This document shows, one piece after another, positions 1 to 64,000 of a stretch of 64,000 bases of DNA. Position 1 is the first letter of the stretch; the number at the start of each line of letters is the position of its first letter. Both the position numbers and the translations under genes were made by a program. The stretch is from Candidatus Eiseniibacteriota bacterium (GTDB lineage Bacteria; Eisenbacteria; RBG-16-71-46; CAIMUX01; VGJL01), in contig JBHGAY010000003.1 of assembly GCA_041946735.1 (NCBI GenBank), positions 128,001 to 192,000 of the forward strand. The letters run 5' to 3'. The notes below the pieces were generated by a model. It did no database searches and was not told the DNA's origin. It worked only from the letters and a program-made list of their open reading frames with translations.

Positions 1-2
1 CC

Positions 3-128
3 CGCCTCATCGGGCGGACGATGACATTGGAACAGGCGATCGCGTATGTCCAGCGCGGCGTGGCAGCCGCACCTTCGGCAAGCAGGAGAGTGAAGCGCCA
101 AGCCAGGAAGAAAGACGGCCCTCGCTGA
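3..128 (+). CDS. 3' end of a truncated CDS, probably an ATPase/TPR-type regulator
   Basis: Open frame from the window edge, RLIGRTMTLEQAIAYVQR...stop. GRxMTLEQAIAY resembles the C-terminal helix of ATPase-TPR regulators. Confidence 0.45.
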   Translation, partial: RLIGRTMTLEQAIAYVQRGVAAAPSASRRVKRQARKKDGPR

Positions 129-327
129 GGCATCGCTCACCTCACCCGGCCAGATTGGCGCTCCGTTGCAGCTCACTTCGCCGCGCCATGCAAGGACTCC
201 GCCGGTGGGAAGCATCCGGCGGGGTCGCATCGGAGATCGAACCGTCCTGTGCCCTGCCGTCATGTTTCAGCGGGCTCGGCGCGGCCGGCGGGTGCTCTGC
301 GTCGGCCAAGCCTGGAGGTGGCTTTCG

Positions 328-981
328 ATGATCTCCGTGTGGATCGAGCCGTTCGGCGAGACCTGGTATGCGGTGGCCCACCACGGTCGCCGCCTGGTGG
401 CCACCGCCACCGGCCTCGACGCATCGCGAGCCGAACGATCCTTGCGCCTCTCCCTACCCGGAGGCGCTCCTTGCGAGAGGACGATGGAGGGTTCGGAATA
501 CTGGGAGTACGCGCGTGGCGTGACGCGCATGCTCGCGCGGCTCGAAGCCGGGGATGTCGAGTTCGCTGCGTTCGAACTCTGTCCGGACTGCGTTCACGAG
601 CCGGTCGCCTCCGTCGCGCGCGTGGCTTCTGCGATCCCTCGCGGTTTCGTCGCCACCTACGGCGGGATCGCGGTGGCGGCCGGCACAGAAGCCCGCGTGG
701 TCGGCCGCATCATGGCGACCAATCCCCTCTATCCGATCATTCCCTGCCACCGCGTGGTCGGGGCGGACCTCGCGCTCGTCGGATACAACGGCAGACAGGA
801 TCGGCCGGCCCTGCGAGCGAAACTGGAGCGGCTTCGCGCCGAGGCGAAGGGATTCACGAAGCATCGGACGATCCCAGCGCTGATCGGCGGCGCCGACCTC
901 GACCTCTATCCCGTCGAAGCCGTACTCGAGAAAGCGAGCCGCGAGGATCCTCGCGACGGGGGACAGCAATCGTTGTGGTGA
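328..981 (+). CDS. ogt: Methylated-DNA-[protein]-cysteine S-methyltransferase (MGMT family)
   Basis: IPRGxVATYGxIA...ARVVG...NP...IIPCHRVV active-site motif; GGAGGT RBS before ATG 328. Confidence 0.9.
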   Translation: MISVWIEPFGETWYAVAHHGRRLVATATGLDASRAERSLRLSLPGGAPCERTMEGSEYWEYARGVTRMLARLEAGDVEFAAFELCPDCVHEPVASVARVASAIPRGFVATYGGIAVAAGTEARVVGRIMATNPLYPIIPCHRVVGADLALVGYNGRQDRPALRAKLERLRAEAKGFTKHRTIPALIGGADLDLYPVEAVLEKASREDPRDGGQQSLW

Positions 982-1235
982 AGGGCACAAGCGTGCGGTA
1001 GCTGGCCCTTTTCAGGATGGAGGGCCGCCGTGGCCGTCCCCATCAGGCCCGCCCGCTTGAAGCGACCCAATTGGGCAGCTATACTCGTTCCTCGGCGCTT
1101 CGGGCACCGGGCGCGCGAGAGCTCTTTCCTCTCTCGTGCCCTCGGAAGTGTTGCAGGCCAAACTTGCAGGCCCTTTTCTGGCCTCTCCGCACGGTGAGCG
1201 AAGGACTTCCTCGGCTTCTGACTGGGAGGTGCCGC

Positions 1236-1916
1236 ATGAACAAGTCGCTCTTCATCGAGTCGCTCTGCCTCCTTGGCGTCATCTCGTTCTGCGCGGCCGT
1301 CGCCGGGCCGGCCTTGGCGGGCGCTACTCGAGCCACGATCCCGGACGGCGCGGTAATCGTTTCCCCGCACGATGGCCAGTCGCGGGTGCCGTGTGACGTC
1401 GAGATCCGTTACGACGACGGAGAGGACGACTCCCCGGATTCCGGGCCGGTGCTCGGCTGGTCCAGCGAGACCGAGTATCAGTACCTGGGGGTGATCTTCA
1501 CCGCACCGGTGGGCGAGGACTTCCTGGTGCAGAGCGCGAGCTGGTACTCCGACTTCTGGGTGTTCGAAGGCGACGTCGACGTGACCGCCTACGAGATCAA
1601 CGATCCGGCGAACACCGCGACCGAAACGCTCTACATCGATGCCGGTGGGACGTATGCGGTCGAGTTCTCGACCCCGATCTGCGTTCCGGGTGGGACGGAC
1701 TACGTCGTGATGCTCTGTCCCGGTCACTGGGTGGAAGGCGTGCTTGGAGAGGACTGGGACGAGCCGGACTACCGGTCCTACTTCTCCAGGACGACCTGCG
1801 ATCCGTTGGTCAACTACGGGCCGTCCGACTTCATGCTCTGGTCGTGCGTGACTCCCTGCGGGCCGACATCGGTCCGGTCGGGGAGCTGGGGAAGGATCCG
1901 GACGATGTTCCGCTGA
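1236..1916 (+). CDS. Secreted protein with C-terminal WG..R motif
   Basis: GGAGGT RBS, signal peptide MNKSLF..ALA, YDDG-type beta domain, ends PTSVRSGSWGRIRTMFR. Confidence 0.8.
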   Translation: MNKSLFIESLCLLGVISFCAAVAGPALAGATRATIPDGAVIVSPHDGQSRVPCDVEIRYDDGEDDSPDSGPVLGWSSETEYQYLGVIFTAPVGEDFLVQSASWYSDFWVFEGDVDVTAYEINDPANTATETLYIDAGGTYAVEFSTPICVPGGTDYVVMLCPGHWVEGVLGEDWDEPDYRSYFSRTTCDPLVNYGPSDFMLWSCVTPCGPTSVRSGSWGRIRTMFR

Positions 1917-1981
1917 TCTTCCGCGGCCGGTCGATCGACGATGCGCGTGATCAGGGAAGAAACACGCAACGGGGGTATTTG

Positions 1982-3466
1982 ATGCAATCCAACCGGAGTC
2001 GAGCGTTCTGGCCGCTGTTCTTGTACATTGTCTTGATCTGTGCGTGCGCGCCGGCGGCATTCGCTCAGGACCCGGGATCCGGCCCATTCGAGATACGGAC
2101 CGACGTGCCCTGCCTCACCAACGCGCAACGAGAAGCGATCGTGGCGGAGATCTCCCGCAGCGAGGCGATGCTGCAACGCGCGGGCCTTCTCCTTCCCGCC
2201 GATCCGCTTCGTGTCGTTTCCTTCGACTGGCCATTGAGTCCCTGGAACGGACTTTCCGACTACGGCTATCACGGTATCTCGGCGCTGGTCGATCACGATC
2301 CTTCCTATCCGGATCACCTCCGGGATTACGAGTGCGGCACGCGGACGTACGACCAGGCGAATGGCTACAACCACCGGGGGACAGACTTTTTCACCTGGCC
2401 CTTCTCCTGGTACAAGATGGACCACGACCAGGTGGCGGTCGTGGCGGCGGCGCCCGGTCAGATCACCCTGAAGTCGGACGGCCACTACGATCGCAACTGC
2501 GGCACCGGCGCCGACGTCTGGAACGCCGTCTATGTGCGCCATGCCGACGGGTCGACGGCCTGGTACGGGCACATGAAGAACGGTTCGCTCACCTCGAAGC
2601 CGGTCGGCGCGCTCGTCGAAGCGGGAGAATACCTCGGGATCGTGGGCAGCTCCGGCAATTCCACCGGGCCGCACCTCCATCTCGAGGTATACGACGCCGG
2701 GGGACACCTGATCGATCCATGGGCCGGCCCGTGCAACGGGACGATCGAGCAATCGTGGTGGACGGACCAGCGCCCGTACTACGACTCCGCCGTCAACGCC
2801 GTCCTGACGCACTGGATGCCCCCGTCCTTCCCCCCCTGCCCGCAGACCGAGGATCCGCGAACGAGCGACGTCTTCTCGCCGGGCGCCGTCGTCTACTTCG
2901 CGGCCTACTATCGCGATCAGCTCCAAGGGCAGCTGAGCGAGTACACCGTCCGGCGTCCGGATGGGATGCCGCAGTACCACTGGACGCATAGCAGCCCGGC
3001 TCCGTACTACGCGGCGTCCTATTGGTACTGGAACCGCGTGATTCCTTCGGGCGCTCCTCTCGGGGTGTGGACATTCGAGGTCGTGTTCGAGGGCGAGACG
3101 TACACCCACTCCTTCGTCGTCGGCACCGAGGCGGACGTCAATGCAGGCGAGCTCGCCGGCGCCGGCGTTCCCTGGATCCATCTCCAAGCCTTCCCCAATC
3201 CTTTCGAGGGGGAGACGAAGGTGAGTTGGGATCGAGCTGCTGGCGACGGCGAAAGGGCCGGCGCTCGCGCGGGCGGTCGGACCGTCCTCGCAATCCACGA
3301 CGCTTCGGGCCGCCGCGTGCGCGTGTGGGCCCTGTCTCCCGGAGCCCAGTCGTTCTTCTGGAACGGAGAGGACGAGTCGGGGCGCAGACTCCCGCCCGGG
3401 ATCTACGTGGCTCGGCTGGACGCGGGCGGCGCGACGGGGACGTTGAAGCTGATCGTGTCGCGATGA
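1982..3466 (+). CDS. Secreted M23-family metallopeptidase with FlgD-Ig/T9SS-like C-terminal domain
   Basis: Signal peptide; HRGTD (HxxxD), YGHM and GPHLH motifs; C-terminal FPNPF...WNGEDESGRRLPPGIY. Confidence 0.88.
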   Translation: MQSNRSRAFWPLFLYIVLICACAPAAFAQDPGSGPFEIRTDVPCLTNAQREAIVAEISRSEAMLQRAGLLLPADPLRVVSFDWPLSPWNGLSDYGYHGISALVDHDPSYPDHLRDYECGTRTYDQANGYNHRGTDFFTWPFSWYKMDHDQVAVVAAAPGQITLKSDGHYDRNCGTGADVWNAVYVRHADGSTAWYGHMKNGSLTSKPVGALVEAGEYLGIVGSSGNSTGPHLHLEVYDAGGHLIDPWAGPCNGTIEQSWWTDQRPYYDSAVNAVLTHWMPPSFPPCPQTEDPRTSDVFSPGAVVYFAAYYRDQLQGQLSEYTVRRPDGMPQYHWTHSSPAPYYAASYWYWNRVIPSGAPLGVWTFEVVFEGETYTHSFVVGTEADVNAGELAGAGVPWIHLQAFPNPFEGETKVSWDRAAGDGERAGARAGGRTVLAIHDASGRRVRVWALSPGAQSFFWNGEDESGRRLPPGIYVARLDAGGATGTLKLIVSR

Positions 3467-3536
3467 CTGCCGGGATGGGGAAGTAGCACCGAAGATCCGC
3501 GGCGAAGGGGTCGCGCCGAGGATTCCGGGCGGACTC

Positions 3537-5534
3537 CTATACCTGCAGGTGACGGCTGCCCGGCCCGGTCAGGAACTCCAGGGGGCCGAGGTACTCGCTA
3601 CGCGGGTAGACATGGAAGCGTGCTCGGTCTTCCGCGTCCTCGTGGATCAGAATCCGCAGCCGGCCGCGCTTGAGCTTGCTCCATCGAATGCCGTCGACGG
3701 TCTCGCGAGGAAGGAGCTGGCGTGCGGCGACCGGCATCGATTCATAGTAGCGAAGCGCCCGGACGATGCTCTCCACCTTGATGACCGTCTCGATCCCTTC
3801 TTCCCGGAAGTGCGTGGCGAAGCGGCCCACGTTCTCGGGGTCGGCGCTTCCGAGCGGGACGCCGGGATCGGAGGGACGTTGGGGGTCGCGGATGAATGAC
3901 CAGGAGACCGGCGCCGTTCCCTCGATCTCCTCCATCGCGGCCGCTTTCGCCGCCGCTGCGACCGCCGCCCGCTCCCGCGCCGCGGCGCGCGCTGCCGTCG
4001 CTGCCGCCACTGCCGCCGCACGCTCCCGCTCCTCCTCCTCGGCTTCCACCTCCTCCGGCGTCTTCGGTGGAGCGGGACGCGCCGCGCCGGCGCCTCCCTC
4101 CGCGATCTGCTCGAGCGCGGCTTCCCGCATCGCGACCGCGATCTCATGGGCATGCGGGAAGACGAATTCACTGCACATCCGGCGCAGGTCGTCCTTTTGC
4201 GCATCGCTCATCTCTTCCAGCCGGATGAGGTAGCGCGCAGCCGCGTCCCGGATGCGGCCCGCGCTTGCCATGAGCGGCTCGGGACACCGGGCGGCATCGG
4301 GCGAGGAGAGATCGCCGTATGGCGCGGGGCCCGCCTCGAGGATCTCGTCGATGGGCGTCGACTCGGCGACGAGCCAGGGGGCGATCCGGCGCGCGAGGAG
4401 CGACCGCGCCCTCGCTGCTGCGGGCGGCACCGGGACGCGATGCAACTGGCGCGGTCCATGGATAAGCCGATCGACGAGCTGCGAGGCCCAGGGAGCGATC
4501 GAGCCGCGCGCGTCGATCCCTCCGGAGACGAGCAGCAGTCCGCGCAGCACGAGGAACCAGAATTCCGGCTCCCAAAGCATCGGAAGGACGATCGGTTCCC
4601 AGTCCTTTTCGTCCTTCAGCACGTCCCGTTCCACCCGATCCGGCCCCACCTGAGCGTAGCTGGCGTCGAGCTCGCGAAACCGGAGGGTCAGGAGAGTGAC
4701 CAGGAAGCGAGTGTGCGGGTCTTGGCGCTTCTCGAGGACGTCCGTGGCTTCACCGAGAAGCACCCCCGCCGTCATGCGGGCCCTCTGGTAGAACGCGATC
4801 GACTCGCGACCCGCTTTCTCGAGCCGTCGATCGAGATCGGCGAGCTTGTCCCGCTCTTCCCGCACCCGTTGAGCGAGCAGGTCCCGCGACTTGCCAGCCG
4901 GCCGGCAAAGGGAATCGAGGAGACCGAAGTCCGGCTTCCCCTCGAGATCGAGGATCTCATCGTCGTAGGGGCTCGGATGGAAGATCGCCAGGCGCCAGTC
5001 GTCCGGGTGGGTCTTGAAGTACTCGGATACGAACTGGAACATCGCCGCCTGATGCGGATGTTTTCGCATTTCGGACGTCGCCAGATCGCCGATGCTCTCG
5101 CGGACGGCGGAAGCCAACTTCTCACGAAGGATGTCCCAGAGCCCCGGCTCCTCGTAGAGCCGCGTCAACTCCTTCTTCCCTGGCAACGAGCGGAAGACGT
5201 CCCGGATCTGCTTGTACAGGTAAAGCCAACCCAGCGTCGCTTCGAGCGGATCGACACCGGCGCGCCGAGCCTCCTCGGGAAGGTCCTGGAATGTTTCGAG
5301 CGCCGCCAGACAACGCCGCGAGAGGAGCCATTCCACGGACAGCTCCTCCGTGTAGTCGACCAGCAGGCGTCCCTTGCGCATGATTTCCTGATGCTTGCGG
5401 CTCGAGTGGAAGAGCTCGACATTGCGGAGGGCGGAGAAGTAGGCATCGACGCATTCGACGACGGCGACCGGGTCCTGCTGAAGCAGGGACGGCCAGATTC
5501 GGGGAGGCGGAAATTGGAATCTGTCTTTGCGCAT
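3537..5534 (-). CDS. Hypothetical 665-aa helical protein with possible C-terminal RelE/ParE-like domain
   Basis: Long ORF with coding-like composition, 23 bp downstream of the TonB receptor gene; Ala/Glu linker, then KLKRGRLRILIHE...FHVYPRSEY. Confidence 0.7.
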   Translation of the reverse strand: MRKDRFQFPPPRIWPSLLQQDPVAVVECVDAYFSALRNVELFHSSRKHQEIMRKGRLLVDYTEELSVEWLLSRRCLAALETFQDLPEEARRAGVDPLEATLGWLYLYKQIRDVFRSLPGKKELTRLYEEPGLWDILREKLASAVRESIGDLATSEMRKHPHQAAMFQFVSEYFKTHPDDWRLAIFHPSPYDDEILDLEGKPDFGLLDSLCRPAGKSRDLLAQRVREERDKLADLDRRLEKAGRESIAFYQRARMTAGVLLGEATDVLEKRQDPHTRFLVTLLTLRFRELDASYAQVGPDRVERDVLKDEKDWEPIVLPMLWEPEFWFLVLRGLLLVSGGIDARGSIAPWASQLVDRLIHGPRQLHRVPVPPAAARARSLLARRIAPWLVAESTPIDEILEAGPAPYGDLSSPDAARCPEPLMASAGRIRDAAARYLIRLEEMSDAQKDDLRRMCSEFVFPHAHEIAVAMREAALEQIAEGGAGAARPAPPKTPEEVEAEEEERERAAAVAAATAARAAARERAAVAAAAKAAAMEEIEGTAPVSWSFIRDPQRPSDPGVPLGSADPENVGRFATHFREEGIETVIKVESIVRALRYYESMPVAARQLLPRETVDGIRWSKLKRGRLRILIHEDAEDRARFHVYPRSEYLGPLEFLTGPGSRHLQV

Positions 5535-5557
5535 GGCCTGCTCGTGTGCGCTACCAA

Positions 5558-7990
5558 TCAGTACCGGTACGCCACCGTCACTCCGATCCGCCTCGGCGGG
5601 CCGAGATAGGCCTGCTCGCCTCCGCGGTACTCGTAGGCGGAGATCACGTAGCGGCGGTCCAGAAGGTTCTTCGCCCAGAGGTAGACCTCGGCCGTCCTTC
5701 CGGAGATCCCGACCCTTCCGCCGACGAGCTGGCGCGCTGCGCTCCTGTAGAGATTCATATGCGACATGTAGTACGGATCGATGTACTGATAGTCGGCCGC
5801 GACGATCGCCTTGAGGTCACGCCCTAGCAGGCGCGCCGGCATCAAGTACTTCGCGGAGATCGCGGTCGTGAAGCGAGGCGTGAACTGGAGGTCGTTGCCG
5901 GCGTAGTCGTACACGACATCGATGCCGTCCTTGGTCTCGTGGAACTCGAACTCCTCGAACTTCGCCTCGAGCAACCCGAGGTTTCCGGAAAGCGTCAGTC
6001 CGGCGAGTGGAACGGCGTTCACCTCCATCTCGAGCCCCTTGCTGGTAGTCCTTCCCGCGTTCGTGATCGTCTGGAGCGGGCTCGACAGGTCGCCGACGGT
6101 CAAGACCTGCTGTTGTCGCCAGTCGATGTAGAAGGCATTCGCGTTCAGCCGGAGGGTGTTCTCGAGGAAGGACGACTTCCAGCCGACCTCGTAGTTCCAC
6201 GCGAACTCCGGGCCGTAGTACGCGATCGGCTTGTCCGTGCTGTTGAAATCGCCGCCATGCGTTCCCCGGGAAGCCGATGCGTAGACCATGTCCGTTTCGT
6301 CAAGGCGGTAGGAAAGCGCGAACCTGGGTGTCACGAAGTCGAAGTCCTTGGTCTGCTTGCGGCGGCTCACGCCGTCGAAGGGTGGCGGAGCCGGCTCTCC
6401 GTTATACAGATAGCGCGTCTCGTTGTCGATCTCGATCGTCTGTCTCTCGATGCGAGCGCCTGAGGTGAATTCGAGTCTCTCGAAGAGCGTGTACGTGCCC
6501 TGGGCGAATCCCGCCAGCCCCTGCGTCGTCAGGTCGCCGGTCGTCGCCTGGTAGATCGGCCAGATCGGCACGTGATTCGCGCGCGCCCACATCTCCCCGA
6601 GGATCGCGCTGAAATCCTGGTCCTCGAGATCGTTCGAGTAGAAGGCGCCCGCCATCCACCGGAGGCGTGAAGGCCTAGCTGGGAACTGGCATCGAACCTC
6701 CTGCGACCAGCCTCGGTAGGGCGTATTCGAGAGGAGACCGATCAAATCGAGCGGGGAGAAGTCGGCATCGTAAAGCCAGTTCATCCCTGACGTATTCTGA
6801 TAGGCGGTCGTCGACAGGAGGTCGATGCCGGCCCCCTTGTACCTTAGCTTCAACGAGGCGATCGAGTTGTGCTTGTGGATCTTCGAGTCGACGTCCGTCG
6901 CGAACCGGTACGGGTCCTCCATTGCAGCGGCCGGGTCGGTCGCGAACGGCCAGATGCTTTCCTCGATCTGCTCATTGTTGGCGAAGATCTCGGCGCTGAA
7001 GGACTCCGACGGGAAGAAGCGGAGGTCGAGGGTCCCGCCACGCCCCTTGCTCCAGCCGGCGTTCTTATCCAGGTATGTGTTGGTGTAGTAGCCGTCCCGG
7101 TTCGCATCGTAGACGGAAGCGCGAAGGAAGAGCCGGTGCCGGACCAACGGCGCGGAGACGCCGAGCGAAACCTTGGAAGCGTCGTAGTTCCCGTACTCCA
7201 TGCCCACAGAGAGTCGCGTCCGATCGCTCGGCTTCTGCGAGACGATGTTGACCACGCCGGCCAGTGAGTTCCGACCGTACAGCATGCCTTGCGGGCCTCG
7301 AACGATCTCGATGCGGTCGACGTCGTTCAAGTACATCGGATTCAGGCCGTAGCCATAGATCGGCACGCCGTCGTAGTAGAAGAGGCTCGTCGCCTCGAAC
7401 GGGGTCGCGGGCACAATCCCGCGGATGCTGACGAAGTCGGTCATGTGCGATCCAGTGTCCGCAATGATCGAGTTTGGCGAGAGGCCGGAGACGTCGGTGC
7501 GGTCGCGGATCGACAAGTCGCCGATCTTCTCCGCGGTGATCGCGCTGACAGCGACCGGAACCGTCTGCAGGTTCTGCTGGACCCTTGCTGCCGTGACGAC
7601 GATCTCCTGGAGGTTCACTGGCACGCGGTTCAAGGTGAAGTCGATTGCCAGGGTATCGGACCCCGCAGGAACCGTCATTTCCCGCCGGACCGGCTCGGCT
7701 CCGATCATTGAGACGATGACGAGATAATCCCCAGCGCGGATATTCGCGATGAAGTAGTGCCCCGATGCGTCGGTCAGAACTCCCATTGCAGTCCCATCGA
7801 GATACACCGACGCTCCCTGGGCCGGCTCTCCCTTCGAGTCCGTCACTCTGCCGCCAACCCCTGCGCCCCACGCGGGTGCCGCCGCGTACAGGACAAGGAC
7901 CAGGAGAAAAGCGGCAGTCACAGCCCGGATCAGAACGCGCACCCCAGCCCCGGTCTTGGGATCCATGGCGACTCTGAGCTTCGGCTTCAT
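5558..7990 (-). CDS. TonB-dependent receptor with N-terminal carboxypeptidase-like regulatory domain
   Basis: GRVTDSKGEP domain, EIVVTA TonB-box region, plug motif IEIVRGPQGMLYGRN, C-terminal ..PRRIGVTVAYRY; ATG overlaps the kinase stop (TGATG). Confidence 0.92.
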   Translation of the reverse strand: MKPKLRVAMDPKTGAGVRVLIRAVTAAFLLVLVLYAAAPAWGAGVGGRVTDSKGEPAQGASVYLDGTAMGVLTDASGHYFIANIRAGDYLVIVSMIGAEPVRREMTVPAGSDTLAIDFTLNRVPVNLQEIVVTAARVQQNLQTVPVAVSAITAEKIGDLSIRDRTDVSGLSPNSIIADTGSHMTDFVSIRGIVPATPFEATSLFYYDGVPIYGYGLNPMYLNDVDRIEIVRGPQGMLYGRNSLAGVVNIVSQKPSDRTRLSVGMEYGNYDASKVSLGVSAPLVRHRLFLRASVYDANRDGYYTNTYLDKNAGWSKGRGGTLDLRFFPSESFSAEIFANNEQIEESIWPFATDPAAAMEDPYRFATDVDSKIHKHNSIASLKLRYKGAGIDLLSTTAYQNTSGMNWLYDADFSPLDLIGLLSNTPYRGWSQEVRCQFPARPSRLRWMAGAFYSNDLEDQDFSAILGEMWARANHVPIWPIYQATTGDLTTQGLAGFAQGTYTLFERLEFTSGARIERQTIEIDNETRYLYNGEPAPPPFDGVSRRKQTKDFDFVTPRFALSYRLDETDMVYASASRGTHGGDFNSTDKPIAYYGPEFAWNYEVGWKSSFLENTLRLNANAFYIDWRQQQVLTVGDLSSPLQTITNAGRTTSKGLEMEVNAVPLAGLTLSGNLGLLEAKFEEFEFHETKDGIDVVYDYAGNDLQFTPRFTTAISAKYLMPARLLGRDLKAIVAADYQYIDPYYMSHMNLYRSAARQLVGGRVGISGRTAEVYLWAKNLLDRRYVISAYEYRGGEQAYLGPPRRIGVTVAYRY

Positions 7991-10900
7991 CAGCTCCTCC
8001 TCACCTGGCGATCTCCGTCTTGATCGCTCCTCCCTCCCGCCGTGCGATCGAGAGGAGCGAATCGGCAACTGCCGGCCGCGGTGAACGAGCCCTTGCTGGG
8101 TGTGATGCTGGTGTTTCCCGGCCTGTTCCCCCAGCACTTCACCTCGAATCGTCCGTCGACTCCCTCGAATCGTCCGGTCCCCTCGACCGCAGTGGAGAAC
8201 GCCCGGCTCTCGTAATGGTCTGGCGTCATCAGCGTCATCTCGCCTGTATACGCCAGCCGGATCTGCGCTCCATCCCTGGCGGTGCAGGTTCCCACGCCCT
8301 CGGAGAAGTGGCCGGTCGCCATGTTGTAGCGATGGCTTATCTCGACGGTGCACGGACCGAAGTACGTCGCGTGCCCCTCGAACCTGCCGGTCGAGATGAG
8401 CTCGTCCTCCGTCACAGGCACGCTCGAGAACGCTCCCTCCCCATACACGAACCACGGCAGGGTCAGCGAGGCGAGCCACTCCCGCCCGCGCGAAAGGAAT
8501 GCCACCGATTCGTCACGGGCTCCGATCCGCGCGAGATGATGCCCGAGAGAGATGAGCACCTGCGCCTCGAGCTGCGGATCCCCCGCGTCCTTTGAAACAT
8601 CGAGCGCCTCATCGAGCGCCGCGCGTTCGCGGTCCGGGTGCTGCAACAGGTCGAGCCGCTCCGCCTTGCGCAGCAGGATCTCGATCCGGCGGGCTCCGGA
8701 AAGGAGCCCGCGACAGCCCAAGGCCATCTCGATCAGATCGAGCGCCCTCTCGCTCGAGAAGCTCTGCTCCAGACGCCTCAGCGCGGGCTCCAGATGCGGC
8801 AAGGCTCGTTCGCCGCGCCCTCCCTTCAGGAAGTGCTCGCAGACCGCAGTCACGTCTTCGGAACCGCGGATCTCCAGCGCTTCCCCGATCGATGCGTGGT
8901 ACGCCTGTCGCAACGGTTGCGAGAGACTGCCGTAGAGCGCCTCCTGCACCTGATGGTGATCGAAGACGTAGTTCGAGCCCGAAGAGCGAACGAGCCGGTG
9001 ATGCCGCTCGATCTGCGACAACAGCTTCAGGACGGCGAGCGTGGGGAGTCCCGTCGCCTCTGCGACGAGCAACGGGTCGAACGAGAACCCGCAGCAACTC
9101 GCCGTGTCCAGCAGGTCCCGCTCCTGCTCGGAGAGGCTCGATACCCGTGCTTTCACCAGGTCGAGCACCGAGGAGGGGATCTCGATCTTCTGGATCTTCT
9201 TCGAGATCACCCAGGTGCCGTCAGGAAGCATCCTCAGGTACTGCCCCTCCCGCAGGTCCCGTACAATCTCGAACGCGAAGAACGGGTTGCCGTCCGACTT
9301 CGCCGCGATCTTGTACGCCAGCTCCTCCGCGAGCGATTCCGAGCGGAACGCGTCGACCAGCAGCCTCGTCAGGTCCTTCGGCCCGAGCCGGGAGAGGGCC
9401 ATCGACCGGGCGTGTTCGAGCCGCTCGATGCTTGCACGCCAGCTCTCCGGGACTCCTGGACGGGACGTGCCGATCAGAAGGACCCGATCCTCCGGGATGG
9501 CGAGCGCGAGCGACGCGAACATCGCGCGCCCCTCCTCGGGAGCGAAGTGCAGGTCCTCGATCAAGACCACCGTCGGCCGCTCGGCTGCGAGCGCCCGGGT
9601 CGCCTGGACGAACGCCGTCTGCATGGAGTCCTTGGTCAGCGGCTCCTTCCCCTCGGGTGTCGGCTCCCCCTTGAGGAGAGCGGCGAAGGCAGACGCCAGC
9701 GAGGGCGTGAGCGAGAGGTAGCCTCGGATCCTCTCTTCCAGCCCCTCGGATCCGAACTGCTCCCGGTAGGCCGTGGACCATGCGCCCGAAACCGTTGCCG
9801 CCCCGCCGGGCGGATAGCTGCCAAAGAGGAAGTTCAAGTCCTCGCCGGCGGAGTCCAGCTCTCCGATGAACTCGTCGATCAGCCGGGTCTTCCCGATCCC
9901 CGCCTCTCCTTCGACTAGGAGGACCTGGCCGTGGGCGGCCTTGACGTCCGCGAAGATGACGCGCAGTCGCGCGAGATCATCCTCCCGGCCATAGATCGCC
10001 GTCTCCCGCGGCATCCGGACCCGCCGGAGCGGTCGCTTTGTCTCGATCCGGATCGCCTGCGCCCGGGCGTTCCACCATTCGCTCTTGTCGCCGTCCTCGA
10101 GGACGTGGATCAAATCGGTCGCCGACGCGAAGCGATCCTCCTTGTCCTTCGCGATCAGCTTCTGTACGACCTCCTCGAAGAAAGGAGAAAGTTGCGGATT
10201 CAACTGACCGACCCGGCGCGGCGGCTCTTCGAGCACCCGTCTCAGGACGACGCGAGGATCCCCGTCTCGATATGGATGTCTTGCCGTCGAAAGCTCGTAG
10301 AGGATGATGCCGAGGGCGTAGAGGTCCGCTCGGCCGTCGATGTCCGGACCGTCCGAGCGGAACTGCTCGGGCGCGGCGTACTCAACCGTCCCGATGAAGC
10401 TCCCCGTCTGGCTGAGGCGCGCGGTCTGTTCCGTAGGCCGTGCCACTCCGAGGTCCATCACCTTGACCGCGTGGTCCGCCGTGATGAGGATGTTGTCCGG
10501 TTTCAAATCCCGATGCACGACTCCGGCGGCATGGATCGCCGCGAGCCCCCTCGCAATCTCACGGCCGAGGTGACGGCACAGTTCCTCCGGAACGCGATCC
10601 AGCTCTTGGAGGAGAGACCGCAGCGTCTGCCCCTCGACGTATTCCATCACCAGGAAGTTGAGCTGACGACCCTCGTGCACAATCGCATCGCAATCGATGC
10701 AGCGGACGACGTTGGGATGGCGGACCGACTTGCCGATCTCCGCCTCGCGCAGGAAGCGCTTGAAGAAGCCGGCCTTCTCGAGCAGGTGGGGATGGATGAT
10801 TTTCAGAGCGACAGTCGTGCCTGCGGCGAGCCCGGGCGCTTTGCCAACGACCTCGGCCCGGTAGACCTTTCCCATCCCGCCGGAGCCCAACTCATCACCG

Positions 10901-11142
10901 ATGAGGTAGGGGCCGATTCGAGCCTGCGGATTCAGGGTCCCGATGGTGTGAGTGATCTTGTCACCGGTGTCCTCCGAGCCGGAGAAGGGCTCGCTATCGA
11001 GCGCGAGGAGATCTTCGACCTCCGCCCGCAAGGAGGCGTTTGTACCGCACGCCGCGCGCAGGGCCGCGCGCCGATCCTCCTCGGGAAGATCGGCCACGCG
11101 CAGGAAGATCTCCTTCACGCGCTCGTAGTGGCCCGGGATCAC
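7990..11142 (-). CDS. Ser/Thr protein kinase + AAA/STAND ATPase + short TPR + C-terminal dirigent-like beta-barrel
   Basis: GSGGMG, ALK, HRDLKPDN, DLG and APE kinase motifs; Walker A GEAGIGKT, Walker B VLIEDLH; C-terminal EGTGRFEGVDG. Confidence 0.92.
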   Translation of the reverse strand: MIPGHYERVKEIFLRVADLPEEDRRAALRAACGTNASLRAEVEDLLALDSEPFSGSEDTGDKITHTIGTLNPQARIGPYLIGDELGSGGMGKVYRAEVVGKAPGLAAGTTVALKIIHPHLLEKAGFFKRFLREAEIGKSVRHPNVVRCIDCDAIVHEGRQLNFLVMEYVEGQTLRSLLQELDRVPEELCRHLGREIARGLAAIHAAGVVHRDLKPDNILITADHAVKVMDLGVARPTEQTARLSQTGSFIGTVEYAAPEQFRSDGPDIDGRADLYALGIILYELSTARHPYRDGDPRVVLRRVLEEPPRRVGQLNPQLSPFFEEVVQKLIAKDKEDRFASATDLIHVLEDGDKSEWWNARAQAIRIETKRPLRRVRMPRETAIYGREDDLARLRVIFADVKAAHGQVLLVEGEAGIGKTRLIDEFIGELDSAGEDLNFLFGSYPPGGAATVSGAWSTAYREQFGSEGLEERIRGYLSLTPSLASAFAALLKGEPTPEGKEPLTKDSMQTAFVQATRALAAERPTVVLIEDLHFAPEEGRAMFASLALAIPEDRVLLIGTSRPGVPESWRASIERLEHARSMALSRLGPKDLTRLLVDAFRSESLAEELAYKIAAKSDGNPFFAFEIVRDLREGQYLRMLPDGTWVISKKIQKIEIPSSVLDLVKARVSSLSEQERDLLDTASCCGFSFDPLLVAEATGLPTLAVLKLLSQIERHHRLVRSSGSNYVFDHHQVQEALYGSLSQPLRQAYHASIGEALEIRGSEDVTAVCEHFLKGGRGERALPHLEPALRRLEQSFSSERALDLIEMALGCRGLLSGARRIEILLRKAERLDLLQHPDRERAALDEALDVSKDAGDPQLEAQVLISLGHHLARIGARDESVAFLSRGREWLASLTLPWFVYGEGAFSSVPVTEDELISTGRFEGHATYFGPCTVEISHRYNMATGHFSEGVGTCTARDGAQIRLAYTGEMTLMTPDHYESRAFSTAVEGTGRFEGVDGRFEVKCWGNRPGNTSITPSKGSFTAAGSCRFAPLDRTAGGRSDQDGDRQVRRS

Positions 11143-11735
11143 GCCTGCGGCCCTCCCGGCGGTCCACGCAGCTCACGGCCAAGCCACGCGGCCGCGATCC
11201 GCCAGTCGCCACGGACCGTTCGCTCCGAGACGCCGAGGACCGTGGCGATCTCCTTCTCGCGCAGTCCGGCGAAGACCCGCATCTCGACGATCTGAGCCGC
11301 GCGTGGATCGACCTCCGCGAAGCGCGAGAGGATACGGTCCAACTCCAGGATCTCGAGTTCGGATCGCCCGCCGATCTGCACGTGCTCATCGAGCGCGATC
11401 TTCTCGCACCCCCCTCCGCGTTTCTCGGCGGCGCGGCGGCGCGCATGCTGGATCAGAACGCGCCGCATCGCCGACGCGACGATGCCGAAGAACTGCGCGC
11501 GGCTCTCCCACTCGATGGGGACGTCGCCGACCAAGCGCAGATACGCCTCGTTGACCAGGGCGGTGGGCTGGAGCGTATGGCTCTGGCGTTCGTGGCTCAT
11601 CAGGCCGACCGCGATGCGGTGCAGCTCGCGGTAGGTGGCCTGGAACAGCTTCGCGGTCGCTACGGAAGGATCCTCTTGCTCCTTCGCGATAAGGCGAAGG
11701 AGTCGCGTGACTTCGCCCTCGATGGGCTCGTCCAT
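11139..11735 (-). CDS. ECF-type RNA polymerase sigma factor (kinase-associated, TIGR02999-like)
   Basis: HTLQPTALVNEAYLRL and ASAMRRVLI..ARRR.AEKRGG motifs; region 4 HTH (EIATVLGVSERTV); GTGA overlap with the kinase start. Confidence 0.93.
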   Translation of the reverse strand: MDEPIEGEVTRLLRLIAKEQEDPSVATAKLFQATYRELHRIAVGLMSHERQSHTLQPTALVNEAYLRLVGDVPIEWESRAQFFGIVASAMRRVLIQHARRRAAEKRGGGCEKIALDEHVQIGGRSELEILELDRILSRFAEVDPRAAQIVEMRVFAGLREKEIATVLGVSERTVRGDWRIAAAWLGRELRGPPGGPQA

Positions 11736-12073
11736 GCGCCACCCCCGGAGTGAAGCGGCATGCCGGGCACAGGCACGCGCAGACCGTAGCTACTTTGCGG
11801 CAAATACGGTACGGCCCCGGGAAGCGTCCTGCAACCGGAGAATGGCGGTCCGGGAGAATCGCAGCTGGCGATGACGAAAGGCCGGCGGGACGGCAGCCCG
11901 GGTCGGGACGCTTGCGCCTCGACGGGCTTTTTGCCGGTTTCGGACGCGGAATGCACACATAGGGGAGCAGTCCCGGCGGTTCGAGAGGATGCGTCACGAA
12001 TCCCGGACGCGAGGGGGGCCGGCCCGGACCGGCGCCCGTATGCCAAACGGATGACTCAAGAAGGGGGACAGAA

Positions 12074-12628
12074 ATGAACATTCTCATCTCCGCCCTGATG
12101 GCCGTTCTGCTGGGCTTCACCGGAAGCTCCGCCGACCCCGGTGCGGTCAGCACGTCGCCCGACAGGAGCGACCAGGACACGATGTTCCGAGAACCGGTGG
12201 GTGGGTATTTCCATGGCAGAATCGACGGGATCGCAGTGACCGTGGGCTATTGCGTACCGGATCAGGTACTGGACATCGACTTCGACGGCGTCGGCGTCGT
12301 CTCCTTCCTCGGGCGCTGCACGATGAGCGCAAACAACTGCTCGGACTGGACCGATCCCGAGCTGCCTTTCGAGGGCGGCATTGAGGGTGACGGCACGGTG
12401 GTCGCAGCCAACGGGGATGAGCTCTACATGACGGTAGCCGGCAGGTACTACGTCGGTAGCTTGCCGCCGACCACGATGACGATCACCGGCACGTACACCG
12501 TCACGGGCGGCACGGGCAGATTCTCCGATGCAACCGGCTCCGGGCAGATCTACGGAGAGCAGGAACTCTTGGATCTATACGGTCATCACGAGACCTGGTT
12601 CAGCTTCGACGGGACTTTCCGTCCTTAG
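12074..12628 (+). CDS. Secreted dirigent/allene-oxide-cyclase-like beta-barrel protein
   Basis: Signal peptide; beta-strand-rich; ANGDELY and TGGTGRFSDATG motifs. Confidence 0.75.
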   Translation: MNILISALMAVLLGFTGSSADPGAVSTSPDRSDQDTMFREPVGGYFHGRIDGIAVTVGYCVPDQVLDIDFDGVGVVSFLGRCTMSANNCSDWTDPELPFEGGIEGDGTVVAANGDELYMTVAGRYYVGSLPPTTMTITGTYTVTGGTGRFSDATGSGQIYGEQELLDLYGHHETWFSFDGTFRP

Positions 12629-12735
12629 GCGAAGCGAAGAGACGCTGGGAGCCGGCAACTGTCGTCCGGCTCCCAGTTGGATGGAAAGCCTGTTGGCGCT
12701 CGGGGCTCGGCCCCGAGATCTGAAGGAGGAATCCC

Positions 12736-13221
12736 ATGACAGGGCGGGCCATGTTCTTCGGACTTCTCGTGGCGCTGGTCGCCGCGCTCGCTCCGATCAC
12801 AGCGCAGTCGCAGGAGATGGTCTACTTCAAGGGGCACGCAGAGGGGACGATCGATCACGCGCCAAGCGTCGCCTGCGGGACCGGGTTCCTCGAGGCGACC
12901 ACGCAGGCCTCGGGGAACGTTAGCCACATGGGTCGCGTCGACATCGAGGGCCTCCACTGCCTGAACCCGAGCAGCGGCGAGGTGAGCAATGGCGATTTCA
13001 CGATCGCCACCAAGGGTGGAGACATGCTGTACGCCACCTACACCGGGCAGGCTTTCCCAGACCAGACGGTCCGTCTGGAAGGAACGTGGACCGGCGGCAC
13101 GGGACGTTTTGCCGGGGCAACCGGGCAGTTCGTCGTGACCGCGACCAAGACGGTCGGCGACATCTGGCACTCCCAGATCGTCATGGATGCGGTCGGGACG
13201 GTGACGATCATCGACGACTGA
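12736..13221 (+). CDS. Secreted dirigent/allene-oxide-cyclase-like beta-barrel protein (paralog)
   Basis: GGAGG RBS; signal peptide; GGDMLY and TGGTGRFAGATG motifs. Confidence 0.78.
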   Translation: MTGRAMFFGLLVALVAALAPITAQSQEMVYFKGHAEGTIDHAPSVACGTGFLEATTQASGNVSHMGRVDIEGLHCLNPSSGEVSNGDFTIATKGGDMLYATYTGQAFPDQTVRLEGTWTGGTGRFAGATGQFVVTATKTVGDIWHSQIVMDAVGTVTIIDD

Positions 13222-13526
13222 TCACATGGGGAGAAGGCGGGCGCCCATCTCCCATTTCACGGAGCCAGCCCGCACCCCGGGCCTCCCGTCCATCTCACAT
13301 CGGACGGGAGGCTCGGTCCGTGAAAGTGGAGGACGCGTTCCCGGGAGAGGAATTTCGAGTAGAATGGGTGCGCCCGCAAGCGGGTGGCGGGGACGCGGCC
13401 GAAGCTCGGCATCCGTGCCGGCGCCGTCCCTGCCGGATCGATCCGGTTCGGGAGAACGGCCGCTTCCCGCTCGACAAACCGCTCGAAAGACTGCCGTTCC
13501 GTCCCGGATCAGGAAAGGGCCCCGAT

Positions 13527-14354
13527 ATGCGTGTCCTTCTGATCCTTCTCGCCCTTCTACTCCTACTCATCGCTGGCACCGCCGCTGCCCGGGACGTCGC
13601 GAAGAACGACCAGGTCATCGATGGGATCGTGACCCCGCACGCGAACCAGATCGACGCCGAGAACCGTGGAGCCGATCTGGTCGTCTCGATCATCGCCGGC
13701 ACCTTCACCGACCTCGGTCCGGCCTACCGGAGCGCGCTTCTGGCGATCGGTGAGGGCCCGGTCGACCTGATCTACGACCCGATGGGCAACTGGCCGAGCC
13801 TGAGCGGCTACACGACGGTGCTCGTCACCTGCTCCGACCTCTGGTGGAGCGGCTACTTCCTCGCGGCCGACGAGCAGCAGCTCGCCGCCCACCTTGACAC
13901 CAACGGTTGCGTGACCTTGATCGGTCAGGATTATCTCTACCAGCGGGGCGGCTACGCAGGCTTCCCCGCGAACTACCTCGGCGTCGCGGGCGCGAACGAA
14001 GACGCCAACTACAACGACAGCGGCGAGCTTTCGTGGCAGGGAACGACGAGCGGCCCGCTGGAAGGCGTCTCCGGCTCGATGTACCCGTGCTTCGCCGCGA
14101 ACCCCTGGTTCACCGACGAGATCTATCCCGCCTCCCAAGGACTCGTGACCTGGGCCTCGCCGTTGTACGGCCCGGCCGAGGGCGGGACGCAGCTGAGCTT
14201 TGCCGTCTTTTCGGCAGTCGAGTTCGCCTGCGGCGACCCCGCCACCCTGGAGACGGTCATGGTGAGTCTCCTCTGCGGAGGCATACCCCCTCCCCCGCCT
14301 CCTGTGGCGACGCAGCACGAGAGCTGGGGGAGCCTGAAGCACCAGTACCGCTGA
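13527..14354 (+). CDS. Secreted protein (alpha/beta, possibly GATase-like fold) with C-terminal WG..R motif
   Basis: Signal peptide MRVLLILL..AAA; LxxHLDxNG.VTLIGQD; ends PVATQHESWGSLKHQYR. Confidence 0.8.
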   Translation: MRVLLILLALLLLLIAGTAAARDVAKNDQVIDGIVTPHANQIDAENRGADLVVSIIAGTFTDLGPAYRSALLAIGEGPVDLIYDPMGNWPSLSGYTTVLVTCSDLWWSGYFLAADEQQLAAHLDTNGCVTLIGQDYLYQRGGYAGFPANYLGVAGANEDANYNDSGELSWQGTTSGPLEGVSGSMYPCFAANPWFTDEIYPASQGLVTWASPLYGPAEGGTQLSFAVFSAVEFACGDPATLETVMVSLLCGGIPPPPPPVATQHESWGSLKHQYR

Positions 14355-14479
14355 TTCCTGGCTGCTTCCGCCGATCCCACGGCGGATGCGAAACGATTCG
14401 AGAAAGAGCCGGCCCTCCACTTCCCAGGGTCGGCTTCTCCTTTCTCGCAATTCCGTAAGACCCGGTTCACGACACCGGC

Positions 14480-15511
14480 ATGAGATGGACGAGTGAGCAT
14501 GATCGGCGTACGCTTCCCGCCGGCATGGAATCGATCCCGAATGTTTCGGCCGCGAGTCGCGCAAATCCGGATGCGGCGGGAATCACCGTTGAGGGCTTGA
14601 CCAAGACCTACCGTTCGGGAAAGGTGCGAGCGCTGGACGCGGTGTCGCTGCGCGTGCGTCCCGGAGAGGTCCTCGGGGTGATCGGCCCCAACGGCGCCGG
14701 CAAGACGACGCTCATGGGCTGCATGCTCGGCTTCTTGCGCCCAGACGCGGGAACCGTGGCGATCGATGGACACCCGCCTGACGACCTCTCCGTCCGTGGT
14801 GCCACGGGCTATCTGCCCGAGAGGCTCACGCTCGACCGCTGGATGACCGGTCTCGGCTACCTTCGCTATCAGCACGCGCTCGCGCGTCTGCCGGCGGAGA
14901 CGCGGGATCAGGACGCGCGTGCCTGGCTGGCTAGGGTCGGACTCGATCCGGCTGCCGGCGACCGGACGGTCCGCAGGTACTCGCAGGGGATGCTGCAACG
15001 CCTCGGCCTCGCGCAGGCGCTCCTCGGCTGCCCGCGATTCCTCTTCCTGGACGAGCCGACCTCCGGCATGGACCCGGAGGGCGTCGTCCTGTTCCGGCGG
15101 ATCGTGGGAGATCTCAAGGGCTCCGGTGTCACGGTGATCCTGAACTCGCACCAACTCGATCAGGTGGAGCGCGTCTGCGATCGCGTCGCCTTCGTTCAGC
15201 GGGGGAAGGTGGAATCGATCGACACCCTGACGGCGGGGGCTCAGCTTGAGCGTCTCCTGCGCGTGCGATTCGCCGCCGGGTCGTTCCCATCTTCCGACGC
15301 CCTGGCGCGGTGCGCGCGGGAATCGGGCGCGGAGCTGGTCGAGGTCGCACCCGGCGAAGGTCGATTCCAGGTCTCCGGCGACGAGGGCGCGGTGAGGCTC
15401 CTGCGCGCGCTCGTCGGAGCGGGACTGGCGGTCGTGGAAGCGAACGCCGACCAGGGCCGGCTCGAACGGCTTTTCACGGCTGCGGCTCCGCCGGCCGGAG
15501 ACGCGCGATGA
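14480..15511 (+). CDS. ABC transporter ATP-binding protein (ABC-2/drug exporter type)
   Basis: GPNGAGKTT, YSQGM signature, FLDEPT, SH switch; exact start uncertain. Confidence 0.92.
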   Translation: MRWTSEHDRRTLPAGMESIPNVSAASRANPDAAGITVEGLTKTYRSGKVRALDAVSLRVRPGEVLGVIGPNGAGKTTLMGCMLGFLRPDAGTVAIDGHPPDDLSVRGATGYLPERLTLDRWMTGLGYLRYQHALARLPAETRDQDARAWLARVGLDPAAGDRTVRRYSQGMLQRLGLAQALLGCPRFLFLDEPTSGMDPEGVVLFRRIVGDLKGSGVTVILNSHQLDQVERVCDRVAFVQRGKVESIDTLTAGAQLERLLRVRFAAGSFPSSDALARCARESGAELVEVAPGEGRFQVSGDEGAVRLLRALVGAGLAVVEANADQGRLERLFTAAAPPAGDAR

Positions 15512-16209
15512 ACGGGACGCTCATCACAGCCTTCCTTCGCCAGCGCCTGCATAGCCGCGTCCGCATGGCCTTGGCCATCTTCTTCTTCGCGACGAAGCCG
15601 CTCATCGCCGCAATCGCGCCCCGCATCGGGTTCGATCCATTCGACTGGGCCTTCGCCCTGATCGTCGGCGCGGGCATGATCGGGCAGGACGTGGCATCGG
15701 GCGTTCTCGCGGGGATCCTCGCTCGTCCGGTCCGGCGCTCCGAGTACGTGCTGAGCCGCGGCGCGGCGACGGCGATCGGCGCCGGGCTCCTCTGTCTGGC
15801 GCATTGCGCTGCCGGTTTCGCGGCGCTGGCCCTGCGTGGGGCCCCGGTCGACCTGGCCATGGCCGCTTCGCGAACGGCCGCCGCGCTCTTCACCGTCATC
15901 GGCGCCTCCGCCGTCCTGCTCTTCTTCTCCAGCGCCATGAACGCGCTCGGCGACCTCGCGGTCTACCTCATCGCTTTCCTGCTGACCCAGGTCGTGCAGA
16001 CGGTCGGGTCGATGCAGTCGATCGGCTGGCTCCAGCGGACCGGCCTCGAGCTCGGGGGATTCGTCCAACCCATCCTCTACCCCGCGCAGATCGCCGGCCC
16101 GGCGGCGTCGCCGTTCGCGGTCGTCTCGTACCTGTCGACGATCACCCTCTGCATCGTGCTCGCGATCCTCCTCACGAATCGGAAGGAGCTGTCCTATGCC
16201 GCCTCGTGA
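15508..16209 (+). CDS. ABC-2 transporter permease
   Basis: About 6 hydrophobic segments, LARPVRRSEY motif, ATGA overlap with the ATPase gene. Confidence 0.85.
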   Translation: MNGTLITAFLRQRLHSRVRMALAIFFFATKPLIAAIAPRIGFDPFDWAFALIVGAGMIGQDVASGVLAGILARPVRRSEYVLSRGAATAIGAGLLCLAHCAAGFAALALRGAPVDLAMAASRTAAALFTVIGASAVLLFFSSAMNALGDLAVYLIAFLLTQVVQTVGSMQSIGWLQRTGLELGGFVQPILYPAQIAGPAASPFAVVSYLSTITLCIVLAILLTNRKELSYAAS

Positions 16210-16795
16210 GACGAAGGCCAGCGGGTCGGGAGCAAAGGAAGAGTCGAGCGGCCGCGTAACAGTGCGCGGCTCGACGCGCGCGACGCCGCGCTGGCTTTTC
16301 GTGCTCGCGGCGGTCCTCCTGATCGCCCGCGTGGCGACAGGGATCCAGGAGCACGCCCAGGCGCGCCCACCAGTCGACCGAGTCGCGTGGGTTCCCATGG
16401 AGCAGGCGGAGGCGCAGGCACAATCCACCGGGAAGGCGATCCTCTACGACTTCTCGGCTGCGTCGTCTCGGCCGTGCCGCAGGATGGCGAGGGAGGTCTT
16501 CACCGACTCGACGATGGCGAGAATCATTTCCACGCAGTATGTGCCGGTGCAGGTCATCGATCGCTCACGTGAAGACGGACGGAATTCCGCGGCCATCGAC
16601 TCTCTGCAAGCCGTCTACCGCGTGCGCTCCTTCCCCACGCTGGTCGTGTTTCACCCGCAGACCGGCGAGCACGAAACCGCCGAGGGCTACGAGAGCCGGG
16701 GCAAGACGGCGCGGTTCCTGCAGGATCCGGCCGGCAAGCTCCACATCCGTCCGTTCCTGCCACAAGGGACGCCCCCGGCGGACTCGGGCCGGTGA
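16196..16795 (+). CDS. Membrane-anchored thioredoxin-like protein (SxxC variant)
   Basis: TM helix, then GKAILYDFSAASSRPCRRM and YRVRSFPTLV (cis-Pro loop). Confidence 0.8.
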   Translation: MPPRETKASGSGAKEESSGRVTVRGSTRATPRWLFVLAAVLLIARVATGIQEHAQARPPVDRVAWVPMEQAEAQAQSTGKAILYDFSAASSRPCRRMAREVFTDSTMARIISTQYVPVQVIDRSREDGRNSAAIDSLQAVYRVRSFPTLVVFHPQTGEHETAEGYESRGKTARFLQDPAGKLHIRPFLPQGTPPADSGR

Positions 16796-16820
16796 TGTTT
16801 CCGGGACATTGTCGTGGGCA

Positions 16821-17030
16821 TCACCGCCAGCGAACGACGATGTCGCGGTCCGGGATGAAGTCGCGAACCTCGTAGGTGTAGACGACTCTGCCACGATCCG
16901 TCCGGCGCTCGAACGGGTAGCTGAACTCGCTCGGTTCGGCTTCGGGAGGCAGCCGGATCTCGAAGGTGGCCCGGCGTAGCGGCCGGCCCCACAGGCGCGC
17001 AGTCGTAAGGATGTACGGGGCGTACCCGGT
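16821..17030 (-). pseudogene. Probable 3' gene remnant (resembles the C-terminus of DUF4424-like proteins)
   Basis: YILTTARLWGRPLRRATFEI...YTYEVRDFIPDRDIVVRW reads as protein-like, but has no credible 5' part or RBS. Confidence 0.45.
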
Positions 17031-17434
17031 CAGGATCTTCTGCCGATTACCGGTGAACAAGCCGGGGCACACGGCGCTCGCGCGTGAAGGGCATCGCGTG
17101 GAGGTCCTTCCCTTGAATCGCACAGCGGAGGTCGGGCGGGTCGCGCACAGGATCCTGGCGTCGCGTCCCGGCTTGGTCAGGTTCTCGCTAGTCGCCCAGA
17201 GACGATTCGGGGACTTCGAGAGGTTTGCGGGCGTCCTGCGGGAATCGGGTTACCGCCTCTGCGGGAACGCCATCGCGAGCCGGTCGTCCGGTCGTCCGCT
17301 GCAGCGCCTTCACACCTCAGGCAGCCGAGCGTGCCCGCCAGGCACCGGCTCCTCTGTGGTATCCTTTGTCGCCGGGATTTCAACCCCGCCGGCCGTCTTC
17401 TTTCGAAAGCCCCGGGTGCGGGAAGGAGGATGCG

Positions 17435-18157
17435 ATGAAGGCCGTGCGTTTCCTGATCGTGCTCTCGATCCCGATCGTGCTCTCGATCCTCGCCGCCAGC
17501 ACGGATCTCGCCAAGGAATGGGACAGCCGCGGTGTGCACGGGGAAGGATCGACGGAAGTCCCCGAGGTGCGCGACGCCCTCTACTGCCAGATGCCGAGTC
17601 CCAGTTGGGGATGCTACAACGCCTCCACCGGGTTCGGCTCCGAGCTTGCCGACGACATTCCATCCAATCTCGCCGGCGAGACGGTCGCTTCCGTCGTCCT
17701 ATGGGCCGCGGAGTGGGCCGGGCAGGAGTGGCAGCCGTTCACGAGCCTGATCGTAAACTTCTATCACGAGAGCTGTCCGCCCAACCTCGACCCTGACGTG
17801 CATTACGAGGTGCCGTACAGCCAGCTGCATGTCACCGAGGCGTATGCGGGAAGCTGGTTCGTCTACGAGTGCACGGCTCCACTGAATCCTCCCATCGTTG
17901 TCGGAGCCACGATGTCGATCGGCGGCCTCCTCGACAACGCCTGGGGGACCGATCTCCCCTACTGCGGACTCGCAATCACCGACTGGTTGGAGTACGGCTG
18001 TGAGTGCTGGTGGGATGGGGACTATTGGGGGGCCCTTCGATGGACTGCCTGCGACCCGTACTTCGAACCGGTCGACCTCGCCTACTGCCTCCTCCCACCC
18101 GAGCCGGTGCCGGCCGAGGCGACGAGCTGGGGCCGCGTGAAGAGCCTGTTTCGCTGA
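17435..18157 (+). CDS. Secreted Cys/Trp-rich beta protein with C-terminal WG..R motif (paralog of 25803-26510)
   Basis: GGAGGA RBS; signal peptide; SELADDIP motif; ends PVPAEATSWGRVKSLFR. Confidence 0.83.
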   Translation: MKAVRFLIVLSIPIVLSILAASTDLAKEWDSRGVHGEGSTEVPEVRDALYCQMPSPSWGCYNASTGFGSELADDIPSNLAGETVASVVLWAAEWAGQEWQPFTSLIVNFYHESCPPNLDPDVHYEVPYSQLHVTEAYAGSWFVYECTAPLNPPIVVGATMSIGGLLDNAWGTDLPYCGLAITDWLEYGCECWWDGDYWGALRWTACDPYFEPVDLAYCLLPPEPVPAEATSWGRVKSLFR

Positions 18158-18173
18158 CGTGTAGCGAAGAGCC

Positions 18174-18791
18174 CTAGGCGCGCTTCTTCCTGGCGCGCAT
18201 CCGCGCTGCGGAGCCTACGAGCCCGAGCCCGAGAAGCAGGAGAGATGTCGGTTCCGGAACCGGCCCGACCATGTCTTGACCCTGTCCCGAGCCCGCATAG
18301 TCGAACCAGCCGGCCGTCGAGCTCTGGCTCTGGGCGGTGGTCAGGTAGCCATCTACCTGGCTGCCGAGGTCGCCTGAGTACTGGAAGGCTCCTGCTGCGC
18401 GATCGGCCTCGTCATCCGCGGTCAGTTCCCAGAGCGCGATCTGGAGGGCGGCGGCATCGGTCGACGTCGATGTCTGGCCGTAGACGTTGTAGAGCCAGGC
18501 GATCTGCTGTCCGTTCCGAGGCATCTCCGTGGTGCTGCGGACGTTCACGTCGTAACAGAACGGCATCGACCCGAGGAAGTGATCGAGATCGACGCAGTAG
18601 ATCTCCGGCAGGGAGGTGCCGTTCAGCTCGGCGTCGAAGCTCCCCGCATAAAGGTTCAGATCCTGACCGAGGTAGTTGACCCAGACGGCCTGGTAATGGT
18701 GCATCCCCTGGATACACAACGGGATGGCGCCGGCGATCTGGGGAGCGGCAATCAGGGCCAGGAGGATGAGGATGGTGATCCGGGTGCGCAT
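18174..18791 (-). CDS. PEP-CTERM sorting domain protein
   Basis: Signal peptide; YCVDL..AALQIALWE domain; VPEPTSLLLLGLGLVG followed by a basic tail. Confidence 0.92.
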   Translation of the reverse strand: MRTRITILILLALIAAPQIAGAIPLCIQGMHHYQAVWVNYLGQDLNLYAGSFDAELNGTSLPEIYCVDLDHFLGSMPFCYDVNVRSTTEMPRNGQQIAWLYNVYGQTSTSTDAAALQIALWELTADDEADRAAGAFQYSGDLGSQVDGYLTTAQSQSSTAGWFDYAGSGQGQDMVGPVPEPTSLLLLGLGLVGSAARMRARKKRA

Positions 18792-18983
18792 GTCGTCCCT
18801 CCTTGACGCCCGTTTGCTGGACGGACGTCATTTCGAAGAATTTACTGGATTCATGATGCTATTTCAACGAAATATGCGCTTTGATGTCGGGGTGGGCAGA
18901 TGCAGGGCAGAGGCGGGCAAAGCCGGTGCAGATGCGGCAGGGAGAGCCAGGAACCCTGGGAAGCGGCGGAACGGCGCGACGCG

Positions 18984-19697
18984 CTACTTGACGGTGGGCA
19001 GACCTTCGCGATTCCACTCGGCGATGCCGCGTCTCATGTTGACGACCCGCGTGAAGCCCGCGTCGACGAGCATCTTCGAAGCGACGGTGCTTCGATTGCC
19101 GGTGGCGCAGTAAACCAGCACGGGTTCCTGCTTGCGGGGCGTGAGCTCGGCGATCCGCGCGTGCAGCTCCTGCACGGGGATCAGCACAGCGCCTTCGAGA
19201 TGACCGCTGGCGAATTCCCCCTTCGACCGCACGTCGAGGACGAGCGGATGGGCCGCTTCGATCATTCGCGCCGCTTCCTTGGCCCCGACCTCCCTGTACT
19301 GCGACGCCGCGTACTCGATTGCTTCGATCGTCCCGGTCGCGTCACCGATCCGGAAGGAGAAGCTGCCGGTATCGGGCACCTTGAAGTAGCCCGGCTCTCC
19401 GGGAGAAGCAGGGAATCGCCTGGACACGTCGAGATCAGGGATCTCAAGCGTGAAAGGCTCTCCCGTCGTGAGTTCCGGCCGGACGTAGTCGCCTCGATAG
19501 ATCGTGAACCGCTGATCCTTGGCGGACGGATCGAAGGCCAACACACGCAGTCCCGCGTCCAGCTTGCCGGATACGGTGACGGCGGGTCCGGTGGCGCCGC
19601 CACCGCTGTCGGGCGTCGACTGGCCGCACGCAAGCAGGACGAGCGAGACAGTCCAGAACGCGAGCTGGCGGCGCGATCGAGCGGCGCATCTCACCAT
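18984..19697 (-). CDS. Lipoprotein with rhodanese-like domain
   Basis: Lipobox LLAC; LDVR...GHLEGA...YCATGNRS. Confidence 0.85.
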   Translation of the reverse strand: MVRCAARSRRQLAFWTVSLVLLACGQSTPDSGGGATGPAVTVSGKLDAGLRVLAFDPSAKDQRFTIYRGDYVRPELTTGEPFTLEIPDLDVSRRFPASPGEPGYFKVPDTGSFSFRIGDATGTIEAIEYAASQYREVGAKEAARMIEAAHPLVLDVRSKGEFASGHLEGAVLIPVQELHARIAELTPRKQEPVLVYCATGNRSTVASKMLVDAGFTRVVNMRRGIAEWNREGLPTVK

Positions 19698-19872
19698 CGT
19701 CCCTCCCGGACCCTACCTGCTGGCGGGCCTCTTTCTCGGACCGACGGAGGCCCTGCGGCGCGAGCCGTCGAGCTTCATGGGATCCGATCCACGAGTGCAT
19801 CCTACCCGTCAGGTGCATGGTTTTGAAGACCTGCGCGGTCCTCGATCTCGGGCGCGTTGGCGGTCGCTCGAG

Positions 19873-21858
19873 TCATCCCGTGCGAACCGTCACGAGCGCG
19901 TACGCGCCCAATTGCGGAAGGGCGACCGTCCAACCAGTGGGGCCCTTGGCCGCGTCGAGGCGGCGCGATTCCCCCTCCGGCGTCTCCCATTGCACGGACT
20001 GGACGGCCACGCTTTCCGGCAAGTCGAGGCGCAATCCGGCCACGCTCTTCGATCGCGGGGGTTTCGACTCTCCCTCTCCCCCGGCGAGTGGGGCCTCGAG
20101 CGAGTAGTTGACCAGGTGCAGGATCCAGAGGCTGCCCGCGCCATCGCCCTCCCTGCCTGCCCCGCCGTCCTTCAGCCATGCGTGAAGCTGGACGTCCGCG
20201 CCCGGCGGAGTGAGCAGGCGCGGCGCTTTCCGCTCCATGTCACCCAGAAGCGACAGAAGCTGGGTCTGGGACGGCTCCGCCTCGAACGTAGGAGCCAACG
20301 GAGTCTCTCGTGGTCTCCAGCGTTCGTCGATCGTTCCGCAGGGTCCGCATCGGATCAACAGCCCGCCTCGGCCTGCGTACTCCAGGAGGGACGCGACCTC
20401 CGCATCGGAGAGAACCGAAGCGAAGCCGACCAGAACAGCATCGAAACGCTCCAACTGGCCGGACGAACATTCAACGTTCAGGACCGTGAAGGGAATGCCG
20501 GAGTCGATCAGCAGCTTGGCCAGCTTCTCCAGTCGAGGCTGGTAGGTCCTGTCATAGAGATAAGACTTGTTGCTGTCGAGGATCGCGATGCGCGCGGCCG
20601 GCCGAAGGCCGGCGAGAAGACCCTGACGCTCGTCGAAAAAGGAGCGAATGCGAGCGATCACCGCGCCGGTCTCCGGATCGATGCGCCACGCTTCGTCTTC
20701 CTTGCCGGGGCTCCCGAAGTGAATGACCATCTCGCCCCCGCAAGCGACCGCTTCGTCGAGGCTCGCCGCGTACTGCTCCGGAGTCGCGCCCTCCTGGCCC
20801 CAGCCTTCTCCGCCAGGAATCATCTCGACCGGTTTGCGCATCGCGCGCGCGAAACCCTGCAGGTATCGAAGCGAGTTGTTGGCCTGCGGCGCGAGGGAAT
20901 GCGGTCCCTCCTCGAAGATCCACAGGTCCATCACCGCCTGGCTGAGCACGACGAGTGCCGGCATGTCCGGCTGCCCGCAGTTCGCGCTGAACACGAAGCC
21001 GGGGTCGACGGCGAGGGCCGCGCCCTTCATTTCCTTCAGGAAGTCCTCGAGGCTCGCCTCGGCGAACAGGACCCATTCACGATCCACCTGGGTCTTGCAG
21101 TCCCTCATGTCCACGAGACGTGTCGCGGGCGGTGGCGGCAGCCCGGTCTCCGTGACTCTCATCGAATCGAGCTCGGCATCGGTGTACCGAGCGGCGAGCC
21201 AGGCACGGAACGCGTCCTGGCAGATCGGGCAGTCGCAGCCGAGAGGGATGGCGTCGTCCCAGAACACTCCAAGCGCGCCGATCCGGGCGAGATGGGACAC
21301 GGCCTCCCTGCTGTGCGCCCGCCAGCCCGGGTTGTTGACGCAGGCCGCATAGCGTTGCCGCTCCGTCCCCCAGGGACGCAACGGCTGACCGTCCCCGTCG
21401 AGCGCCAGCCAGGATCGCGAGCGTGGCACGGTCTCCATGGGATCCCGCTGGGAAAAGTATCCATCGCCAAAGATCGAATGCGGTGTCGAGTAGACGAGGA
21501 CGTTCAAGCCGAGCGCGCGATACGGATCGAGCGAGGCCGCCCTCGGGGTGCCCCAGCCGGCGACAGAGAACACGGCGCCGCCGAGAATCGTCTTGCAGCC
21601 GAGCTTGACGAACGCGTCGAGGCGCTCCGGGGTTGGGGCCGCGTAGCTCAAGCCGATGTTCCACGGCTTGCCGGTCGTCAGGAGATCCGGCCACCGATCC
21701 GCCGCCCGGGCGACGGGCAGCAAGCGCATGTCCGACGGCAGCACTGCGAGGACCATCGCGAACGCCGGGAGGAGGGCAAGGGCGAAGACCCGCGCGAAAG
21801 CCCGGGCGATGGCGAGGATGCGGAGCGTCTTTGTGGTAGCAGCGCGAGTGGTGATCAC
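19873..21858 (-). CDS. Secreted glycoside-hydrolase-like protein (GH42/GHL6-like TIM barrel + trimerisation domain)
   Basis: CVNNPGWR..GVFWDD..GCDCPIC..AFRAWL motif; GATase-like domain (YAGRGG.LI); start chosen at a GTG with GAGG upstream. Confidence 0.7.
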   Translation of the reverse strand: MITTRAATTKTLRILAIARAFARVFALALLPAFAMVLAVLPSDMRLLPVARAADRWPDLLTTGKPWNIGLSYAAPTPERLDAFVKLGCKTILGGAVFSVAGWGTPRAASLDPYRALGLNVLVYSTPHSIFGDGYFSQRDPMETVPRSRSWLALDGDGQPLRPWGTERQRYAACVNNPGWRAHSREAVSHLARIGALGVFWDDAIPLGCDCPICQDAFRAWLAARYTDAELDSMRVTETGLPPPPATRLVDMRDCKTQVDREWVLFAEASLEDFLKEMKGAALAVDPGFVFSANCGQPDMPALVVLSQAVMDLWIFEEGPHSLAPQANNSLRYLQGFARAMRKPVEMIPGGEGWGQEGATPEQYAASLDEAVACGGEMVIHFGSPGKEDEAWRIDPETGAVIARIRSFFDERQGLLAGLRPAARIAILDSNKSYLYDRTYQPRLEKLAKLLIDSGIPFTVLNVECSSGQLERFDAVLVGFASVLSDAEVASLLEYAGRGGLLIRCGPCGTIDERWRPRETPLAPTFEAEPSQTQLLSLLGDMERKAPRLLTPPGADVQLHAWLKDGGAGREGDGAGSLWILHLVNYSLEAPLAGGEGESKPPRSKSVAGLRLDLPESVAVQSVQWETPEGESRRLDAAKGPTGWTVALPQLGAYALVTVRTG

Positions 21859-21952
21859 GCCTCGAGGATACGCTCGGCGGCGCGGGAGCGAAGCCACCCG
21901 CCCCGGCGGGCCGGACCGAGTTGGGGGTGAGCCCGGCACCAGGTTCCTGATC

Positions 21953-21982
21953 CCCCCCGTCCAACGCCGGTCGGACGGGGGG
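21953..21982. terminator. GC-rich hairpin downstream of the FG-GAP gene
   Basis: CCCCCCGTCC...GGACGGGGGG inverted repeat 12 bp after the stop at 21995; no U-tract. Confidence 0.45.
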
Positions 21983-21994
21983 CCGCTGCCTGCG

Positions 21995-24900
21995 CTAACG
22001 GGCGAGGATCAGACGAGCATGCACGACGCGATCGCCCGCCTGCAACCGCGCGAAGTACACCCCCGGACTGAGGCGCCGCCCGCCCCCGCTCCCGCTCAAT
22101 CCGGCCGTTCCGGCTCCGCCTGCCCACGCGATCTCGTGCGTTCCAGCTTCCACGTGACCGTCGAGGAGTGTGGCGACCCGCCGTCCGGAAACGTCGTGAA
22201 CGGTCAATCGGACGGCGCCGGGGGAGGGAATGTAAAAGCGCAGGCGCGTGTCGTCCCGTAGCGGATTCGGGAAGACGCGCTCGAAGCGAAGATCGAGCGC
22301 GCCGGCGCCTGCCGTCACGTCCGTCGCCTCCACTCCCGTCGGCGCTCCCGCGGTGCGGAAGTCCGCGTCGACCGGTCCGTTCCCGGCGAGAGAGAGCCAG
22401 GGAGTCGGCGAAAAGTATGGCGATTCCGACTCGAACCGCACACGCCAGTGGTAGGGCGTGTCGCCGGCGAGGCCGGAGACGATCTCGTTGATACCGACCC
22501 GGCTTCCTTGGCCCGGGATCGGCTCGCCGCTGTCGACCCAGTTCGTCGTGAGAGTCGGACCGCTCCACGTTTCGCCGAGCGGGGAGAACTGGTAGCTGGC
22601 GCGCACCCGCCCCCGGCCGAAGGCGCTGCGCCCCAGCATCCGGATCCGCATCTCGCCCGCCTCCTCGGAGCGTCCGAGGAGCGCGAGTCGCGAGCCATCG
22701 TCGGGCTGGCGCATGTGCAGCCGGCGGGCGGCGCCCGGCCCGAAGTCCGAAGCGCCGGTGCGATTGCCGTAGAGGAGGGCGAGTAGTCCCTCGCCTTCCG
22801 ATCCGTTCGTCGCGTCCGGCGCGCCGGCGACGAGATCCGGGAAGCCGTCGCTGTCGATGTCGCCGTATCCGGCGATCGCCGCTCCGAAGCGGCCGTCGCC
22901 TCCGTTCAGGATCGCAAACGGGGTGCTCACGATCCCGCTGGGCGAGCCGGCGAAGACATAGATCCGTCCTTCGAAGTTCGGCCCGTAGTGAGGCGCGGCT
23001 GCGGCAATATCGGAATAGCCGTCGGCGTTGATGTCGCCGATTCCTGCGACCTTCTCGCCGAGGTAGGCGCCGGCAATGTTCGGCTCGAAGGCGAAGTCGT
23101 GGAGTCCATCTACCCCTGCGGGGCCGCCGTGATAGACATAGACGGCCCCTTCCTGGTCCTGCCCGTTCGTGTATCCCGAGGCGCCGACGACGATGTCGCT
23201 GTACCCGTCGCCGTTGACGTCGCTGGCGGAGTCGATCGAGATGCCGAACTTCATCCCGGGAAAGCCGCGCCGGATCGTCTGGGAAGGACTGGGGTCGAGA
23301 TCTCCAGGCGACCCGAAGAAGACGAAGACGACCCCTTCGTTCCCCTGCGCGGTGTCATAGAGCGGAGCGCCTGAGATCACATCCGAGTAGCCGTCGCCGT
23401 TGACGTCGCCGGCGCAGGCGACCGAGAAGCCGGCGTTCGCCCCGTCCTGGTTCCCTTCCCAGCCGATGACCGGCGCCGACTGCAAGCCGCCCGCGGAGCC
23501 GAGGTACAAGAGCGCGGCCCCTTCATCCGTCTGAGGATTGTCATGGTCCGGCTTGCCAATGATCAAGTCGCCGTAGCCGTCGCCGTTCACGTCCCCGGCC
23601 GATGCTGCCGACCAGCCGAAGTCCGAGTCCGCCTGCTGGCCGCGCGCAGACCAGGAAGGATCGGCGGACAGTCCCGTCGCCGAGCCGTGATGAACCCAGA
23701 CCTTCCCCTCGTTCGCGAGTACGTCGTCATAGCCGGGAGCGGTGACCGCCACATCGTCGTACCCGTCGCCGTTGACGTCGCCGGCCGAGGCAATGACGTG
23801 GCCGTAGAAGGCGTTCGTCTGATTCCCGTCGCGGTACCAGTCCGCGGGGTTCGAGATCCCCTCGTATCCGCCGAGCCAGCAGTAGGCTCGCCCCTCGTTC
23901 GTCTCGCCGGCGTCGTAGAACCAGGCGGCCCCGAGAAGATCGGAGTAGCCGTCCCCGTTGACGTCGGCCATGCCGACCGCGTGCCCCATTCCCGCTCCGG
24001 CCTGGTTGTTCTCGGCGGTGAAGTCGGCGTTGCCGTAGTGGTCGGCGAAGGCAGCGAAGATCTGAACGCGCCCGCGATTGCTGCCGCCGGCATCGGCGAA
24101 GGGAGCGCCCACGAGGATGTCGGAGCGTCCGTCGCCGTCGACGTCGCCCGCCGTAGCGACCGCCCAGCCGAGCCCCGCAAACGCCTCGTCGGAATCGATC
24201 GCGAAGATGCTCGAGCCGGGACCGGTCGGAGAGCCGCAGTAGGCGAGCACCGAGCCCTCATCCTCCTGGCCGGCGTCCAGGTTCGGCTCGCCGAGGATCA
24301 CGTCCGCGAAGCCATCGGCGTTGACGTCGCCGGCGGTCGCGACCGCGTCGCCCAGGTAGGTGTCGCTCTGGTTGCTCTCCCATTCGCGGTGCGGAGTCCC
24401 GGCGAGTCCGGTCGCGGAGCCGAGGTAGAGGACCACGTGGCCTTCTCCCACCTGACCGTTGTCATAGGCGCCGGCGCCGATCAGGATATCGGAAAAGCCG
24501 TCGCCGTTCGTGTCGCCGGCGAATGCGAGTCCCGAGCCGAAGTACTCATCCGCTTGCACACCGGAACGGAGCCAGTCGGCAGTGTCGTCGACGCCCGCAG
24601 CGCTGCCGTGATAGCAGTAGACGGCCCCTTCGTTCGTCGGACCAAGAAGTCCCTCGTAATAGACCGCGCTGACGAGGACATCATCGTAGCCGTCGCCGTT
24701 GACGTCGCCGGCGGTCGCGACACGCCACCCGAACGCGTCCCCCGCACCGGATCCGTAGATCGTCCGATGCGGCGAGGATGCGAGACTGTCTGGCCCCCCG
24801 AGGAAGATCTGCACCCGTCCCTGCTCGGTCAGGTTGCTCGTGTAGAACGGGCTGGCGACGATCACGTCGTCGTAGCCGTCGCCGTTGACGTCGCCCGCCG

Positions 24901-25453
24901 TGGAGACGCAATGACCGAGTCGTGCGCCGTCCTGCCCCCCTTCCCGGGACCAGGCGATGCCACCGTTGACTCCCCCGGAGGAGCCGAGGTAGAGCCACGC
25001 CGCGCCCTCGCTGTCGTTGCCGTTGGAGTAGTACGGCGCGCCGATGATTACGTCGTCGTAGCCGTCGCCGTTTACGTCACCCGCGGTGGAAACCGAGTAG
25101 CCGAACTGCGACAGCCCGGCTCCGAAGGCCGACCAATCGGCGGAGTCTCCGGGGCCGTTGGGGCCGCCTTGGTAGACGCGCGCCCGGCCGTTGTTGTTGC
25201 CGAACAGCGCGTCGGCGAGCGGCTCTCCGACGATGACGTCCGCATACCCATCGCCGTTCACGTCGCCTGCGGTCGAGACGGACCAGCCAAGGTTCGCGCC
25301 GTTCTGGGATCCGTCGAGCGTCCACAGAGGCGTGGCTGCGATCCCGGCGAGCGATGCGGACGGCGCCAGGATGGCGGCGGACAGAAGCGCCGCGAACGCG
25401 GCGATCCATGCGGCCCCGGAGCGCGTGTCAAAGGCGAACAGCTTGCGTTGCAT
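21995..25453 (-). CDS. Secreted FG-GAP (integrin-alpha beta-propeller) repeat protein with FlgD-Ig CTD
   Basis: About 14 repeats of G.SV.TAGDVNGDGY.D.IVGAP; C-terminal FPNP..HDVSGRRV..PGVYFARL. Confidence 0.92.
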   Translation of the reverse strand: MQRKLFAFDTRSGAAWIAAFAALLSAAILAPSASLAGIAATPLWTLDGSQNGANLGWSVSTAGDVNGDGYADVIVGEPLADALFGNNNGRARVYQGGPNGPGDSADWSAFGAGLSQFGYSVSTAGDVNGDGYDDVIIGAPYYSNGNDSEGAAWLYLGSSGGVNGGIAWSREGGQDGARLGHCVSTAGDVNGDGYDDVIVASPFYTSNLTEQGRVQIFLGGPDSLASSPHRTIYGSGAGDAFGWRVATAGDVNGDGYDDVLVSAVYYEGLLGPTNEGAVYCYHGSAAGVDDTADWLRSGVQADEYFGSGLAFAGDTNGDGFSDILIGAGAYDNGQVGEGHVVLYLGSATGLAGTPHREWESNQSDTYLGDAVATAGDVNADGFADVILGEPNLDAGQEDEGSVLAYCGSPTGPGSSIFAIDSDEAFAGLGWAVATAGDVDGDGRSDILVGAPFADAGGSNRGRVQIFAAFADHYGNADFTAENNQAGAGMGHAVGMADVNGDGYSDLLGAAWFYDAGETNEGRAYCWLGGYEGISNPADWYRDGNQTNAFYGHVIASAGDVNGDGYDDVAVTAPGYDDVLANEGKVWVHHGSATGLSADPSWSARGQQADSDFGWSAASAGDVNGDGYGDLIIGKPDHDNPQTDEGAALLYLGSAGGLQSAPVIGWEGNQDGANAGFSVACAGDVNGDGYSDVISGAPLYDTAQGNEGVVFVFFGSPGDLDPSPSQTIRRGFPGMKFGISIDSASDVNGDGYSDIVVGASGYTNGQDQEGAVYVYHGGPAGVDGLHDFAFEPNIAGAYLGEKVAGIGDINADGYSDIAAAAPHYGPNFEGRIYVFAGSPSGIVSTPFAILNGGDGRFGAAIAGYGDIDSDGFPDLVAGAPDATNGSEGEGLLALLYGNRTGASDFGPGAARRLHMRQPDDGSRLALLGRSEEAGEMRIRMLGRSAFGRGRVRASYQFSPLGETWSGPTLTTNWVDSGEPIPGQGSRVGINEIVSGLAGDTPYHWRVRFESESPYFSPTPWLSLAGNGPVDADFRTAGAPTGVEATDVTAGAGALDLRFERVFPNPLRDDTRLRFYIPSPGAVRLTVHDVSGRRVATLLDGHVEAGTHEIAWAGGAGTAGLSGSGGGRRLSPGVYFARLQAGDRVVHARLILAR

Positions 25454-25802
25454 AGGGTTCCTCTCTCGCCGCGGCCGTACGACGGGGTGTCGACCGTAAC
25501 AAAGAGAGAATGCCGGTTGCGGAAAAAGCGCACGGACGACGCGGCGCGAGGTTGAATCAGCGGCAGCCAGCCGGATCCGACCGACCCCTATCGGCGGTGG
25601 TCGGAAAGGGGACAGCGGGAGGGGGCGCTCCGGGTGGAGATCGTCCAAGCGAGCGAGAGGCGGCAGTGCTACCATCATTCCGCCCCGAAGGAAGGGGCGG
25701 CCCCGCGGGCCTCCCGAGCCGTGGGTTTCTGGGCATCGTGCGCGAGTGATCGAAAGACTGTTCTGTCGCAACGGCCGGCAGAAACAGAAAGGAGGGCCGA
25801 CG

Positions 25803-26510
25803 ATGAGGGCGATCTTTCTTCTCGCTCTCGGGATCCTTGCTCTTCCCGCCACGGCGTTCGCCTTCCCCGAATCGGCAGGATTCCTGTCCGACGTTCCCGT
25901 GAGCTTCCCGGACCCGCGCGAGGACATCTACTGCCAATTGCCGTCGGGCGGTTGGGGCGTGTACAACGCGTCGACCGCTTTCTCATCGGAGATGGCGGAC
26001 GACATGCCCGCGAACCTGAGCGGCATCTACGTCGGGGGAGTTGCGGTGTGGGTGGGGGAATGGGGGGGCGTAGATTGGATGCCGTTTACCAGCTTGATCG
26101 TCAACATCTACGACGACACCTGTCCTCCACCCCAGGATCCCGTCTTCAGTGTCGCCGTCCCGTATGACGAGCTGAACGCCATCCAAGTCTATGCGGGAAA
26201 CTGGTACGTGTACCAGTGCCAGGCCGATGTCTTGGCGCCGATTACGATCGATGACGCGACGTCGATCGGCTTCGTCGTTGATCAGGACTGGGGACAGAAC
26301 CCACCCTATTGCGGCATGGTCATTACCGATGGGGTCCTCTACGGATGCGAGCTGTACTGGGACGCCGAGTTCTGGGGTTATTCCCGTTGGATTCCGGGCT
26401 CGCAATACTTCGGCATTGCCGTAGATCTCGCCTGGTGCCTGGTCCATGGGATAGGACCGACCTCGACCGTGGAGACGCACTGGGGCTCGATCCGAGGACT
26501 CTTCCGATAG
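25803..26510 (+). CDS. Secreted protein with C-terminal WG..R motif (paralog of 17435-18157)
   Basis: AAGGAGG RBS; signal peptide; YCQLP..YNAST..SEMADDMP; ends PTSTVETHWGSIRGLFR. Confidence 0.83.
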   Translation: MRAIFLLALGILALPATAFAFPESAGFLSDVPVSFPDPREDIYCQLPSGGWGVYNASTAFSSEMADDMPANLSGIYVGGVAVWVGEWGGVDWMPFTSLIVNIYDDTCPPPQDPVFSVAVPYDELNAIQVYAGNWYVYQCQADVLAPITIDDATSIGFVVDQDWGQNPPYCGMVITDGVLYGCELYWDAEFWGYSRWIPGSQYFGIAVDLAWCLVHGIGPTSTVETHWGSIRGLFR

Positions 26511-26544
26511 CAGTGCTCCCCGCTGTCGGTCGCGCTTCCGATTT

Positions 26545-26584
26545 CGAGAACTCCGCCGGATGCTTCCCGCCGGCGGAGTTCTCG
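26545..26584. terminator. Perfect 15-bp stem-loop between convergent genes (bidirectional terminator candidate)
   Basis: CGAGAACTCCGCCGG / CCGGCGGAGTTCTCG with a 10-nt loop. Confidence 0.65.
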
Positions 26585-26627
26585 TTCCGGATCGCCCGGC
26601 CCATTGCCTGACCGAGATCGGCCCTGC

Positions 26628-28109
26628 CTACCGAATGCGGATCAGCCGGCCGGTGCCGGTTGCACCGTCGAGACGATAGAAGTAGAAGCCGGTGCCCAGG
26701 GCATCGCCTGCGTCGGTCTTCCCGTCCCAGCGGATCTCGCCGGCCCCGCCGCCGATCGGCAGCGATCGCACGATCCGCCCGGCCACGTCGAAGATCCGCA
26801 GGCTTCCGCTAGCGCCACGCGGGATCTGGAACGCCACTTGATTCGTGAACGGATTCGGCGCGCAGAGAATGCTCGTCGCGGCGCCGGGTCCCAAGTCCTC
26901 GACCCCGGCCGCCGACGCGATCCCTTGCGCGGAATAGACGCCCTGCATGAACGCACTCTCGCGGTTATCGAGCCAGGCCACGTCGAGGTTGCAGATCGCG
27001 TCGACGGTGATCACCGGTTGAAGGGCGTCCGACTGGCCGCTCGTGATCGACTCGGCCTGACCGAAGTAGATCCCATGAATGTTCATGTATCGGATGACGT
27101 TTCCTTCCGGCATGTACTCCCGCCACACGACGTGGACGTCGGCAGGGCCTTCGCCACAACGGCTGGTGGCCAGATGCGCGCCGTCCGATCCGTCGAAGGC
27201 GAGTTGGGTGAGTCCCTGCCATCCGGTGGCGCCGAGCTTGGAGTAGCAGACTCGATCCTGATTGCCGAATTCACGGACCATTACGGCGTGCACGCCACCC
27301 GTAAGGCTCACGGCGATGTCCGGATGTCGGACCGGCTCGGCTTCGTCTCCGATCACAACGGCGGTCGACCAGACACCTGCGACGCGCTGGCGATGATACA
27401 CCTGATCGGCGCCGCTCTCGTTGTCCTGCCAGAGGACGTGAACGTCACCGTTGGGGGCGACGGCGATGGCCGGCTCCTGGGCGGAATCAATGCCTTCGGT
27501 CAGCGGCTCCTGAGGCGACCAGACGGCGCCGTCCCAGTGCGAGTAGTAGATGTTGGAGAAGGTAGGCGGGGGATAGAAGTCGCCTTGCTGCCATACGAGG
27601 TGCACGGTCCCATCCGGGTCAGCGGCCAGGCGCGGATGGTCGGCCGTGCGGCCATTGTAGTCGTTGATCCGCTCGATGGGCGTCCACTCGCCGGACTCGA
27701 ATCGTCGGTAGAAGATTCCGTCCATGCCGCTGGCCCAATCCGACCAGACGACATGGACCCGTCCTTCCCGATCGACGGCGACCGCTGGATACGAGGTTCC
27801 GTCGGAGTCGGAGAGCTGCACGACCGGGTCCCAGTCGTCTCCGTGCCCCGAGCGGTAGAAGACCTGATCCCCCAGGTCCTCGCCGATCTGCTCGGACCAC
27901 ACGATGTGCACCTTCGAATCGGGTCCCGTCGCAATGGCGGGACCGGTGAGGGACCACATGGGGAAGGAGCTGATCTTGACGTCCTCCTGCCACTCGACCG
28001 CGACGGCGGAACCGGGGTGAGTGGCGGGAAGGACGCAGAGGAAGCCAAGAGCGATTGCGACCGTCGAGCAACCGGTCCGATGGCGAAACGAGGAACGTCG
28101 CGGTCTCAT
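26628..28109 (-). CDS. Secreted beta-propeller repeat protein with FlgD-Ig CTD
   Basis: Repeats PAIA..DG.VHVVW.D..IYY; C-terminal APNPF..FDVAGRIVR..WDG..GFYFYRL. Confidence 0.85.
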   Translation of the reverse strand: MRPRRSSFRHRTGCSTVAIALGFLCVLPATHPGSAVAVEWQEDVKISSFPMWSLTGPAIATGPDSKVHIVWSEQIGEDLGDQVFYRSGHGDDWDPVVQLSDSDGTSYPAVAVDREGRVHVVWSDWASGMDGIFYRRFESGEWTPIERINDYNGRTADHPRLAADPDGTVHLVWQQGDFYPPPTFSNIYYSHWDGAVWSPQEPLTEGIDSAQEPAIAVAPNGDVHVLWQDNESGADQVYHRQRVAGVWSTAVVIGDEAEPVRHPDIAVSLTGGVHAVMVREFGNQDRVCYSKLGATGWQGLTQLAFDGSDGAHLATSRCGEGPADVHVVWREYMPEGNVIRYMNIHGIYFGQAESITSGQSDALQPVITVDAICNLDVAWLDNRESAFMQGVYSAQGIASAAGVEDLGPGAATSILCAPNPFTNQVAFQIPRGASGSLRIFDVAGRIVRSLPIGGGAGEIRWDGKTDAGDALGTGFYFYRLDGATGTGRLIRIR

Positions 28110-28313
28110 CGGGAACCTCCGTGTCTCTCGCTGGGAAACAGAACCGCTGAACTCGACCGCCTAATAGGATACGCCGGTCGGGGAAAGTCGGCTAGGGGAG
28201 TGGACCGATGCGGTGGGCGCGGCGCTCGACCGGGGCCGTGCCCACCGAAGCAACGCTCTCCGCCTGAAGCACGAGAGCCTACCTCAGACACACACCGGAG
28301 GACGGCCGCGACG

Positions 28314-28940
28314 CTACTTCTTCCAGAAGACTCCGCTATCCTCCATCCCCCGGACGAAGCCGACAGCGAAGTCGTCGATCGCGTCCAGCACGGAGTTGGG
28401 ATCCACGGTCCGCGATTGACCGCTCCAGATCAGCCGCTCGTCTTTCATGGAGTAGACGTTCGTCTCCACCGTCGCGACCGGATACTGGCGCAGGTAGCCA
28501 GGCGTCGTGACCAAGGTGTAGGAGGTGTAGTAGTAGGGGAAGAAGCCGAAGTAGCTCGGCCCTGGCTTGTAGTAACTCGTTCCAGGGACGTATTCGACTT
28601 CTTCAGAGAGCCCCAGCACGCGGGTGACCGCGACGAGGTCGATGCCGTTCTCTTCGCAGTACTTCCGGCCGCCCGTCGTGTCGAGAGGGGCGCCCGCCGG
28701 AATGAACGTGGACCCCATGATCGCCACGATGTTGCGCCTCTTCAGTTCGTTGGCCATCGCGCTCTCGAATACCCGGACATTGCTCTCGTTCTCACCCAAT
28801 CCAATGACAAGCATCTTCTGCTCGGGTGCGGCTCGGTATTCGGGATCACTCCACACACCGATCATCTGTGTCGAGCTGACGCAGGATAGTTGGAGTGCCA
28901 CGAACAGCAGGGCAGCGCCCGCGATCCCCGTACGTTTCAT
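28314..28940 (-). CDS. Lipoprotein (DUF4136-like)
   Basis: Lipobox LSC; Tyr-rich loop; VETNVY..ERLIWSGQS. Confidence 0.75.
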   Translation of the reverse strand: MKRTGIAGAALLFVALQLSCVSSTQMIGVWSDPEYRAAPEQKMLVIGLGENESNVRVFESAMANELKRRNIVAIMGSTFIPAGAPLDTTGGRKYCEENGIDLVAVTRVLGLSEEVEYVPGTSYYKPGPSYFGFFPYYYTSYTLVTTPGYLRQYPVATVETNVYSMKDERLIWSGQSRTVDPNSVLDAIDDFAVGFVRGMEDSGVFWKK

Positions 28941-29437
28941 GTCTCTTCTCCAATCGATCGGCTCCCCGTTTCCGACGGAGGGGCCTTGGTTCGGGAACAT
29001 CGGATGCGCGCCCTGGCGACCGATCCACATCCCGGTGTGCCTGTCTCCCCCGCGTTGCCCGGTAGTACGAGCCGGACGGATGCTGTCACCTGGCATCAGG
29101 ACTGTCAAGCGGATGGGCATCCTCGACGATGGGCTGCGACCGGCGGATCGAAGCAGCAACCGCGTCCCGGCCTGGTCGTTCGTCGGGAAAGACATGGGCC
29201 GAGAAATCATGGAAAGCGTAGCGATGGCGGAGGCTGTTGCAGGCGCGGGCAGGCGTCTCGCTCACGTTTGGTGTCGACAACCGGCAGGTCCCAAACTAAG
29301 ATGCTTTACGTTTGGAACGACCGGGGCCCCCGCGAGCTTCGGCTCCGAGAGCGCTTCCCGCCGACTGCGATTCGTTCGCGTCCCGGTGTAGTCCTGTCGG
29401 ATGGGCGAGGAGCGAGCTTATTGGAGGGGGGTTCGCA

Positions 29438-30112
29438 ATGATCAGGCCTCTGCTGCTTTTCGTTGCTTGCATCTTCGTCGGGATCCTCGCCGGGGATGCC
29501 GTGGCTCAATCGGACTTGCTTGGACCGAGCAGACGGAGCGGATACTGGGACTTCGGTGTGCAGACGCGCTACGTCGGATCCCACGACTACGACTCGAAGG
29601 GCGGTTCCCATCTCTCTCTCGAGGACGATCTCGGCTGGGGCTTCAATGTCGGCTATAGCTTCAAGGAGTGGCTAAACGTCGGCGCCCTGTTCTCGTGGAG
29701 AACGGTTGACTACAGCGCGAAAGTCGTGAATTCGGAGAAACCGGACGACATCATCCGCTACAGCAGCTGGCTCGATACCGCGACGATCGCGGTCAACGCG
29801 ACGTGGAACGTGCTGCCGAATCGATTGACACCTTACGTCCAGGGAGCCGGAGGTGTCGCGATGGTCGATACCAACATTCCCGCGTCGATCGACATGGATT
29901 GCTGGTACGACCCCTGGTGGGGGTATACGTGTCTCGGCTACGCGTCCACCTATGGCGACGACGGATCGTCTTTCAGTGTGGGCGCGGGAATGAGTTGGCA
30001 GCTCACGAAGGCCTTTTTCGTTCGGGCAGGATACGAGAAGACTTGGATCGACGTGGGCCCGGCGGACGACTTCGACATCATTCGCCTGGACCTTGCGTTC
30101 CTCTATCGATAG
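29438..30112 (+). CDS. Outer-membrane beta-barrel protein (OmpA-like membrane domain)
   Basis: Signal peptide, amphipathic strands, LTPYVQGAGG, aromatic C-terminus; CWYDPWWGYTC loop. Confidence 0.8.
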   Translation: MIRPLLLFVACIFVGILAGDAVAQSDLLGPSRRSGYWDFGVQTRYVGSHDYDSKGGSHLSLEDDLGWGFNVGYSFKEWLNVGALFSWRTVDYSAKVVNSEKPDDIIRYSSWLDTATIAVNATWNVLPNRLTPYVQGAGGVAMVDTNIPASIDMDCWYDPWWGYTCLGYASTYGDDGSSFSVGAGMSWQLTKAFFVRAGYEKTWIDVGPADDFDIIRLDLAFLYR

Positions 30113-30718
30113 CTCGGAGCCGGTGGCGCGCGGCGGCCCGCGGCGCCGCCCCCGATCGATCAGGCGGGCACGGCCCGGTCGAAGGCACCAAGGCGGCGCC
30201 GGATGGCCTGGCGGGTACGGACGTGGCGCTCGACTATCTCCTGTGCCGTGGACATATCCCACCATCTAGGTCCCGCGTTCCTCGATAGGGGAATTTGTGC
30301 GCCAATGTTCTGCCTCGTATCCCGCGACCGACCAACCCATCAACCAGCATGTTCGGATAGCCCGCGGGGGTCGCGAAGGCGTACAATACGGCGGCACCGA
30401 TAGAGGCGACATCCTTTCCGTCTGCCAATAGGCGACTTACGAGGAGGGGCGTCATGGGCCTGATCGGAGGATGGGCTTCCTCTCGCAGTCGCGCTGGCGC
30501 ATCCTTTGGCCCCGTGCTTCTCCCCGGTCAAGGCCACGAGCCAGCGCGTTCCTCAGGCTGTTCGGCGTTCTTCCCGAGGCCCCTCGCGGTGGGGATCCCC
30601 CGGGTCGCTCCCCTCCCATCCCTGCACGGTGCTCGTCGAAAGGCCCGCGCGGTCGCCGCTGTCTTCCTTCGGAAGAAACCCCTCCGCCACGAATTTCGAG
30701 GACCTAGGAGGTGATTTC

Positions 30719-31900
30719 GTGAGAACCAGCCGGAGAGCTCTCGGAGCCCTGCCCCTATTGCGCGTCGCGACGATCCTCGCGCTCGGCGTCTCCGCTTGCA
30801 GCAGCGGAGAAAAGGGACCGCCGAGCGGGGCGCCTCAGGTGAAGGTCGTCGCTGCCACGCAGAAAGACGTGCCGATCAGCAAGGAGTGGGTCGGAGAGGT
30901 GAAAGGCGCGGTCGACATCGAAGTCCGAGCCAATGTCGATGGCTGGCTGCAGGGCATGCACTTCAAAGAGGGCACCGAGGTCGAGAAAGGGACCCTTCTC
31001 TACACGATCGACACCAGCGAGCTGGAGCAGGCCGTGGCCACGGCCAACGCGAAGCTCGCCCAGGCGAAGACGCTCTTCGCCAAGGCGGAGTCCGACCTCA
31101 ACCGGTACCGGCCACTCGCGGCGGCGGGCGCTGTCAGCCAGCGAGACCTCGAATCCGCCCTCGCGGAATACGGGGCTCGGAAGAGCGAGGTCGATGCTGC
31201 GGAAGCTTCGCTGCGATTGTCCGAGATCAACTTCGGATATGCGAGGATCACCGCTCCGATCGATGGCCTGATCGGAATGTCAGCCGCGCGCGTCGGAGAC
31301 TTCGTCGGACGTCCGCCCAATCCTCTCATCCTGAACACCATCTCGCGGATCGACTCGGTGGACGTTCGCTTTTCCATCACGGAGCAGGAGTACCTCGCGC
31401 TTGCCCGAAAGCTTCAAGCCTCGACGGGCGCGGACCGCGGCCGGCCGAGAGATCGTTTCGTCTTCCAGCTGATTCTCGCGGACGGTTCCCGGTACCCCTA
31501 CACGGGAACGGTAAGCACTGCGCAGCGCGAGATCGACCCGGCGACCGGGACTCTCCAGTTCGAGGCGTCCTTCCCCAACCCGGATCGCCTCCTCCGTCCC
31601 GGGCAGTTTGCGCGGATCGTGTCGGTCGTGGACGTCCGCAAGGGAGCGGTCGTCGTTCCGTCGCTGGCGGTCATGGAGCTCCAGGGCCAGTACCTGGTCC
31701 TTACGGTTGGGCCGGACAGCAAGGTGGGTGTGCGGCGGATCGAGGCGGGGCCATCGGCCGGCGCCTTCACCGTGATCGATCGGGGGATCGCGCCAGGCGA
31801 GAAGGTCATCGTCGAAGGCATGCAGAGGGTGCGGCCCGATATGGCCGTCCAGGCGATCGAGGTCCCCCCCGATTCCATCATCGCGAAGGGAAGGCGCTGA
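30719..31900 (+). CDS. RND efflux periplasmic adaptor (AcrA/MexA family)
   Basis: AGGAGGT RBS + GTG; lipobox VSAC; ITAPIDG and LRPGQF motifs. Confidence 0.92.
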   Translation: MRTSRRALGALPLLRVATILALGVSACSSGEKGPPSGAPQVKVVAATQKDVPISKEWVGEVKGAVDIEVRANVDGWLQGMHFKEGTEVEKGTLLYTIDTSELEQAVATANAKLAQAKTLFAKAESDLNRYRPLAAAGAVSQRDLESALAEYGARKSEVDAAEASLRLSEINFGYARITAPIDGLIGMSAARVGDFVGRPPNPLILNTISRIDSVDVRFSITEQEYLALARKLQASTGADRGRPRDRFVFQLILADGSRYPYTGTVSTAQREIDPATGTLQFEASFPNPDRLLRPGQFARIVSVVDVRKGAVVVPSLAVMELQGQYLVLTVGPDSKVGVRRIEAGPSAGAFTVIDRGIAPGEKVIVEGMQRVRPDMAVQAIEVPPDSIIAKGRR

Positions 31901-31903
31901 GCC

Positions 31904-34900
31904 ATGTCGCGATTCTTCATCAATCGCCCGATCGTGGCGATGGTCATCTCGATCGTAATGGTGCTGGTCGGCCTGATCGTCATGAGTCGTCTGCCAATCT
32001 CGCAGTTCCCCGACATCGTGCCCCCGATGATCAACGTCACGACGACCTACGTCGGAGCATCGGCGGTCGACGTCGAGCAGTCGGTAGCCACGCCGCTCGA
32101 ACTCCAGGTCAACGGCGTGGAGAACATGATCTACATGAAGTCGATCAACGGGAGCGATGGGACGCTCACACTGCAGGTGTCCTTCGACATCGGCTCCGAT
32201 CTCGACATCTCCAACATGCTGACGCAGAACCGCGTCACCCAAGCTCAGGCCGCCTTGCCCTCGGCCGTGAAGAACTACGGCGTGACGACGAAGAAGTCCC
32301 TCGTGTTTCCCCTCCTCCTCGTCACCTTGAGCTCACCTGACGAGACCTGGAACAACACCTTCCTCAGCAACTACGCGGCGATCAACGTCAACGACCGCCT
32401 GAGCCGAATCCGGGGAGTCGGGGATGTCAAGCTGTTCGGCGGTAGCGACTACGCCATGAGGATCTGGATCAAGCCGGGCATGCTCGCGAAGCTCGGGCTG
32501 ACCGTCCCGGACATCGTGCGCGCCGCCCAGGAGCAGAACGTCATCAGTCCCGCCGGGCAAATCGGGGCGCCCCCGGCCCCGGAAGGAACCGATTTTACCT
32601 ATACGGTTCGGACGCAAGGACGCTTGCTCAACGAGGAGGAGTTCGGCCGGATCGTCCTTCGCACGAACCCGGACGGTTCCCAGGTCCGCCTGCGCGACGT
32701 CGCCCGCATCGAGCTCGGATCGCTTCTGTACAACCAGGTTGGACGGAACAACGGAAAGCCGGCCGCGGTCATCGGCGTCTATCAGCTCCCCGGCTCGAAT
32801 GCGCTCGCAGTCGCTGACGAGGTCAAGAAGACCATGCAGGAGCTTTCCGAGCGGTTTCCGCCCGACATGGCGCAGGAGGTGACGCTCGACACGACCTTGG
32901 CCGTGAAGGAGGGCATCAACGAGATCGTCCACACCCTCTTCGAAGCCGTGCTCCTCGTGCTTCTGGTGGTCTTCGTATTTCTCCAGAACTGGCGGGCCAC
33001 CCTGATCCCGTTGATTACGGTTCCCGTCTCCCTGATCGCGACCTTCATCGTCTTTCCGCTCCTCGGGTTCTCCATCAATACCCTGTCACTGCTCGGGATG
33101 GTCCTCGCCATCGGGATCGTCGTCGACGATGCGATCGTCGTCGTCGAGGCCGTGATGCACCATATCGAGGAGGGACTCCCACCCAAACAGGCGACGCTGA
33201 AAGCGATGGAAGAGGTGTCCGGGCCGGTCGTCGCCATCGCCCTGATCCTGGCTGCCGTGTTCGTCCCTGTCGGGTTCATCGGAGGAATCACCGGGCGTCT
33301 CTACCAGCAGTTCGCGATCACCATCGCGATCTCCGTCCTCTTCTCCGCGTTCAACGCCCTTACCCTGAGCCCGGCACTGGCCGCGAAGCTGCTCCGACCC
33401 CAGGGTAGCGGCAAGCGCTCTCCCCTCCAGGGCTTCTACAACTGGTTCAACAAGGGATTCGGGAAATTCACCGGCGGGTACCTGTCCTTCACCGGCATTC
33501 TCGTTCGCAAGCTCGCCCGCGGGACGGTGTTCGTAGCCGTTCTCATCGTGGTCACCGTCCTGCTCCTCAAGCATGTTCCGACCGGCTTCGTCCCGGAGGA
33601 GGACAACGGCTACTTCATGATCAACGTCCAGCTTCCGGACGCGGCATCGCTCGCGCGCACCGACGCGGTCTGCCGGAAGATCGAAACGATTCTCTCGAGG
33701 ACGAAAGGAGTCGGCAACTACACGACGGTCGCCGGGTACAGCATCAGCTCCCAGTCCGCCAGCTCGAACGTCGGGACCTTCTTCGTGTCGCTTCAGCCTT
33801 GGGAGGAGAGAACGGCGACTGAGGAGCGATCGTTCGAGCTGATCGCAGCCCTCAACCAGGAGTTCGCTCGCGACATCCCGGAGGCGTTCATCTACGCCTT
33901 TGGGCCGCCCGCGATTCAAGGTCTCGGCACCGGCGCCGGCTTCACCTTTCTCCTCCAGGATCAGTCCGGCAGCACTCCTCAGGACCTCGCAGCGATGACC
34001 GACAAGTTCCTGGCCGCCGCTCGCAAGCGCCCCGAGATCGGGAGGATCGCCAGCTTCTTCCGCGCAAACGTTCCACAGATCTACGCGGAGGTGGATCGCG
34101 ACAAGGTGCTGAAGCAAGGAGCCAGCATTTCGGACGTCAACACCACCATGGGGGCTCTCCTAGGCGGCAGCTACATCAATGACTTCAACCGATTCGGCCG
34201 CGTCTACAAGGTCTACCTCGCCGCCGAAGGGGAGTACCGGAACGAGACGTGGGATCTCGGCGAGTTCTTCGTGCGCAACAAGAACGGCACGATGGTGCCT
34301 CTCAGCACTCTCGTTACGACGAAGGCGATCTCCGGCCCTCAGTACACGAACCGCTTCAACCTTTACCGGTCCGCCGAGCTGACCGGCGTTCCGGCCCCGG
34401 GATACAGCTCGGATCAAACCCTCAAGGCGCTGGAGGAGGTGGCGGCGGAGGTCTTGCCGTCTGGATGGGGCTACGACTGGTCGAACATGTCCTATCAGGA
34501 GAAGGAAGCGGCCGGAAAGACGACCGTCGTCTTCGTCCTTGCTCTCCTCTTCGTCTTCTTGTTGCTCGCGGCGCAGTACGAAAGCTGGGCGCTGCCGCTC
34601 AGCGTTCTTCTCGGCACTCCGTTCGCGATCTTCGGAGCTTTGCTGGGCCTCACGCTCTGCCGTCTGTTCAGTCCCGCGTATGTCGACAACATCTTCGCGC
34701 AGATCGGGTTCGTCACGCTGATCGGGCTCGCGGCCAAGAACTCGATTCTTATCGTGGAATTCGCAAAGATGCAGAAGGAGAAGGGCCAGCCGGTGATCGA
34801 AGCCGCGCTCGCCTCAGCAAGGCTGCGCCTCCGCCCGATCCTGATGACATCCTTCGCTTTCATCCTCGGTGTCGTGCCTCTCGTGAGGGCGGCTGGCGCG

Positions 34901-35089
34901 GGCGCGGAGGCGAGGAAAGTGATGGGCATGACCGTCTTCTCCGGCCTGCTCGTCGCGACGAGTCTCGGTATCTTCCTGATACCGACGTTGTTCGTTCTGG
35001 TCCAGAAGGTCTTCGTTCGTGAGAAGGCCGCGCCCCTGCCTTCGGGTCTTGGTGATCTCGCAATGTCCACGGAGAAAGGGGCGCAATGA
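31904..35089 (+). CDS. RND efflux permease (HAE1, AcrB family)
   Basis: MSRFFINRPI, GIVVDDAIVVVE, GLAAKNSILIVEFA, RLRPILMTS. Confidence 0.96.
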   Translation: MSRFFINRPIVAMVISIVMVLVGLIVMSRLPISQFPDIVPPMINVTTTYVGASAVDVEQSVATPLELQVNGVENMIYMKSINGSDGTLTLQVSFDIGSDLDISNMLTQNRVTQAQAALPSAVKNYGVTTKKSLVFPLLLVTLSSPDETWNNTFLSNYAAINVNDRLSRIRGVGDVKLFGGSDYAMRIWIKPGMLAKLGLTVPDIVRAAQEQNVISPAGQIGAPPAPEGTDFTYTVRTQGRLLNEEEFGRIVLRTNPDGSQVRLRDVARIELGSLLYNQVGRNNGKPAAVIGVYQLPGSNALAVADEVKKTMQELSERFPPDMAQEVTLDTTLAVKEGINEIVHTLFEAVLLVLLVVFVFLQNWRATLIPLITVPVSLIATFIVFPLLGFSINTLSLLGMVLAIGIVVDDAIVVVEAVMHHIEEGLPPKQATLKAMEEVSGPVVAIALILAAVFVPVGFIGGITGRLYQQFAITIAISVLFSAFNALTLSPALAAKLLRPQGSGKRSPLQGFYNWFNKGFGKFTGGYLSFTGILVRKLARGTVFVAVLIVVTVLLLKHVPTGFVPEEDNGYFMINVQLPDAASLARTDAVCRKIETILSRTKGVGNYTTVAGYSISSQSASSNVGTFFVSLQPWEERTATEERSFELIAALNQEFARDIPEAFIYAFGPPAIQGLGTGAGFTFLLQDQSGSTPQDLAAMTDKFLAAARKRPEIGRIASFFRANVPQIYAEVDRDKVLKQGASISDVNTTMGALLGGSYINDFNRFGRVYKVYLAAEGEYRNETWDLGEFFVRNKNGTMVPLSTLVTTKAISGPQYTNRFNLYRSAELTGVPAPGYSSDQTLKALEEVAAEVLPSGWGYDWSNMSYQEKEAAGKTTVVFVLALLFVFLLLAAQYESWALPLSVLLGTPFAIFGALLGLTLCRLFSPAYVDNIFAQIGFVTLIGLAAKNSILIVEFAKMQKEKGQPVIEAALASARLRLRPILMTSFAFILGVVPLVRAAGAGAEARKVMGMTVFSGLLVATSLGIFLIPTLFVLVQKVFVREKAAPLPSGLGDLAMSTEKGAQ

Positions 35090-36552
35090 TGCTCAGGCTT
35101 CTTCCTCCTTTCCTCATCGTCGCGATTCTGGTCGTCGGGATCATGGCGGGATGCGCGATCGGTCCGGCCTACCACCGCCCAGCGCTCGAAGCGCCCGGCT
35201 CCTGGCCGCACGCCGACAGCACCTTCTACGCGGACACCACGACCGTCCGGTCGGAGATCTCCTGGTGGCGTTCCTTCGGCGACAGTGTTCTCGCGCAACT
35301 GATCGAGACCGGGCTGCAGGAGAACACCGACGTCAGGATCGCGGCAGCGAAAGTCGAAGAGCTGATGGGACGCTATGGAGTCGCCAAGTCGGACTTCTAC
35401 CCGAGACCGGTCCTCACCGGGTCCGTCGCCCGGCAGCAGCTGATTCCCGGCGAGTTGAGCCGAGGGGAGCCGGAGGCCAGAGATCACTTCGAGGTTGACC
35501 TCGGCGCCACTTGGGAGATCGATCTCTGGGGCCGGTTGCGTCGTGCCAGTGAAGCCGCGCGCGCCGATCTTCTCGCCTCGGAGGAAGCCCGCCGTGGAGT
35601 CGTCCTCACGACCGTCGCCCTGATTGCGAGCTCGTACATCGATCTTCTGGCGCTCGACGCGCAGCTCGCGATCGCCAGGGAGACCGTCGAGGGACGGCGC
35701 TCGGCCCTCGACCTGTTTGAGATGCGGCGAGAGAGGGGGGATCTGTCCGACCTCGTATTCAGCCAGGCGGAATCGGAGTACTGGCTCGCCGCTTCACAGA
35801 TTCCGCTGATCGAGAAGAACATCGTCTTCGTCGAGAACCGGATCAACTACCTGCTCGGCCGGAACCCCGGACCTGTCGCACGAGGAATGCTCCTGGATGA
35901 TCTCCGGTTGCCGGAGGTTTCTGCCGGTTTGGCCTCAGACTTACTGGACCGGCGGCCCGATGTCCGTTTCGCCGAAGAGCAGTTGCGGGGCGCCAACGCC
36001 CGGATCGGGGTGGCGAAATCCCTCTACTTCCCGACGATCTCGCTCTCCGGCTTCCTCGGATATGCGAGCGACGAGCTTTCTTCGCTGTTCAGCGACGATA
36101 CGAAGACCTGGAGCATTGGCGCGGACGCATACCAGCTCGTATTCCCTTTCCTCGAGGTCGGCGGGCAGGTGAAGGCGGCCGAGGGCCTTCACGAGCAGGC
36201 TCTCTACAGCTATGTCCAGACGGTGCGGAACGCATTTCGTGAGACGGAGAACGCTCTTGTCGACCGGGGCCGCACCGGGGCCCAGGCACGTGCGGAAGCG
36301 AGCCGCGTCGCGGCGCTGGCGACGTACGTGCGCCTTGCGCGAATGCGGTACGACGAAGGCGTGACGAGCTACCTCGAGGTTCTCGACGCCGAACGCGCCC
36401 TCTTCGCCACGGAGCTCGACTACACTCAGACCAAAGCGGAGATGTACAAGAGCGTCGTAGCGATTTACGAGGCGTTGGCGGGAAGCTGGCTGGATGAAGC
36501 GGCAGCGGCGTCGTTCCGGATCGAGGAGGACATCGCCCCCCGGGATCGATGA
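35086..36552 (+). CDS. Outer-membrane efflux lipoprotein (OprM/NodT family)
   Basis: Lipobox MAGC; WEIDLWGRLR, LLDRRPDV, YLEVLDAER. Confidence 0.94.
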   Translation: MMLRLLPPFLIVAILVVGIMAGCAIGPAYHRPALEAPGSWPHADSTFYADTTTVRSEISWWRSFGDSVLAQLIETGLQENTDVRIAAAKVEELMGRYGVAKSDFYPRPVLTGSVARQQLIPGELSRGEPEARDHFEVDLGATWEIDLWGRLRRASEAARADLLASEEARRGVVLTTVALIASSYIDLLALDAQLAIARETVEGRRSALDLFEMRRERGDLSDLVFSQAESEYWLAASQIPLIEKNIVFVENRINYLLGRNPGPVARGMLLDDLRLPEVSAGLASDLLDRRPDVRFAEEQLRGANARIGVAKSLYFPTISLSGFLGYASDELSSLFSDDTKTWSIGADAYQLVFPFLEVGGQVKAAEGLHEQALYSYVQTVRNAFRETENALVDRGRTGAQARAEASRVAALATYVRLARMRYDEGVTSYLEVLDAERALFATELDYTQTKAEMYKSVVAIYEALAGSWLDEAAAASFRIEEDIAPRDR

Positions 36553-36800
36553 GCCAAGAGTCGTCGCGGCGCTCTTGCCAGGCGCGAGGCAGAACCACCC
36601 AGAACCGGCCTCGCTCTCGCCGACGGAGAAGCTCCTTCGATTCGCCCCTCCACGGAGCCGCTCTGCGAGCCCCCAAAGAAACCCTGGCGGCTTCCGGCCG
36701 CTCTTTTCGTACTGAGACTGTCCATCCCGCGAGGCGCCGCCCTGCAGGAGTCCCGCGGGCATCTCCCCTGGTTCTGGGATCGGCCGCCGAAGGAGTTCGC

Positions 36801-37553
36801 ATGCACGTTCGCTGGATCGTCCTCCCGGTGGCCACTCTCGCTCTGTTCCTCCAGGCCGCCCCGAGCGTGGCGGAAATCGATCCCTCCAGGTTCCGGCAAG
36901 GGTCACTCTCCGGGGTGACCGACGGCCTCCACACCATCTTCACGGTGCCCCAAGGACAAACCTTCGTGCTCACGGACCTAACGTTCGACGCCAACCCGGG
37001 ATCGAACGAAAACTTGCACATCATGCTGCAGCTGAAGCGGGCGGGCGAAGTCTCCTGGAATGCGACCAGCGACATCTACACGCCTCAGGGCCAAGCGCAT
37101 CAGCTGATGCCGGTAGAGGCGCACTGGATTACCGGTCTCGCCTGGGGCCCGGGGGAGCCCGTGGCATTGGGCGTCAACGCGCTCGACCACGATTGGATCT
37201 GCTCCTGGTCCGGGTACCTCGTGCCGACGTCGCTCTCCGCCTTGGAAGACTCCGGGCCCGACGTCCCGAACGCGCGGGAATCGCTTGTTCGCCTACGGGC
37301 GAATCCCTTCCGCGCGAGTACCGAGATCGAGTTTCACATTCCGCGGTCCGGCAAGATCGCGCTGCGCCTCTATGGTCCCGATGGACGTCTCGTCCGCAGA
37401 CTCGTGGAGGAGGACGCCCAACCGGGCCAAAGGTCGATTGCATGGAACGGAGAGGACGACAAGGGCCGGGACCTGGCGTCCGGAACCTACTTCTACGAGT
37501 TCGCGCTGGACGGAGACACCATCGATTCCGGCAAGGCGGTCCTTCTGAGATAG
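36801..37553 (+). CDS. Secreted protein with FlgD-Ig CTD
   Basis: AAGGAG RBS; signal peptide; TVPQGQTFVLTD; ANPF..WNGEDDKGRDLASGTYFY. Confidence 0.82.
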   Translation: MHVRWIVLPVATLALFLQAAPSVAEIDPSRFRQGSLSGVTDGLHTIFTVPQGQTFVLTDLTFDANPGSNENLHIMLQLKRAGEVSWNATSDIYTPQGQAHQLMPVEAHWITGLAWGPGEPVALGVNALDHDWICSWSGYLVPTSLSALEDSGPDVPNARESLVRLRANPFRASTEIEFHIPRSGKIALRLYGPDGRLVRRLVEEDAQPGQRSIAWNGEDDKGRDLASGTYFYEFALDGDTIDSGKAVLLR

Positions 37554-37782
37554 CTCGGCTTGCTGAGGATGGCCGGCTCGATCGCCACTTGGATGGTCGA
37601 ATGCGAAGCCTCCACCCATGGGCATTTCTGCTACCATTCCCTGCGCCTGGGAGACAGCCGGTCGGCGTGAGGCCGCAAACCCGCGGTGGAACGAGCAGCT
37701 CCCAAGCCCAGCTTGTCCTTCTCGCCGGCCGCCGGCGCTAGGAACGCCACACTCCCTGGCGTACGAGAGGAGGATTCGAGCC

Positions 37783-38508
37783 ATGTTTCTCGCATGCGCA
37801 ACCGCACGCCTCCTGATCCCGTGCCTCGCTCTTCTCCTGGCAACGTATGCAAACGCAGAAGTGTTCCTCGAGAACTTCGACGACGATGCGATCGATCCGG
37901 CTCTCTGGACTGCCGTCGTCTATGGGAACGGTCCTCAGATCGCAGAGACGAATCATCAGCTCGAGATCTCAGTGCCCGGTTGGTCCTACGGACAGGACTT
38001 CGGTGCCAAGCTGTCTACGCGCTTCCTCTTTCACGGCGACTTCGACGTGCAGGTCGACTTTCGCCTTCTGGTCTGGCCCTTCGGCAACGGAGTCCGGACC
38101 GCGCTCGGCCTCGATCATGGCTATCTCTTTCCGCCCGGGGTCGAGCGGATCAGCTTCGGGCAGGACGACTATCCGTGGGAGCCGCGGGAGTCGTATCTCA
38201 CCGATCTGGACGGCACCGTCTGCGGGGTCACGGCGACCGACGACATGACAGGCACGCTGCGGCTGGTCCGGGCTGGCGCCGAGCAGACCGGCTACTACCG
38301 GTCCGGCGGTTGGGTCGAGATCTGCGCAGCGCCTGCGCCGACCGGAGACATGCCTGTTCAGATCTCGGTATTCACTGCGTACCAGTTCATGGGCTGGGAC
38401 GTGAGCATGGCCTTCGACAACTTCCAGGTAAACAGCGGCGAACTGGTGGACTTCCCCGTGGCGACGCTGGCAACGACTTGGGGCGCTGTTCGGGGGCTGT
38501 ACCGGTAG
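37783..38508 (+). CDS. Secreted ConA/jelly-roll-like protein with C-terminal WG..R motif
   Basis: GAGGAGG RBS; signal peptide; ENFDD..GDFDVQVDF..FDNF; ends PVATLATTWGAVRGLYR. Confidence 0.82.
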   Translation: MFLACATARLLIPCLALLLATYANAEVFLENFDDDAIDPALWTAVVYGNGPQIAETNHQLEISVPGWSYGQDFGAKLSTRFLFHGDFDVQVDFRLLVWPFGNGVRTALGLDHGYLFPPGVERISFGQDDYPWEPRESYLTDLDGTVCGVTATDDMTGTLRLVRAGAEQTGYYRSGGWVEICAAPAPTGDMPVQISVFTAYQFMGWDVSMAFDNFQVNSGELVDFPVATLATTWGAVRGLYR

Positions 38509-38688
38509 CGGGCGCGGCGCGGCGTGCTTCCAACCCGCTCCGCCCATCCTTCGCGCACCGCCGCTGACACACCGCGCTGGCGCGTACGCGAGGCGCACCG
38601 GACGATGCTGCCCGCCCCCGGGGTGAGGGCGGGCCGCACGTCACAGAGCGGCGGAGTCAGCGGAGCGGTTCGCGCACCCGCCCGCCAC

Positions 38689-40953
38689 TCACCGCACGAT
38701 CACTAGACGCGCTACTTCGGTCCTGTCCGGACCGGACACCCGGAGGAAGTAGGCTCCCGCAGCCACCGGACGGCAGCGATCGTCACGGCCATCCCAGAGG
38801 AAGCGGTGGTCGCCAGCTCGAAGAACCGTCGAGGACAGCTCACGGACGCGGCGGCCTGCTACATCGTGCACTGTTACGAGGACGTTGCCATCGATCATCG
38901 TATGGAAGCGGAGGAGCGTCTCACTCGTTCCTGGATTCGGAGATAGCGTCAGCCTGGCAGCGGAGGAGCCCCTGTTCTCCTCGAAGGAAACCGCTGAAGA
39001 TGCGTCGCACTGAACGGGCAGGATGGAGAGGCCGGCATCGCCATCGGCGACGTAGGCGTAGCCGGCCGCGACCACCACGCCGTTCGTCGATTGAGGCCTG
39101 TCGATCCCCCCGACGATCCGCAGATCCGTAGGATCGGTCACGTCGATGACCTGGAGACCGCAGGAGGCGTCGGCGACGTAGGCGCAAGCACCCGAGACGG
39201 CCACGCCTCGAGCCCCTCCGGGCGTCGGCGCGCTTCCTAGAATCTGGGGAGTGAAGGGAGTCGTGACGTTGATCACCTGCAGGCCTCCGGTGGCATCCGC
39301 GACGTAGGCTCTTCCCTCAGCGACCTCCACGTCTTGTGCCGCCCCGGGGGTGTCCGCGCTGCCGATGACGTGCGGGCTCGAGGGATCCGAGATATCGACG
39401 ACCAGCAGACCGTAAGAAGAATCGGCAATGTAAGCGTGGCCGTTCTCGACCGCCACACCAAGCGCAAGGCCCGGCGTGTCGACGCTCCCCACGATCTGGA
39501 GGTCCGCGAGATCCGCGAGATCGATCACCTGAAGGCCGGCATCGCCGTCCGCAACGTAGGCATAGGTGCCGGCGATGGCGACATCCTGTGCAGTCCCCGG
39601 CGTATTGACGGTCCCAACCAGAGCGGGCAGATACGGATCGCCGACATCGATCACCTGCAGGCCGTAACTATCGTCCGCCAGATATGCATGGCTCCCCGAG
39701 ATGTCGACGTTCCAGGAGAGTCCTGGAGTATCGTAGCCGCCCACCAACTGGGGATCTTCGGGGTTCGACACGTCGATCATCTTGAGACCTCGGGTCTCGT
39801 CGGCGACATACGCCACCATGCCGGAAACGCTCACACCACAAGCCCGACCGGGTGTGTCCCGGACGCCGAGGACCTGCGGGATGGCCGGGGGGACGATGTC
39901 GAGGATCTGCAGGCCGTAGTACTCGTTAGCAATCAGGGCGTATTCGCCCGAAACCGTCACGCCGTATGCGTCCCCCAGAGCATCTACGCTTCCGAGGATC
40001 GCGGGACTCATCGGGTCGGTGACATCGATCACTTGGGCGCCCGAGATGCCATCCGCGACGATCACCGTGTTTCCAGATACATCCACGCCGGTGGCCACGC
40101 CCGGCGTGTCCACGCTGCCAAGGATCTGAGGGTTCGTGGGATCTGTAATGTCGGCCACTTCCAGGCCGCGATTATCGTCGGCGAGGTAGGCGTAGGTTCC
40201 CGAAACGGCCACGCTCTGAACCACTCCCGGTGTGTCCAAGCTGCCGACGATCTGCGGATCCGAAGGATCCGAGATGTCAACGACCTGAAGTCCGGATGCC
40301 GTGTCTGAGACATAGGCGTAGTCGCCGGCCACAACGACGTCCCACGCTCGGGACGGTGTGTCGACGCTGCCCAGGATCTGGGGATCAGTCGGGGTCGAGA
40401 TGTCGATGACCTTGAGCCCTGCCGCATCGTCCGCGACGTAGGCGTAGTTGCCGCGGACGGCTACCGCGTACGCCTTCGATGTGGGAACGTGCGAGACGAT
40501 ATGAGGGCTCGCAGGATTCGTTACGTCGATCACCTGGAGACCTTGAGTTTCGTCCGCGAGATAGGCGTAGTTGCCCGACGCCGCGACTCCCAGGCCGTAG
40601 CCCGGCGTGTTCACGCTACCCACGATATGGGGGTCTCGGCGATTCGAGATGTCGATCACCTCAAGGCCGAAGCTGTCATCGGCCACGTAGGCGTAGTCGC
40701 CAGATATGGCGACCCGCCAGGACTTCCCCGGGGTATCCACGCCGCCGCACCAATGCACGTAGTCGCCGTAATCGATGCAGTCCGCGACGGCAACCCCGGC
40801 GCTACCGAGCCCGCCGCTGCTCACGGCGATGACGATCGCTACGAGCGCCATGCGCCCATGCCTTCCCCGGGCTGTACCGCTTTGCGCACTACGAAGACCA
40901 GAGCGCGAATACCACGTTCGGATAAGCTCGTTCATCTTCCTAGCCTCCTGCAT
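38689..40953 (-). CDS. LVIVD-repeat beta-propeller protein with FlgD-Ig CTD
   Basis: About 14 repeats of DTPG.A..V.VSG.YAYVAD...GLQVIDVS.P..P; C-terminal SPNP..HDVAGRRVR..WDGRD. Confidence 0.92.
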   Translation of the reverse strand: MQEARKMNELIRTWYSRSGLRSAQSGTARGRHGRMALVAIVIAVSSGGLGSAGVAVADCIDYGDYVHWCGGVDTPGKSWRVAISGDYAYVADDSFGLEVIDISNRRDPHIVGSVNTPGYGLGVAASGNYAYLADETQGLQVIDVTNPASPHIVSHVPTSKAYAVAVRGNYAYVADDAAGLKVIDISTPTDPQILGSVDTPSRAWDVVVAGDYAYVSDTASGLQVVDISDPSDPQIVGSLDTPGVVQSVAVSGTYAYLADDNRGLEVADITDPTNPQILGSVDTPGVATGVDVSGNTVIVADGISGAQVIDVTDPMSPAILGSVDALGDAYGVTVSGEYALIANEYYGLQILDIVPPAIPQVLGVRDTPGRACGVSVSGMVAYVADETRGLKMIDVSNPEDPQLVGGYDTPGLSWNVDISGSHAYLADDSYGLQVIDVGDPYLPALVGTVNTPGTAQDVAIAGTYAYVADGDAGLQVIDLADLADLQIVGSVDTPGLALGVAVENGHAYIADSSYGLLVVDISDPSSPHVIGSADTPGAAQDVEVAEGRAYVADATGGLQVINVTTPFTPQILGSAPTPGGARGVAVSGACAYVADASCGLQVIDVTDPTDLRIVGGIDRPQSTNGVVVAAGYAYVADGDAGLSILPVQCDASSAVSFEENRGSSAARLTLSPNPGTSETLLRFHTMIDGNVLVTVHDVAGRRVRELSSTVLRAGDHRFLWDGRDDRCRPVAAGAYFLRVSGPDRTEVARLVIVR

Positions 40954-41456
40954 CCTCGGACACTTCGAGACCGTGGAAAGCTGAAGCTGAGCGCGGGCAC
41001 GACTCGGGGCTCGGTCCTTATTCCCTCACCAGATCGCCTGAAGTCCGGAGACCGGATGGCCCTAGTCGAGGGCCGCGCCGTTAGGCCGTTCAGGAATCCC
41101 AGGCATGACGCAACAGAGACGAGACAAGGGCCAGGACGGCGCCAAGTAGACTAGCACCAGGTGGCGCCGGGATCCAGAGTGAGATTGTGATGGTGATGCA
41201 TCGGGTCATTTGTGACACGTTCTGCGAGGCGAGGGAATCCAGGCCGTGGCCGATCGACCAGGAACTGCTTTTTGGGAGGTGGGCAGTGTCCGGCTCTGCT
41301 TTGCGGGCGGAGTTCCCCCAGCGGCGCACTTAGAACCGGCCATGGACCGGACGAAAGGGGAAACCGGAGACGCCGCCGCCTCGGATCGGAATCTCCGGGG
41401 CGGCGGCGTCAGTAGGTTGGCCGCCAGGTCATGGACGCGGCGCGCGGCCGCGCGAG

Positions 41457-42083
41457 CTAGCGATACATGTGCTTGACTTTTCCCCACGTGGACTGGTCGA
41501 CCGCCGTCGGCTCGTGGGAGCCGAAGAACTTCGCCATCCAGTAGAAGCTCATTCCAGGACCCTCCCAAAGGGAGCAATCCCAACTCCAGCAGTGGGGGAT
41601 GATGTCGCCGTAGAGCGCGAACGAGCTGACGCTCTCGACGACCACGCGGTAGTTGATGTGATACGTCTGACCGGCCTGTACGTATACCGCCGGGGCGAGA
41701 TCGACGCCCTGCCAACCGATAGCCTCCACCTGCTGGAATTCCCCGCTCGCGAGGATGGCTCCGGTCGGACAGCCTGAGCCGTCGTCCTCGCGGATCTCCA
41801 CCGACGCCGGCCCCGCGATCTCACCGGCCATGAACTCGACGCGCTCGAGATAGTAGCTCTGACCAGCGACGTACGTGGGTCCCTGGCACTGCGCGCCGTA
41901 ATGCCACGTTCCATCGAGGGGAAGATCGACATTCCATCCTTCGATGAAATCCCTGCGCCCCTCGATCGTGATCCCGAGTGGATCGCCCGACTGGATCGAT
42001 CCGTTCAGAACGCCATCTGCCGAGGCGGTCGCGGCCAAGGTCGCGACGAAAAGCGTAGCCAACACGATGAGCGAAAACCTCAT
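41457..42083 (-). CDS. Secreted protein with C-terminal WG..R motif
   Basis: AAGGAGG RBS; signal peptide MRFSLIV..ASA; ends PTAVDQSTWGKVKHMYR. Confidence 0.82.
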   Translation of the reverse strand: MRFSLIVLATLFVATLAATASADGVLNGSIQSGDPLGITIEGRRDFIEGWNVDLPLDGTWHYGAQCQGPTYVAGQSYYLERVEFMAGEIAGPASVEIREDDGSGCPTGAILASGEFQQVEAIGWQGVDLAPAVYVQAGQTYHINYRVVVESVSSFALYGDIIPHCWSWDCSLWEGPGMSFYWMAKFFGSHEPTAVDQSTWGKVKHMYR

Positions 42084-42250
42084 GGTGACCTCCTTCGCTG
42101 GACCTTCAGGCATGCAAGGAATCCTGCGCCAGCAAGGATACATCATTTCGGGGTCCGCCGCAGCCGATTTCGCGGCAATTGCCTGCGATTGTGGACAGCC
42201 GGAATTGGCAAGAGCACGAGAGGGCCGCTGCCCGAGCCCCGCCACCCTTG

Positions 42251-44995
42251 TCAAGGGATCCGGCGGAAGCGTACGACGCGCCCGGGCATCGAGACCTCGA
42301 CTCCCGGTTCCGCCCCGTCGAGGTCGAAGCGCGCCGTCACGCCTTCGGCCCCCTGAAGCCGGAAGCGGAGGCCCTCCTCCCACAGCAGAGCAGCCGGCGC
42401 ATCCCCTTCGCGATACACACTCAGAGTGGAATCCGGCGCGAAGCCAACGCGGAAGGACCATCCGTCCGGCGCCGCGTAGCTCCCGGTGAGCCGGGCGAGA
42501 GCCGGCGCGCCCGGACCGGCGGCGGCGCGCGGGGCCGGCCGCACCCGGGGTGCCGCGAGCCCGGCGGTCGCCTCGGCATGCGCGCCATCCGCATCGGGAA
42601 GCCGGAGCGCCTCGGCGTACCAGCGAAGCGCCTCGTCCCGCCGTCCTGCTGCATCGCACGAATGCCCCAAGCGCAGCGACGCGATCGTGACTGCAGGATC
42701 GAGCGCCATCCAGGGGCGGCGCCCCTCGACCGCGTCGCGCCAGCACTCCTCTGCGGCCGCGAAGTCCCCCTGCGCCTCCAGGCACGCACCTCGTTCGACT
42801 CGCTCGCTCGCCGTTTTGCCGGCCGCCGTACGGAACCGATCGAGACGCGCGAGGGCAGAGTCGATACGCCCCGCCGCGCGCAGGGCCGCGGCGTTTTCGA
42901 GCTCGCCCAGATGCCGGCGCTCTTGGGTCCATCTCAAGATCTTCAGGCGTGGATCGAACACTACCGTGTCGGGCTTCTCCTCCACTCGGATGGAGAACGG
43001 CGTCTCTGCCGCGTCCACCCGGACCCGCTCGAAACGCGCCTCGTTGCCGCGGACGATCGCGATCTCGGCGTCCACCGGGAAGACCGTGCCCGCCTGCTTC
43101 ACGGCTCCGCGGACGATCCATCCGCCCTTCCCGTCCGTCACCCGCTCCGTCCGGGCATCCATCGCGAACTCCGGCGCTCCGCTCTGCTCAAACCAGGCGG
43201 CGAAAAAGGGGCGAAGATCCTGGCCGCTCGCGTCCTCCCATTTCCTGCGCAGATCCTCGAGCGAGATCGTCCGGCGCGCGAAGTCGCGCACCGCCGCACG
43301 CAGGCCGGCCGTGAACGCCGCCTCGCCGATCCGCTCGCGCAGCATTTCGTAGACGAACTGTCCCTTCCGGTCGGCCAGGGAATGCAGCGTCATCTGATCC
43401 CTCGTCCCCGGCCGCGGCGCGGCGGCGATCGGCAGGTCCAGCTCCGGCCTCCCCGCGAAGCTCGTGAAGTACTCGCGCGCGGATTGCCGGTAGGCCGGGA
43501 CGCCGTTGTTCAGGAAGACAAGCGCGGCTTCGTCCCCCTCGATTGCGCGGATCGCGCGAACCGCCATCATCTGCGCGAGCCCCTCGGACACGACGGCGCC
43601 GGCGCTGCCCACCAGATTGCCCCACCAACTGTGGCCCAGCTCATGCGCGAGAAGGGGCAGCGGGACCCGGTCGTCCGGCAGCATACCTGTCGGAAAGAGG
43701 TTCATTCCCTGCTCGCTCGATCCGCCGAGCGAGCCGACGCGCGTCGCGGGGATCTCGACGATCGCATAGCCGTCGTAGGGGTACATTTCGTGCGTCTCGC
43801 GCTCGACCGCGAGGATCCGCGCGAGCATGGGAAGATAGAGGTCGGCCTTCGCCTGCCCCCCCTCCAGCAAGTGGACTGCAACCGGCGTCCCTGTGACCTG
43901 CTCCTCCCGGTCGAACGTGCGCGCGGCCGCGAAGGAGAAGTCGCTCGGGACGGAGACTTTGAACCGCTGCTCCTCGCGAGCGTCGCCGAGCGCCGGCGTC
44001 TTGCCCGCAGGCCGGCCACTGCAGGCGACCGTGAGTCCCGCGGGCACCTCGAAGCGGATCGTCCCGCGCGCCTTCGAACCATCTCCCAAGAGCCGCGGAT
44101 ACCAGTTCGTTACCCAGCTCGCGAAGGAGCCCTCCGGCGAGATAGCGACCTGCGAGTAGCCGAACTCCTTCGTCTCGTTGAACAAACTTCCCGCGTAACG
44201 CACCGTGAACTGGACCGTATCCCCATCCTTGGCCGCCTTCGGCAGGGTCACGAAGAGCGCATCGGCGCGCCGCTCGAACGCAAGCTCTTCACCATCCTTC
44301 CCCGTGACCTTGGAAACGGCGAGGCCGCGATTCAAGGAAAGGACGGCGACGTCGAGATCCGGTTCGAGTGCGCGGAGCTTGATTGCCGCCTCCGCTTCCA
44401 TCCGTCCCTCTTCCGGAAAGAGGGCCACAGCGAGATCGGTCTTCTCGGCGCGCGCGACCTCGCGAGTCTCCTTCTCCGCGATGATCCAGACGCGGCAGTC
44501 GCGCGAACGCAGGTCGATCCGGCTCCACGCGGGGATCACATGCTCCCTCCCGTTCTGGCGGTAGAGGACCCATTGCATCACGAGCGCTCGCCAGGGGTTC
44601 GGCGGCTTTCCGGTGATCCCGGCCAGCCGGTGCCCGCACTCCAGGCTGTCCAATGCGAAGAGCCCTTGCAGATCGTCGCGGGTCTTTTGCCTCAGCGACG
44701 CGTCCGTATCGTCGTAGAGATCGAGGACGGCGGCGGTGTCCTTCGCCGCCATCCCCTCGTCGCGCCGCGTCAAGATCCGTTCGACGATCTCGTGATCGGT
44801 CAGCGGAGCGTACCCGTCGGCGGCCCGCGCCTCCTGCGGGCGCACGCCGATGAGCGCCGCGGCGCACACCGTCGCGCACGTCGCTGCGACGAGGAGTGCC
44901 GGGATCGTGAACCGCGCGAATCTCCGGCCAGCCCTAGCGCGCCCGCCAGCCGGCCTGCAACCCGATCGTGTCGAGATCCCGAGGATCGAAGACAT
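42251..44995 (-). CDS. M1-family (gluzincin) aminopeptidase with TPR C-terminus
   Basis: AHELGHSWWGN..SEGLA; KG.FV..MLRERIGE; FF..WF; start uncertain because it overlaps the GntR gene. Confidence 0.85.
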   Translation of the reverse strand: MSSILGISTRSGCRPAGGRARAGRRFARFTIPALLVAATCATVCAAALIGVRPQEARAADGYAPLTDHEIVERILTRRDEGMAAKDTAAVLDLYDDTDASLRQKTRDDLQGLFALDSLECGHRLAGITGKPPNPWRALVMQWVLYRQNGREHVIPAWSRIDLRSRDCRVWIIAEKETREVARAEKTDLAVALFPEEGRMEAEAAIKLRALEPDLDVAVLSLNRGLAVSKVTGKDGEELAFERRADALFVTLPKAAKDGDTVQFTVRYAGSLFNETKEFGYSQVAISPEGSFASWVTNWYPRLLGDGSKARGTIRFEVPAGLTVACSGRPAGKTPALGDAREEQRFKVSVPSDFSFAAARTFDREEQVTGTPVAVHLLEGGQAKADLYLPMLARILAVERETHEMYPYDGYAIVEIPATRVGSLGGSSEQGMNLFPTGMLPDDRVPLPLLAHELGHSWWGNLVGSAGAVVSEGLAQMMAVRAIRAIEGDEAALVFLNNGVPAYRQSAREYFTSFAGRPELDLPIAAAPRPGTRDQMTLHSLADRKGQFVYEMLRERIGEAAFTAGLRAAVRDFARRTISLEDLRRKWEDASGQDLRPFFAAWFEQSGAPEFAMDARTERVTDGKGGWIVRGAVKQAGTVFPVDAEIAIVRGNEARFERVRVDAAETPFSIRVEEKPDTVVFDPRLKILRWTQERRHLGELENAAALRAAGRIDSALARLDRFRTAAGKTASERVERGACLEAQGDFAAAEECWRDAVEGRRPWMALDPAVTIASLRLGHSCDAAGRRDEALRWYAEALRLPDADGAHAEATAGLAAPRVRPAPRAAAGPGAPALARLTGSYAAPDGWSFRVGFAPDSTLSVYREGDAPAALLWEEGLRFRLQGAEGVTARFDLDGAEPGVEVSMPGRVVRFRRIP

Positions 44996-45893
44996 ACCGC
45001 ACCTCGTGCACGCGCGGATCTCGCCGCGCCGTTTCGGACAACCTCCCCCATTCGCGCGGGGGGAAGAGGATCGAATTTCTGCTTCGCGTTCTCGCGAGCC
45101 ACGTCTCGGGGCTCTTCACGATCACAGTCCGCAGGCGGAACTCGCTCTCGGGCAGGATCCGCGAGAGGTCCGCCGCGATGTTCCGCGCCATGGATTCGAC
45201 GCGGTCACACAGTAGGACGGAGATGCGACCGGCCAGCCCGCGCGCCGCATGCCGCAATCGGTCGCGCAGCGCCGGATCGGGGACGATGGCGGCGAAGCGG
45301 ACTTCCGCCAGCCGCGCGCCGAGGAGCCGCCGCAGGTCGTTGTAGTGGAACCAGGTCGCGACGAGGGGACCCTCGGGCGGTGTGGAGGCCGGATCGAGCG
45401 GCCAGGGAAGCGCTTTGACGTCCCAATGCGCCTCGAGCTGGGCGGCGAGATCCAGGCACTGCGTCCGGCTGCACTCGATGACGTGAAGACGCGGTGTGCC
45501 GCCGCGCGGTGGCCGGGTCGCGCGATGCGCCTCGAGGAGCGCGATCAGCTCTTGCGCGCCGAGACCGTGCTCCTGCCGTGCGCGCAATAGGATTTCCTCG
45601 ACGAACCTCGCCCGTCCGGGAGTGCCGCGCCGCCCAGGCAGCTCCGCCCCCGCCTGATCGGGGAGCACGCGGGTCCCGTGCGTCCCTTCTGTCATCACCA
45701 TCCCGAGCCGCTCGAGCTCGCCGTAGGCGCGTCGGACCGTGTGGAGGTTCACGCCCCAGAGGGCCGCCGCCTGGCGAAGCGGAGGCAGGCACACGCCCGC
45801 GGCGATCGCGCCGGTCGCGATCCGGTAGCGAATCGCTTCGGAGAGCTGGTGGTAGAGGGGGATGGGGCTGCGGGGGTCGAGGTTCAGGCGCAT
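44934..45893 (-). CDS. GntR-family (YtrA-like wHTH) transcriptional regulator with extended C-terminal domain
   Basis: PIPLYHQL..LPPLRQAA..GVNLHTVRRAY.ELE..G....GT.V. Confidence 0.9.
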   Translation of the reverse strand: MRLNLDPRSPIPLYHQLSEAIRYRIATGAIAAGVCLPPLRQAAALWGVNLHTVRRAYGELERLGMVMTEGTHGTRVLPDQAGAELPGRRGTPGRARFVEEILLRARQEHGLGAQELIALLEAHRATRPPRGGTPRLHVIECSRTQCLDLAAQLEAHWDVKALPWPLDPASTPPEGPLVATWFHYNDLRRLLGARLAEVRFAAIVPDPALRDRLRHAARGLAGRISVLLCDRVESMARNIAADLSRILPESEFRLRTVIVKSPETWLARTRSRNSILFPPREWGRLSETARRDPRVHEVRYVFDPRDLDTIGLQAGWRAR

Positions 45894-45896
45894 GCG

Positions 45897-45928
45897 CGCA
45901 TGTTATAGAACACTAGAACACGCGTCAA
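45897..45928 (-). promoter_or_regulatory. sigma70 promoter (TTGACG-17-TAACAT) overlapped by a palindromic GntR-type operator
   Basis: -35 at 45928-45923, -10 at 45905-45900; imperfect palindrome TGTTATAG-AACA-CTAGAACA at 45901-45920. Confidence 0.72.
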
Positions 45929-46223
45929 GCGCGCATCGCGGCGCGGGGTCGGGCGGGCGAAAGACGCATCTCCCCGCGGCCCGGCGCCGGTGACGGAGAC
46001 GAGCGGTGCGCGGGGTGGCTCCATGGGCACCTGCCGTGAACATGCGGACTCCCCGCGCACACCGAGGATCGTTCGCAATTCCCCGCAGTTATCTGCGCAA
46101 TGCGGCCGGCGGCGCAAGATCGCGCAGTCGGCATCGCCCTCATGCTTGTATCGTATGCAGGATTCACGCGCGTCGGTCTCAGGCAAGCGCGGCAGAGAGG
46201 TCGCGGAGCTGAAGGAGGCGGTC

Positions 46224-46718
46224 ATGGCATCGAAGAACCTGTCGAAGATCTATCCGTTTCTCTGGTACGCCACCGAGGCCGAGGAAGCGGCGAGATTCTA
46301 CGCGTCGATCTTCCCGGACTCCCACGTCGATCGAGTGACGCCGCTGATGGCTGACACCCCCAGCGGTCCTCCGGGTTCGGTCAAGGTCGTGGACTTCACG
46401 CTCTTCGGTCAGCGATTCCAGGCGATGAGCGCTGGACCTCATCATGAGTTCAACGATGCGATCTCCCTCACGGTGGAGTGCGAGGACCAGGCGGAAATCG
46501 ATCGGTACTGGGACGCGCTCCTCCAGGGAGGTGGCCAACCGCAAGCGTGCGGATGGCTGATCGACCGGTTCGGTGTGCGCTGGCAGATCGTCCCAGCGAT
46601 CATGGGAAAGCTGATGGCCGACGACGACCCGGCGCGCGCGAAGAGGGCGGCGGAGGCCATGTTGCAGATGATCAAGTTCGACGTGGCGGCGCTCGAGAAG
46701 GCCGCGAGGCAGGCATGA
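46224..46718 (+). CDS. VOC-family protein (PhnB / 3-demethylubiquinone-9 3-methyltransferase-like)
   Basis: IYPFLWY..AEEAARFY.SIF; FNDAIS; CGWLIDRFGVRWQI. Confidence 0.9.
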   Translation: MASKNLSKIYPFLWYATEAEEAARFYASIFPDSHVDRVTPLMADTPSGPPGSVKVVDFTLFGQRFQAMSAGPHHEFNDAISLTVECEDQAEIDRYWDALLQGGGQPQACGWLIDRFGVRWQIVPAIMGKLMADDDPARAKRAAEAMLQMIKFDVAALEKAARQA

Positions 46719-46758
46719 TCGCATCGGGATCCGATCCGATGGCCCCTGCTAGGGCGGC

Positions 46759-47406
46759 ATGAGCCGGCTCCGCTTCGGCATCACGATGTCAGCCGACGGC
46801 TACGTCGCCGGCCCTCGCCAGAGCTTGCAGAATCCGCTGGGCGAGGGTGGCGAGAAGCTTCATGAGTGGGTGGTCGGGCTGCGGACGTTCCTCGCGATCC
46901 ATGGCAAGGAAGGCGGAGCGACCGGTCCGGACGACGAGGTGGTCGCCGAGTCCGTCCAGAACATCGGCGCGACGATCATGGGCCGGCAGATGTTCGGCGG
47001 GGGCGATGGCCCGTGGGGGAGCGATCCTCCTTGGCGCGGATGGTGGGGCGACGACCCGCCGTTCCACCATCCGGTCTTCGTCCTCACGCACCATGAGCGC
47101 GAACCGCTGCCGATGAAGGGCGGCACGACCTTCTACTTCGTCACGGACGGCATTCGCGCGGCGCTCGATATGGCGAGGAAGGCCGCGAAGGGCAGGGACG
47201 TGAACCTGGCAGGCGGCGCCGACGCCGCTCAGCAATACCTGCGCGCCGGCCTGATCGACGAGATGGAGATCCACGTAGTCCCCTTGATGCTGGGGGACGG
47301 CGCGCGGCTCTTCGAGAACACGGAGGGCCGCCAGGCCGAGTACGAATGCGTCCGGGTCCTCGGCTCTCCATCCGTGAGCCACTTCAAGTACCGGCGAAAG
47401 CCCTAG
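46759..47406 (+). CDS. Dihydrofolate reductase / RibD C-terminal family protein
   Basis: MSADGYVAGP; IMGR.MF; VFVLTH; GGA...QQYLRAGLIDE..P..LG.G.RLF. Confidence 0.9.
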   Translation: MSRLRFGITMSADGYVAGPRQSLQNPLGEGGEKLHEWVVGLRTFLAIHGKEGGATGPDDEVVAESVQNIGATIMGRQMFGGGDGPWGSDPPWRGWWGDDPPFHHPVFVLTHHEREPLPMKGGTTFYFVTDGIRAALDMARKAAKGRDVNLAGGADAAQQYLRAGLIDEMEIHVVPLMLGDGARLFENTEGRQAEYECVRVLGSPSVSHFKYRRKP

Positions 47407-47505
47407 ATCGAAGATGAAGGGCGCGATGCCGGTGACCTGCTTGTCGGAGAAGCAGACGCTTCCGAGTCGATCTCGAGTCAGGCTCCCCTCTCTCGACTTG
47501 TCGAC

Positions 47506-48210
47506 CTATCGGTATTGGGCCCTGATCGCCGACCAGCTTACGATCCGCACAGAAGACGGCTCGATGGGATTGGTGACAACCACCTCGAACTGGCCGATGT
47601 TGTTGGACCATTCGCAACTGTCCATCGGGCCCAGATAGAGGCGGGTGGCTCCCTCGGGCACGATGATCTGTTGCTGGACGCCGTTCGATGTCAGGCCGTC
47701 GCCGATGAAGAACACCTGCTTCAACAACGGTGACAGCGTCAGGTAGTCGCGACTCTCTGGTGTGCCAAAATCCAAGCCCTCAGGAGCCGGAGTGTGATCC
47801 GGTTGATCGTCATTCAAGAAGACGCCGATGCAGCTCGATATCGGGCCGTTGAAGGTCGAAATCCCATTGTCCTCCCCATCCTCGTGAGGCGTCACATACC
47901 CGCCGTCGGGATGTTCCAGAGGATAATACGGATCTTGTGCCGTCCCGCCCGTCACGTTGAAGCTCATCGCCACGTCGGCCTCGAGGTGGAGGCCGGCCAC
48001 CACCTCTGGGGACTCGGACGGCGAAGAATCGCAAAGGATGCCGCCGTAACAACAACTCGCGGTGGCCCCGTCAGGCATTCCAGCCAGCCAGGGGTCCGAA
48101 TGGCCCGGGATCACGACCTCGACTACCTCGGCTCTCACTGGTGTCCAGCCAGATGCCATCAGCAAAGCGGTGAGGAGAGGAATCGACCACAGGACAGCGC
48201 ACGGTCTCAT
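47506..48210 (-). CDS. Secreted protein with C-terminal W(S)..R motif
   Basis: Signal peptide; PWLAGMP..PLLKQVFFIGDG..GATRLYLG..D; ends PSSVRIVSWSAIRAQYR. Confidence 0.82.
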   Translation of the reverse strand: MRPCAVLWSIPLLTALLMASGWTPVRAEVVEVVIPGHSDPWLAGMPDGATASCCYGGILCDSSPSESPEVVAGLHLEADVAMSFNVTGGTAQDPYYPLEHPDGGYVTPHEDGEDNGISTFNGPISSCIGVFLNDDQPDHTPAPEGLDFGTPESRDYLTLSPLLKQVFFIGDGLTSNGVQQQIIVPEGATRLYLGPMDSCEWSNNIGQFEVVVTNPIEPSSVRIVSWSAIRAQYR

Positions 48211-48568
48211 GACCTGGTCCTTTCTCTGGGAGCCTTCCCCGTACTCGGGATTAGGCGGGATCCGTTCTCCGATTCAGTTCGCGTGTACGCTCACCATCGA
48301 CAAGAGTCGCGCTGAAGAAACGCTGTGGAGTTGCGGCAAAAGCGACCGGGTTCGTGTTCGGCTTGTCCCGACGCACCTGCGGGTGGTGACTTCCCATCCG
48401 AGAACCTGCAGCAGGGTGGACTGGAGCTGCGTGCCACGTCGGCGGTCTGCCGCATCGAACCTTTGGGTACATCGTGGCATCCTGAGAAAACACCGAACCA
48501 CATCTGAACTGCCGGCCACAATCCTACGCCCCGCTGGGCTCCCGGATCCAGGCGGGGAAGAGCTGACG

Positions 48569-49084
48569 TCAGACTCTTTCGCCGTCAAGCCATGCGGCAA
48601 CCCGCGCCACCGCCACCGGCACCGCACCTGCCACGGCCGGCGTCAACTCCTCGCGGATCGTCTCGAGATCGACCGCCTCGGCGACGAGGATTGCGATCTC
48701 TTCGGGCATCGTGGCGCCCACATGCCGGCCCAGCTCGAGCGCGGTCGCGAGGTCGATCGAGTGGGATCCACCCAGTGCGCGCCCCGCGGAGGCCTCTTCG
48801 ACCCTGAGCGGGAACAGAGCGCCCGGGTGGCGCTGCCCAGTCCGGACGACATCTAGGATCAACACACGCCGGCGGCCCTGGATCAGGTCGAGCAGGTGGA
48901 AGCCGGCGACCGAGGCCTCCACGATCTCCACCCCAGGGCGCGCGGCAAGGCCCGCTGCCTCGCAAGCCCGCGCGACGACCGGCCCGAAGCCATCGTCGCT
49001 GATCAGGTCGTTACCGAGGCCGAGAACGAGAACCGGGGCGCGGACCGACTCGGCCCGAGCCCCGGTCGACGATTCCTCCGCCAT
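48569..49084 (-). CDS. Hydrogenase maturation protease
   Basis: VLGLGNDLISDDGFG; SH.IDL; last gene of the hydrogenase operon. Confidence 0.9.
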   Translation of the reverse strand: MAEESSTGARAESVRAPVLVLGLGNDLISDDGFGPVVARACEAAGLAARPGVEIVEASVAGFHLLDLIQGRRRVLILDVVRTGQRHPGALFPLRVEEASAGRALGGSHSIDLATALELGRHVGATMPEEIAILVAEAVDLETIREELTPAVAGAVPVAVARVAAWLDGERV

Positions 49085-49085
49085 C

Positions 49086-50567
49086 TCAGCAGAACCGCCG
49101 GATCGTCTCGCGCACGTCGCCATCCGGCTCATGGATCACGATCTCCATCGGCATCTTGCCGGCCGCTGCGTGCGTCGCGCATCCGAAGCAGGGATCGTAG
49201 GCGCGGAAGGCCATCTCGACCGTGTTCAGCACCTCGTCGGTGACGGCCGTCCCCTTCTTGATCAATCCGGCGGCCGCCTTCTTGATCGAGAGCGAGATGC
49301 CAGCGTTGTTGTTCGTGGTCCCGACGATCAGGTTCGCCTCCTTGATGTAGCCCTTCTCGTCGGTCTTGTAGTGGTGTGTGAGGATCCCGCGGGGCGCCTC
49401 GACGACGCCGACCCCCTCGCCGACGATCGAGGTCGGCGGCGTGTGGATCCGGTCGCTCGTGATCTCCTCGTCCTGCGCCCGCTGCGCCACGGCCTCGCAC
49501 GCGAACACCATCTCGACGACCCGCGCCCAGTGGATCGCGAGGGTGGAGTGCACCGGCTTCGCCCCGCTGCCGTCGCCGGTAAGCGTCTTGTACAGCTTCT
49601 CGTACTCCGCCTGGGCGAGCGGCGTCGCCATCCCGCCGCTCACGTTCAGCCGGCTCATCGGCGTGGCACGATAGACGCCGGAGTCGCGCCCGTCGACCAG
49701 GCCCTTCCATCCCACCTTCCTCAGATACGGGTACTTGAGATAGCTGTAGGGCAGCACCGCCTCGGCGAGGTGGTCGAGGTACTGCTTCGGCTCGTATTCG
49801 GCGAAGAGCTTGCCGTCCGGGTCGACGATCCGCACCTTCCCGTCGTAGAAGGTGACCTTCCCGTTGTCGTCGACCAGGCCGATCGAGTAGGTCTCGTGCC
49901 GGAACATGTCGGAGAGGATCAGGTCGACGTACGCTTTGTTGGCGAGGACGATCTGCTCGAAGACCCCGATCGTGGTCTTCGCGAACTCGACCATCTCCCG
50001 GCCGATCTGGATCAGCTCCTGCTGCTCCTCCTTCGTCACGCGCTTCGCCATCCCACCCGGCAGCGCGGTGACCGGGTGGATCGCCTTGCCGCCGATGATC
50101 TGCACGACGCGCTGCCCGCGCGCCCGCTGGCGGATCACCTCGGCCCCCAGCTCGAGACCGACCTTCGCCACGACGCCGAGAATGTTTCGCTGCGCCTTCG
50201 GCGCGCCCGGTCCGACGACGAAGTCGGGACCGCCGAGCGCGTAGAAGTGCGTGGTGTGATCGCCGGCGTAGAAGCCGTTGTACATCAGCTCGCGCAACTT
50301 GCGCGCCGCGCTCGGGATCGTCACGCCGTAGACCGCGTCCGCAGCCTTCACCGACGCCATGTGGTGCGCTTCGGGGCAGACGCCGCAGATGCGCGTCGTG
50401 ATCCGCGGCATCTCCTCGACCGGCCGCCCTCGCGCGAACACCTCGAAGCCGCGCAGCTCGGGGATCTGCAGGTAAGCGTTCGCCAGCTCCCCATCGTCCC
50501 CGACGAACAGGTGGATCTTGCCGTGCCCCTCCAGCCGGGTGATCGGATCGATCGTGATCTCGCGCAT
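49086..50567 (-). CDS. mvhA: [NiFe]-hydrogenase large subunit, group 3c-like
   Basis: TRLEGHG; L1 RICGVC; EAPRG; L2 AYDPCFGCATH followed by a cleavable extension. Confidence 0.95.
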   Translation of the reverse strand: MREITIDPITRLEGHGKIHLFVGDDGELANAYLQIPELRGFEVFARGRPVEEMPRITTRICGVCPEAHHMASVKAADAVYGVTIPSAARKLRELMYNGFYAGDHTTHFYALGGPDFVVGPGAPKAQRNILGVVAKVGLELGAEVIRQRARGQRVVQIIGGKAIHPVTALPGGMAKRVTKEEQQELIQIGREMVEFAKTTIGVFEQIVLANKAYVDLILSDMFRHETYSIGLVDDNGKVTFYDGKVRIVDPDGKLFAEYEPKQYLDHLAEAVLPYSYLKYPYLRKVGWKGLVDGRDSGVYRATPMSRLNVSGGMATPLAQAEYEKLYKTLTGDGSGAKPVHSTLAIHWARVVEMVFACEAVAQRAQDEEITSDRIHTPPTSIVGEGVGVVEAPRGILTHHYKTDEKGYIKEANLIVGTTNNNAGISLSIKKAAAGLIKKGTAVTDEVLNTVEMAFRAYDPCFGCATHAAAGKMPMEIVIHEPDGDVRETIRRFC

Positions 50568-50576
50568 GCTTCTGCC

Positions 50577-51548
50577 CTACCCCTGCCGCCGCCGGAGCGT
50601 CGAGCCCGGCAGGCTGAAACGGTAGAAGGTTCCCACCATGTCCGGGATCTCTCCCACGAGCCGTTCGATCTCGTCGGGATCGTCCACTGCGAGCACGCCA
50701 GCCAGCGCCGAAGCCATCTTCGCTCCCTGATCCCGCACGTTCGCCGGCAGCCCATAGCAGCCGCGGCACGGCATGTTCGCCTTCACGCAGTTCGCGCCGC
50801 ATCCGGCGCGCGTCGCAGGACCGAGACAGACGATTCCCTGCTCCAGCAGGCAGATCTCCGGGTCGGCGACGACCTCGTGCGGGCGGACGAACTTCGAGAT
50901 CTTCTTGATGTCCTTCTTGCGCGTGCACTCCTCGCAGAGCGAGCGGGCGTCGGCGCCGAGCACCGTCCCCTTGGGCGGGAGCGGCTTGCCGTTCTTCAGG
51001 ATGTCGACGACCGCGTCGACGACGAGCCCGATCTGATGCGGCTGAGGCGGGCACCCCGGAACGATGTAGTCCACGTCGACCACCTGCGCGAGCGTCCGCA
51101 CCGTGTTCCACAGGTGCGGGAGGTGCACTTTGCCTTCCGGGACCTCGCAGGTCGTCTGCGGCCGCACCTTCTCGGCGTTCACCGTCGAGGGGGAGCCGTC
51201 GTAGACGTAGTCGAGGATCTGATCGCGGGTCGTCAGGTTCGCGAGCCCCGGGATGCCGCCGTCCGAGGCGCACGATCCGAACGCGCAGAGGACGACGGAC
51301 TTCCGTCTCAGGAGCTGCGCGATCTCGTAGTTCTCGGAGTTCCGGATCGCGCCGTTCCATAGCGTCAGGGTGATCGAGCCGTCCTCCATCGCGCGCACGT
51401 CGTCGTACTTGAAGTCGGTTGCGCAGGGCCAGAAGACGATGTCGAAGAAGTCGGCGATCTCGAGGACCTTCAGCTCGGTGTCGAGGACGGCGATCTCGCA
51501 GCCCCCGCACGAAGCGGCCCAGTAGAGGGCGAGTTTCGGCTTGGCCAT
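50577..51548 (-). CDS. mvhG: [NiFe]-hydrogenase small subunit
   Basis: SCGGC, GSCA..GGIPGL, PGCPP, C..C..CLLEQG..CLGP.TRAGC..C....PCRGC. Confidence 0.93.
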   Translation of the reverse strand: MAKPKLALYWAASCGGCEIAVLDTELKVLEIADFFDIVFWPCATDFKYDDVRAMEDGSITLTLWNGAIRNSENYEIAQLLRRKSVVLCAFGSCASDGGIPGLANLTTRDQILDYVYDGSPSTVNAEKVRPQTTCEVPEGKVHLPHLWNTVRTLAQVVDVDYIVPGCPPQPHQIGLVVDAVVDILKNGKPLPPKGTVLGADARSLCEECTRKKDIKKISKFVRPHEVVADPEICLLEQGIVCLGPATRAGCGANCVKANMPCRGCYGLPANVRDQGAKMASALAGVLAVDDPDEIERLVGEIPDMVGTFYRFSLPGSTLRRRQG

Positions 51549-51569
51549 GCTTGCTTCCCCCTCTCCCTC

Positions 51570-52076
51570 TCAGGCATGCCCGGCTGGCGCATCGGCGCCG
51601 CTGTGCTCGAGCTGCTCTTCGGCCGCCACGCGGTCGAACTCGCGATCCTCGAGCTTCAGAGGCCCCAGCGCCCGGATCTGCTCGGTGAACTCGGAGATCA
51701 CCTCGGCGAACCGCGTCGCCTCGGAAGCCGAGACCCATTCGAGACGGATTCGCCGCGGATCGATCCCCATCTGCTCCGCCAGCTTCTTCGCGACCGGCAG
51801 CCGCCGCTGGCATTTGTAGTTCCCCTCGACGTAGTGACAGTCGCCCGGATGGCAGCCGCAGACGAGCACGCCGTCGGCGCCCCGCGCGAGAACGTCGAAC
51901 AGGAAGTTCGGATCGACGCGCCCGGAGCACATCACCCGGACGATCCGCACGTTCGGCGGATACTTCATTCGCGCCGTCCCGGCGAGATCGGCTCCGGTGT
52001 AGCTGCACCAAGTGCAGAGGAAACCGACCAGATTCGGTTCGAAACCATGCCGTTCGCTCGTCTTCGTCTCGCTCAT
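51570..52076 (-). CDS. mvhD: Hydrogenase iron-sulfur subunit delta
   Basis: FLCTWCSYTGADLAG, VMCSGRV, GCHPGDCHY. Confidence 0.95.
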   Translation of the reverse strand: MSETKTSERHGFEPNLVGFLCTWCSYTGADLAGTARMKYPPNVRIVRVMCSGRVDPNFLFDVLARGADGVLVCGCHPGDCHYVEGNYKCQRRLPVAKKLAEQMGIDPRRIRLEWVSASEATRFAEVISEFTEQIRALGPLKLEDREFDRVAAEEQLEHSGADAPAGHA

Positions 52077-53824
52077 GAGAGGATTCCCTCGATCTCCGCG
52101 TAGATCTGCTCGTCGGTGAAGTGCAGGCCCTGGATCGCGCCGCTCGGACAGCCGGCGACGCAGGTCCCGCAGGCCTTGCAGACCGCGGTGGTGACGGCCG
52201 ACACCTTCTTCTCGGGGTCGTAGGTGATCGCCCCGTAGGGGCAGAGGTCGTTGCACAATCGGCACCCGCTGCACAGGTTCTCGTCGATCGAGGCGCAGGC
52301 CGCGTCCATCTCCACCTCGCCGCGGATGATCAGCGACATCGCCTGCGCCGCCGCCGCGCCCCCCTGCGCGACCGAGTCGGGAATGTCCTTCGGCCCCTGG
52401 CAGACGCCGGCGAGGAAGATCCCGTCGGTCGTCGTGGAGACCGGCCCCAGCTTCGGGTGACGTTCGATGAACCAGCCGTCCGCGCCGACCGAGATGCCGA
52501 AGCGCCTCCCTGTCTCCTTCGCGTCGGCCTGGGCTTCGAGCGCCGTGCAGAGGATCACCATGTCGACCGGGATCTCCCGGAAGCGGCCGGCCAACGTGTC
52601 CTCGCAGCGGACGAGCAGGTGCCCTTCGTCCGTCCCGATCGAACGGACCACCTCCGCCCCCTTGCCGCGGATCACGTTCACGCCCTCGGTCAGGATCCGT
52701 TGGAAGAACTCCTCGTATCCCTTGCCGAAGGAGCGCATGTCGATGTAGAGCTGGTACACCTCGGCGGAGGTCTTCTCCTTGACGAGGTGCGCGAACTTCA
52801 GCGCGTACATGCAGCAGACACGGCTGCAGTAGGGATGGTGCGCCTCGTCGCGGCTGCCGATGCAGTGGAGGATCGCGATGGCGCGCGGCTCGCTGCCGTC
52901 CTCGAGAACGACCTTGCCATTGGTCGAGCCGGCGGCGTTGTTCATCCTCTCGAATTCCATCGAGGTGATGACGTTCGGCAGCCGCCCGTAGCCGTACTGC
53001 TTGAGCGGCGTCGGATCGAGATCGCGGAAGCCGGTCGCAAGCACGACCGCCCCGACTTCCACCTCCTCCGTCTCCTCGACCGCCTCGTGATCGATGCATT
53101 CCTTCGGGCAGACCTGCGCGCAGACCTTGCATCCTCCGGTGCGGAAGTGGACGCAGTACTCCGGCTGGATGTGCGGGACGTTCGGCACCGCCTGCCGGAA
53201 CGGCACCGAGATTGCCGCGTTCGGCCCGAGATGCACCTCCGGGTGGACGATCTCGCGACCCCTCGCCTCCTCCATGCGGATATGGCCGGTCGGACAGAGC
53301 GCCGCGCAAGCGCCGCAGAGGATGCAGGCGTCCGAGTCGACGGAGAACGGCGTCGTCACCGTGCGCTCGGCACCGCGCGAGGCAAAGCCGATCGCCTGCG
53401 CGCCGACGATCTCGTCGCAGACGCGCACGCACAGGCCGCACAAGATGCAGGTGTCCGTGCCCCAGCCCCAGCGCGGCTCCTCGATCCCGAGCTTCTTCCC
53501 CAGCTCGAGCAGGATCGGATGCGGCTTGCAGCGAGACATCAGCATCTCGAGGTTCAACCGGCGCGCCGCGAGAATGCGCGGGGTGTGGGTCAGGATCTCC
53601 ATCCCGTCAGCGACGGGGAAGTTGCACGCCGTGACGACACGGTTGCGCCCGCGCTTGTCGAACGTCTCGACGACGCAGATGCGGCAGGCGGCGTACGGCT
53701 TGACGTACTTGAAGAAGCAGAGGGTCGGGATCTCGATTCCGAGCTGCTCCGCAGCCTGGAGGATGTACGTTCCCTCCTCCAGTGTGATCGGGCAGCCATC
53801 GATCCGGATCGTCGCCTGGGCCAT
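52073..53824 (-). CDS. hdrA: Fusion of a NuoG/HydA/HoxU-like Fe-S N-terminus with the C-terminal half of HdrA
   Basis: IPTLC..ACRICVVE..TAC [2Fe-2S] and CILCGLCVRVC, then AISVPF.QAVP, GAVVLATGF, HCIGSRD..CSRVCCMY, G.CQGPKDIP and a C-terminal ferredoxin. Confidence 0.9.
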   Translation of the reverse strand: MAQATIRIDGCPITLEEGTYILQAAEQLGIEIPTLCFFKYVKPYAACRICVVETFDKRGRNRVVTACNFPVADGMEILTHTPRILAARRLNLEMLMSRCKPHPILLELGKKLGIEEPRWGWGTDTCILCGLCVRVCDEIVGAQAIGFASRGAERTVTTPFSVDSDACILCGACAALCPTGHIRMEEARGREIVHPEVHLGPNAAISVPFRQAVPNVPHIQPEYCVHFRTGGCKVCAQVCPKECIDHEAVEETEEVEVGAVVLATGFRDLDPTPLKQYGYGRLPNVITSMEFERMNNAAGSTNGKVVLEDGSEPRAIAILHCIGSRDEAHHPYCSRVCCMYALKFAHLVKEKTSAEVYQLYIDMRSFGKGYEEFFQRILTEGVNVIRGKGAEVVRSIGTDEGHLLVRCEDTLAGRFREIPVDMVILCTALEAQADAKETGRRFGISVGADGWFIERHPKLGPVSTTTDGIFLAGVCQGPKDIPDSVAQGGAAAAQAMSLIIRGEVEMDAACASIDENLCSGCRLCNDLCPYGAITYDPEKKVSAVTTAVCKACGTCVAGCPSGAIQGLHFTDEQIYAEIEGILS

Positions 53825-53840
53825 CGCTCCTCCTGATCCT

Positions 53841-55880
53841 CTAGACGCTCATCGACGCCGCGTCGGCTGCCGCCGACGCCGTTGCCGCCGCCTTGCGCTC
53901 CTTGACCGGTACCCACTGCTTGCGCGCGTGGTCTTGGACGATGTCCGCTTCCATCCGCTTCACGCGCTTGATCGCGTCGAACTTGCACACCTGGTAGCAC
54001 GCGTCGCACTGAATGCACTTTGCCTGGTCGATCCGGTAGAGCCCCTTCGGCTCCCCGGAGATCGCCGTGGTCGGGCACGCCGCCACGCACTGGCCGTCTC
54101 CGATGCACGCCTCGCTGATCGCGTAACCGACGAGCGCCTTGCAGACGCCGGCCGGGCACCGCTTGTCGTGGATGTGCGCGTCGAACTCGTCCCGGAAATA
54201 ACGGATCGTCGACAGTACCGGGTTCGGCGCGCTGCCGCCGAGCTGGCAGAGACTCGTGTCGATCAGCACGTTCCCGATCTCCTGCAGGGTGTCGATGTCT
54301 CCCGGCTCGCCCTCGCCCTGCGTGATCCGCTCGAGGATCGAATGGAGCATGCGAAGGCCTTCGCGGCAGGGGAGACACTTCCCGCACGACTCCTCGATGA
54401 GGAAGTGGATGAAGTACTTCGCGACATCGACCATGCAGGAGTCCTGGTCCATCACGATCATGCCGCCCGATCCCATCATCGAGCCGGCCTTTGTCAGTTC
54501 GTCGAAGTCGATCGGGAGATCGAGGAGCGACTCGGCCGCCTCGTCGACGGCCAGCTCGCCGCTCCGGACCATCGAGCGATGGATCTTCTCGTCGGCGGTC
54601 TCTACGATCAGCGTGCCCCCGGAAGGGCCACCGGTCTGGACCGCCTTGAACTTCTTCTTTCCGGGGACGCCGCCGCCGATGTCGTGCAGGATCTCGCGGA
54701 GGGTGATCCCCATCGGCACCTCGACCAGGCCTGTGTTGTTGATTCTTCCTGTGAGCGCGAAGAGCTTGGTTCCCTTGGAATTCTCGGTCCCGATCGAGGC
54801 GAACCACGCCGAGCCGTTCTCGAGGATCAGCGGGACGTTCGCCCAGGTCTCGACATTGTTGAGGTTGGAAGGCTTGTCCCAGAGGCCGAACTCGACCGTG
54901 TGGACGTACTTCGCGCGCGGTTCCCCGATCTTCCCTTCGAGCGAAGCCATCAGTGCGGTCGACTCCCCGCAGACGAACGCTCCGCCGCCCCGGCTGACGT
55001 CGATGTCGAAGGCGAAGCCGCTCCCGAAGAGATTGTCACCGAGCAGGCCCCGGGCCCTCGCCTGCTCCAGCGCAATCCGGAGGTTCTTTACCGCAAGGCG
55101 GTACTCATGGCGCACGTACACGTAGCCTCGATGGGAACCGATCGCGAAGGCGCCGATGATCATGCCCTCGATGACAGAGTGGGGATTCCCCTCCAGAACC
55201 GACCGGTCCATGAACGCCCCGGGGTCCCCCTCGTCGGCGTTGCAGATGACGTACTTCGGCTCACCCGTCGCGTTGCGGCAAGTCTCCCACTTCTTGCCGG
55301 CAGGGAACCCGCCACCCCCGCGCCCGCGCAGACCGGACGCTTTGATCTCCTCGATCACCATCTCCGGGGACATTGCGGTCAGCGCCTTCGCCGCCGACTG
55401 GTAGCCGCCCAGCGCGATGTAGTCGTCGATCGAGTTGGGATCCATCATCCGATTCTTCCCGAGGATCAGACGCATCTGCTTTTTGTAGAAGGGGATGTCG
55501 TCCTCGAGCTCGATGCGCTTCTTCGTCGTCGGATCGCGGTAGAGCAGCTTGTGGACGATCTGGCCATGCTTGATCGTCTGTTCGAAGATGAGGTCGACAT
55601 CCGCCGGCTTGATCTGCTGATAGAAGATCCCCTGGGGATGGATGACCGCAAGCGGCCCGCGCTCGCAGAAGCCGCGACAGCCGGTCAGCTTGAGACCGAC
55701 CACCTCCTCGAGCTTCTCCTCCGCGATCTTCTTGCGAAACGCGTCCGCCACCGCCTGGCAGCCGCACGCGTTGCAGCCGGTGCCTGCGCAGAGGTGGATC
55801 GAGAGGCGATTGCGGTCCTTCGCTTCGACCAAACGCGCCTGCAGCGCCTTGAGATCCTCGGGGCTCTTGATCCTCGTCAT
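53841..55880 (-). CDS. NuoF/HydB-like NADH-binding FMN subunit
   Basis: N-terminal thioredoxin-like [2Fe-2S]; GLRGRGGGGF, CNADEGDPGAFMDR, GGPSG, ESCGKC.PCREG; C-terminal 2x[4Fe-4S]. Confidence 0.95.
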   Translation of the reverse strand: MTRIKSPEDLKALQARLVEAKDRNRLSIHLCAGTGCNACGCQAVADAFRKKIAEEKLEEVVGLKLTGCRGFCERGPLAVIHPQGIFYQQIKPADVDLIFEQTIKHGQIVHKLLYRDPTTKKRIELEDDIPFYKKQMRLILGKNRMMDPNSIDDYIALGGYQSAAKALTAMSPEMVIEEIKASGLRGRGGGGFPAGKKWETCRNATGEPKYVICNADEGDPGAFMDRSVLEGNPHSVIEGMIIGAFAIGSHRGYVYVRHEYRLAVKNLRIALEQARARGLLGDNLFGSGFAFDIDVSRGGGAFVCGESTALMASLEGKIGEPRAKYVHTVEFGLWDKPSNLNNVETWANVPLILENGSAWFASIGTENSKGTKLFALTGRINNTGLVEVPMGITLREILHDIGGGVPGKKKFKAVQTGGPSGGTLIVETADEKIHRSMVRSGELAVDEAAESLLDLPIDFDELTKAGSMMGSGGMIVMDQDSCMVDVAKYFIHFLIEESCGKCLPCREGLRMLHSILERITQGEGEPGDIDTLQEIGNVLIDTSLCQLGGSAPNPVLSTIRYFRDEFDAHIHDKRCPAGVCKALVGYAISEACIGDGQCVAACPTTAISGEPKGLYRIDQAKCIQCDACYQVCKFDAIKRVKRMEADIVQDHARKQWVPVKERKAAATASAAADAASMSV

Positions 55881-55896
55881 CGTCCCTCCGGCTCCT

Positions 55897-56478
55897 TCAG
55901 GAGCGGCCTTCGGCCGCGGTGGTCGCGTGCTCCGTGCCCGCCTGTTCGGGCCTCTCCGTGTCGGCGGGGGCCGCCGAGCCGGTCGCTCCGGCGGCCCTGT
56001 CGTCCTCGCGGATCGCGGCGAGCATTTTGTCGACGTCCGACACGGTCAGATGGCCCCAGTACTTCTCGTCGGCGACGACGACCGGCCCGAGCGCGCAGGC
56101 GCCCACGCAGTTCACCGTCTCGAGCGTGAACATACCGTCCTTCGTCGTGTGGCCGCGGTCGACGTGGAGGTCGCGCTCGAGCTTCTCCACGATGCTGCGG
56201 GAGTTGCGAACATGGCAGGCGGTCCCGGTGCAGACGCATACGTGGTGCTTCCCACGCGGCTCGAGGCTGAATGCCTTGTAGAAGGTAGCTACCCCGTAGA
56301 CCTGGGAGAGGGCGAGATCCATCCGTTTGCTGATCTGCTTCATCGCCTCCCGGGGGAGGTAATAGAACTCCTGCTGGACCTCCTGCAGGATCATGATCAG
56401 CGCGGTCGGCTTCGCCTCGTAGGAGGCGATGATCTCGTCGATCCGTTCGGACATCCGATCCTGGGATTCCATCGGCAT
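55897..56478 (-). CDS. NuoE/HydC-like [2Fe-2S] subunit
   Basis: VATFY..F..PRGKH.VCVCTGTACH..NCVGACALGP. Confidence 0.94.
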   Translation of the reverse strand: MPMESQDRMSERIDEIIASYEAKPTALIMILQEVQQEFYYLPREAMKQISKRMDLALSQVYGVATFYKAFSLEPRGKHHVCVCTGTACHVRNSRSIVEKLERDLHVDRGHTTKDGMFTLETVNCVGACALGPVVVADEKYWGHLTVSDVDKMLAAIREDDRAAGATGSAAPADTERPEQAGTEHATTAAEGRS

Positions 56479-57495
56479 CTAGTCCTCCCTCACGCGCACG
56501 CCGGTGCGGCTGACGCGCGCCTCGTGCTTCTGTTCGGGGGCGAGAACGCGCGGGCTTCCTTCGCGATAGACGCGATCGCCGATCAGCATCCGACGCTGCG
56601 TCGGAAACGGGCGCGACGGGCAGGCCTCATAGCAGGTGCCGCAGCTGTTGCACTTGGTGACGTCGACGTAGCGCGGGTGCTTCTTGATCTTGACCTTGAA
56701 GTTGCCGACGTACCCCTCGACCTCCTGCACCTCCGCCATCGTCATGAGGCGGATGTTCGGGTGCTGCGCCACGGCCACCATCTTCGGCGTGAGGATGCAG
56801 GCGGCGCAGTCGAGGGTCGGGAAGGTCTTGTCGAAGTTCGCCATGTGTCCGCCGATCGAGGACTCCCGCTCGACGAGGATCACCTGGAGCCCCGCATCGG
56901 CGAGCTGAAGGGCGGTCTCGATTCCCGCGATCCCGCCACCAACGACGAGCGCGCGCGGCGTGATGTTCACGTGGCGCATCTCGAGCGGGGCGTGGAACGC
57001 GACGCGGCGGATCGCGGCGCGGATCTGCGCCGCCGCCTTGTCGGTCGCCGCGCCTCCATCGATCGTGACCCACGACACCTGCTCGCGAATGTTCGCCATG
57101 GCGAATAGGTAGCGGTTCAGACCGGCCTTCGCGACCGCCTTCCGGAACGTCGGCTCGTGCATCAACGGGCTGCACGCGGCGACGACGACCCGGTCGAGCT
57201 GCATCTCCCGGATGTCCTTCTGGATCAGCTCCTGCCCCGGGTCGCTGCACATGAATTTGTAGTCCCGCGAGACGACGACGTGCGGCTCGCTCTTCATCCG
57301 CCGCGCGACCTCGGCGACGTCGACGGTCTTCGCGATGTTCGTTCCGCAGTGGCAGACGTAGACGCCGATGCGCAGGGGACGGGACGGTGCGCGATCTCCG
57401 TTGCCGTTGCCGCTTCCCTTCCCGTTGCCGTTCCCGTTCCCTGCGTCGCCCGCACCGCCGCGTCCGTCCTGGGCGTTGCCGCTTTCGGGTGTCAT
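56479..57495 (-). CDS. hdrA: N-terminal half of heterodisulfide reductase subunit A
   Basis: IGVYVCHCGTNIA, MCSDPGQ, AACSP, NIREQ, GGGIAG, KTFPTLDCAACIL; ends after PRYVDVTKCNSCGTCYEACP. Confidence 0.93.
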   Translation of the reverse strand: MTPESGNAQDGRGGAGDAGNGNGNGKGSGNGNGDRAPSRPLRIGVYVCHCGTNIAKTVDVAEVARRMKSEPHVVVSRDYKFMCSDPGQELIQKDIREMQLDRVVVAACSPLMHEPTFRKAVAKAGLNRYLFAMANIREQVSWVTIDGGAATDKAAAQIRAAIRRVAFHAPLEMRHVNITPRALVVGGGIAGIETALQLADAGLQVILVERESSIGGHMANFDKTFPTLDCAACILTPKMVAVAQHPNIRLMTMAEVQEVEGYVGNFKVKIKKHPRYVDVTKCNSCGTCYEACPSRPFPTQRRMLIGDRVYREGSPRVLAPEQKHEARVSRTGVRVRED

Positions 57496-58370
57496 GCCGG
57501 CACCTCGCTCAGGCGACTGACGATCCGCCTGACATCGATCACCATCTGGTCGAGGAGCATCTCCTCCGCCGTGAAGCCGAGAGCGAGGCCGAGGAGCTGC
57601 GTGAAATAGACGATCGGAAGCCGGTAGGACGTCCCGAAGACCTTGTTGATCTTCTGCTGGTACGCCTCGAGGTTCATCTGGCACATGGGGCAGGTGGTGA
57701 TCAGAACTTCCGCGTCGCTCTGTACCGCCGCCTCGAGGATCTCCCGATTCAGCTTCAGCGCGACATCCTCGTAGGTCGTCATGAGCATCCCGCCGCAGCA
57801 TCGAAGCTTTGCGCTGAACGGGACGACAGCGCCACCAATGGCGGCCATGAGATTGTCGAGCTGCTGCGGGTCCTCGCGATCGTCGAACCTTCCATAGGGA
57901 CGGACGAGCTGGCATCCGTAATAGGGCGCGATGCGCACGCCGGTCAGCGGCCGGACGACCTTCTCGACGATCCTCTCGATGCCGTAGAAATCGACCAGGA
58001 TCCCGAGGGGATGGAGCACCTCGATCGATGCCTTGTAGGAGAGCCCCACGGAGGAGAGCACCTCGTTGATCTTGTCCGCGTGCTCCTCGCCCCAGCGCAT
58101 GTGCCGGTTCACCTTCGAGAGGATCGTGTAGCAGGAGCTGCAAGGGGCGCAGACGTTCATCCCCATCTTCTCGGCGTTCGCGAGGTTCCGCGCGCAGATC
58201 GAGTAGGCGGCGAGCTTGTTCATGGAGATGTAGGAGGTTGCGCCGCAGCAGTTCCAGTCGTCGATCTCGGTCAGGCCGATCCCGAGCTTCTGGAAGACGC
58301 GCCGCACCGAGACGTCATAGGGCCGGCCGGTTGCCTCGAGACTGCAGCCGGGGTAGTAGGCATATTCCAT
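57492..58370 (-). CDS. hdrB: Heterodisulfide reductase subunit B (two CCG domains)
   Basis: YYPGCS..WNCCG..C.SC; YYGC..RP..CCGG..CPMCQ.NL. Confidence 0.95.
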   Translation of the reverse strand: MEYAYYPGCSLEATGRPYDVSVRRVFQKLGIGLTEIDDWNCCGATSYISMNKLAAYSICARNLANAEKMGMNVCAPCSSCYTILSKVNRHMRWGEEHADKINEVLSSVGLSYKASIEVLHPLGILVDFYGIERIVEKVVRPLTGVRIAPYYGCQLVRPYGRFDDREDPQQLDNLMAAIGGAVVPFSAKLRCCGGMLMTTYEDVALKLNREILEAAVQSDAEVLITTCPMCQMNLEAYQQKINKVFGTSYRLPIVYFTQLLGLALGFTAEEMLLDQMVIDVRRIVSRLSEVPA

Positions 58371-58371
58371 C

Positions 58372-58968
58372 TCAGTTGTCTCCCAGCGATTCGGCTTTCT
58401 TCATGATCGCCCTCACCTCGTCGACGCGACGGATCGCCTTCGGTCTCGTCGCGAGGCGGTGGCGCCGCAACATCGTGATCGCGAAGCGTTGCAGGTCGGG
58501 GGAGAGAAGCTTCCGTGGTCCTGCCTCCAGGTAGTAGCGGAGTCCGAGCCACAGCTCCCAGTTGCGGCCGAAGCGGCGGATGTTGCCGACGAACGCTTCG
58601 GAGAGCGCGTGCGCAGGAAATGTCCGCGGAAAGACCCCCTTCTGGGCAGCCACGCGCTTCAGCGCATAGAGGTTGTCGGTCACCCGGATCCCGACGGGGC
58701 AGCGGACGGTGCAGGCGTAGCACGACGCGCAGATCCAGATCGCGCGGCTGCGCAGGATCGGCTCGAGCATGCCGGCCCGGAACAGGGCGACGATCTGCCG
58801 CGGGGTGATATCCATCGCATGGGCGACCGGGCAGGACCCCGTGCAGCTCCCGCATTGGATGCAGTTCTTGACCTTGTATCCGTCAGGGAAGGTCGCGACC
58901 TGTTCGAGATAGGCGGCACGTAGGTCCGCTTCCTTCGGAGGGATGGCGGCAAGGGCGGCGTTGGGCAT
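58372..58968 (-). CDS. hdrC: Heterodisulfide reductase subunit C
   Basis: CIQCGSCTGSCP and IWICASCYACTVRCP; GGAGG RBS before ATG 58968. Confidence 0.93.
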   Translation of the reverse strand: MPNAALAAIPPKEADLRAAYLEQVATFPDGYKVKNCIQCGSCTGSCPVAHAMDITPRQIVALFRAGMLEPILRSRAIWICASCYACTVRCPVGIRVTDNLYALKRVAAQKGVFPRTFPAHALSEAFVGNIRRFGRNWELWLGLRYYLEAGPRKLLSPDLQRFAITMLRRHRLATRPKAIRRVDEVRAIMKKAESLGDN

Positions 58969-59321
58969 CCTGCCTCCACGTTCTGCGCCCTGTGCGATCA
59001 CGCAGCCTGTCCGGTCGGGCGCGATCCGGTGGCCGGCTGACTTGTGAACTTCTTCTCATGCAGGATCGGAGCCATCGGAAGGCGTGACCGCGTAGGCGGC
59101 TTGGTTGCAGTCGGTTGCCGAGGATCGGGAGGAAGCGGCGGCGCCAAAGCGGAGCAGTGCGTATGGGGCGATCCGCCTCACGATGGGGCGCATCGCCCCG
59201 TGGGTCATGTCGCGAGGCGATGGGGGAGCTGCGCTCGAGCCGTCCACGCTGCACGCACCGATATCTCGACGGGTGCCGCTAGCGGGCCGCGATCCTGTAG
59301 CGTGGCAGCAAGGAGCCAGCG

Positions 59322-59537
59322 ATGCGCAAGCAAGCCAAGAGAGGGTTACTCGAGGGTACCGAGCGCTGTCCGCACTGCCTGCAACTCCACGTCCTCGAGC
59401 AGGAGTACCGCTGCGTCCTCTGCGACGGGCCGGTCTGTCCCTTCTGTGTCGTGATCGAGGAGGGCGCCCAGGACATCCTCTGCCCGAGCTGCAGCGACGC
59501 CGAGCGACGAGGAAGAGGAAAGCCGCATGCCGGCTAG
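59322..59537 (+). CDS. Small Cys-rich zinc-finger protein
   Basis: AAGGAG RBS; CPHC, CVLC, CPFC, CPSC; overlaps the ku start by 11 bp. Confidence 0.7.
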   Translation: MRKQAKRGLLEGTERCPHCLQLHVLEQEYRCVLCDGPVCPFCVVIEEGAQDILCPSCSDAERRGRGKPHAG

Positions 59538-60306
59538 AGCGATCTGGAAGGGTGTGCTCGCGCTCGGCGACGACATCGAGCTGCCGGTCAAGCTCTACTC
59601 CGCGGTGCAGGACCGCACGGTCCACTTCCGTCTTCTCGATTCGAAGGACCGCCAGCCGGTCGCTCAGGAGATGGTCGAGCCAGAGACGGAAGAGGAGGTC
59701 GCTGCCAAGGAGATCCGGAAGGGGGCCGAAGTCGAGCCGGGCGTGTTCGTTCTCCTGAAGGACGACGAGGTCGAGAAGCTCGAGCCGCCCGCCTCGCGAA
59801 TCATCCAGATCGAGCGGTTTCTCAACGCCGGAGAGATCTCCCATCTATGGTACGAGCGGCCCTACTACCTCGGTCCGGACGAAGGGGGCGATCGGGAGTA
59901 CTGGGACTTCGTCGAGGCGTTGGAGCGGACGGAGAAGGAGGGAGTCGCACGCTGGGTCATGCGGAAGAGACGCTATCTGGGCTCGCTCAAGGCGATCGAT
60001 GGTTTCCTGATGCTGATCACCCTTCGGTTCGCGGACGAGGTCATCACAGCGGAAGATCTTACCCCCCCACCCGGTCGCGATCTGGACGCCAAGGAGGTGA
60101 CCATGGCGCGCCGGCTCGTGGAGGCGATGGCTGGGGAGTTCGACCCCGGGGAGTTTCATGACGAGTTCCGCGCACGGGTCCTCGAGCTGATCGAGGCAAA
60201 GAAGAAGGGAAAGAAGATCCGCGCGAGAAAGCCCGAGCGCAAGCCGCGCCCCGAGTCGCTGGCGGGCGCTCTGCAGGCGAGCCTGGCGGCGGCGAGGAAG
60301 CGATGA
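59527..60306 (+). CDS. ku: Ku protein (NHEJ), copy 1
   Basis: RAIWKG..PVKLYSA; ERPYYL.P; TLRFADE; FDP.EF.DE. Confidence 0.92.
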   Translation: MPARAIWKGVLALGDDIELPVKLYSAVQDRTVHFRLLDSKDRQPVAQEMVEPETEEEVAAKEIRKGAEVEPGVFVLLKDDEVEKLEPPASRIIQIERFLNAGEISHLWYERPYYLGPDEGGDREYWDFVEALERTEKEGVARWVMRKRRYLGSLKAIDGFLMLITLRFADEVITAEDLTPPPGRDLDAKEVTMARRLVEAMAGEFDPGEFHDEFRARVLELIEAKKKGKKIRARKPERKPRPESLAGALQASLAAARKR

Positions 60307-60349
60307 TCTCCGCGGCGATACCGCCCCGTGAAGGATCGAGGAATCCCTG

Positions 60350-61387
60350 ATGCCGGCGAAGAGAGCGCAATCGAAGACGGGAAGAGACGCGGGCGCCGCC
60401 CGGGCGTCGCGCGCGAGAGCGAAGAGCAAGCCGGCGCGTGCTCGCAAGACAACAGCGAGTCGTGCCGGTTCGCGGCGCGATCCCGAGAGGCTGCGCAAGC
60501 CGCCGCGCCGGGCCGGCAAGTCGTCCCGGGAGACAACGGCATCGAAGGCGGCGGCGGGAGTCGACCGGGCCGCCGCTGTTCGCCTCGACGAAAATCCGGA
60601 GGAGTCGACGGCGCCGCGGCCGATCTGGTCCGGGGCGATCAGCTTCGGCCTGGTCAACGTCCCGGTGAACCTGTTCCCGGCATTGCGCCCTCACGGCGTG
60701 CACCTGCGCATGCTCGATCCCTCCGGGACGCCACTCAATCGCCGCTACGTCTCCTCGAACAGTGGCGAGCCGATCGATCCGGATCATATCGTGAGGGGCT
60801 ACGAGGTCGAGAAGGGGAAGTTCGTGCTCGTCAGCGACGAGGAGCTCGAGGCTCTCGAGCCGCAGCGATCGCGCGAGATCGATCTCCGCCGCTTCGTCGA
60901 CGTCTCGACGATCCCGCCCTACTACTTCGAGCGTCCGTACTTCCTGACTCCGGCCGGCCGCAGCAACAAGGCGTACCGCCTCCTTGCGGCGGTGATGGAG
61001 AAGGAGGGAAAGGCAGGCCTCGCCACCTTCGTGATGCGGGAGAAGGAGTATCTCGTCGCGATCCTCTCGGACGGCGGGATCCTGCGCGCTCAGACGCTGC
61101 GTTTCGCGGACGAGATCCGCCGCCCGCAGGATGTTGGCCTTCCGGAGCGGAAGCCGGCGCGGGCGAAGCAGGTCGCGAAGATCGGAAAGACGATCCGCGA
61201 CCGCACGAAGTCGCGACTTGCCCGGGAGGATCTGGGCGACGACGTCACCGCCAAGCTCGAGAAGCTGATCGAGAAGAAGGTCGCACAGGGACGCGACATC
61301 GTGACGCTCGAGGCGACACCGGAGTCGAAGGCGGAGTTCGTCGATCTGATGGAGGTCCTGAAGCAGCGGATGCGGGGAGCGGCGTGA
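60350..61387 (+). CDS. ku: Ku protein (NHEJ), copy 2, with basic N-terminal extension
   Basis: RPIWSGAISFGLVNVPV; RGYE; ERPYFL.P; KAYRLL; TLRFADE; VDLMEVLK. Confidence 0.92.
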   Translation: MPAKRAQSKTGRDAGAARASRARAKSKPARARKTTASRAGSRRDPERLRKPPRRAGKSSRETTASKAAAGVDRAAAVRLDENPEESTAPRPIWSGAISFGLVNVPVNLFPALRPHGVHLRMLDPSGTPLNRRYVSSNSGEPIDPDHIVRGYEVEKGKFVLVSDEELEALEPQRSREIDLRRFVDVSTIPPYYFERPYFLTPAGRSNKAYRLLAAVMEKEGKAGLATFVMREKEYLVAILSDGGILRAQTLRFADEIRRPQDVGLPERKPARAKQVAKIGKTIRDRTKSRLAREDLGDDVTAKLEKLIEKKVAQGRDIVTLEATPESKAEFVDLMEVLKQRMRGAA

Positions 61388-61390
61388 GGC

Positions 61391-62776
61391 TCATCGCAAG
61401 CGGTAGCCTCGAATCTTCCGCCAGAGCGTCTTCCTGTCGATCCCAAGCAGCGCCGAGGCGCGCCCGAGACGCCAGCCCGTCAAGTCCAGCACCTTGAGGA
61501 TGTGCTGCGACTCGAGGGTGGCCAGCCGCAGATCGCTCGCGTCCCCGCCGTCCGTCTCGGTGGCCGGCGCCCCTCCCCGCATGAAGTGGAGATCCTCCGA
61601 TCGGATCTCCGGCCCCTGGGCGAGCACGAGGGCACGCTCGAGCGTGTTCTCCAGCTCTCGAACGTTGCCGGGCCAGTTGTAGGCCTGCAACGTTTCGATG
61701 CACTCCGCCGACAGTCGTTTCAGCTCGAGCAGTTTGCGCTCGCACAACCGCCGGACGAGAACCGTAGCTAGGGACGGAATGTCTTCTCGCCGGTCGCGCA
61801 ACGGCGGCACCTCGATCAGCACCACGCTCAGCCGGTAGAACAGATCCTCGCGAAAGCCGCCGGCGGCCATCGCCGCGCGCAGATCGCGGTTCGTCGCGGC
61901 GAGAATCCGCACGTCGACATGCACCGGCTCGCTCCCCCCCACCTTCGTGACCTCGCGCTCCTGGATCACCCGCAGGAGCTTCGTCTGGATCGTGGGCGTG
62001 AGGTTGCCGATCTCGTCGAGGAAGATGGTCCCGCCATGCGCCAGCTCGAAACGGCCGGGACGTGTCGACACGGCTCCCGTGAAGGAGCCGCGGACATGGC
62101 CGAACAGCTCGCTCTCGAAGAGCGTCTCGACGATCGCGCCGCAATCGACCGTCAGGAACGGCTTCTCGCGCCGCGCGCTCGCCCGATGGATGGAGCGCGC
62201 CACCAGCTCCTTGCCCGTTCCGCTCTCGCCGAGGATCAGGACGGTGGCGTCGGTCTGCGCGACGCGCTCGACCCATCCTCGGAGCTGCTCGATCGCTCGG
62301 CTCTCGCCGGTCAAGACCTCGGCATGCGCTTCCTCGCGGATTTGCTCCTTGAGCGCCCGGTTCTCGAGCGAGAGCGCCCGCTTCTCCAGCGCCCGGCCGA
62401 CCACGAGCCGGAGGGAGTCGGCGTCGAACGGCTTCGGCAGGTAGTCGTACGCTCCGAGGCGCATGCACTCCACCGCCGATCCGACGCTCGAATATCCCGT
62501 GATGACGATGACGTCGAGGTCGGGAGCGTCGCGATGGAGCCGTTCGAGCAGCGTCATTCCGTCCATGCCCGGCATCTTCAGATCGAGGAGGACGAGATCG
62601 AGCCGGTCGTGCTGGACCTTGCGCAATGCTTCGAGGCCGTCGCGCGCCGTCTCGACCCTGTAGTTCGAGCGTTCCAGCGCCTGCCGGCAGGAATCCCGGA
62701 TCCCCTCTTCGTCGTCGACGACGAGGATCGTTCGCTGCGGCTCCATTCCTCCTCCTTCGGGTAGCCGAGCGCTCAT
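61391..62776 (-). CDS. Sigma54-dependent response regulator (NtrC/AtoC family)
   Basis: Receiver (VVDDE, LLDLKMP), GESGTGKE, ESELFGH.RGSFTGA, WPGNVRELEN, Fis-type HTH. Confidence 0.95.
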   Translation of the reverse strand: MSARLPEGGGMEPQRTILVVDDEEGIRDSCRQALERSNYRVETARDGLEALRKVQHDRLDLVLLDLKMPGMDGMTLLERLHRDAPDLDVIVITGYSSVGSAVECMRLGAYDYLPKPFDADSLRLVVGRALEKRALSLENRALKEQIREEAHAEVLTGESRAIEQLRGWVERVAQTDATVLILGESGTGKELVARSIHRASARREKPFLTVDCGAIVETLFESELFGHVRGSFTGAVSTRPGRFELAHGGTIFLDEIGNLTPTIQTKLLRVIQEREVTKVGGSEPVHVDVRILAATNRDLRAAMAAGGFREDLFYRLSVVLIEVPPLRDRREDIPSLATVLVRRLCERKLLELKRLSAECIETLQAYNWPGNVRELENTLERALVLAQGPEIRSEDLHFMRGGAPATETDGGDASDLRLATLESQHILKVLDLTGWRLGRASALLGIDRKTLWRKIRGYRLR

Positions 62777-63843
62777 ACCGGCGCGACGTCCGGCTCGACG
62801 GGGAGCAGGACGCGGAAGGTCGTCCCGCTTCCGGCGGTCGACTGCGCCTCGATCTCCCCACCATGTTGCCGGACGATTCCGTAGCTGATCGAAAGTCCGA
62901 GGCCGACGCCCTCGCCGACCTCCTTCGTCGTGAAGAACGGCTCGAACACCCGAGGCAGATGCTCCTCGGGAATCCCGACTCCGGTGTCGGTGAACGCGAC
63001 GCGGCAGAATCCGTCACGCTCCGAGAAGCCGCTGCGGATCGTGAGCGTCCCGCCATGAGCGCGCATCGCGTCGAGGGCGTTCATCAGGACGTTCAAGAAC
63101 ACCTGCTGGATTTTCTGGACGTCGATCCGCACCCATAGAGGGACCGGGCTGAGCTCCTTGCGGAGCTGGACGTTTCGCCATCCCGGATGGCGTTCGACGA
63201 GCGCGAGCGACTCGACGAGGACCTGGTTCAGATCGACCCGCTCGATGCGAGGCGGGTTCTGCCGCGCGAAGTCGAGCAGGCCGCGGACGATCTCCTTCGC
63301 CCGGCTAGCCTGCCCGACGATCTTCTTCATGTTCTCGTAGCGTGGATCGTCGGGCTGGGTCGATTCGACGAGGAGATTGCCGTAGAGGAGGATGCCGCCG
63401 ATCGGATTGTTGATCTCGTGCGCGACGCCGGCCGCGAGCTGCCCGACCGTGGCGAGCTTCTCGGACTGCTGCAAGCGCTCCGCCGCGCGGAGGCGAGCTG
63501 TTTCGTCCCGCACCTGGAGCGAGGAAGCCATGCGGTTCAAGGCGGCGGCAAGCGGGCCGAGGCGCGCGAGGCGGGGACCGTCGATACGGTACTCCAGCTC
63601 ACCGCGACCCCAGCGACTCGCAGCGCGGATGAGCGGCTCGTCGGACACCACGGCGGCTCGACGGAGCAGCAACACCGGCAGGGCGCAGGCCACCGCGGCG
63701 AGCCCAGCGGCGCAGAGCCACCCTGCCGGATGCCCGCGAAGGAAGGGGGAGAGGATCCACGCCAGCAGCACGAGGACCACCGGCGGGAGCAGGAGCGCTC
63801 CCCAGGTCCTTGCCGAAATGCGCGAACCGAGCGGCCCATCCAT
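62773..63843 (-). CDS. Sensor histidine kinase (HAMP, NtrB-like)
   Basis: Two TM helices; GVAHEINNP; QVFLN..NA.DA; DTG.GI; FEPFFTTK; G.GLGL. Confidence 0.93.
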   Translation of the reverse strand: MDGPLGSRISARTWGALLLPPVVLVLLAWILSPFLRGHPAGWLCAAGLAAVACALPVLLLRRAAVVSDEPLIRAASRWGRGELEYRIDGPRLARLGPLAAALNRMASSLQVRDETARLRAAERLQQSEKLATVGQLAAGVAHEINNPIGGILLYGNLLVESTQPDDPRYENMKKIVGQASRAKEIVRGLLDFARQNPPRIERVDLNQVLVESLALVERHPGWRNVQLRKELSPVPLWVRIDVQKIQQVFLNVLMNALDAMRAHGGTLTIRSGFSERDGFCRVAFTDTGVGIPEEHLPRVFEPFFTTKEVGEGVGLGLSISYGIVRQHGGEIEAQSTAGSGTTFRVLLPVEPDVAPV

Positions 63844-64000
63844 GTTCGGCCACCTCCGCCCGTATTCGGGGCGGGCGAAATGGAGTCACGCAACGCCCCC
63901 GGCATCCCGCCCCCGATCGAGCGTAAGCCATTGTAGCGTGCTGCGGGGCGGCGGGACAGGGGGCTGGATGAGGCTCGGGTGTGTACGCCCCCTCAGTCCC

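What the first reader, a model, noticed from the sequence alone, without database searches (positions are those of the whole stretch)
1236..48210. Fixed-length 17-aa C-terminal motif on seven secreted proteins: candidate novel sorting signal
Seen: seven signal-peptide proteins from six different domain types end in exactly 17 residues from Pro to a terminal Arg: PTSVRSGSWGRIRTMFR (1236), PVATQHESWGSLKHQYR (13527), PVPAEATSWGRVKSLFR (17435), PTSTVETHWGSIRGLFR (25803), PVATLATTWGAVRGLYR (37783), PTAVDQSTWGKVKHMYR (41457), PSSVRIVSWSAIRAQYR (47506). Approximate consensus P-[TVS]-[ASP]-[VTA]-x3-[STH]-W-G-x-[IVL]-[KR]-x2-[YF]-R-stop. It has no TM helix, so it differs from PEP-CTERM and LPxTG. The W/[IVL]/[YF] spacing (i, i+3, i+7) suggests an amphipathic helix. 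Inference: a secretion, anchoring or scaffold-docking tag with dedicated machinery encoded elsewhere. I recall similar tails on proteins from related uncultured phyla but know no characterised mechanism.
Basis: partly seen in the sequence, partly recalled or inferred. Interest (0 to 1): 0.82.

Follow-up and report, generated by a model that had tools for sequence, protein, structure and literature searches.

The report
Helix tail docking on lipoprotein socket
Dozens of unrelated exported proteins of this uncultured bacterium end in the same short peptide, which copies the last helix of a small envelope lipoprotein and likely plugs into a sister lipoprotein that lacks that helix, pointing to an undescribed and untested route for sending small proteins to the cell surface.

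Summary
Confirmed. All seven window tails are real, and 84 reading frames in the genome end in the motif (core [TS]-W-G-x-[IV]-[KR]-x-x-[YF]-R). Most carry a predicted signal peptide. No Pfam or NCBIfam family matched the tail. The genome has SprA, PorU, eight PorV-family barrels and 257 T9SS C-terminal domains (CTDs). No protein has both tail and CTD, and paralogues swap one for the other. Tail proteins are small (median 244 aa against 676).

This scan found the tail before on other DNA, and two notes pointed to a lipoprotein beside a wide barrel. Tested here: a conserved barrel-lipA-lipB operon. LipA ends in a built-in W-G helix. LipB mostly lacks it. Stand-alone lipB paralogues end in the full tail, which AlphaFold models as an ordered helix. 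The tail is therefore likely a donated helix that fills the lipB socket. Binding in trans was not modelled because the queue was full.

New here: 20 of 301 Patescibacteria genomes carry the motif, some copies at the mature N-terminus; the ones checked showed no PorV (0 of 5) or lipB (0 of 1). No paper was found in eight searches.

The parts
1236..1916 (+). Secreted protein, 226 aa; tail at 1863-1913
   Evidence: no Pfam match
13527..14354 (+). Secreted protein, 275 aa; Pro-rich linker, then tail at 14301-14351
17435..18157 (+). Secreted protein, 240 aa; tail at 18104-18154; looks homologous to 25803-26510
25803..26510 (+). Secreted protein, 235 aa; tail at 26457-26507
37783..38508 (+). Secreted protein, 241 aa; tail at 38455-38505; flanked by two T9SS CTD genes
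41457..42083 (-). Secreted DUF4082 protein, 208 aa; tail at 41460-41510
47506..48210 (-). Secreted protein, 234 aa; W-S variant tail at 47509-47559. Its predicted fold resembles a cluster whose members mostly carry PEP-CTERM (TM 0.76)
1844..3466 (+). Comparison: T9SS type A CTD protein (start uncertain), directly behind the first tail gene
21995..25453 (-). Comparison: large T9SS CTD protein (start uncertain)
26628..27959 (-). Comparison: T9SS CTD protein (start uncertain)
36801..37553 (+). Comparison: T9SS CTD protein
38689..40851 (-). Comparison: T9SS CTD protein (start uncertain)
18174..18791 (-). Comparison: PEP-CTERM protein, a third sorting signal in the same window
   Evidence: PF07589, 30 bits

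Best explanation
The tail matches the C-terminal helix of an NTF2-fold lipoprotein (lipA) and likely works as a donated helix that plugs into the helix-less sister lipoprotein (lipB), which would hand small exported proteins to the wide outer-membrane barrel encoded in the same operon. Shown: the tail, the signal peptides (crude rule), the swap with the T9SS CTD, the conserved order barrel-lipA-lipB (G000:C12:141646-138364, minus strand), the W-G helix motif at the end of lipA, its usual absence from operon lipB, and its presence on stand-alone lipB paralogues. Predicted: NTF2 fold, and an ordered helix for the motif when it is attached to either lipoprotein type. Inferred: Sec export, folding with disulfides in the periplasm, binding of the tail to lipB in trans (probably competing with lipA's own helix), passage through the barrel, and surface display. 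Whether the tail is cleaved is unknown.
For: (1) lipA alignment consensus ends T-W-G-x-L-R. 119 of the 150 best lipA-profile hits have a [TS]-(W/L/F/M)-G-type end, and distant ones read like the export tail. (2) The 23 operon lipB of alignment A1 have no T-W-G. In a second phylum, 20 of 20 barrel operons have the helix on lipA and 0 of 20 on lipB (by eye). A Bacteroidota-labelled locus shows the same lipA+/lipB- pair. (3) Tail-core score of at least 6 bits: 47 of 60 lipB-type proteins with no barrel gene just upstream in the fetched stretch, 28 of 51 lipA, 11 of 46 operon lipB. G000's own paralogue, 51% identical to lipB, carries the full tail. (4) AlphaFold: lipA helix 155-160 at pLDDT about 95. 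The true tail on the lipB paralogue is helix 178-183; residues 181-186 average 94 after a 77-80 linker, pTM 0.86. Fold is NTF2-like, Z 15.3, rmsd 2.1, 121 aligned. (5) Charge fits: tail +2.3, lipB about -16, lipA about -11, barrel +17. (6) Size ceiling: 2 of 79 tail proteins exceed 600 aa against 150 of 255 CTD proteins. (7) Tail in 145 of 151 and the lipoprotein family in 142 of 151 phylum genomes. In an outgroup phylum the tail is in 1 of 81 and lipA in 0 of 81.
Against: No complex was modelled, and the monomer models give no contacts, so 'groove' is inferred. I had no control model of the tail on an unrelated passenger. 11 of 46 operon lipB carry their own tail-like end, so the socket is not always empty. 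Stand-alone lipB paralogues may carry the tail simply as cargo. The lipA/lipB pair is wider than the tail: look-alikes occur in Bacteroidota, Ignavibacteriota and Cloacimonadota, and the one such locus seen has no barrel beside it. The outgroup phylum also lacks full SprA (0 of 81 over the cut-off), so co-occurrence does not separate this operon from T9SS. Family f13 has few tails by the strict pattern yet keeps the lipoproteins. Patescibacteria keep tails; the one checked has no lipB match. Tail genes lie next to CTD genes more often than other genes do (20 of 79 against 369 of 3269).
Confidence: 0.45

Rival explanations
1. The tail binds the same lipoprotein socket but only anchors or retains proteins (in the periplasm or on the surface, like a dockerin on a scaffold); the barrel carries something else.
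For: All socket evidence above applies. Genomes hold several lipB-type paralogues (1 to 9 matches). In Patescibacteria the motif occurs at either end of a protein, as docking peptides do.
Against: One socket gene for about 80 clients suggests transient binding. The tail replaces a known outer-membrane export signal on paralogues. Tail-bearing lipB paralogues have the acidic surface-lipoprotein start in 18 of 24, against 0 of 23 operon lipB (rule from passages of PMC12578637).
Confidence: 0.2
2. The tail is a minimal type IX secretion signal: a PT/GI-like cleavage site plus a basic end, read by one of the PorV-family barrels and exported through SprA.
For: SprA (494 bits), PorU (596 bits), eight PorV-family barrels and 257 terminal CTDs are present. 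Tail and CTD exclude each other and swap at the same junction. P-[TV]-A-[TV]-E resembles the PT/GI consensus in passages of PMC11969387. Tail genes lie next to CTD genes more often than expected.
Against: Known CTDs are folded beta-sheets of 40 residues or more (passages of PMC11969387), and their motifs specify the fold (passages of PMC10994853). The tail's first five residues score no better on pre-CTD linkers than on shuffled linkers (p = 0.11). This rival does not explain the lipA helix or the lipB gap.
Confidence: 0.2
3. The tail needs no dedicated reader: it is a basic amphipathic peptide that sticks to membrane or wall, or a tag for a periplasmic tail-specific protease.
For: It is basic and amphipathic. 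It is kept in Patescibacteria, where no PorV (0 of 5) or lipB (0 of 1) was found.
Against: Near-invariant Gly, fixed spacing to the stop codon and the match to a lipoprotein helix point to a shaped protein site. The same Patescibacteria also keep T9SS CTDs (15 of 20 tail-positive against 82 of 281 others), which suggests borrowed host signals.
Confidence: 0.1

Closest known systems
T9SS type A C-terminal domain (TIGR04183, PF18962, PF13860-type here), read by PorV/SprA and cut by PorU
   Same: C-terminal position on signal-peptide proteins of many folds; the same passengers in this genome; a PT/x-like linker; a basic end.
   Different: 17 residues and a predicted helix rather than a 70-80 aa beta-sandwich; no HMM match; never on the same protein; much smaller passengers; a different candidate reader.
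Short T9SS CTDs of Prevotella intermedia (PMC11969387, passages read)
   Same: A shortened signal beside full CTDs in one genome.
   Different: Those are 40-55 aa three-stranded sheets that keep motifs B, D and E; the tail has none of these.
Donor-strand complementation of chaperone-usher pili (recalled, not tested)
   Same: A fold that lacks one element would be completed by a short peptide from another protein, next to a wide outer-membrane barrel.
   Different: A helix on an NTF2 fold rather than a strand on an Ig fold; clients are unrelated proteins, not subunits of a polymer.
PEP-CTERM/exosortase (PF07589, PF09721) and LPxTG/sortase
   Same: Short C-terminal tag on many unrelated surface proteins; exosortases are present in this genome.
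   Different: No transmembrane helix and no PEP or LPxTG motif; the genome has separate true PEP-CTERM proteins.
Barrel-plus-lipoprotein complexes such as LptD/LptE (recalled) or BamG/BamH (PMC12578637, passages read)
   Same: Outer-membrane barrel encoded with small lipoproteins that have conserved N-termini.
   Different: No NCBIfam, Pfam or PDB sequence match for the barrel; the lipoproteins are NTF2-like; about 28 alternating segments by a crude count.

Membership tests
T9SS type A CTD | Folded beta-sandwich of 70-80 aa (or at least a 40-55 aa three-stranded sheet) matching TIGR04183/PF18962/PF13860 | tested here: not met
   17 aa; no match; no overlap with 257 genome CTDs; modelled as a helix
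T9SS type A CTD | N-terminal Sec signal peptide on the carrier | tested here: met
   67 of 77 by a crude hydrophobicity rule against 1011 of 3109 others; all seven window proteins by eye
T9SS type A CTD | Genome encodes SprA, PorV, PorU | tested here: met
T9SS type A CTD | PorU cleavage motif ahead of the signal | tested here: inconclusive
   Tail start scores higher on pre-CTD linkers than on upstream sequence (p = 2e-9) but not higher than on shuffled linkers (p = 0.11)
T9SS type A CTD | Binds PorV loops in the translocon | not tested
   No complex job could be run, and none with PorV was attempted
T9SS type A CTD | GldLM motor present | tested here: inconclusive
   No GldM match, but no control genome rang
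PEP-CTERM / exosortase substrate | PEP motif, transmembrane helix, basic cluster | tested here: not met
   No hydrophobic run in 84 tails; no PF07589 match on tail proteins, while a true PEP-CTERM protein in the window matches
LPxTG / sortase substrate | LPxTG motif followed by a transmembrane helix | tested here: not met
   Position frequencies
Fold complementation in trans (works-like comparison) | Receptor lacks an element that a homologue carries and that the ligand supplies | tested here: met
   lipA has the helix, operon lipB mostly lacks it (0 of 20 in one phylum, 11 of 46 exceptions in the first set), tail matches it
Fold complementation in trans (works-like comparison) | Direct binding of free tail to the receptor | not testable with these tools
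   The complex predictor's queue was full; only cis monomer models exist

The most novel reading that the evidence does not exclude
A new outer-membrane export route, parallel to type IX secretion and reserved for small folded proteins: a plug-less barrel of about 28 strands with two NTF2 lipoproteins, gated by lipA's helix, which cargo displaces with a mimic. Patescibacteria epibionts have taken up the mimic, including on M23 wall hydrolases, to dock on or enter these hosts. The tail would then name Eisenbacteria and Krumholzibacteriota as hosts of those Patescibacteria.
Probability: 0.2. Interest if true: 0.92.

Novelty: categorically new. Interest (0 to 1): 0.78.

Why it matters
The tag marks tens of proteins per genome across at least two whole uncultured phyla, and no family library searched names it, its candidate socket or the barrel. 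If the reading holds, it adds a protein-sorting principle (a donated helix completing a lipoprotein) and probably a secretion channel. It can be tested without culturing: a 17-mer peptide and a 170-aa soluble protein are enough. A tag this small could be useful for surface display. Its recurrence in Patescibacteria offers a sequence handle on the open question of which hosts these epibionts use.

Tried and rejected
Complex prediction of lipB with the tail never ran because the queue was full, so it gives no verdict either way.

Pfam and NCBIfam on whole proteins and on bare tails gave no family for the tail. Rfam found nothing in the window. The barrel has no PDB sequence match (best E 0.29). 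Fold searches list only generic NTF2 proteins, none known to me as a sorting receptor; that absence excludes nothing.

The cleavage-site test was inconclusive. The word-based homologue search of lipB found only the two G000 copies. Metagenome scans with the distant lipA alignments could not be seeded, and a single-protein scan gave one locus. A first script timed out.

The idea that some phylum genomes have lipB but no tails was rejected for the four checked: G016, G058, G071 and G089 had no strict match but have variant tails by profile. The Marinisomatota-titled hit is a single 5-kb contig, and 0 of 80 relatives have tails. Hits titled Limnocylindria and Fibrobacter have 32-33 tails and lipB matches and are probably mislabelled records (inference). 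Tail-to-PEP-CTERM passenger swaps within G000 were not found by BLAST, but my pattern caught only 5 such proteins and missed the one in the window.
Full report
Observation. The seven tails are in the window as described. In the whole genome (G000, 4.89 Mb, 94.8% complete) the core pattern sits exactly four residues before a stop 75 times among 64,149 frames, against at most 7 at any other single distance up to 29. A profile seeded with the seven tails converges on 84 terminal copies and 2 non-terminal ones above 18 bits. Four of the 84 lie in frames under 100 aa and may be fragments. The profile is P59-[VT]-A61-[TV]-x3-[TS]82-W-G83-x-[VIL]81-[KR]84-x-x-[YF]80-R78 out of 84; Trp was imposed by my script. 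The passengers fall into 39 similarity clusters. They are Cys-rich (3.7% against 1.0%), acidic and small. A crude rule finds signal peptides on 67 of 77 tail proteins, 201 of 253 CTD proteins and 1011 of 3109 other genes.

Distribution. A strict pattern gave 115 loci in the part of the genome collection scanned (about 340 stretches estimated). Titles that name a group are nearly all Eisenbacteria, Krumholzibacteria, Latescibacteria or 'Fibrobacteraceae' bins. Earlier notes call G000 an Eisenbacterium; I did not test that separately. 145 of 151 genomes of its phylum match the pattern, with reversed-pattern controls of 0-3 per genome. Four of the six zero genomes were rechecked and all four have variant tails. 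In an outgroup phylum 1 of 81 genomes matched.

Relation to type IX secretion. The genome encodes SprA, PorU, eight PorV-family barrels over the cut-off and 16 C25 peptidase domains. It has 257 terminal CTDs, none on a tail protein. 27 of 84 tail passengers have a CTD-bearing homologue at E <= 1e-8, many through shared Cys-rich repeats or beta-helices. In most of ten chosen pairs the alignment ends at the junction where one protein continues into the tail and the other into the CTD. Median length is 244 aa for tail proteins (2 of 79 over 600 aa) and 676 aa for CTD proteins (150 of 255 over 600 aa). The tail's start resembles the PT/GI cleavage consensus of PMC11969387, but the test against shuffled linkers was not significant. 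GldM was not found, with no working control.

The candidate reader. Two earlier notes (e1-10562461, e1-9875132) said models place the tail on a lipoprotein encoded beside a wide barrel, and e1-731061 described such an operon in this genome. I took that lead and tested it. The operon is barrel (640 aa), lipA, lipB, then secD, secF and DUF4159 on G000:C12 (secD/secF named by eye). None of the three matches Pfam or NCBIfam. LipB's 51%-identical paralogue on C7 is one of the 84 tail proteins, lipB itself stops just short of where W-G would be, and lipA ends in its own T-W-G-Y-A-R. Across relatives the order is conserved. The lipA consensus ends T-W-G-x-L-R, and the 23 aligned operon lipB have no T-W-G. 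On a wider set the tail core scores at least 6 bits in 28 of 51 lipA, 11 of 46 operon lipB and 47 of 60 lipB-type proteins with no barrel gene just upstream in the fetched stretch; some of those 60 may be operon genes on short loci. In a second phylum 54 of 61 genomes have the family. Of 24 loci fetched there, 20 hold the barrel operon, with the helix on lipA in 20 and on lipB in none, judged by eye. The lipA profile finds 1,245 clusters, 119 of the best 150 end in the motif or its L/F/M variant, and distant ones are indistinguishable from export tails. One Bacteroidota-labelled locus has lipA with helix and lipB without, and no adjacent barrel. So the pair is older and wider than the tail, and the tail looks like a later mimic (inference).

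Models. LipA folds as an NTF2-like domain (Z 15.3, rmsd 2.1, 121 aligned) with the motif as helix 155-160 at pLDDT about 95. On the C7 paralogue the true export tail is helix 178-183; the last six residues average pLDDT 94 after a less certain linker, pTM 0.86. The outputs give no contacts and I had no control on an unrelated passenger, so packing on the domain is inferred. Binding in trans could not be modelled. The barrel shows 28 alternating segments by a threshold-dependent count over 18 sequences and is basic; the lipoproteins and passengers are acidic.

Patescibacteria. One strict hit was a Patescibacteria-titled genome (G160) with four tail genes on large contigs and no lipB match. PorV was absent from all five tail-bearing genomes tested. 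20 of 301 genomes of its class match the tail profile. In 34 loci examined there are 26 distinct terminal-tail proteins, mostly with signal-like N-termini and higher GC than their neighbours (0.55 against 0.49). Three genomes hold a tail gene at the same place, between a LysM protein and a bactofilin that are 50-88% identical, while the passengers are 24-33% identical and the last ten residues match in 8, 5 and 6 positions (p = 0.003, 0.11, 0.016). Five proteins carry the motif right after the signal peptide, two of them M23 peptidases. T9SS CTDs occur in 97 of the same 301 genomes, in 15 of 20 tail-positive against 82 of 281 others (kin are not independent). CTDs in Patescibacteria were noted before by this scan; my one look-up found no note on tails there. 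This suggests borrowed host signals, but it does not say which host protein reads them, and it also fits passive gene import.

Mechanism. Most likely the protein crosses the inner membrane by Sec, folds, and offers its tail to lipB, where it takes the place of lipA's helix, and the complex hands it to the barrel. I put binding to this lipoprotein family at about 0.65 and the whole route at 0.45. The rivals are anchoring on the same socket (0.2), a minimal T9SS signal (0.2) and a reader-free peptide (0.1).

Literature. Eight full-text searches listed no paper on this motif; for most papers I saw only the listing and abstract start. I read keyword passages of PMC11969387 (plus its outline), PMC6851124, PMC12578637 and PMC10994853, and no supplements, where such motifs could be listed. 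Subscription journals are largely outside the library. The comparisons with chaperone-usher pili and LptD/E are recalled.

Verdict. The motif is real and, as far as searched, undescribed in print. It has been seen repeatedly by this scan. It now has a sequence-based origin and a specific candidate receptor. Nothing is shown by experiment.

Noticed in passing
G160:C1 (L234), G164:C17 (L224), G166:C2 (L229): Patescibacteria keep a fast-diverging secreted gene with a conserved tail at one syntenic place between a LysM protein and a bactofilin.
   Followed up: partly
L231:1426-2112, L232:1420-2088, L249:241-1605, L250:730-1635, L251:721-1629: Motif at the mature N-terminus in Patescibacteria; two are M23 peptidases and one has a weak cohesin match.
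   Followed up: partly
class of G160, 301 genomes: 97 of 301 carry T9SS type A CTD genes, although PorV was absent from the five tested.
   Followed up: partly
G000:C11:85200-88535: Second, shorter SprA-like gene (1111 aa, weak match) in a run with an Omp85 protein, a PPIase lipoprotein and a PorV; 70 of 81 outgroup genomes have a similar weak SprA match without full SprA.
   Followed up: no
G000:C11:14038-21102, C13:32392-38576, C35:18734-25940: Repeated triads of a large barrel gene (TonB-receptor-like by eye), a CTD protein and a PorV-family barrel.
   Followed up: no
window 18174-18791: PEP-CTERM protein; the genome has two exosortases, so three C-terminal sorting signals coexist.
   Followed up: partly
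window 48569-59001: Minus-strand cluster that looks by eye like a heterodisulfide-reductase, NADH-dehydrogenase-like and NiFe-hydrogenase module with a maturation protease.
   Followed up: no
window 59554-61387: Two adjacent genes that look like Ku end-joining proteins by eye.
   Followed up: no
window 5558-11735: ECF-type sigma factor, Ser/Thr kinase and a TonB-receptor-like gene in one run, by eye.
   Followed up: no
family f13 of the phylum: Only 0-6 strict tails per genome against tens in most other families, although the lipoprotein family is kept in 26 of 32.
   Followed up: partly

Follow-up and report, generated by a model that had tools for sequence, protein, structure and literature searches.

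A dirigent-like barrel fused to a soluble STAND kinase beside an ECF43-type sigma factor and two secreted barrel paralogs: a possible ligand sensor

The window analysed here is a 64,000-nucleotide stretch of a Candidatus Eiseniibacteriota genome, assembled from a metagenome in 72 contigs. Within it, genes for a sigma factor, a protein kinase and a TonB-dependent receptor are read on the minus strand, divergently from two genes for small secreted proteins on the plus strand. The features of the locus are as follows.

3537-5534, minus strand: 665-aa open frame, 23 nt downstream of the receptor
5558-7990, minus strand: TonB-dependent receptor, 810 aa (Pfam finds Plug, TonB_dep_Rec_b-barrel and, at the N-terminus, CarboxypepD_reg)
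7990-11142, minus strand: kinase (P0001), 1050 aa, Hanks-type Ser/Thr kinase with STAND NTPase and C-terminal barrel
7993-8073, minus strand: 27-residue tail of the kinase beyond the last barrel strand, up to the stop that overlaps the receptor start
8074-8460, minus strand: barrel domain of the kinase, residues ~895-1023, without signal peptide (BLASTP, profile, AF2 model)
8461-8506, minus strand: junction, residues ~880-894, from the last TPR-like helix to the first barrel strand (similarity limits)
11002-11130, minus strand: N-terminal ~45-aa motif of the kinase, residues ~5-47 (...F..V..LPEEDR.AALRAAC.....LRAEVEDLL)
11139-11735, minus strand: ECF sigma factor, 198 aa, predicted ECF43 type (PF07638, TIGR02999)
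11810-11838, minus strand: promoter-like site CCGGTTGC-N17-CGTA, facing the sigma operon
11934-11961, plus strand: promoter-like site CCGGTTTC-N16-CATA, facing barrel 1
12074-12628, plus strand: barrel 1 (P0002), secreted, 184 aa, with signal peptide (BLASTP to P0003, hydrophobic N-terminus)
12736-13221, plus strand: barrel 2 (P0003), secreted, 161 aa, with signal peptide (homologs, fold model)

The sigma, kinase and receptor genes are coupled by overlapping stop and start codons, as a previous reading of the sequence alone had stated: the sigma stop and kinase start overlap in GTGA, and the kinase stop shares one base with the receptor start in TGATG, with a GGAGGAG ribosome site upstream. 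Hydrophobic N-terminal signal segments were detected by hydropathy in the receptor and in both barrel proteins. The 665-aa frame is possibly the last gene of the operon; no family passed for it in Pfam and NCBIfam searches, and its Atlas model is poor (pLDDT 0.48). Barrel 1 has an ortholog in a sister genus (genome G005), and the 41 homologs found for barrel 2 are, every one, small proteins.

The sigma factor matches PF07638 over residues 8-190 (E 2.1e-51) and TIGR02999 at 194.3 bits (E 1.6e-57), compared with a cut-off of 126.15. In the available text of PMC13147305, factors of group ECF43 have the DxxD of region sigma-2.2 replaced by uncharged residues and a conserved threonine (QTTA), and their hallmark is a co-encoded Hanks-type kinase. 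The factor analysed here combines the family match with a co-encoded Hanks-type kinase and reads HTLQPTALVNE, with QPTA in place of QTTA and Thr58 encoded at 11562-11564. Judged by these characters, it is an ECF43-type factor. The region-2 threonine that had been singled out in LQPTAL falls at the place of the phospho-threonine motif of EcfK and EcfP, as given in the same available text (PMC13147305), a correspondence established by eye against the published motif.

The two promoter-like sites follow a common pattern. CCGGTTKC-N15-18-CRTA occurs twice in the 64 kb compared with 0.05 matches expected, a count that has to be read in the light of the motif having been derived from the very sequences where it was later counted; the whole genome contains 8 matches compared with 3 for a control pattern. 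The barrel-1-side site has an exact counterpart in G005 (L009, 10995-11022), with the block TTGCCGGTTTCGG identical in the two genomes, and G005 retains the sigma-side block too. No sigma-70-type promoter was found in 11600-13400. The divergent sites with one common motif fit a single sigma factor driving both arms and, as far as sequence can tell, lend support to the earlier suggestion that this factor controls the divergent barrel genes.

In the kinase, Pfam identifies Pkinase at residues 81-342 (E 1e-45) and AAA_16 at 383-557 (E 1.1e-15), the latter with GEAGIGKT, which can also be read directly. The motifs GSGGMGKVY, VALK, HRDLKPDN, DLG and APE (as AAPE) include the P-loop, catalytic loop, DFG-like and APE elements of a Hanks-type kinase, and both the kinase and the NTPase parts look intact. 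The highest Kyte-Doolittle mean over 19 residues is 1.52, under the cut-off of 1.6, in agreement with the reported lack of a transmembrane helix. The N-terminal ~45-aa motif was seen in all 10 sigma-adjacent kinases inspected and also in L013, in none of 3 kinases that do not adjoin a sigma gene and, in G005, on a kinase-less STAND protein adjoining a sigma gene.

What the barrel has replaced is apparent from comparison with TPR-tailed STAND kinases of the Pkinase-AAA_16-TPR architecture. Residues 75-879 align with residues 95-899 of the G005 ortholog P0046 at 71% identity, free of gaps over 805 residues; beyond residue 899, P0046 continues with a TPR array of ~510 aa, whereas P0001 turns, from residue ~895 onward, into a barrel of ~130 aa. 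No TPR family passes for P0001 in Pfam, and what remains of the repeats is only a stub that aligns with the first TPR of P0046. This alignment shows the barrel replacing the TPR tail of the kinase, with the array cut back to that stub, much as the sequence-only reading had proposed. The genome also encodes a second, paralogous STAND kinase (1556-aa open frame). In a tblastn comparison, the kinase and STAND proteins P0046 and P0047 of G005 matched the window solely in the kinase-sigma region, 8506-11808, so that the sequence beyond barrel 2 contains no relic of another kinase.

Similarity to P0046 stops at kinase residue 879, and similarity to the barrel family starts at about residue 895. The two blocks share one frame, and the ~15 residues between them are too few for a stop, a ribosome site, a start and a signal peptide. 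Run X7, which belongs to another study, yielded a contig of 151 nt that spans the junction and is identical over 8393-8543, and contigs from three more runs cover the barrel part without difference. Because the bridging contig is independent and the junction leaves no room for the signals of a separate gene, the fusion is genuine and not an assembly error; the chimera that had been named as grounds for abandoning the idea is thereby contradicted.

By BLASTP, kinase residues 915-1001 match residues 52-134 of barrel 2 (32% identity, E 4e-8), and the two secreted barrels match each other (E 1e-10); the kinase compared with barrel 1 alone is not significant (E 3.4). With its own copy left out of the family profile, the kinase barrel still scores 69.9 bits, and it retains every one of the 7 columns that are invariant in an alignment of 45 family sequences. 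On these similarities the three barrels are homologous, and the resemblance of the kinase tail to the secreted proteins, originally noticed by eye, is borne out by barrel 2 and by the family profile. They are the only three copies of the domain in the genome, all of them at the kinase locus. Among 51 family members the kinase copy diverges furthest (the next lowest score is 85.3 bits), with changes at nearly invariant positions (THLG to TYFG, AANGD to ARDGA, GGTGRFAGATG to EGTGRFEGVDG), a divergence that would fit relaxed constraint or a new function equally. In the kinase frame, the GC3 of the barrel is 0.829. The 27-residue tail has a GC3 of 0.593, as opposed to 0.80-0.85 in the surrounding genes, and looks like former non-coding DNA; other members of the family end shortly after the last strand and, by their signal peptides, are extracytoplasmic. 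The peptide RSDQD, common to the kinase tail and barrel 1, corresponds to just 8 identical bases and was put down to chance.

The AF2 models of the kinase barrel (pLDDT 87.6) and of P0003 (pLDDT 96.5) are both eight-stranded antiparallel barrels; given that they were made from one family alignment, their mutual likeness is partly by construction. The kinase barrel model matches PodA (Z 12.4), AOC (Z 11.7) and AtDIR6 (Z 11.5), and that of P0003 matches PloI4 (Z 12.7), PodA (12.3), AOC (11.2) and AtDIR6 (11.1), with rmsd of 2.3-3.6 over 111-123 aligned residues and 8-17% identity of the barrels to the solved structures; since outer-membrane eight-stranded barrels reach almost the same scores, the fold match is not specific by itself. 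Foldseek found the dirigent protein 6ooc (TM 0.60, E 8e-3), and the structure comparison that had been suggested for the kinase tail places it in a fold common with P0003, of the dirigent/AOC class. The family has weak sequence links to Dirigent, AOC_like and AOC, among families as well as structures. In Pfam, at E 0.1, none of P0002, P0003 and the kinase tail matches any family, Dirigent (PF03018), Allene_ox_cyc (PF06351) and AOC_like (PF18678) included; of 45 family members, 16 match Dirigent (best E 1.9e-4), 7 match AOC_like and 2 match AOC, and one tandem-barrel relative has two Pfam families of this group in its precomputed annotation. The glycine-rich turn GTGRF of the family aligns with GGTGQF of dirigent proteins. 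The modelled kinase domain and P0003 are accordingly predicted to be barrels of the allene-oxide-cyclase / dirigent / PodA / DUF3224 class, as the GGTGxF motif had led the earlier reading to expect. This eight-stranded fold is also that of bacterial Diels-Alderases, and the likeness to PodA is one of fold only, its profile matching the family over 29 residues at E 0.22.

A second kinase-barrel fusion was sought in several collections. When 5.8 billion protein clusters were searched by word index for relatives of kinase residues 885-1025, proteins of 577-1838 aa gave 303 candidates, none of them at E 0.01; the word-indexed searches left out proteins of 283-468 aa, and the kinase's own cluster is represented by an 813-aa fragment that ends before the junction, so that the query itself could not surface. 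With phmmer, the barrel had 9 matches of 120-542 aa among 1.84 billion representatives, none a kinase. A profile search of proteins of 469-2000 aa also gave 9 matches and no kinase, all tandem barrels or fusions to FG-GAP/VCBS or PQQ propeller domains. No such fusion was present in 80 genome loci with a barrel, where the sole two long barrel-bearing frames (L055 and L063) are spurious, antisense to a sigma gene, or in 60 related genomes, which yielded three weak matches, that in G005 alone being syntenic; in G039, a frame of 1201 aa encodes no kinase but a secreted protein with repeats. Among JGI metagenome contigs, a query of junction and barrel gave 50 pattern matches and no relative, and kinase residues 701-879 retrieved 18 relatives at 41-66% identity; the 25 loci from the kinase query (L090-L114) contained no barrel at E 10. 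Within these collections the fusion is as unusual as had been supposed; because it is seen in one species only, its conservation is not demonstrable. A search of the PubMed Central open subset and bioRxiv, at record level, found no description of this barrel with an ECF sigma/kinase module.

It is quite possible, if short of probable, that the fused barrel is a ligand sensor of the STAND kinase, switching an ECF43 sigma factor with two divergent arms and with the secreted barrels as output. In the sequence-only reading, the kinase had "acquired" its barrel; a homologous copy is indeed present, but the word hides a simpler origin, in which one deletion would have fused the kinase to a barrel gene directly downstream, with loss of the stop codon, the spacer, the signal peptide and all of the TPR array but its stub. 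We infer the sensing role: the barrel would occupy the signal-input position of a STAND protein, and a small molecule, probably hydrophobic or aromatic, would bind inside it and release the NTPase-kinase. The released kinase would phosphorylate Thr58 of the sigma factor, which would transcribe two arms from the two divergent CCGGTT(T/G)C...C(A/G)TA sites. One arm would be its own operon, comprising sigma, kinase, TonB receptor and the 665-aa frame; the other would be barrel 1, plus barrel 2 through read-through or a promoter of its own.

A serious rival, which we consider doubtful but well worth entertaining, is that the fusion is a by-product of a deletion, which left a truncated kinase continuous with the mature portion of a barrel gene that had followed it, and a cytoplasmic barrel without a sensing role. 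Deprived of its autoinhibitory TPR array, the kinase would be constitutively active or otherwise regulated, and the secreted barrels would still be output of the sigma factor. The order kinase to barrel, seen in L013, L019, L023, L024, L047 and L070, would permit such a deletion. The low family score of the kinase copy and its changes at nearly invariant positions are in line with a by-product, but all seven invariant positions are kept and the barrel is modelled with confidence; likewise, the GC3 of the tail is non-coding-like, as if the old stop had been lost, but the barrel frame stays open for ~130 codons and its GC3 is normal. No search gave a second fusion, and the paralogous STAND kinase could back up the function, both of which favour a by-product; the position of the junction, exactly at the start of the mature domain, does not. 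Were the fusion only such a by-product, the module would still stand and the fusion would be a curiosity.

We regard as decidedly unlikely a third explanation, under which the barrel is a protein-protein module that oligomerises the kinase or, in feedback, binds unexported precursors of its secreted paralogs. Proteins of the same fold class (AOC, dirigent proteins and PodA) are trimers, and of 20 kinases encoded near a barrel gene, 17 have their sensor part on the outer side of the membrane, in the compartment of the free barrel, so that contact between barrel and kinase would be possible in other phyla; here, however, the kinase is cytoplasmic and the barrel paralogs are exported. An artefact, whether an assembly chimera or a sequencing indel joining two separate genes, is highly improbable: the genome is metagenome-assembled and the sole near-identical protein on record stops before the junction, but the identical contig of another study, the three further runs, the common frame and the short gap described above all argue against it.

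The locus resembles those of EcfK/PknS in Xanthomonas citri and EcfP/PknT in Vibrio parahaemolyticus, both of ECF43, which, as far as the available text of PMC13147305 goes, are likewise kinase-adjacent and without an anti-sigma factor, with an uncharged sigma-2.2 motif and a conserved threonine in the consensus QTTA. In that text, PknS is a transmembrane receptor kinase (PMC13147305), unlike the soluble kinase found here, which includes a STAND NTPase, has a barrel rather than repeats at its C-terminus, and whose phosphorylation of the sigma factor is putative. Only two cases of phosphorylation-activated sigma factors have been studied, and the inputs of their kinases are mostly obscure. The present locus offers a soluble kinase with a presumed input domain that is small, well folded, easily expressed and readily screened for ligands, next to two secreted paralogs under the same presumed promoter. 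BlaR1 and MecR1 are signal receptors that use a domain homologous to the effector proteins under control of their pathway. The kinase analysed here would, by analogy, follow the same principle, although the fold of BlaR1/MecR1 is unrelated, their sensor is extracellular, and they signal by proteolysis rather than through a kinase and a sigma factor.

The neighbourhood of barrel genes was surveyed at 80 loci from several phyla. Within 8 kb, a PF07638-like sigma gene occurs in 15 and a kinase domain in 25; a sigma or kinase gene directly adjoins the barrel gene in 18 of the 80 loci, and the sigma gene lies less than 500 nt from the barrel in 9 of the 15 sigma loci, distance within the locus serving as the control on these counts. 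A TonB-like gene appeared as a single weak match in the 80 loci, and the annotated frames of the G005 locus included none recognisable as a TonB-dependent receptor. Thus, of the synteny suggested for free barrels, the association with sigma and kinase genes held and that with TonB receptors did not: the receptor falls outside the conserved module, and its link is local only. A broader reading, which we think unlikely, takes the barrel to be the ligand-recognition element of a widespread module of ECF43 sigma factor, Hanks kinase and barrel, acting in trans in most phyla, on the outer side of the membrane and alongside receptor kinases, and here captured in cis as the input domain of a soluble STAND kinase; if true, the fusion would be a natural 'Rosetta stone' indicating that barrel and kinase act on the same signal. 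More widely, members of the barrel family were found beside sigma/kinase pairs in Acidobacteriota, Planctomycetota, Gemmatimonadota, Verrucomicrobiota, Actinomycetota and Eisenbacteria. This distribution suggests that sigma/kinase pathways of soil bacteria share an output or co-sensor not described before.

In the kinase encoded next to the ECF sigma factor, a homolog of the neighbouring secreted proteins has taken the place of the sensor tail, as the sequence-only reading had proposed, and this architecture was found nowhere else that we searched. The locus itself is an ECF43 sigma factor/Hanks-kinase signalling module, a known kind of system. Its genes are arranged as follows.

3537-5534, minus strand: 665-aa frame of no known family, starting 23 nt past the receptor stop
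5558-7990, minus strand: TonB-dependent receptor, its start sharing one base with the kinase stop (TGATG)
7990-11142, minus strand: kinase of 1050 aa, its start sharing GTGA with the sigma stop
11139-11735, minus strand: ECF sigma factor, first of four tightly packed frames
12074-12628, plus strand: barrel 1 (P0002), small divergent gene with a hydrophobic N-terminal signal segment
12736-13221, plus strand: barrel 2 (P0003), small divergent gene with a hydrophobic N-terminal signal segment
14480-16795, plus strand: ABC ATPase, weak ABC-2 permease match and thioredoxin-like protein, 3' of barrel 2

Both overlaps through which the sigma, kinase and receptor genes had been said to be coupled can be read directly, and a GGAGGAG ribosome site precedes the second of them. 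The 665-aa frame, a candidate gene with a poor Atlas structure model, has neither a signal peptide nor a Pfam or NCBIfam family. Two family-less frames separate barrel 2 from the ABC ATPase group.

Pfam places a Pkinase domain at residues 81-342 of the kinase (P0001) and an AAA_16 STAND NTPase domain at 383-557, with no TPR family passing. No transmembrane segment is predicted, in agreement with the earlier claim that the kinase lacks one (maximum 19-residue hydropathy mean, 1.52). The sole STAND-kinase paralog in the genome (G000:C15:2722-4275) is a 1556-aa open frame, 48% identical in the NTPase part.

The proposed homology of the kinase C-terminus to the family of both divergent secreted proteins holds: kinase residues 915-1001 align with residues 52-134 of P0003 (32% identity, E 4e-8), and the kinase barrel (residues ~895-1023) scores 69.9 bits against a profile of the other 50 family sequences and retains all seven invariant columns of the family alignment. 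P0002 matches P0003 (E 1e-10), and its pairwise comparison with the kinase gave no significant match. A large protein collection contains 41 homologs of P0003, 135-267 aa long, nearly all of which open with a signal peptide, and which have the blocks G.ATHLG, FTAANGD and GGTGRFAGATG in common. The genome holds only three copies of the domain, all at this locus. The barrel also exists as secreted arrays with two, three or more copies in tandem, and fused to FG-GAP/VCBS and PQQ-propeller proteins (among P0059-P0067, P0051, P0052 and P0056).

AlphaFold models of the kinase barrel (pLDDT 87.6) and P0003 (96.5) are both eight-stranded barrels; since one family alignment underlies the two, part of their resemblance to each other is built in. 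The shared fold that had been predicted is borne out in that both models match the same solved structures: PloI4 (Z 12.3-12.7), the pyocyanin demethylase PodA (12.3-12.4), allene oxide cyclase (AOC; 11.2-11.7), DUF3224 (11.3-11.6) and AtDIR6 (11.1-11.5). Dirigent proteins were the top natural matches in Foldseek (6ooc, TM 0.60, E 8e-3), with eight-stranded outer-membrane barrels nearly equal in fold-search score. Sequence links of the family to Dirigent and AOC are weak and consistent, comprising Pfam matches to Dirigent, AOC_like and AOC in 16, 7 and 2 of 45 members, respectively, and matches of the family profile to a dirigent domain and AOC among PDB sequences at E ~0.02. Given these weak links, and because no Pfam model matches any of the three window copies, the window barrels are a distant, unnamed branch of the dirigent/AOC fold class, outside those Pfam families.

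The fusion is genuine. The objection that it is an assembly chimera fails against a 151-nt contig from run X7, of a different study, which is identical to the window across the junction (8393-8543); contigs from three further runs also cover the barrel part. The sole near-identical recorded protein is a fragment ended at residue 812 by its contig end. Similarity to the orthologous kinase stops at residue 879 and barrel-family similarity begins at ~895, and the ~15 residues between them are too few to hold a stop, a ribosome site, a start and a signal peptide of ~25 residues. Read in the kinase frame, the barrel part has a GC3 of 0.829, similar to that of neighbouring genes.

What the barrel replaced is apparent from the nearest genome with the locus (G005), which comes from another genus within the family. 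There, the sigma factor adjoins a kinase-less STAND protein, both secreted barrels have orthologs, and a full kinase (P0046) lies downstream of the barrels. Residues 75-879 of the window kinase align without gaps to 95-899 of P0046 (71% identity); past this point, P0046 has ~510 residues of TPR repeats and the window kinase turns into the barrel, confirming that the barrel stands in place of a TPR tail. Because the gene order kinase then barrel recurs in other phyla, the simplest origin would be a deletion with one end inside the TPR array and the other where the barrel's signal peptide stops. With a GC3 of 0.593, the 27 residues that follow the kinase barrel resemble what was once spacer DNA, now translated as far as the receptor start codon. 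A reasonable model is that the fused barrel would sense a ligand inside the cell and so control a TonB importer and periplasmic binders for the same ligand; that the fusion is a by-product of deletion is nearly as likely. The kinase barrel is the lowest-scoring of the 51 family members and does not follow the consensus at several positions that are almost invariant, features that fit new function and relaxed constraint alike. We found no second kinase-barrel fusion in protein collections, 60 related genomes, 80 barrel loci or metagenome contigs.

The conserved neighbourhood of sigma factor, kinase and barrel is a more robust and more general result than the fusion. Among 80 loci with free barrel genes from GTDB species genomes (flanks up to 8 kb; Acidobacteriota, Planctomycetota, Gemmatimonadota, Verrucomicrobiota, Actinomycetota and Eisenbacteria), a PF07638-like sigma factor lies within 8 kb of the barrel in 15 and a kinase domain in 25. 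Despite the width of the flanks, the sigma gene is at most 500 nt from the barrel in 9 of the 15. By raw locus counts, the barrel gene directly adjoins a sigma or kinase gene in 18 of the 80, in these arrangements.

Divergent sigma-kinase and barrel: L010, L021, L025, L028, L041, L055, L063
Kinase or sigma-kinase, then barrel: L013, L019, L023, L024, L047, L070
Divergent kinase and barrel, no sigma between: L071, L073 (identical coordinates; may not be independent)
Barrel, then kinase directly: L065
Barrel, then sigma: L075, L079

In 17 of 20 barrel-neighbouring kinases, the kinase domain is followed by a hydrophobic segment, which in most phyla puts the sensor part in one compartment with the free barrel. 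C-terminally, these kinases have WD40, PD40, TPR or periplasmic-binding domains. Although its gene overlaps that of the kinase, the TonB receptor is no member of the conserved module: the 80 loci yielded a single weak TonB-like match, and no TonB-dependent receptor could be recognised in the annotated frames at the G005 locus.

In ECF43 members, the phospho-threonine is carried by a QTTA motif (PMC13147305); the window sigma factor differs in having QPTA at the same place (HTLQPTALVNE). Alignment of the spacer between sigma and barrel 1 to its G005 counterpart showed the strongest conservation in a block facing barrel 1, TTGCCGGTTTCGG, with CA(C)A/GTA 16 nt further on. Another block, CCGGTTGC, faces sigma; 16-17 nt beyond it lies a stretch containing GTAC, which reads CGTAC in the window and GGTAC in G005. 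The pattern CCGGTTKC-N15-18-CRTA occurs exactly twice in the 64-kb window (0.05 expected), both times in this spacer and divergently oriented, once, at the corresponding position, in the 20 kb of the G005 locus, and 8 times in the whole genome versus 3 for a control pattern; as it was derived from the same sequences, these counts are illustrative, and conservation across genera is the independent part. The paired sites would fit sigma autoregulation together with control of barrel 1. No such site lies upstream of barrel 2. Between the two barrel genes, a 32-nt hairpin (12645-12676, plus strand) was not called by terminator prediction; it has a perfect 12-bp stem of the CTGGGAGCCGGC...GCCGGCTCCCAG type and no T-run behind.

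A motif of ~45 residues (F..AL.L....R.AFLD.AC..D..LR..VE.LL; 11002-11130, minus strand) precedes the kinase domain. It is present in all ten kinases adjoining a PF07638-type sigma factor (window, L019, L025, L041, L052, L055, L063, L070, L071 and L075) and in L013, and absent from all three barrel-neighbouring kinases with no adjoining sigma; it may be a sigma-docking element. The G005 STAND protein after sigma (L009 8511-10955, minus strand) keeps the motif and AAA_16, with most of its kinase domain and TPR tail gone, and the intact kinase on the opposite strand, 3' of the two barrel genes (L009 12338-16570, plus strand), is without the motif. The window kinase unites two elements that G005 has on separate proteins.

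Follow-up and report, generated by a model that had tools for sequence, protein, structure and literature searches.

A split HdrA fused to a Bfu-type module in bacterial HdrABC-MvhADG operons: a candidate tandem electron-bifurcating hydrogenase

Results

Gene content of the operon

The window, a stretch of 64,000 nucleotides, contains an operon of ten genes on the minus strand in the order hdrC-hdrB-hdrA(N)-bfuC-bfuB-bfuA::hdrA(C)-mvhD-mvhG-mvhA-protease. This is the gene order of the original prediction, which also had all gaps at 16 bp or less; the mvhD-mvhG gap is 21 bp. The features are:

58372-58968, minus: hdrC, 2[4Fe-4S] subunit, 198 aa (Fer4_8; TIGR03290/NF041779 matches under the equivalog cut-off)
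57492-58370, minus: hdrB, CCG-domain disulfide-reducing subunit, 292 aa (two CCG stretches, Cys motifs; TIGR03288, E 3e-59)
56479-57495, minus: hdrA N-half, 338 aa (5ODC_A 5-271, E 2e-99; HdrA2 profile 1-255)
56617-56652, minus: motif W, CNSCGTCYEACP, in the hdrA N-half (orthologue of motif 1 of the HdrA inserted ferredoxin)
55897-56478, minus: bfuC, HydC/NuoE-like [2Fe-2S] thioredoxin fold, 193 aa (PF01257, E 2.5e-51)
53841-55880, minus: bfuB, HydB-like FMN/NADH subunit, 679 aa (best PDB matches 8A6T_B, 7T2R_B and 9MQX_B; ligand counts)
53270-53824, minus: BfuA domain of the fusion, residues 1-185 (collinear with 9MQX_A 7-186)
53449-53417, minus: motif X of the BfuA domain (A2/A4 2[4Fe-4S])
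53326-53291, minus: motif Y of the BfuA domain (A2/A4 2[4Fe-4S])
52073-53230, minus: HdrA C-half of the fusion, residues 199-583 (8RVU/5ODC alignments)
53155-53105, minus: motif Z, ferredoxin motif 2, in the HdrA C-half (8RVU/5ODC alignments)
51570-52076, minus: mvhD, [2Fe-2S] adaptor (PF02662, E 3e-55)
50577-51548, minus: mvhG, hydrogenase small subunit (NF045875, E 4e-61)
49086-50567, minus: mvhA, group 3c [NiFe] large subunit (VhuA, E 3e-118; L1/L2 motifs)
48569-49084, minus: hydrogenase maturation protease (PF01750; TIGR00072 above cut-off)

Profile searches thus recover the full hdrA/B/C and mvhA/D/G set. The L1 (RICGVCPEAH) and L2 (AYDPCFGCATH) motifs of MvhA match the group 3c patterns ICGxCxxxH and AYDPCxxCATH and fit the Mvh motifs listed in PMC6085437. 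Domain and profile searches detected no tungsten BamBC catalytic module among the ten genes, and a pattern search of the region upstream of hdrC gave no sigma-54-like site for the window; such a site is present in 9 of 41 relatives. The genome, which is 94.8% complete, encodes a two-cysteine DsrC and has no match to DsrAB (PF01077) or Rnf (PF03116).

HdrA is encoded in two complementary halves

HdrA is not a single chain with an unbroken inserted ferredoxin here but is encoded by two ORFs, of 338 and 583 aa. The N-half comprises the N-terminal cluster domain, the first half of the FAD domain (GGGIAG, DKTFPTLDC), motif W and a conserved tail. It was predicted to keep GGGIAG and TLDCAAC and to end after the first motif of the inserted ferredoxin, and it does so, with a 45-aa tail after motif W, a TAG stop and the ATG of bfuC immediately next. 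In the 583-aa fusion (53824-52073), positions 262-640 of the HdrA2 profile lie behind a [2Fe-2S] and 2[4Fe-4S] domain, and this part carries the remainder of the FAD domain, motif Z, the HA4 ligands and the C-terminal 2[4Fe-4S] clusters. The halves tile HdrA without a gap (HdrA2 profile 1-255 and 262-640; PDB alignments). Alignment to methanogen HdrA (5ODC, 8RVU), which had been proposed as a check, shows them to be complementary, and the profile and 5ODC alignments place the break within the inserted ferredoxin domain, as anticipated. E292 and K343 align with E356 and K409 of 8RVU/5ODC, the bifurcation Lys/Glu pair defined at the HdrA FAD in PMC12054007, and are present in 76/76 fusions. All scored HdrA ligands and the Lys/Glu pair are invariant across the rows compared. 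MvhD and the C-terminal ferredoxin of HdrA are conventional in this locus.

The insertion lies in a loop of the inserted ferredoxin

Motifs X, Y and Z are kept in all 76 fusions, and the cysteines of motif W in 56 of 56 rows. The original prediction had the last BfuA motif running directly into HdrA; instead, a linker of about 20 residues precedes LGPNAAISVPF, where HdrA homology restarts. The motif ahead of the C-half belongs to BfuA itself, where it is the second one in the 2[4Fe-4S] domain, and is collinear with Wor-BfuA. Recombination between ferredoxin motifs, also proposed, finds no support, as the N-half retains the true HdrA motif 1. Since all four junction motifs are invariant, the event is best read as insertion into a loop and not as a motif swap. 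By the alignments, this loop is that of the HdrA inserted ferredoxin, the known low-potential exit, described in PMC12350162 and PMC13580544 as the branch that exports low-potential electrons and as the output domain that binds FmdF or MvhB. The expected attachment of the NADH module at this branch is thus borne out by the fusion point; at the level of sequence, the alignments suggest a position for BfuA here rather than at an MvhD-like adaptor on the input side.

With four ferredoxin motifs retained at the junction, the inserted ferredoxin is predicted to be a two-chain domain, in which motif W of the N-half would pair across chains with motif Z of the C-half. Folded alone, the BfuA domain reaches a pLDDT of mostly 84-95 and a TM-score of 0.70 over 9MQX_A. 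The Z and W regions, also folded alone, have values of 48-66 and 46-50. Such low values are as expected for half-domains modelled without their partner; the shallow 56-row alignments could also cause them.

The insert is a Bfu-type module

The insert had been described as NuoEF(G)/HydCBA-like. Its ligands identify it as a Bfu (HydABC-type) module with a full cluster-ligand set, which keeps the second part of that description and not the first. BfuB matches 8A6T_B, 7T2R_B and 9MQX_B with E-values of 1e-221 or better, compared to 1e-109 for complex I, and its closest structural relatives in the PDB are all bifurcating enzymes. A complex I N-module would have a NuoF without B2-B5 and a full-length NuoG; here the extra clusters are present and the G-like part is 185 aa. 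BfuB has ligands for the N-terminal [2Fe-2S] cluster, B1, the B2 site and the C-terminal 2[4Fe-4S] clusters, and C482, T520, H569, C575 and C580 map to C438, C476/T, H525, C531 and C536. C482, H569, C575, C580 and the B1/B3/B4 ligands are found in 66/66 rows, save one B3/B4 position that is Cys in 57 rows and Asp in 9 (D595 in the window). The variable B2 position is Thr, Cys or Ser, and 6 of the 66 rows show variation among the N-terminal B5 cysteines. The four ligands of the C1 [2Fe-2S] cluster of BfuC occur in every row (66/66). The BfuA domain has A1 [2Fe-2S], A2 and A4; the A3 motif is absent. The B2-site ligands are no proof of bifurcation, because a number of Bfu structures have Zn bound there (PMC12318220). 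Conservation rows and PDB alignments agree with the suggestion of two bifurcating sites, in that signature residues are kept at both putative centres.

Contiguity, recurrence and origins

Contigs of run X2, from another study, cover 50361-55173 and 56367-56833 and bridge both breaks, which answers the call for a contiguity check and speaks against a misassembly; none spans the whole stretch. Coverage in the raw-read run X8 was too thin for use. Short joints near 52816-53417, with sides of 21-38 letters, were taken to be HdrA of other organisms.

The proposed genome survey found the layout in 65 of 66 informative related loci, from dozens of uncultured bacteria, and the same HdrA breakpoint recurs across many phyla, at identities as low as about 51%. 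In 22 of the 65 a whole hyd-type accessory cassette occupies the gap. All named carrier records are MAGs; no isolate carrier was found among ten clusters looked up, and a plasmid search gave a single partial match, to ordinary HdrA. One locus (L076) lacks bfuCB, and its HdrA split persists. Its BfuA domain is 46-50% identical to relatives and its HdrA part 73-81%, compared to 77-83% and 80-82% in its closest sisters. Because BfuA diverged where bfuCB is missing while the HdrA part stayed conserved, BfuA appears to be held by its Bfu partners.

Trees of origin (quick or FastTree) were built from 39-41 chosen split rows. The BfuB tree has four label changes and the HdrA C-half tree three, two of them forced by starred branches in each; the N-half tree has two, one of them forced, and the BfuA tree one, with support 46. 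A single origin of family A is compatible with the N-half and BfuA trees and unsupported by the BfuB and C-half trees, and is thus not proven. Reversion of the split was considered for L028, whose intact HdrA is nested among split sequences in the C-half tree; since its loop is canonical, it was taken to be an unsplit relative, and the C-half of L038 is probably a mosaic. A second family, in double-type HdrA, represents a separate insertion in the same HdrA loop, which suggests convergence.

Discussion

Proposed electron flow

We propose that the products of the operon form a single soluble MvhADG-HdrABC-BfuABC complex, within which the HdrA halves reassemble. As in the known structures, electrons from H2 would enter via MvhAG-MvhD, and at the HdrA FAD one electron would pass to HdrCB and a disulfide, for which the two-cysteine DsrC is a candidate, while the other would reach HA5/HA6 in the inserted ferredoxin through HA3. 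Motifs W and Z, one from each chain, would together ligate HA5/HA6, and HA6 would lie beside BfuA A4. Bfu, fused at the low-potential exit, would take up these strongly reducing electrons and divide them once more, between NAD+ and ferredoxin. The net reaction would be 4 H2 + 2 RSSR + NAD+ + 2 Fd(ox) → 4 RSH + NADH + 2 Fd(red), reversibly. Bfu input is normally at mid-potential, which counts against a low-potential feed. In the Wor-Bfu complex (PDB 9MQX), electrons enter by A4-A2-A1-B1. We regard this sequence of two splits, first at the HdrA FAD to disulfide and Bfu and then at Bfu to NAD+ and ferredoxin, as the probable one, with considerable room for doubt. With RSSR at -140 mV, the calculated equilibrium pH2 is 0.9 Pa for the tandem and 67 Pa for Hdr-Mvh alone, and the ratio is unchanged with RSSR at -200 and -280 mV. 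With NAD+ averaged in, the H2 pressure that still reduces ferredoxin would drop about 70-fold.

The ports could also be reversed. Bfu would then merge electrons from NADH and reduced ferredoxin at a mid-potential and feed HdrA through the inserted ferredoxin, and the FAD would pass them to disulfide and Mvh with evolution of H2. This direction is downhill at the potentials used; BamGHI is a confurcating input module (bioRxiv 10.64898/2026.04.10.717634), and PMC12054007 proposes NADH in and H2 out for a GltD domain in the same HdrA domain beside mvhADG. That flow in type III HdrA is, however, itself a proposal, and in the solved Hdr complexes, as described in PMC12350162 and PMC13580544, MvhD is the input and HA3-HA5-HA6 the output path. 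Given also the conventional MvhD and C-terminal ferredoxin, we consider reversed ports unlikely.

A single bifurcating site seems to us less likely still. The Bfu-like module would then be a simple NAD+ reductase (a Hox-like diaphorase), or else an optional branch alongside free ferredoxin, and H2 would yield thiol and NADH. With NADH as the sole reductant, 68% of isolated BamGHI became reduced (bioRxiv 10.64898/2026.04.10.717634), and the Asp substitution at B3/B4 and the variable B5 cysteines point the same way. Non-bifurcating homologues lack B2-B5 (PMC9304861), however, while the ligands are retained here; the top structural relatives all bifurcate, and spending electrons at -500 mV on NAD+ alone would waste the coupling. 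A misassembly, or a decaying hdrA that a passenger operon has disrupted and that takes part in no common complex, is largely refuted and very improbable. In its favour, the accessory cassettes in long variants would suit an inserted operon, and another, unbroken hdrA is present in the genome, but independent contigs bridge both junctions, the breakpoint is shared across phyla, catalytic residues are invariant and BfuA is fused in frame to HdrA(C).

Implications

If the two machines of the proposed tandem are chained, the cell would obtain NADH as well as reduced ferredoxin from trace H2, and the layout may help to explain how uncultured anaerobes live on it. The wider reading falls slightly short of an even chance: a widespread class of tandem bifurcating hydrogenases, the mirror image of BCRII, in which an Hdr-type module feeds a Bfu-type module through a two-chain 2[4Fe-4S] ferredoxin, with at least two origins by insertion of a Bfu operon in the same HdrA loop, providing sediment and soil bacteria with reduced ferredoxin as well as NADH from H2 at close to 1 Pa. 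BCRII is the only characterised complex with two unrelated bifurcation modules, a coexistence previously unreported according to a 2026 preprint (bioRxiv 10.64898/2026.04.10.717634). The operon would be a second and oppositely wired case, genetically compact and with simple substrates (H2, NAD, ferredoxin), and offers a direct test of the input and output ports of HdrA and of whether bifurcations can be chained. In databases the fusion is simply labelled "heterodisulfide reductase subunit A" or "4Fe-4S dicluster protein", and metabolic models built from genomes therefore overlook it.

Comparison with known systems

A literature search found no description of the split-HdrA/Bfu layout; it is not described in the portions seen of PMC7325909, PMC5736913 and PMC6085437, and PMC9304861, as far as its text was available, lists no Hdr- or Mvh-fused Bfu type. 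Its elements have precedents: in type III HdrA a GltD domain is inserted into the corresponding domain, and BCRII combines two modules in series. Like MvhAGD-HdrABC of hydrogenotrophic methanogens (PDB 5ODC, 8RVU), the locus has the six subunits, group 3c motifs, HdrA cluster ligands and K409/E356. In the methanogen complex and its Fmd supercomplexes output leaves from the inserted ferredoxin, where FmdF or MvhB dock, whereas here the host is bacterial, HdrA is two genes and the putative output partner is a covalently fused Bfu instead of a polyferredoxin. As in type III HdrA (PMC12054007), an NAD(H) module lies within the inserted ferredoxin and mvhADG is in the cluster (Bathyarchaeota). That archaeal protein, known from nine sequences, is one polypeptide with an FAD-type GltD domain; here the chain is broken and the insert is bfuC, bfuB and bfuA, a multi-gene FMN/Fe-S Bfu with its own ferredoxin arm. 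Within the Bfu family (PMC9304861), the module is of the clade-45 style of Wor-BfuABCSL (PDB 9MQX), with the BfuBC core ligands, a BfuA collinear with WorA, no A3 and the partner attached beside A4, but the third-reaction domain on BfuA is here half of another bifurcating enzyme. BCRII (BamBCDEFGHI; bioRxiv 10.64898/2026.04.10.717634) shares the HdrA-type and HydBC-type modules in series and a BfuA with only A1, A2 and A4. There, BamGHI joins the input side via the MvhD-like BamF, and the catalytic BamBC is reached through E3/E5/E6. In the present operon HdrA is split and fused, BamBC is absent, and the hydrogenase would be on the input side and Bfu on the output side. The wiring encoded by the operon thus likely inverts that of benzoyl-CoA reductase II.

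Operon layout and split point

The ten genes follow one another head to tail, all on the minus strand, in the order originally predicted:

58968-48569, minus strand: hdrC, hdrB, hdrA(N), NuoE-like gene (bfuC), NuoF-like gene (bfuB), 583-aa fusion (BfuA::HdrA(C)), mvhD, mvhG, mvhA, maturation protease

All gaps but one are within the 16 bp first claimed; the exception sets the true maximum at 21 bp. The predicted division of HdrA in two is confirmed by alignment of both halves to methanogen HdrA (Hdr-Mvh structure 5ODC), in which the N-half covers residues 5-271 and the C-half continues from about residue 268. In a profile search hdrA(N) corresponds to HdrA2 positions 1-255 and the fusion to 262-640. 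The split point falls at about 5ODC residues 261-268, in the loop behind motif 1 of the inserted ferredoxin.

Two tandem Ku-domain genes are found upstream of the operon (59527-61387, plus strand), and a sigma-54 response regulator and a kinase are encoded at 61391-63843 (minus strand). Within 450 bp upstream of hdrC in 41 related loci, pattern matching gave a TGTGA-N6-TCAC palindrome in 7/41 and sigma-54-like sites in 9/41; neither was reported in the 450 bp upstream of hdrC in the window.

Conservation of the split layout

The split layout is no artefact: in run X2, which comes from another study, contigs covering 50361-55173 and 56367-56833 bridge both junctions, with no single piece spanning the whole stretch. 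The full fusion occurs in 3/40 relatives (78-83% identity), and in a phylum sample the junction was matched at E <= 1e-40 in 3/150 other genomes, so its distribution is patchy. Across species genomes a scan yielded 355 related stretches. The best 80 of them were retained; as these were picked by likeness to the fusion, they show consistency and not prevalence. All are MAGs, with titles naming Acidobacteriota, Ignavibacteria, Zixibacteria, KSB1, Calditrichaeota, Eisenbacteria, Eubacteriales, Planctomycetota and others. A separate N-half lies upstream of the fusion in 66 of these best 80 loci; among the remaining 14, the contig stops short of that region in 13, and in the last the gene contains a run of N. 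The same breakpoint recurs across many phyla. The two module genes stand between the halves in 65 of the 66: in 43 they come straight after the N-half, and in 22 over 2.5 kb of extra genes precede them. Of the 76 loci with enough sequence downstream, 68 have mvhD no more than 1.8 kb after the fusion, and mvhG and mvhA share its strand in 64 of those 68. This layout, which we call family A, is real and conserved.

The extra genes of the long variants encode DRTGG, CBS/anti-sigma ATPase, Fe-S and PHP proteins, a kinase and a separate small subunit, which we take to be the accessory set of hyd/hnd operons. Their presence suggests that a whole operon was inserted and trimmed later. Part of the same set also lies upstream of a Bfu locus on contig C71 of the window's own genome.

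One locus (L076, 7959-10755) has a split HdrA without bfuC and bfuB between the halves. Its identity to relatives is 46-50% in the BfuA domain and 73-81% in the HdrA part, and for its closest sisters the values are 77-83% and 79-82%; the BfuA domain has diverged fast with its cysteines retained, and the best BfuB of that genome was placed among non-split rows. The C-half of another fusion (L038) groups with unsplit HdrA, namely the intact HdrA of L028, which suggests that split and intact copies have exchanged sequence. In three related Acidobacteriota loci (L096, L104, L107) an in-frame TGA at mvhA codon 64 replaces the second Cys of the L1 motif; since selB scores over the cut-off in these genomes, selenocysteine at this Ni-site position of MvhA is possible.

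Ferredoxin motifs at the junction

Four ferredoxin motifs meet at the junction, one (W) from the N-half and three (X, Y and Z) from the fusion. W is orthologous to HdrA motif 1 and Z is HdrA motif 2, and X and Y, with a GF..RG...V.TPF spacer, are BfuA's own pair. All four are invariant, W in 56/56 aligned rows (drawn from 62 full-length N-halves and the window) and X, Y and Z in 76/76 fusions. Because all four are kept and belong to their respective parents, insertion into the loop replaces the recombination between ferredoxin motifs proposed in the original prediction. The simplest use of the motifs, predicted from sequence, would pair X with Y inside a single chain and join W to Z between the two chains. 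When chains were folded alone, pLDDT was mostly 84-95 in BfuA, 48-66 around Z and 46-50 around W; the low values would fit cross-chain pairing, and shallow alignments could give the same.

The same loop carries other insertions. In a relative genome (G036, L143:2969-13338) the break lies in the inserted ferredoxin domain of a double-type HdrA; BfuC is joined to HdrA(N), BfuA is joined to what remains of HdrA, and mvhD(GA) comes next. A metagenome scan (L151-L230) found the HdrA(N)::BfuC fusion in 80/80 kept loci, with bfuB next in 60 of the 80; in 29 of the 30 loci that show bfuA, this gene continues into HdrA. We infer that this second family arose by a separate insertion: the PN..N.GL loop, lost from family A, is still present in its C-part, it has a different HdrA type, and in the tree its BfuA forms a group distinct from that of family A (modest support). 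Two unsplit double-type HdrAs (L145:3197-6901, L147:8106-11840) carry extra ferredoxin domains in this loop, and type III HdrA carries GltD there (PMC12054007). The inserted-ferredoxin loop of HdrA is a recurring attachment site. Other arrangements were also seen: an unsplit double HdrA-mvhD-bfuCBA cluster in Bam-like order without fusion (L148:6030-14189), BfuA fused to an aldehyde:ferredoxin oxidoreductase domain (L146:5831-7828) and BfuA fused to ferredoxin and an MvhD-like domain (L144:7113-9062).

The HdrA and Bfu modules

Judged by their conserved residues, the HdrA and Bfu machines both look intact. In the HdrA part of the fusion, E292 and K343 occupy the positions of E356 and K409 in 5ODC, a pair proposed as a mark of bifurcating HdrA (PMC12054007); both residues and all cluster cysteines are present in 76/76 full-length fusions (4 of 80, cut or frameshifted, were dropped). 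The best solved relatives of the module are the bifurcating HydB/BfuB chains 8A6T, 7T2R and 9MQX (Wor-Bfu). The Bfu core is defined by clusters B1-B5 and C1, and the B2 ligands named in PMC9304861 map to C482, T520, H569, C575 and C580 of the window BfuB. The three Cys and the His of this site are kept in 66/66 BfuB rows, after removal of 10 of 76 that were partial or fused. At one B3/B4 cysteine position the window BfuB has Asp, as do 9/66 rows. Fusion residues 1-185 are collinear with WorA of 9MQX and, in this comparison, contain no A3 motif. Two BfuB proteins (L082, L093) of about 1,000 aa are extended by an apparent GltD/Nfn-type flavoprotein domain, and in L098 bfuC is fused to bfuB.

Proposed electron path

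In methanogen structures the low-potential electron passes from FAD through HA3, HA5 and HA6 to MvhB or FmdF at the inserted ferredoxin (PMC12350162, PMC13580544). In Wor-Bfu electrons enter through A4-A2-A1-B1 (PMC12318220), and Bfu strictly couples the reduction of NAD+ to that of ferredoxin even when its input is at low potential (PMC9304861). Joining these paths at the observed fusion point, we consider it probable that electrons would flow from H2 through Mvh to the HdrA FAD, from there to the disulfide and to Bfu, and from Bfu to NADH and ferredoxin, a path that in vivo might run in either direction. The computed equilibrium H2 pressure for this tandem path is 0.9 Pa; Hdr-Mvh alone gives 67 Pa and NiFe-Bfu about 15,600 Pa (potentials from PMC9304861), and the computed 70-fold gain over Hdr-Mvh holds at disulfide potentials of -200 and -280 mV.

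The same parts could work with the ports reversed, Bfu serving as input and HdrA/Mvh as the output side, which we regard as unlikely. We consider it less likely still that only one of the two sites bifurcates. An artefact or a decaying hdrA is highly improbable.

A candidate for the disulfide is a two-cysteine DsrC encoded in the genome, its gene neighboured by a small membrane-like gene and a DsrK/TmcB-like gene (C31:24843-27169, L109); DsrAB and Rnf were not found in this genome (94.8% complete). The genome further contains another hdrC-hdrB-hdrA set, unbroken and accompanied by a 417-aa MvhD-domain gene (C5:2076-6765, L024), two additional Bfu loci (C8, C71) and, on C1, a further NiFe hydrogenase.

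Comparison with known systems

Full-text searches, mostly of open-access papers, turned up no account of a Bfu module inserted into a split HdrA, and a supplement text of PMC9304861 (8,449 characters) contains no Hdr entry. The layout is apparently undescribed so far, and an earlier mention is possible. In class II benzoyl-CoA reductase these two module types also stand in series, but there the Bfu part delivers electrons to the input side by way of BamF (bioRxiv 10.64898/2026.04.10.717634). The split HdrA with its Bfu insert is a variant of the known Hdr-Mvh and Bfu systems, with a tandem mechanism that is testable.
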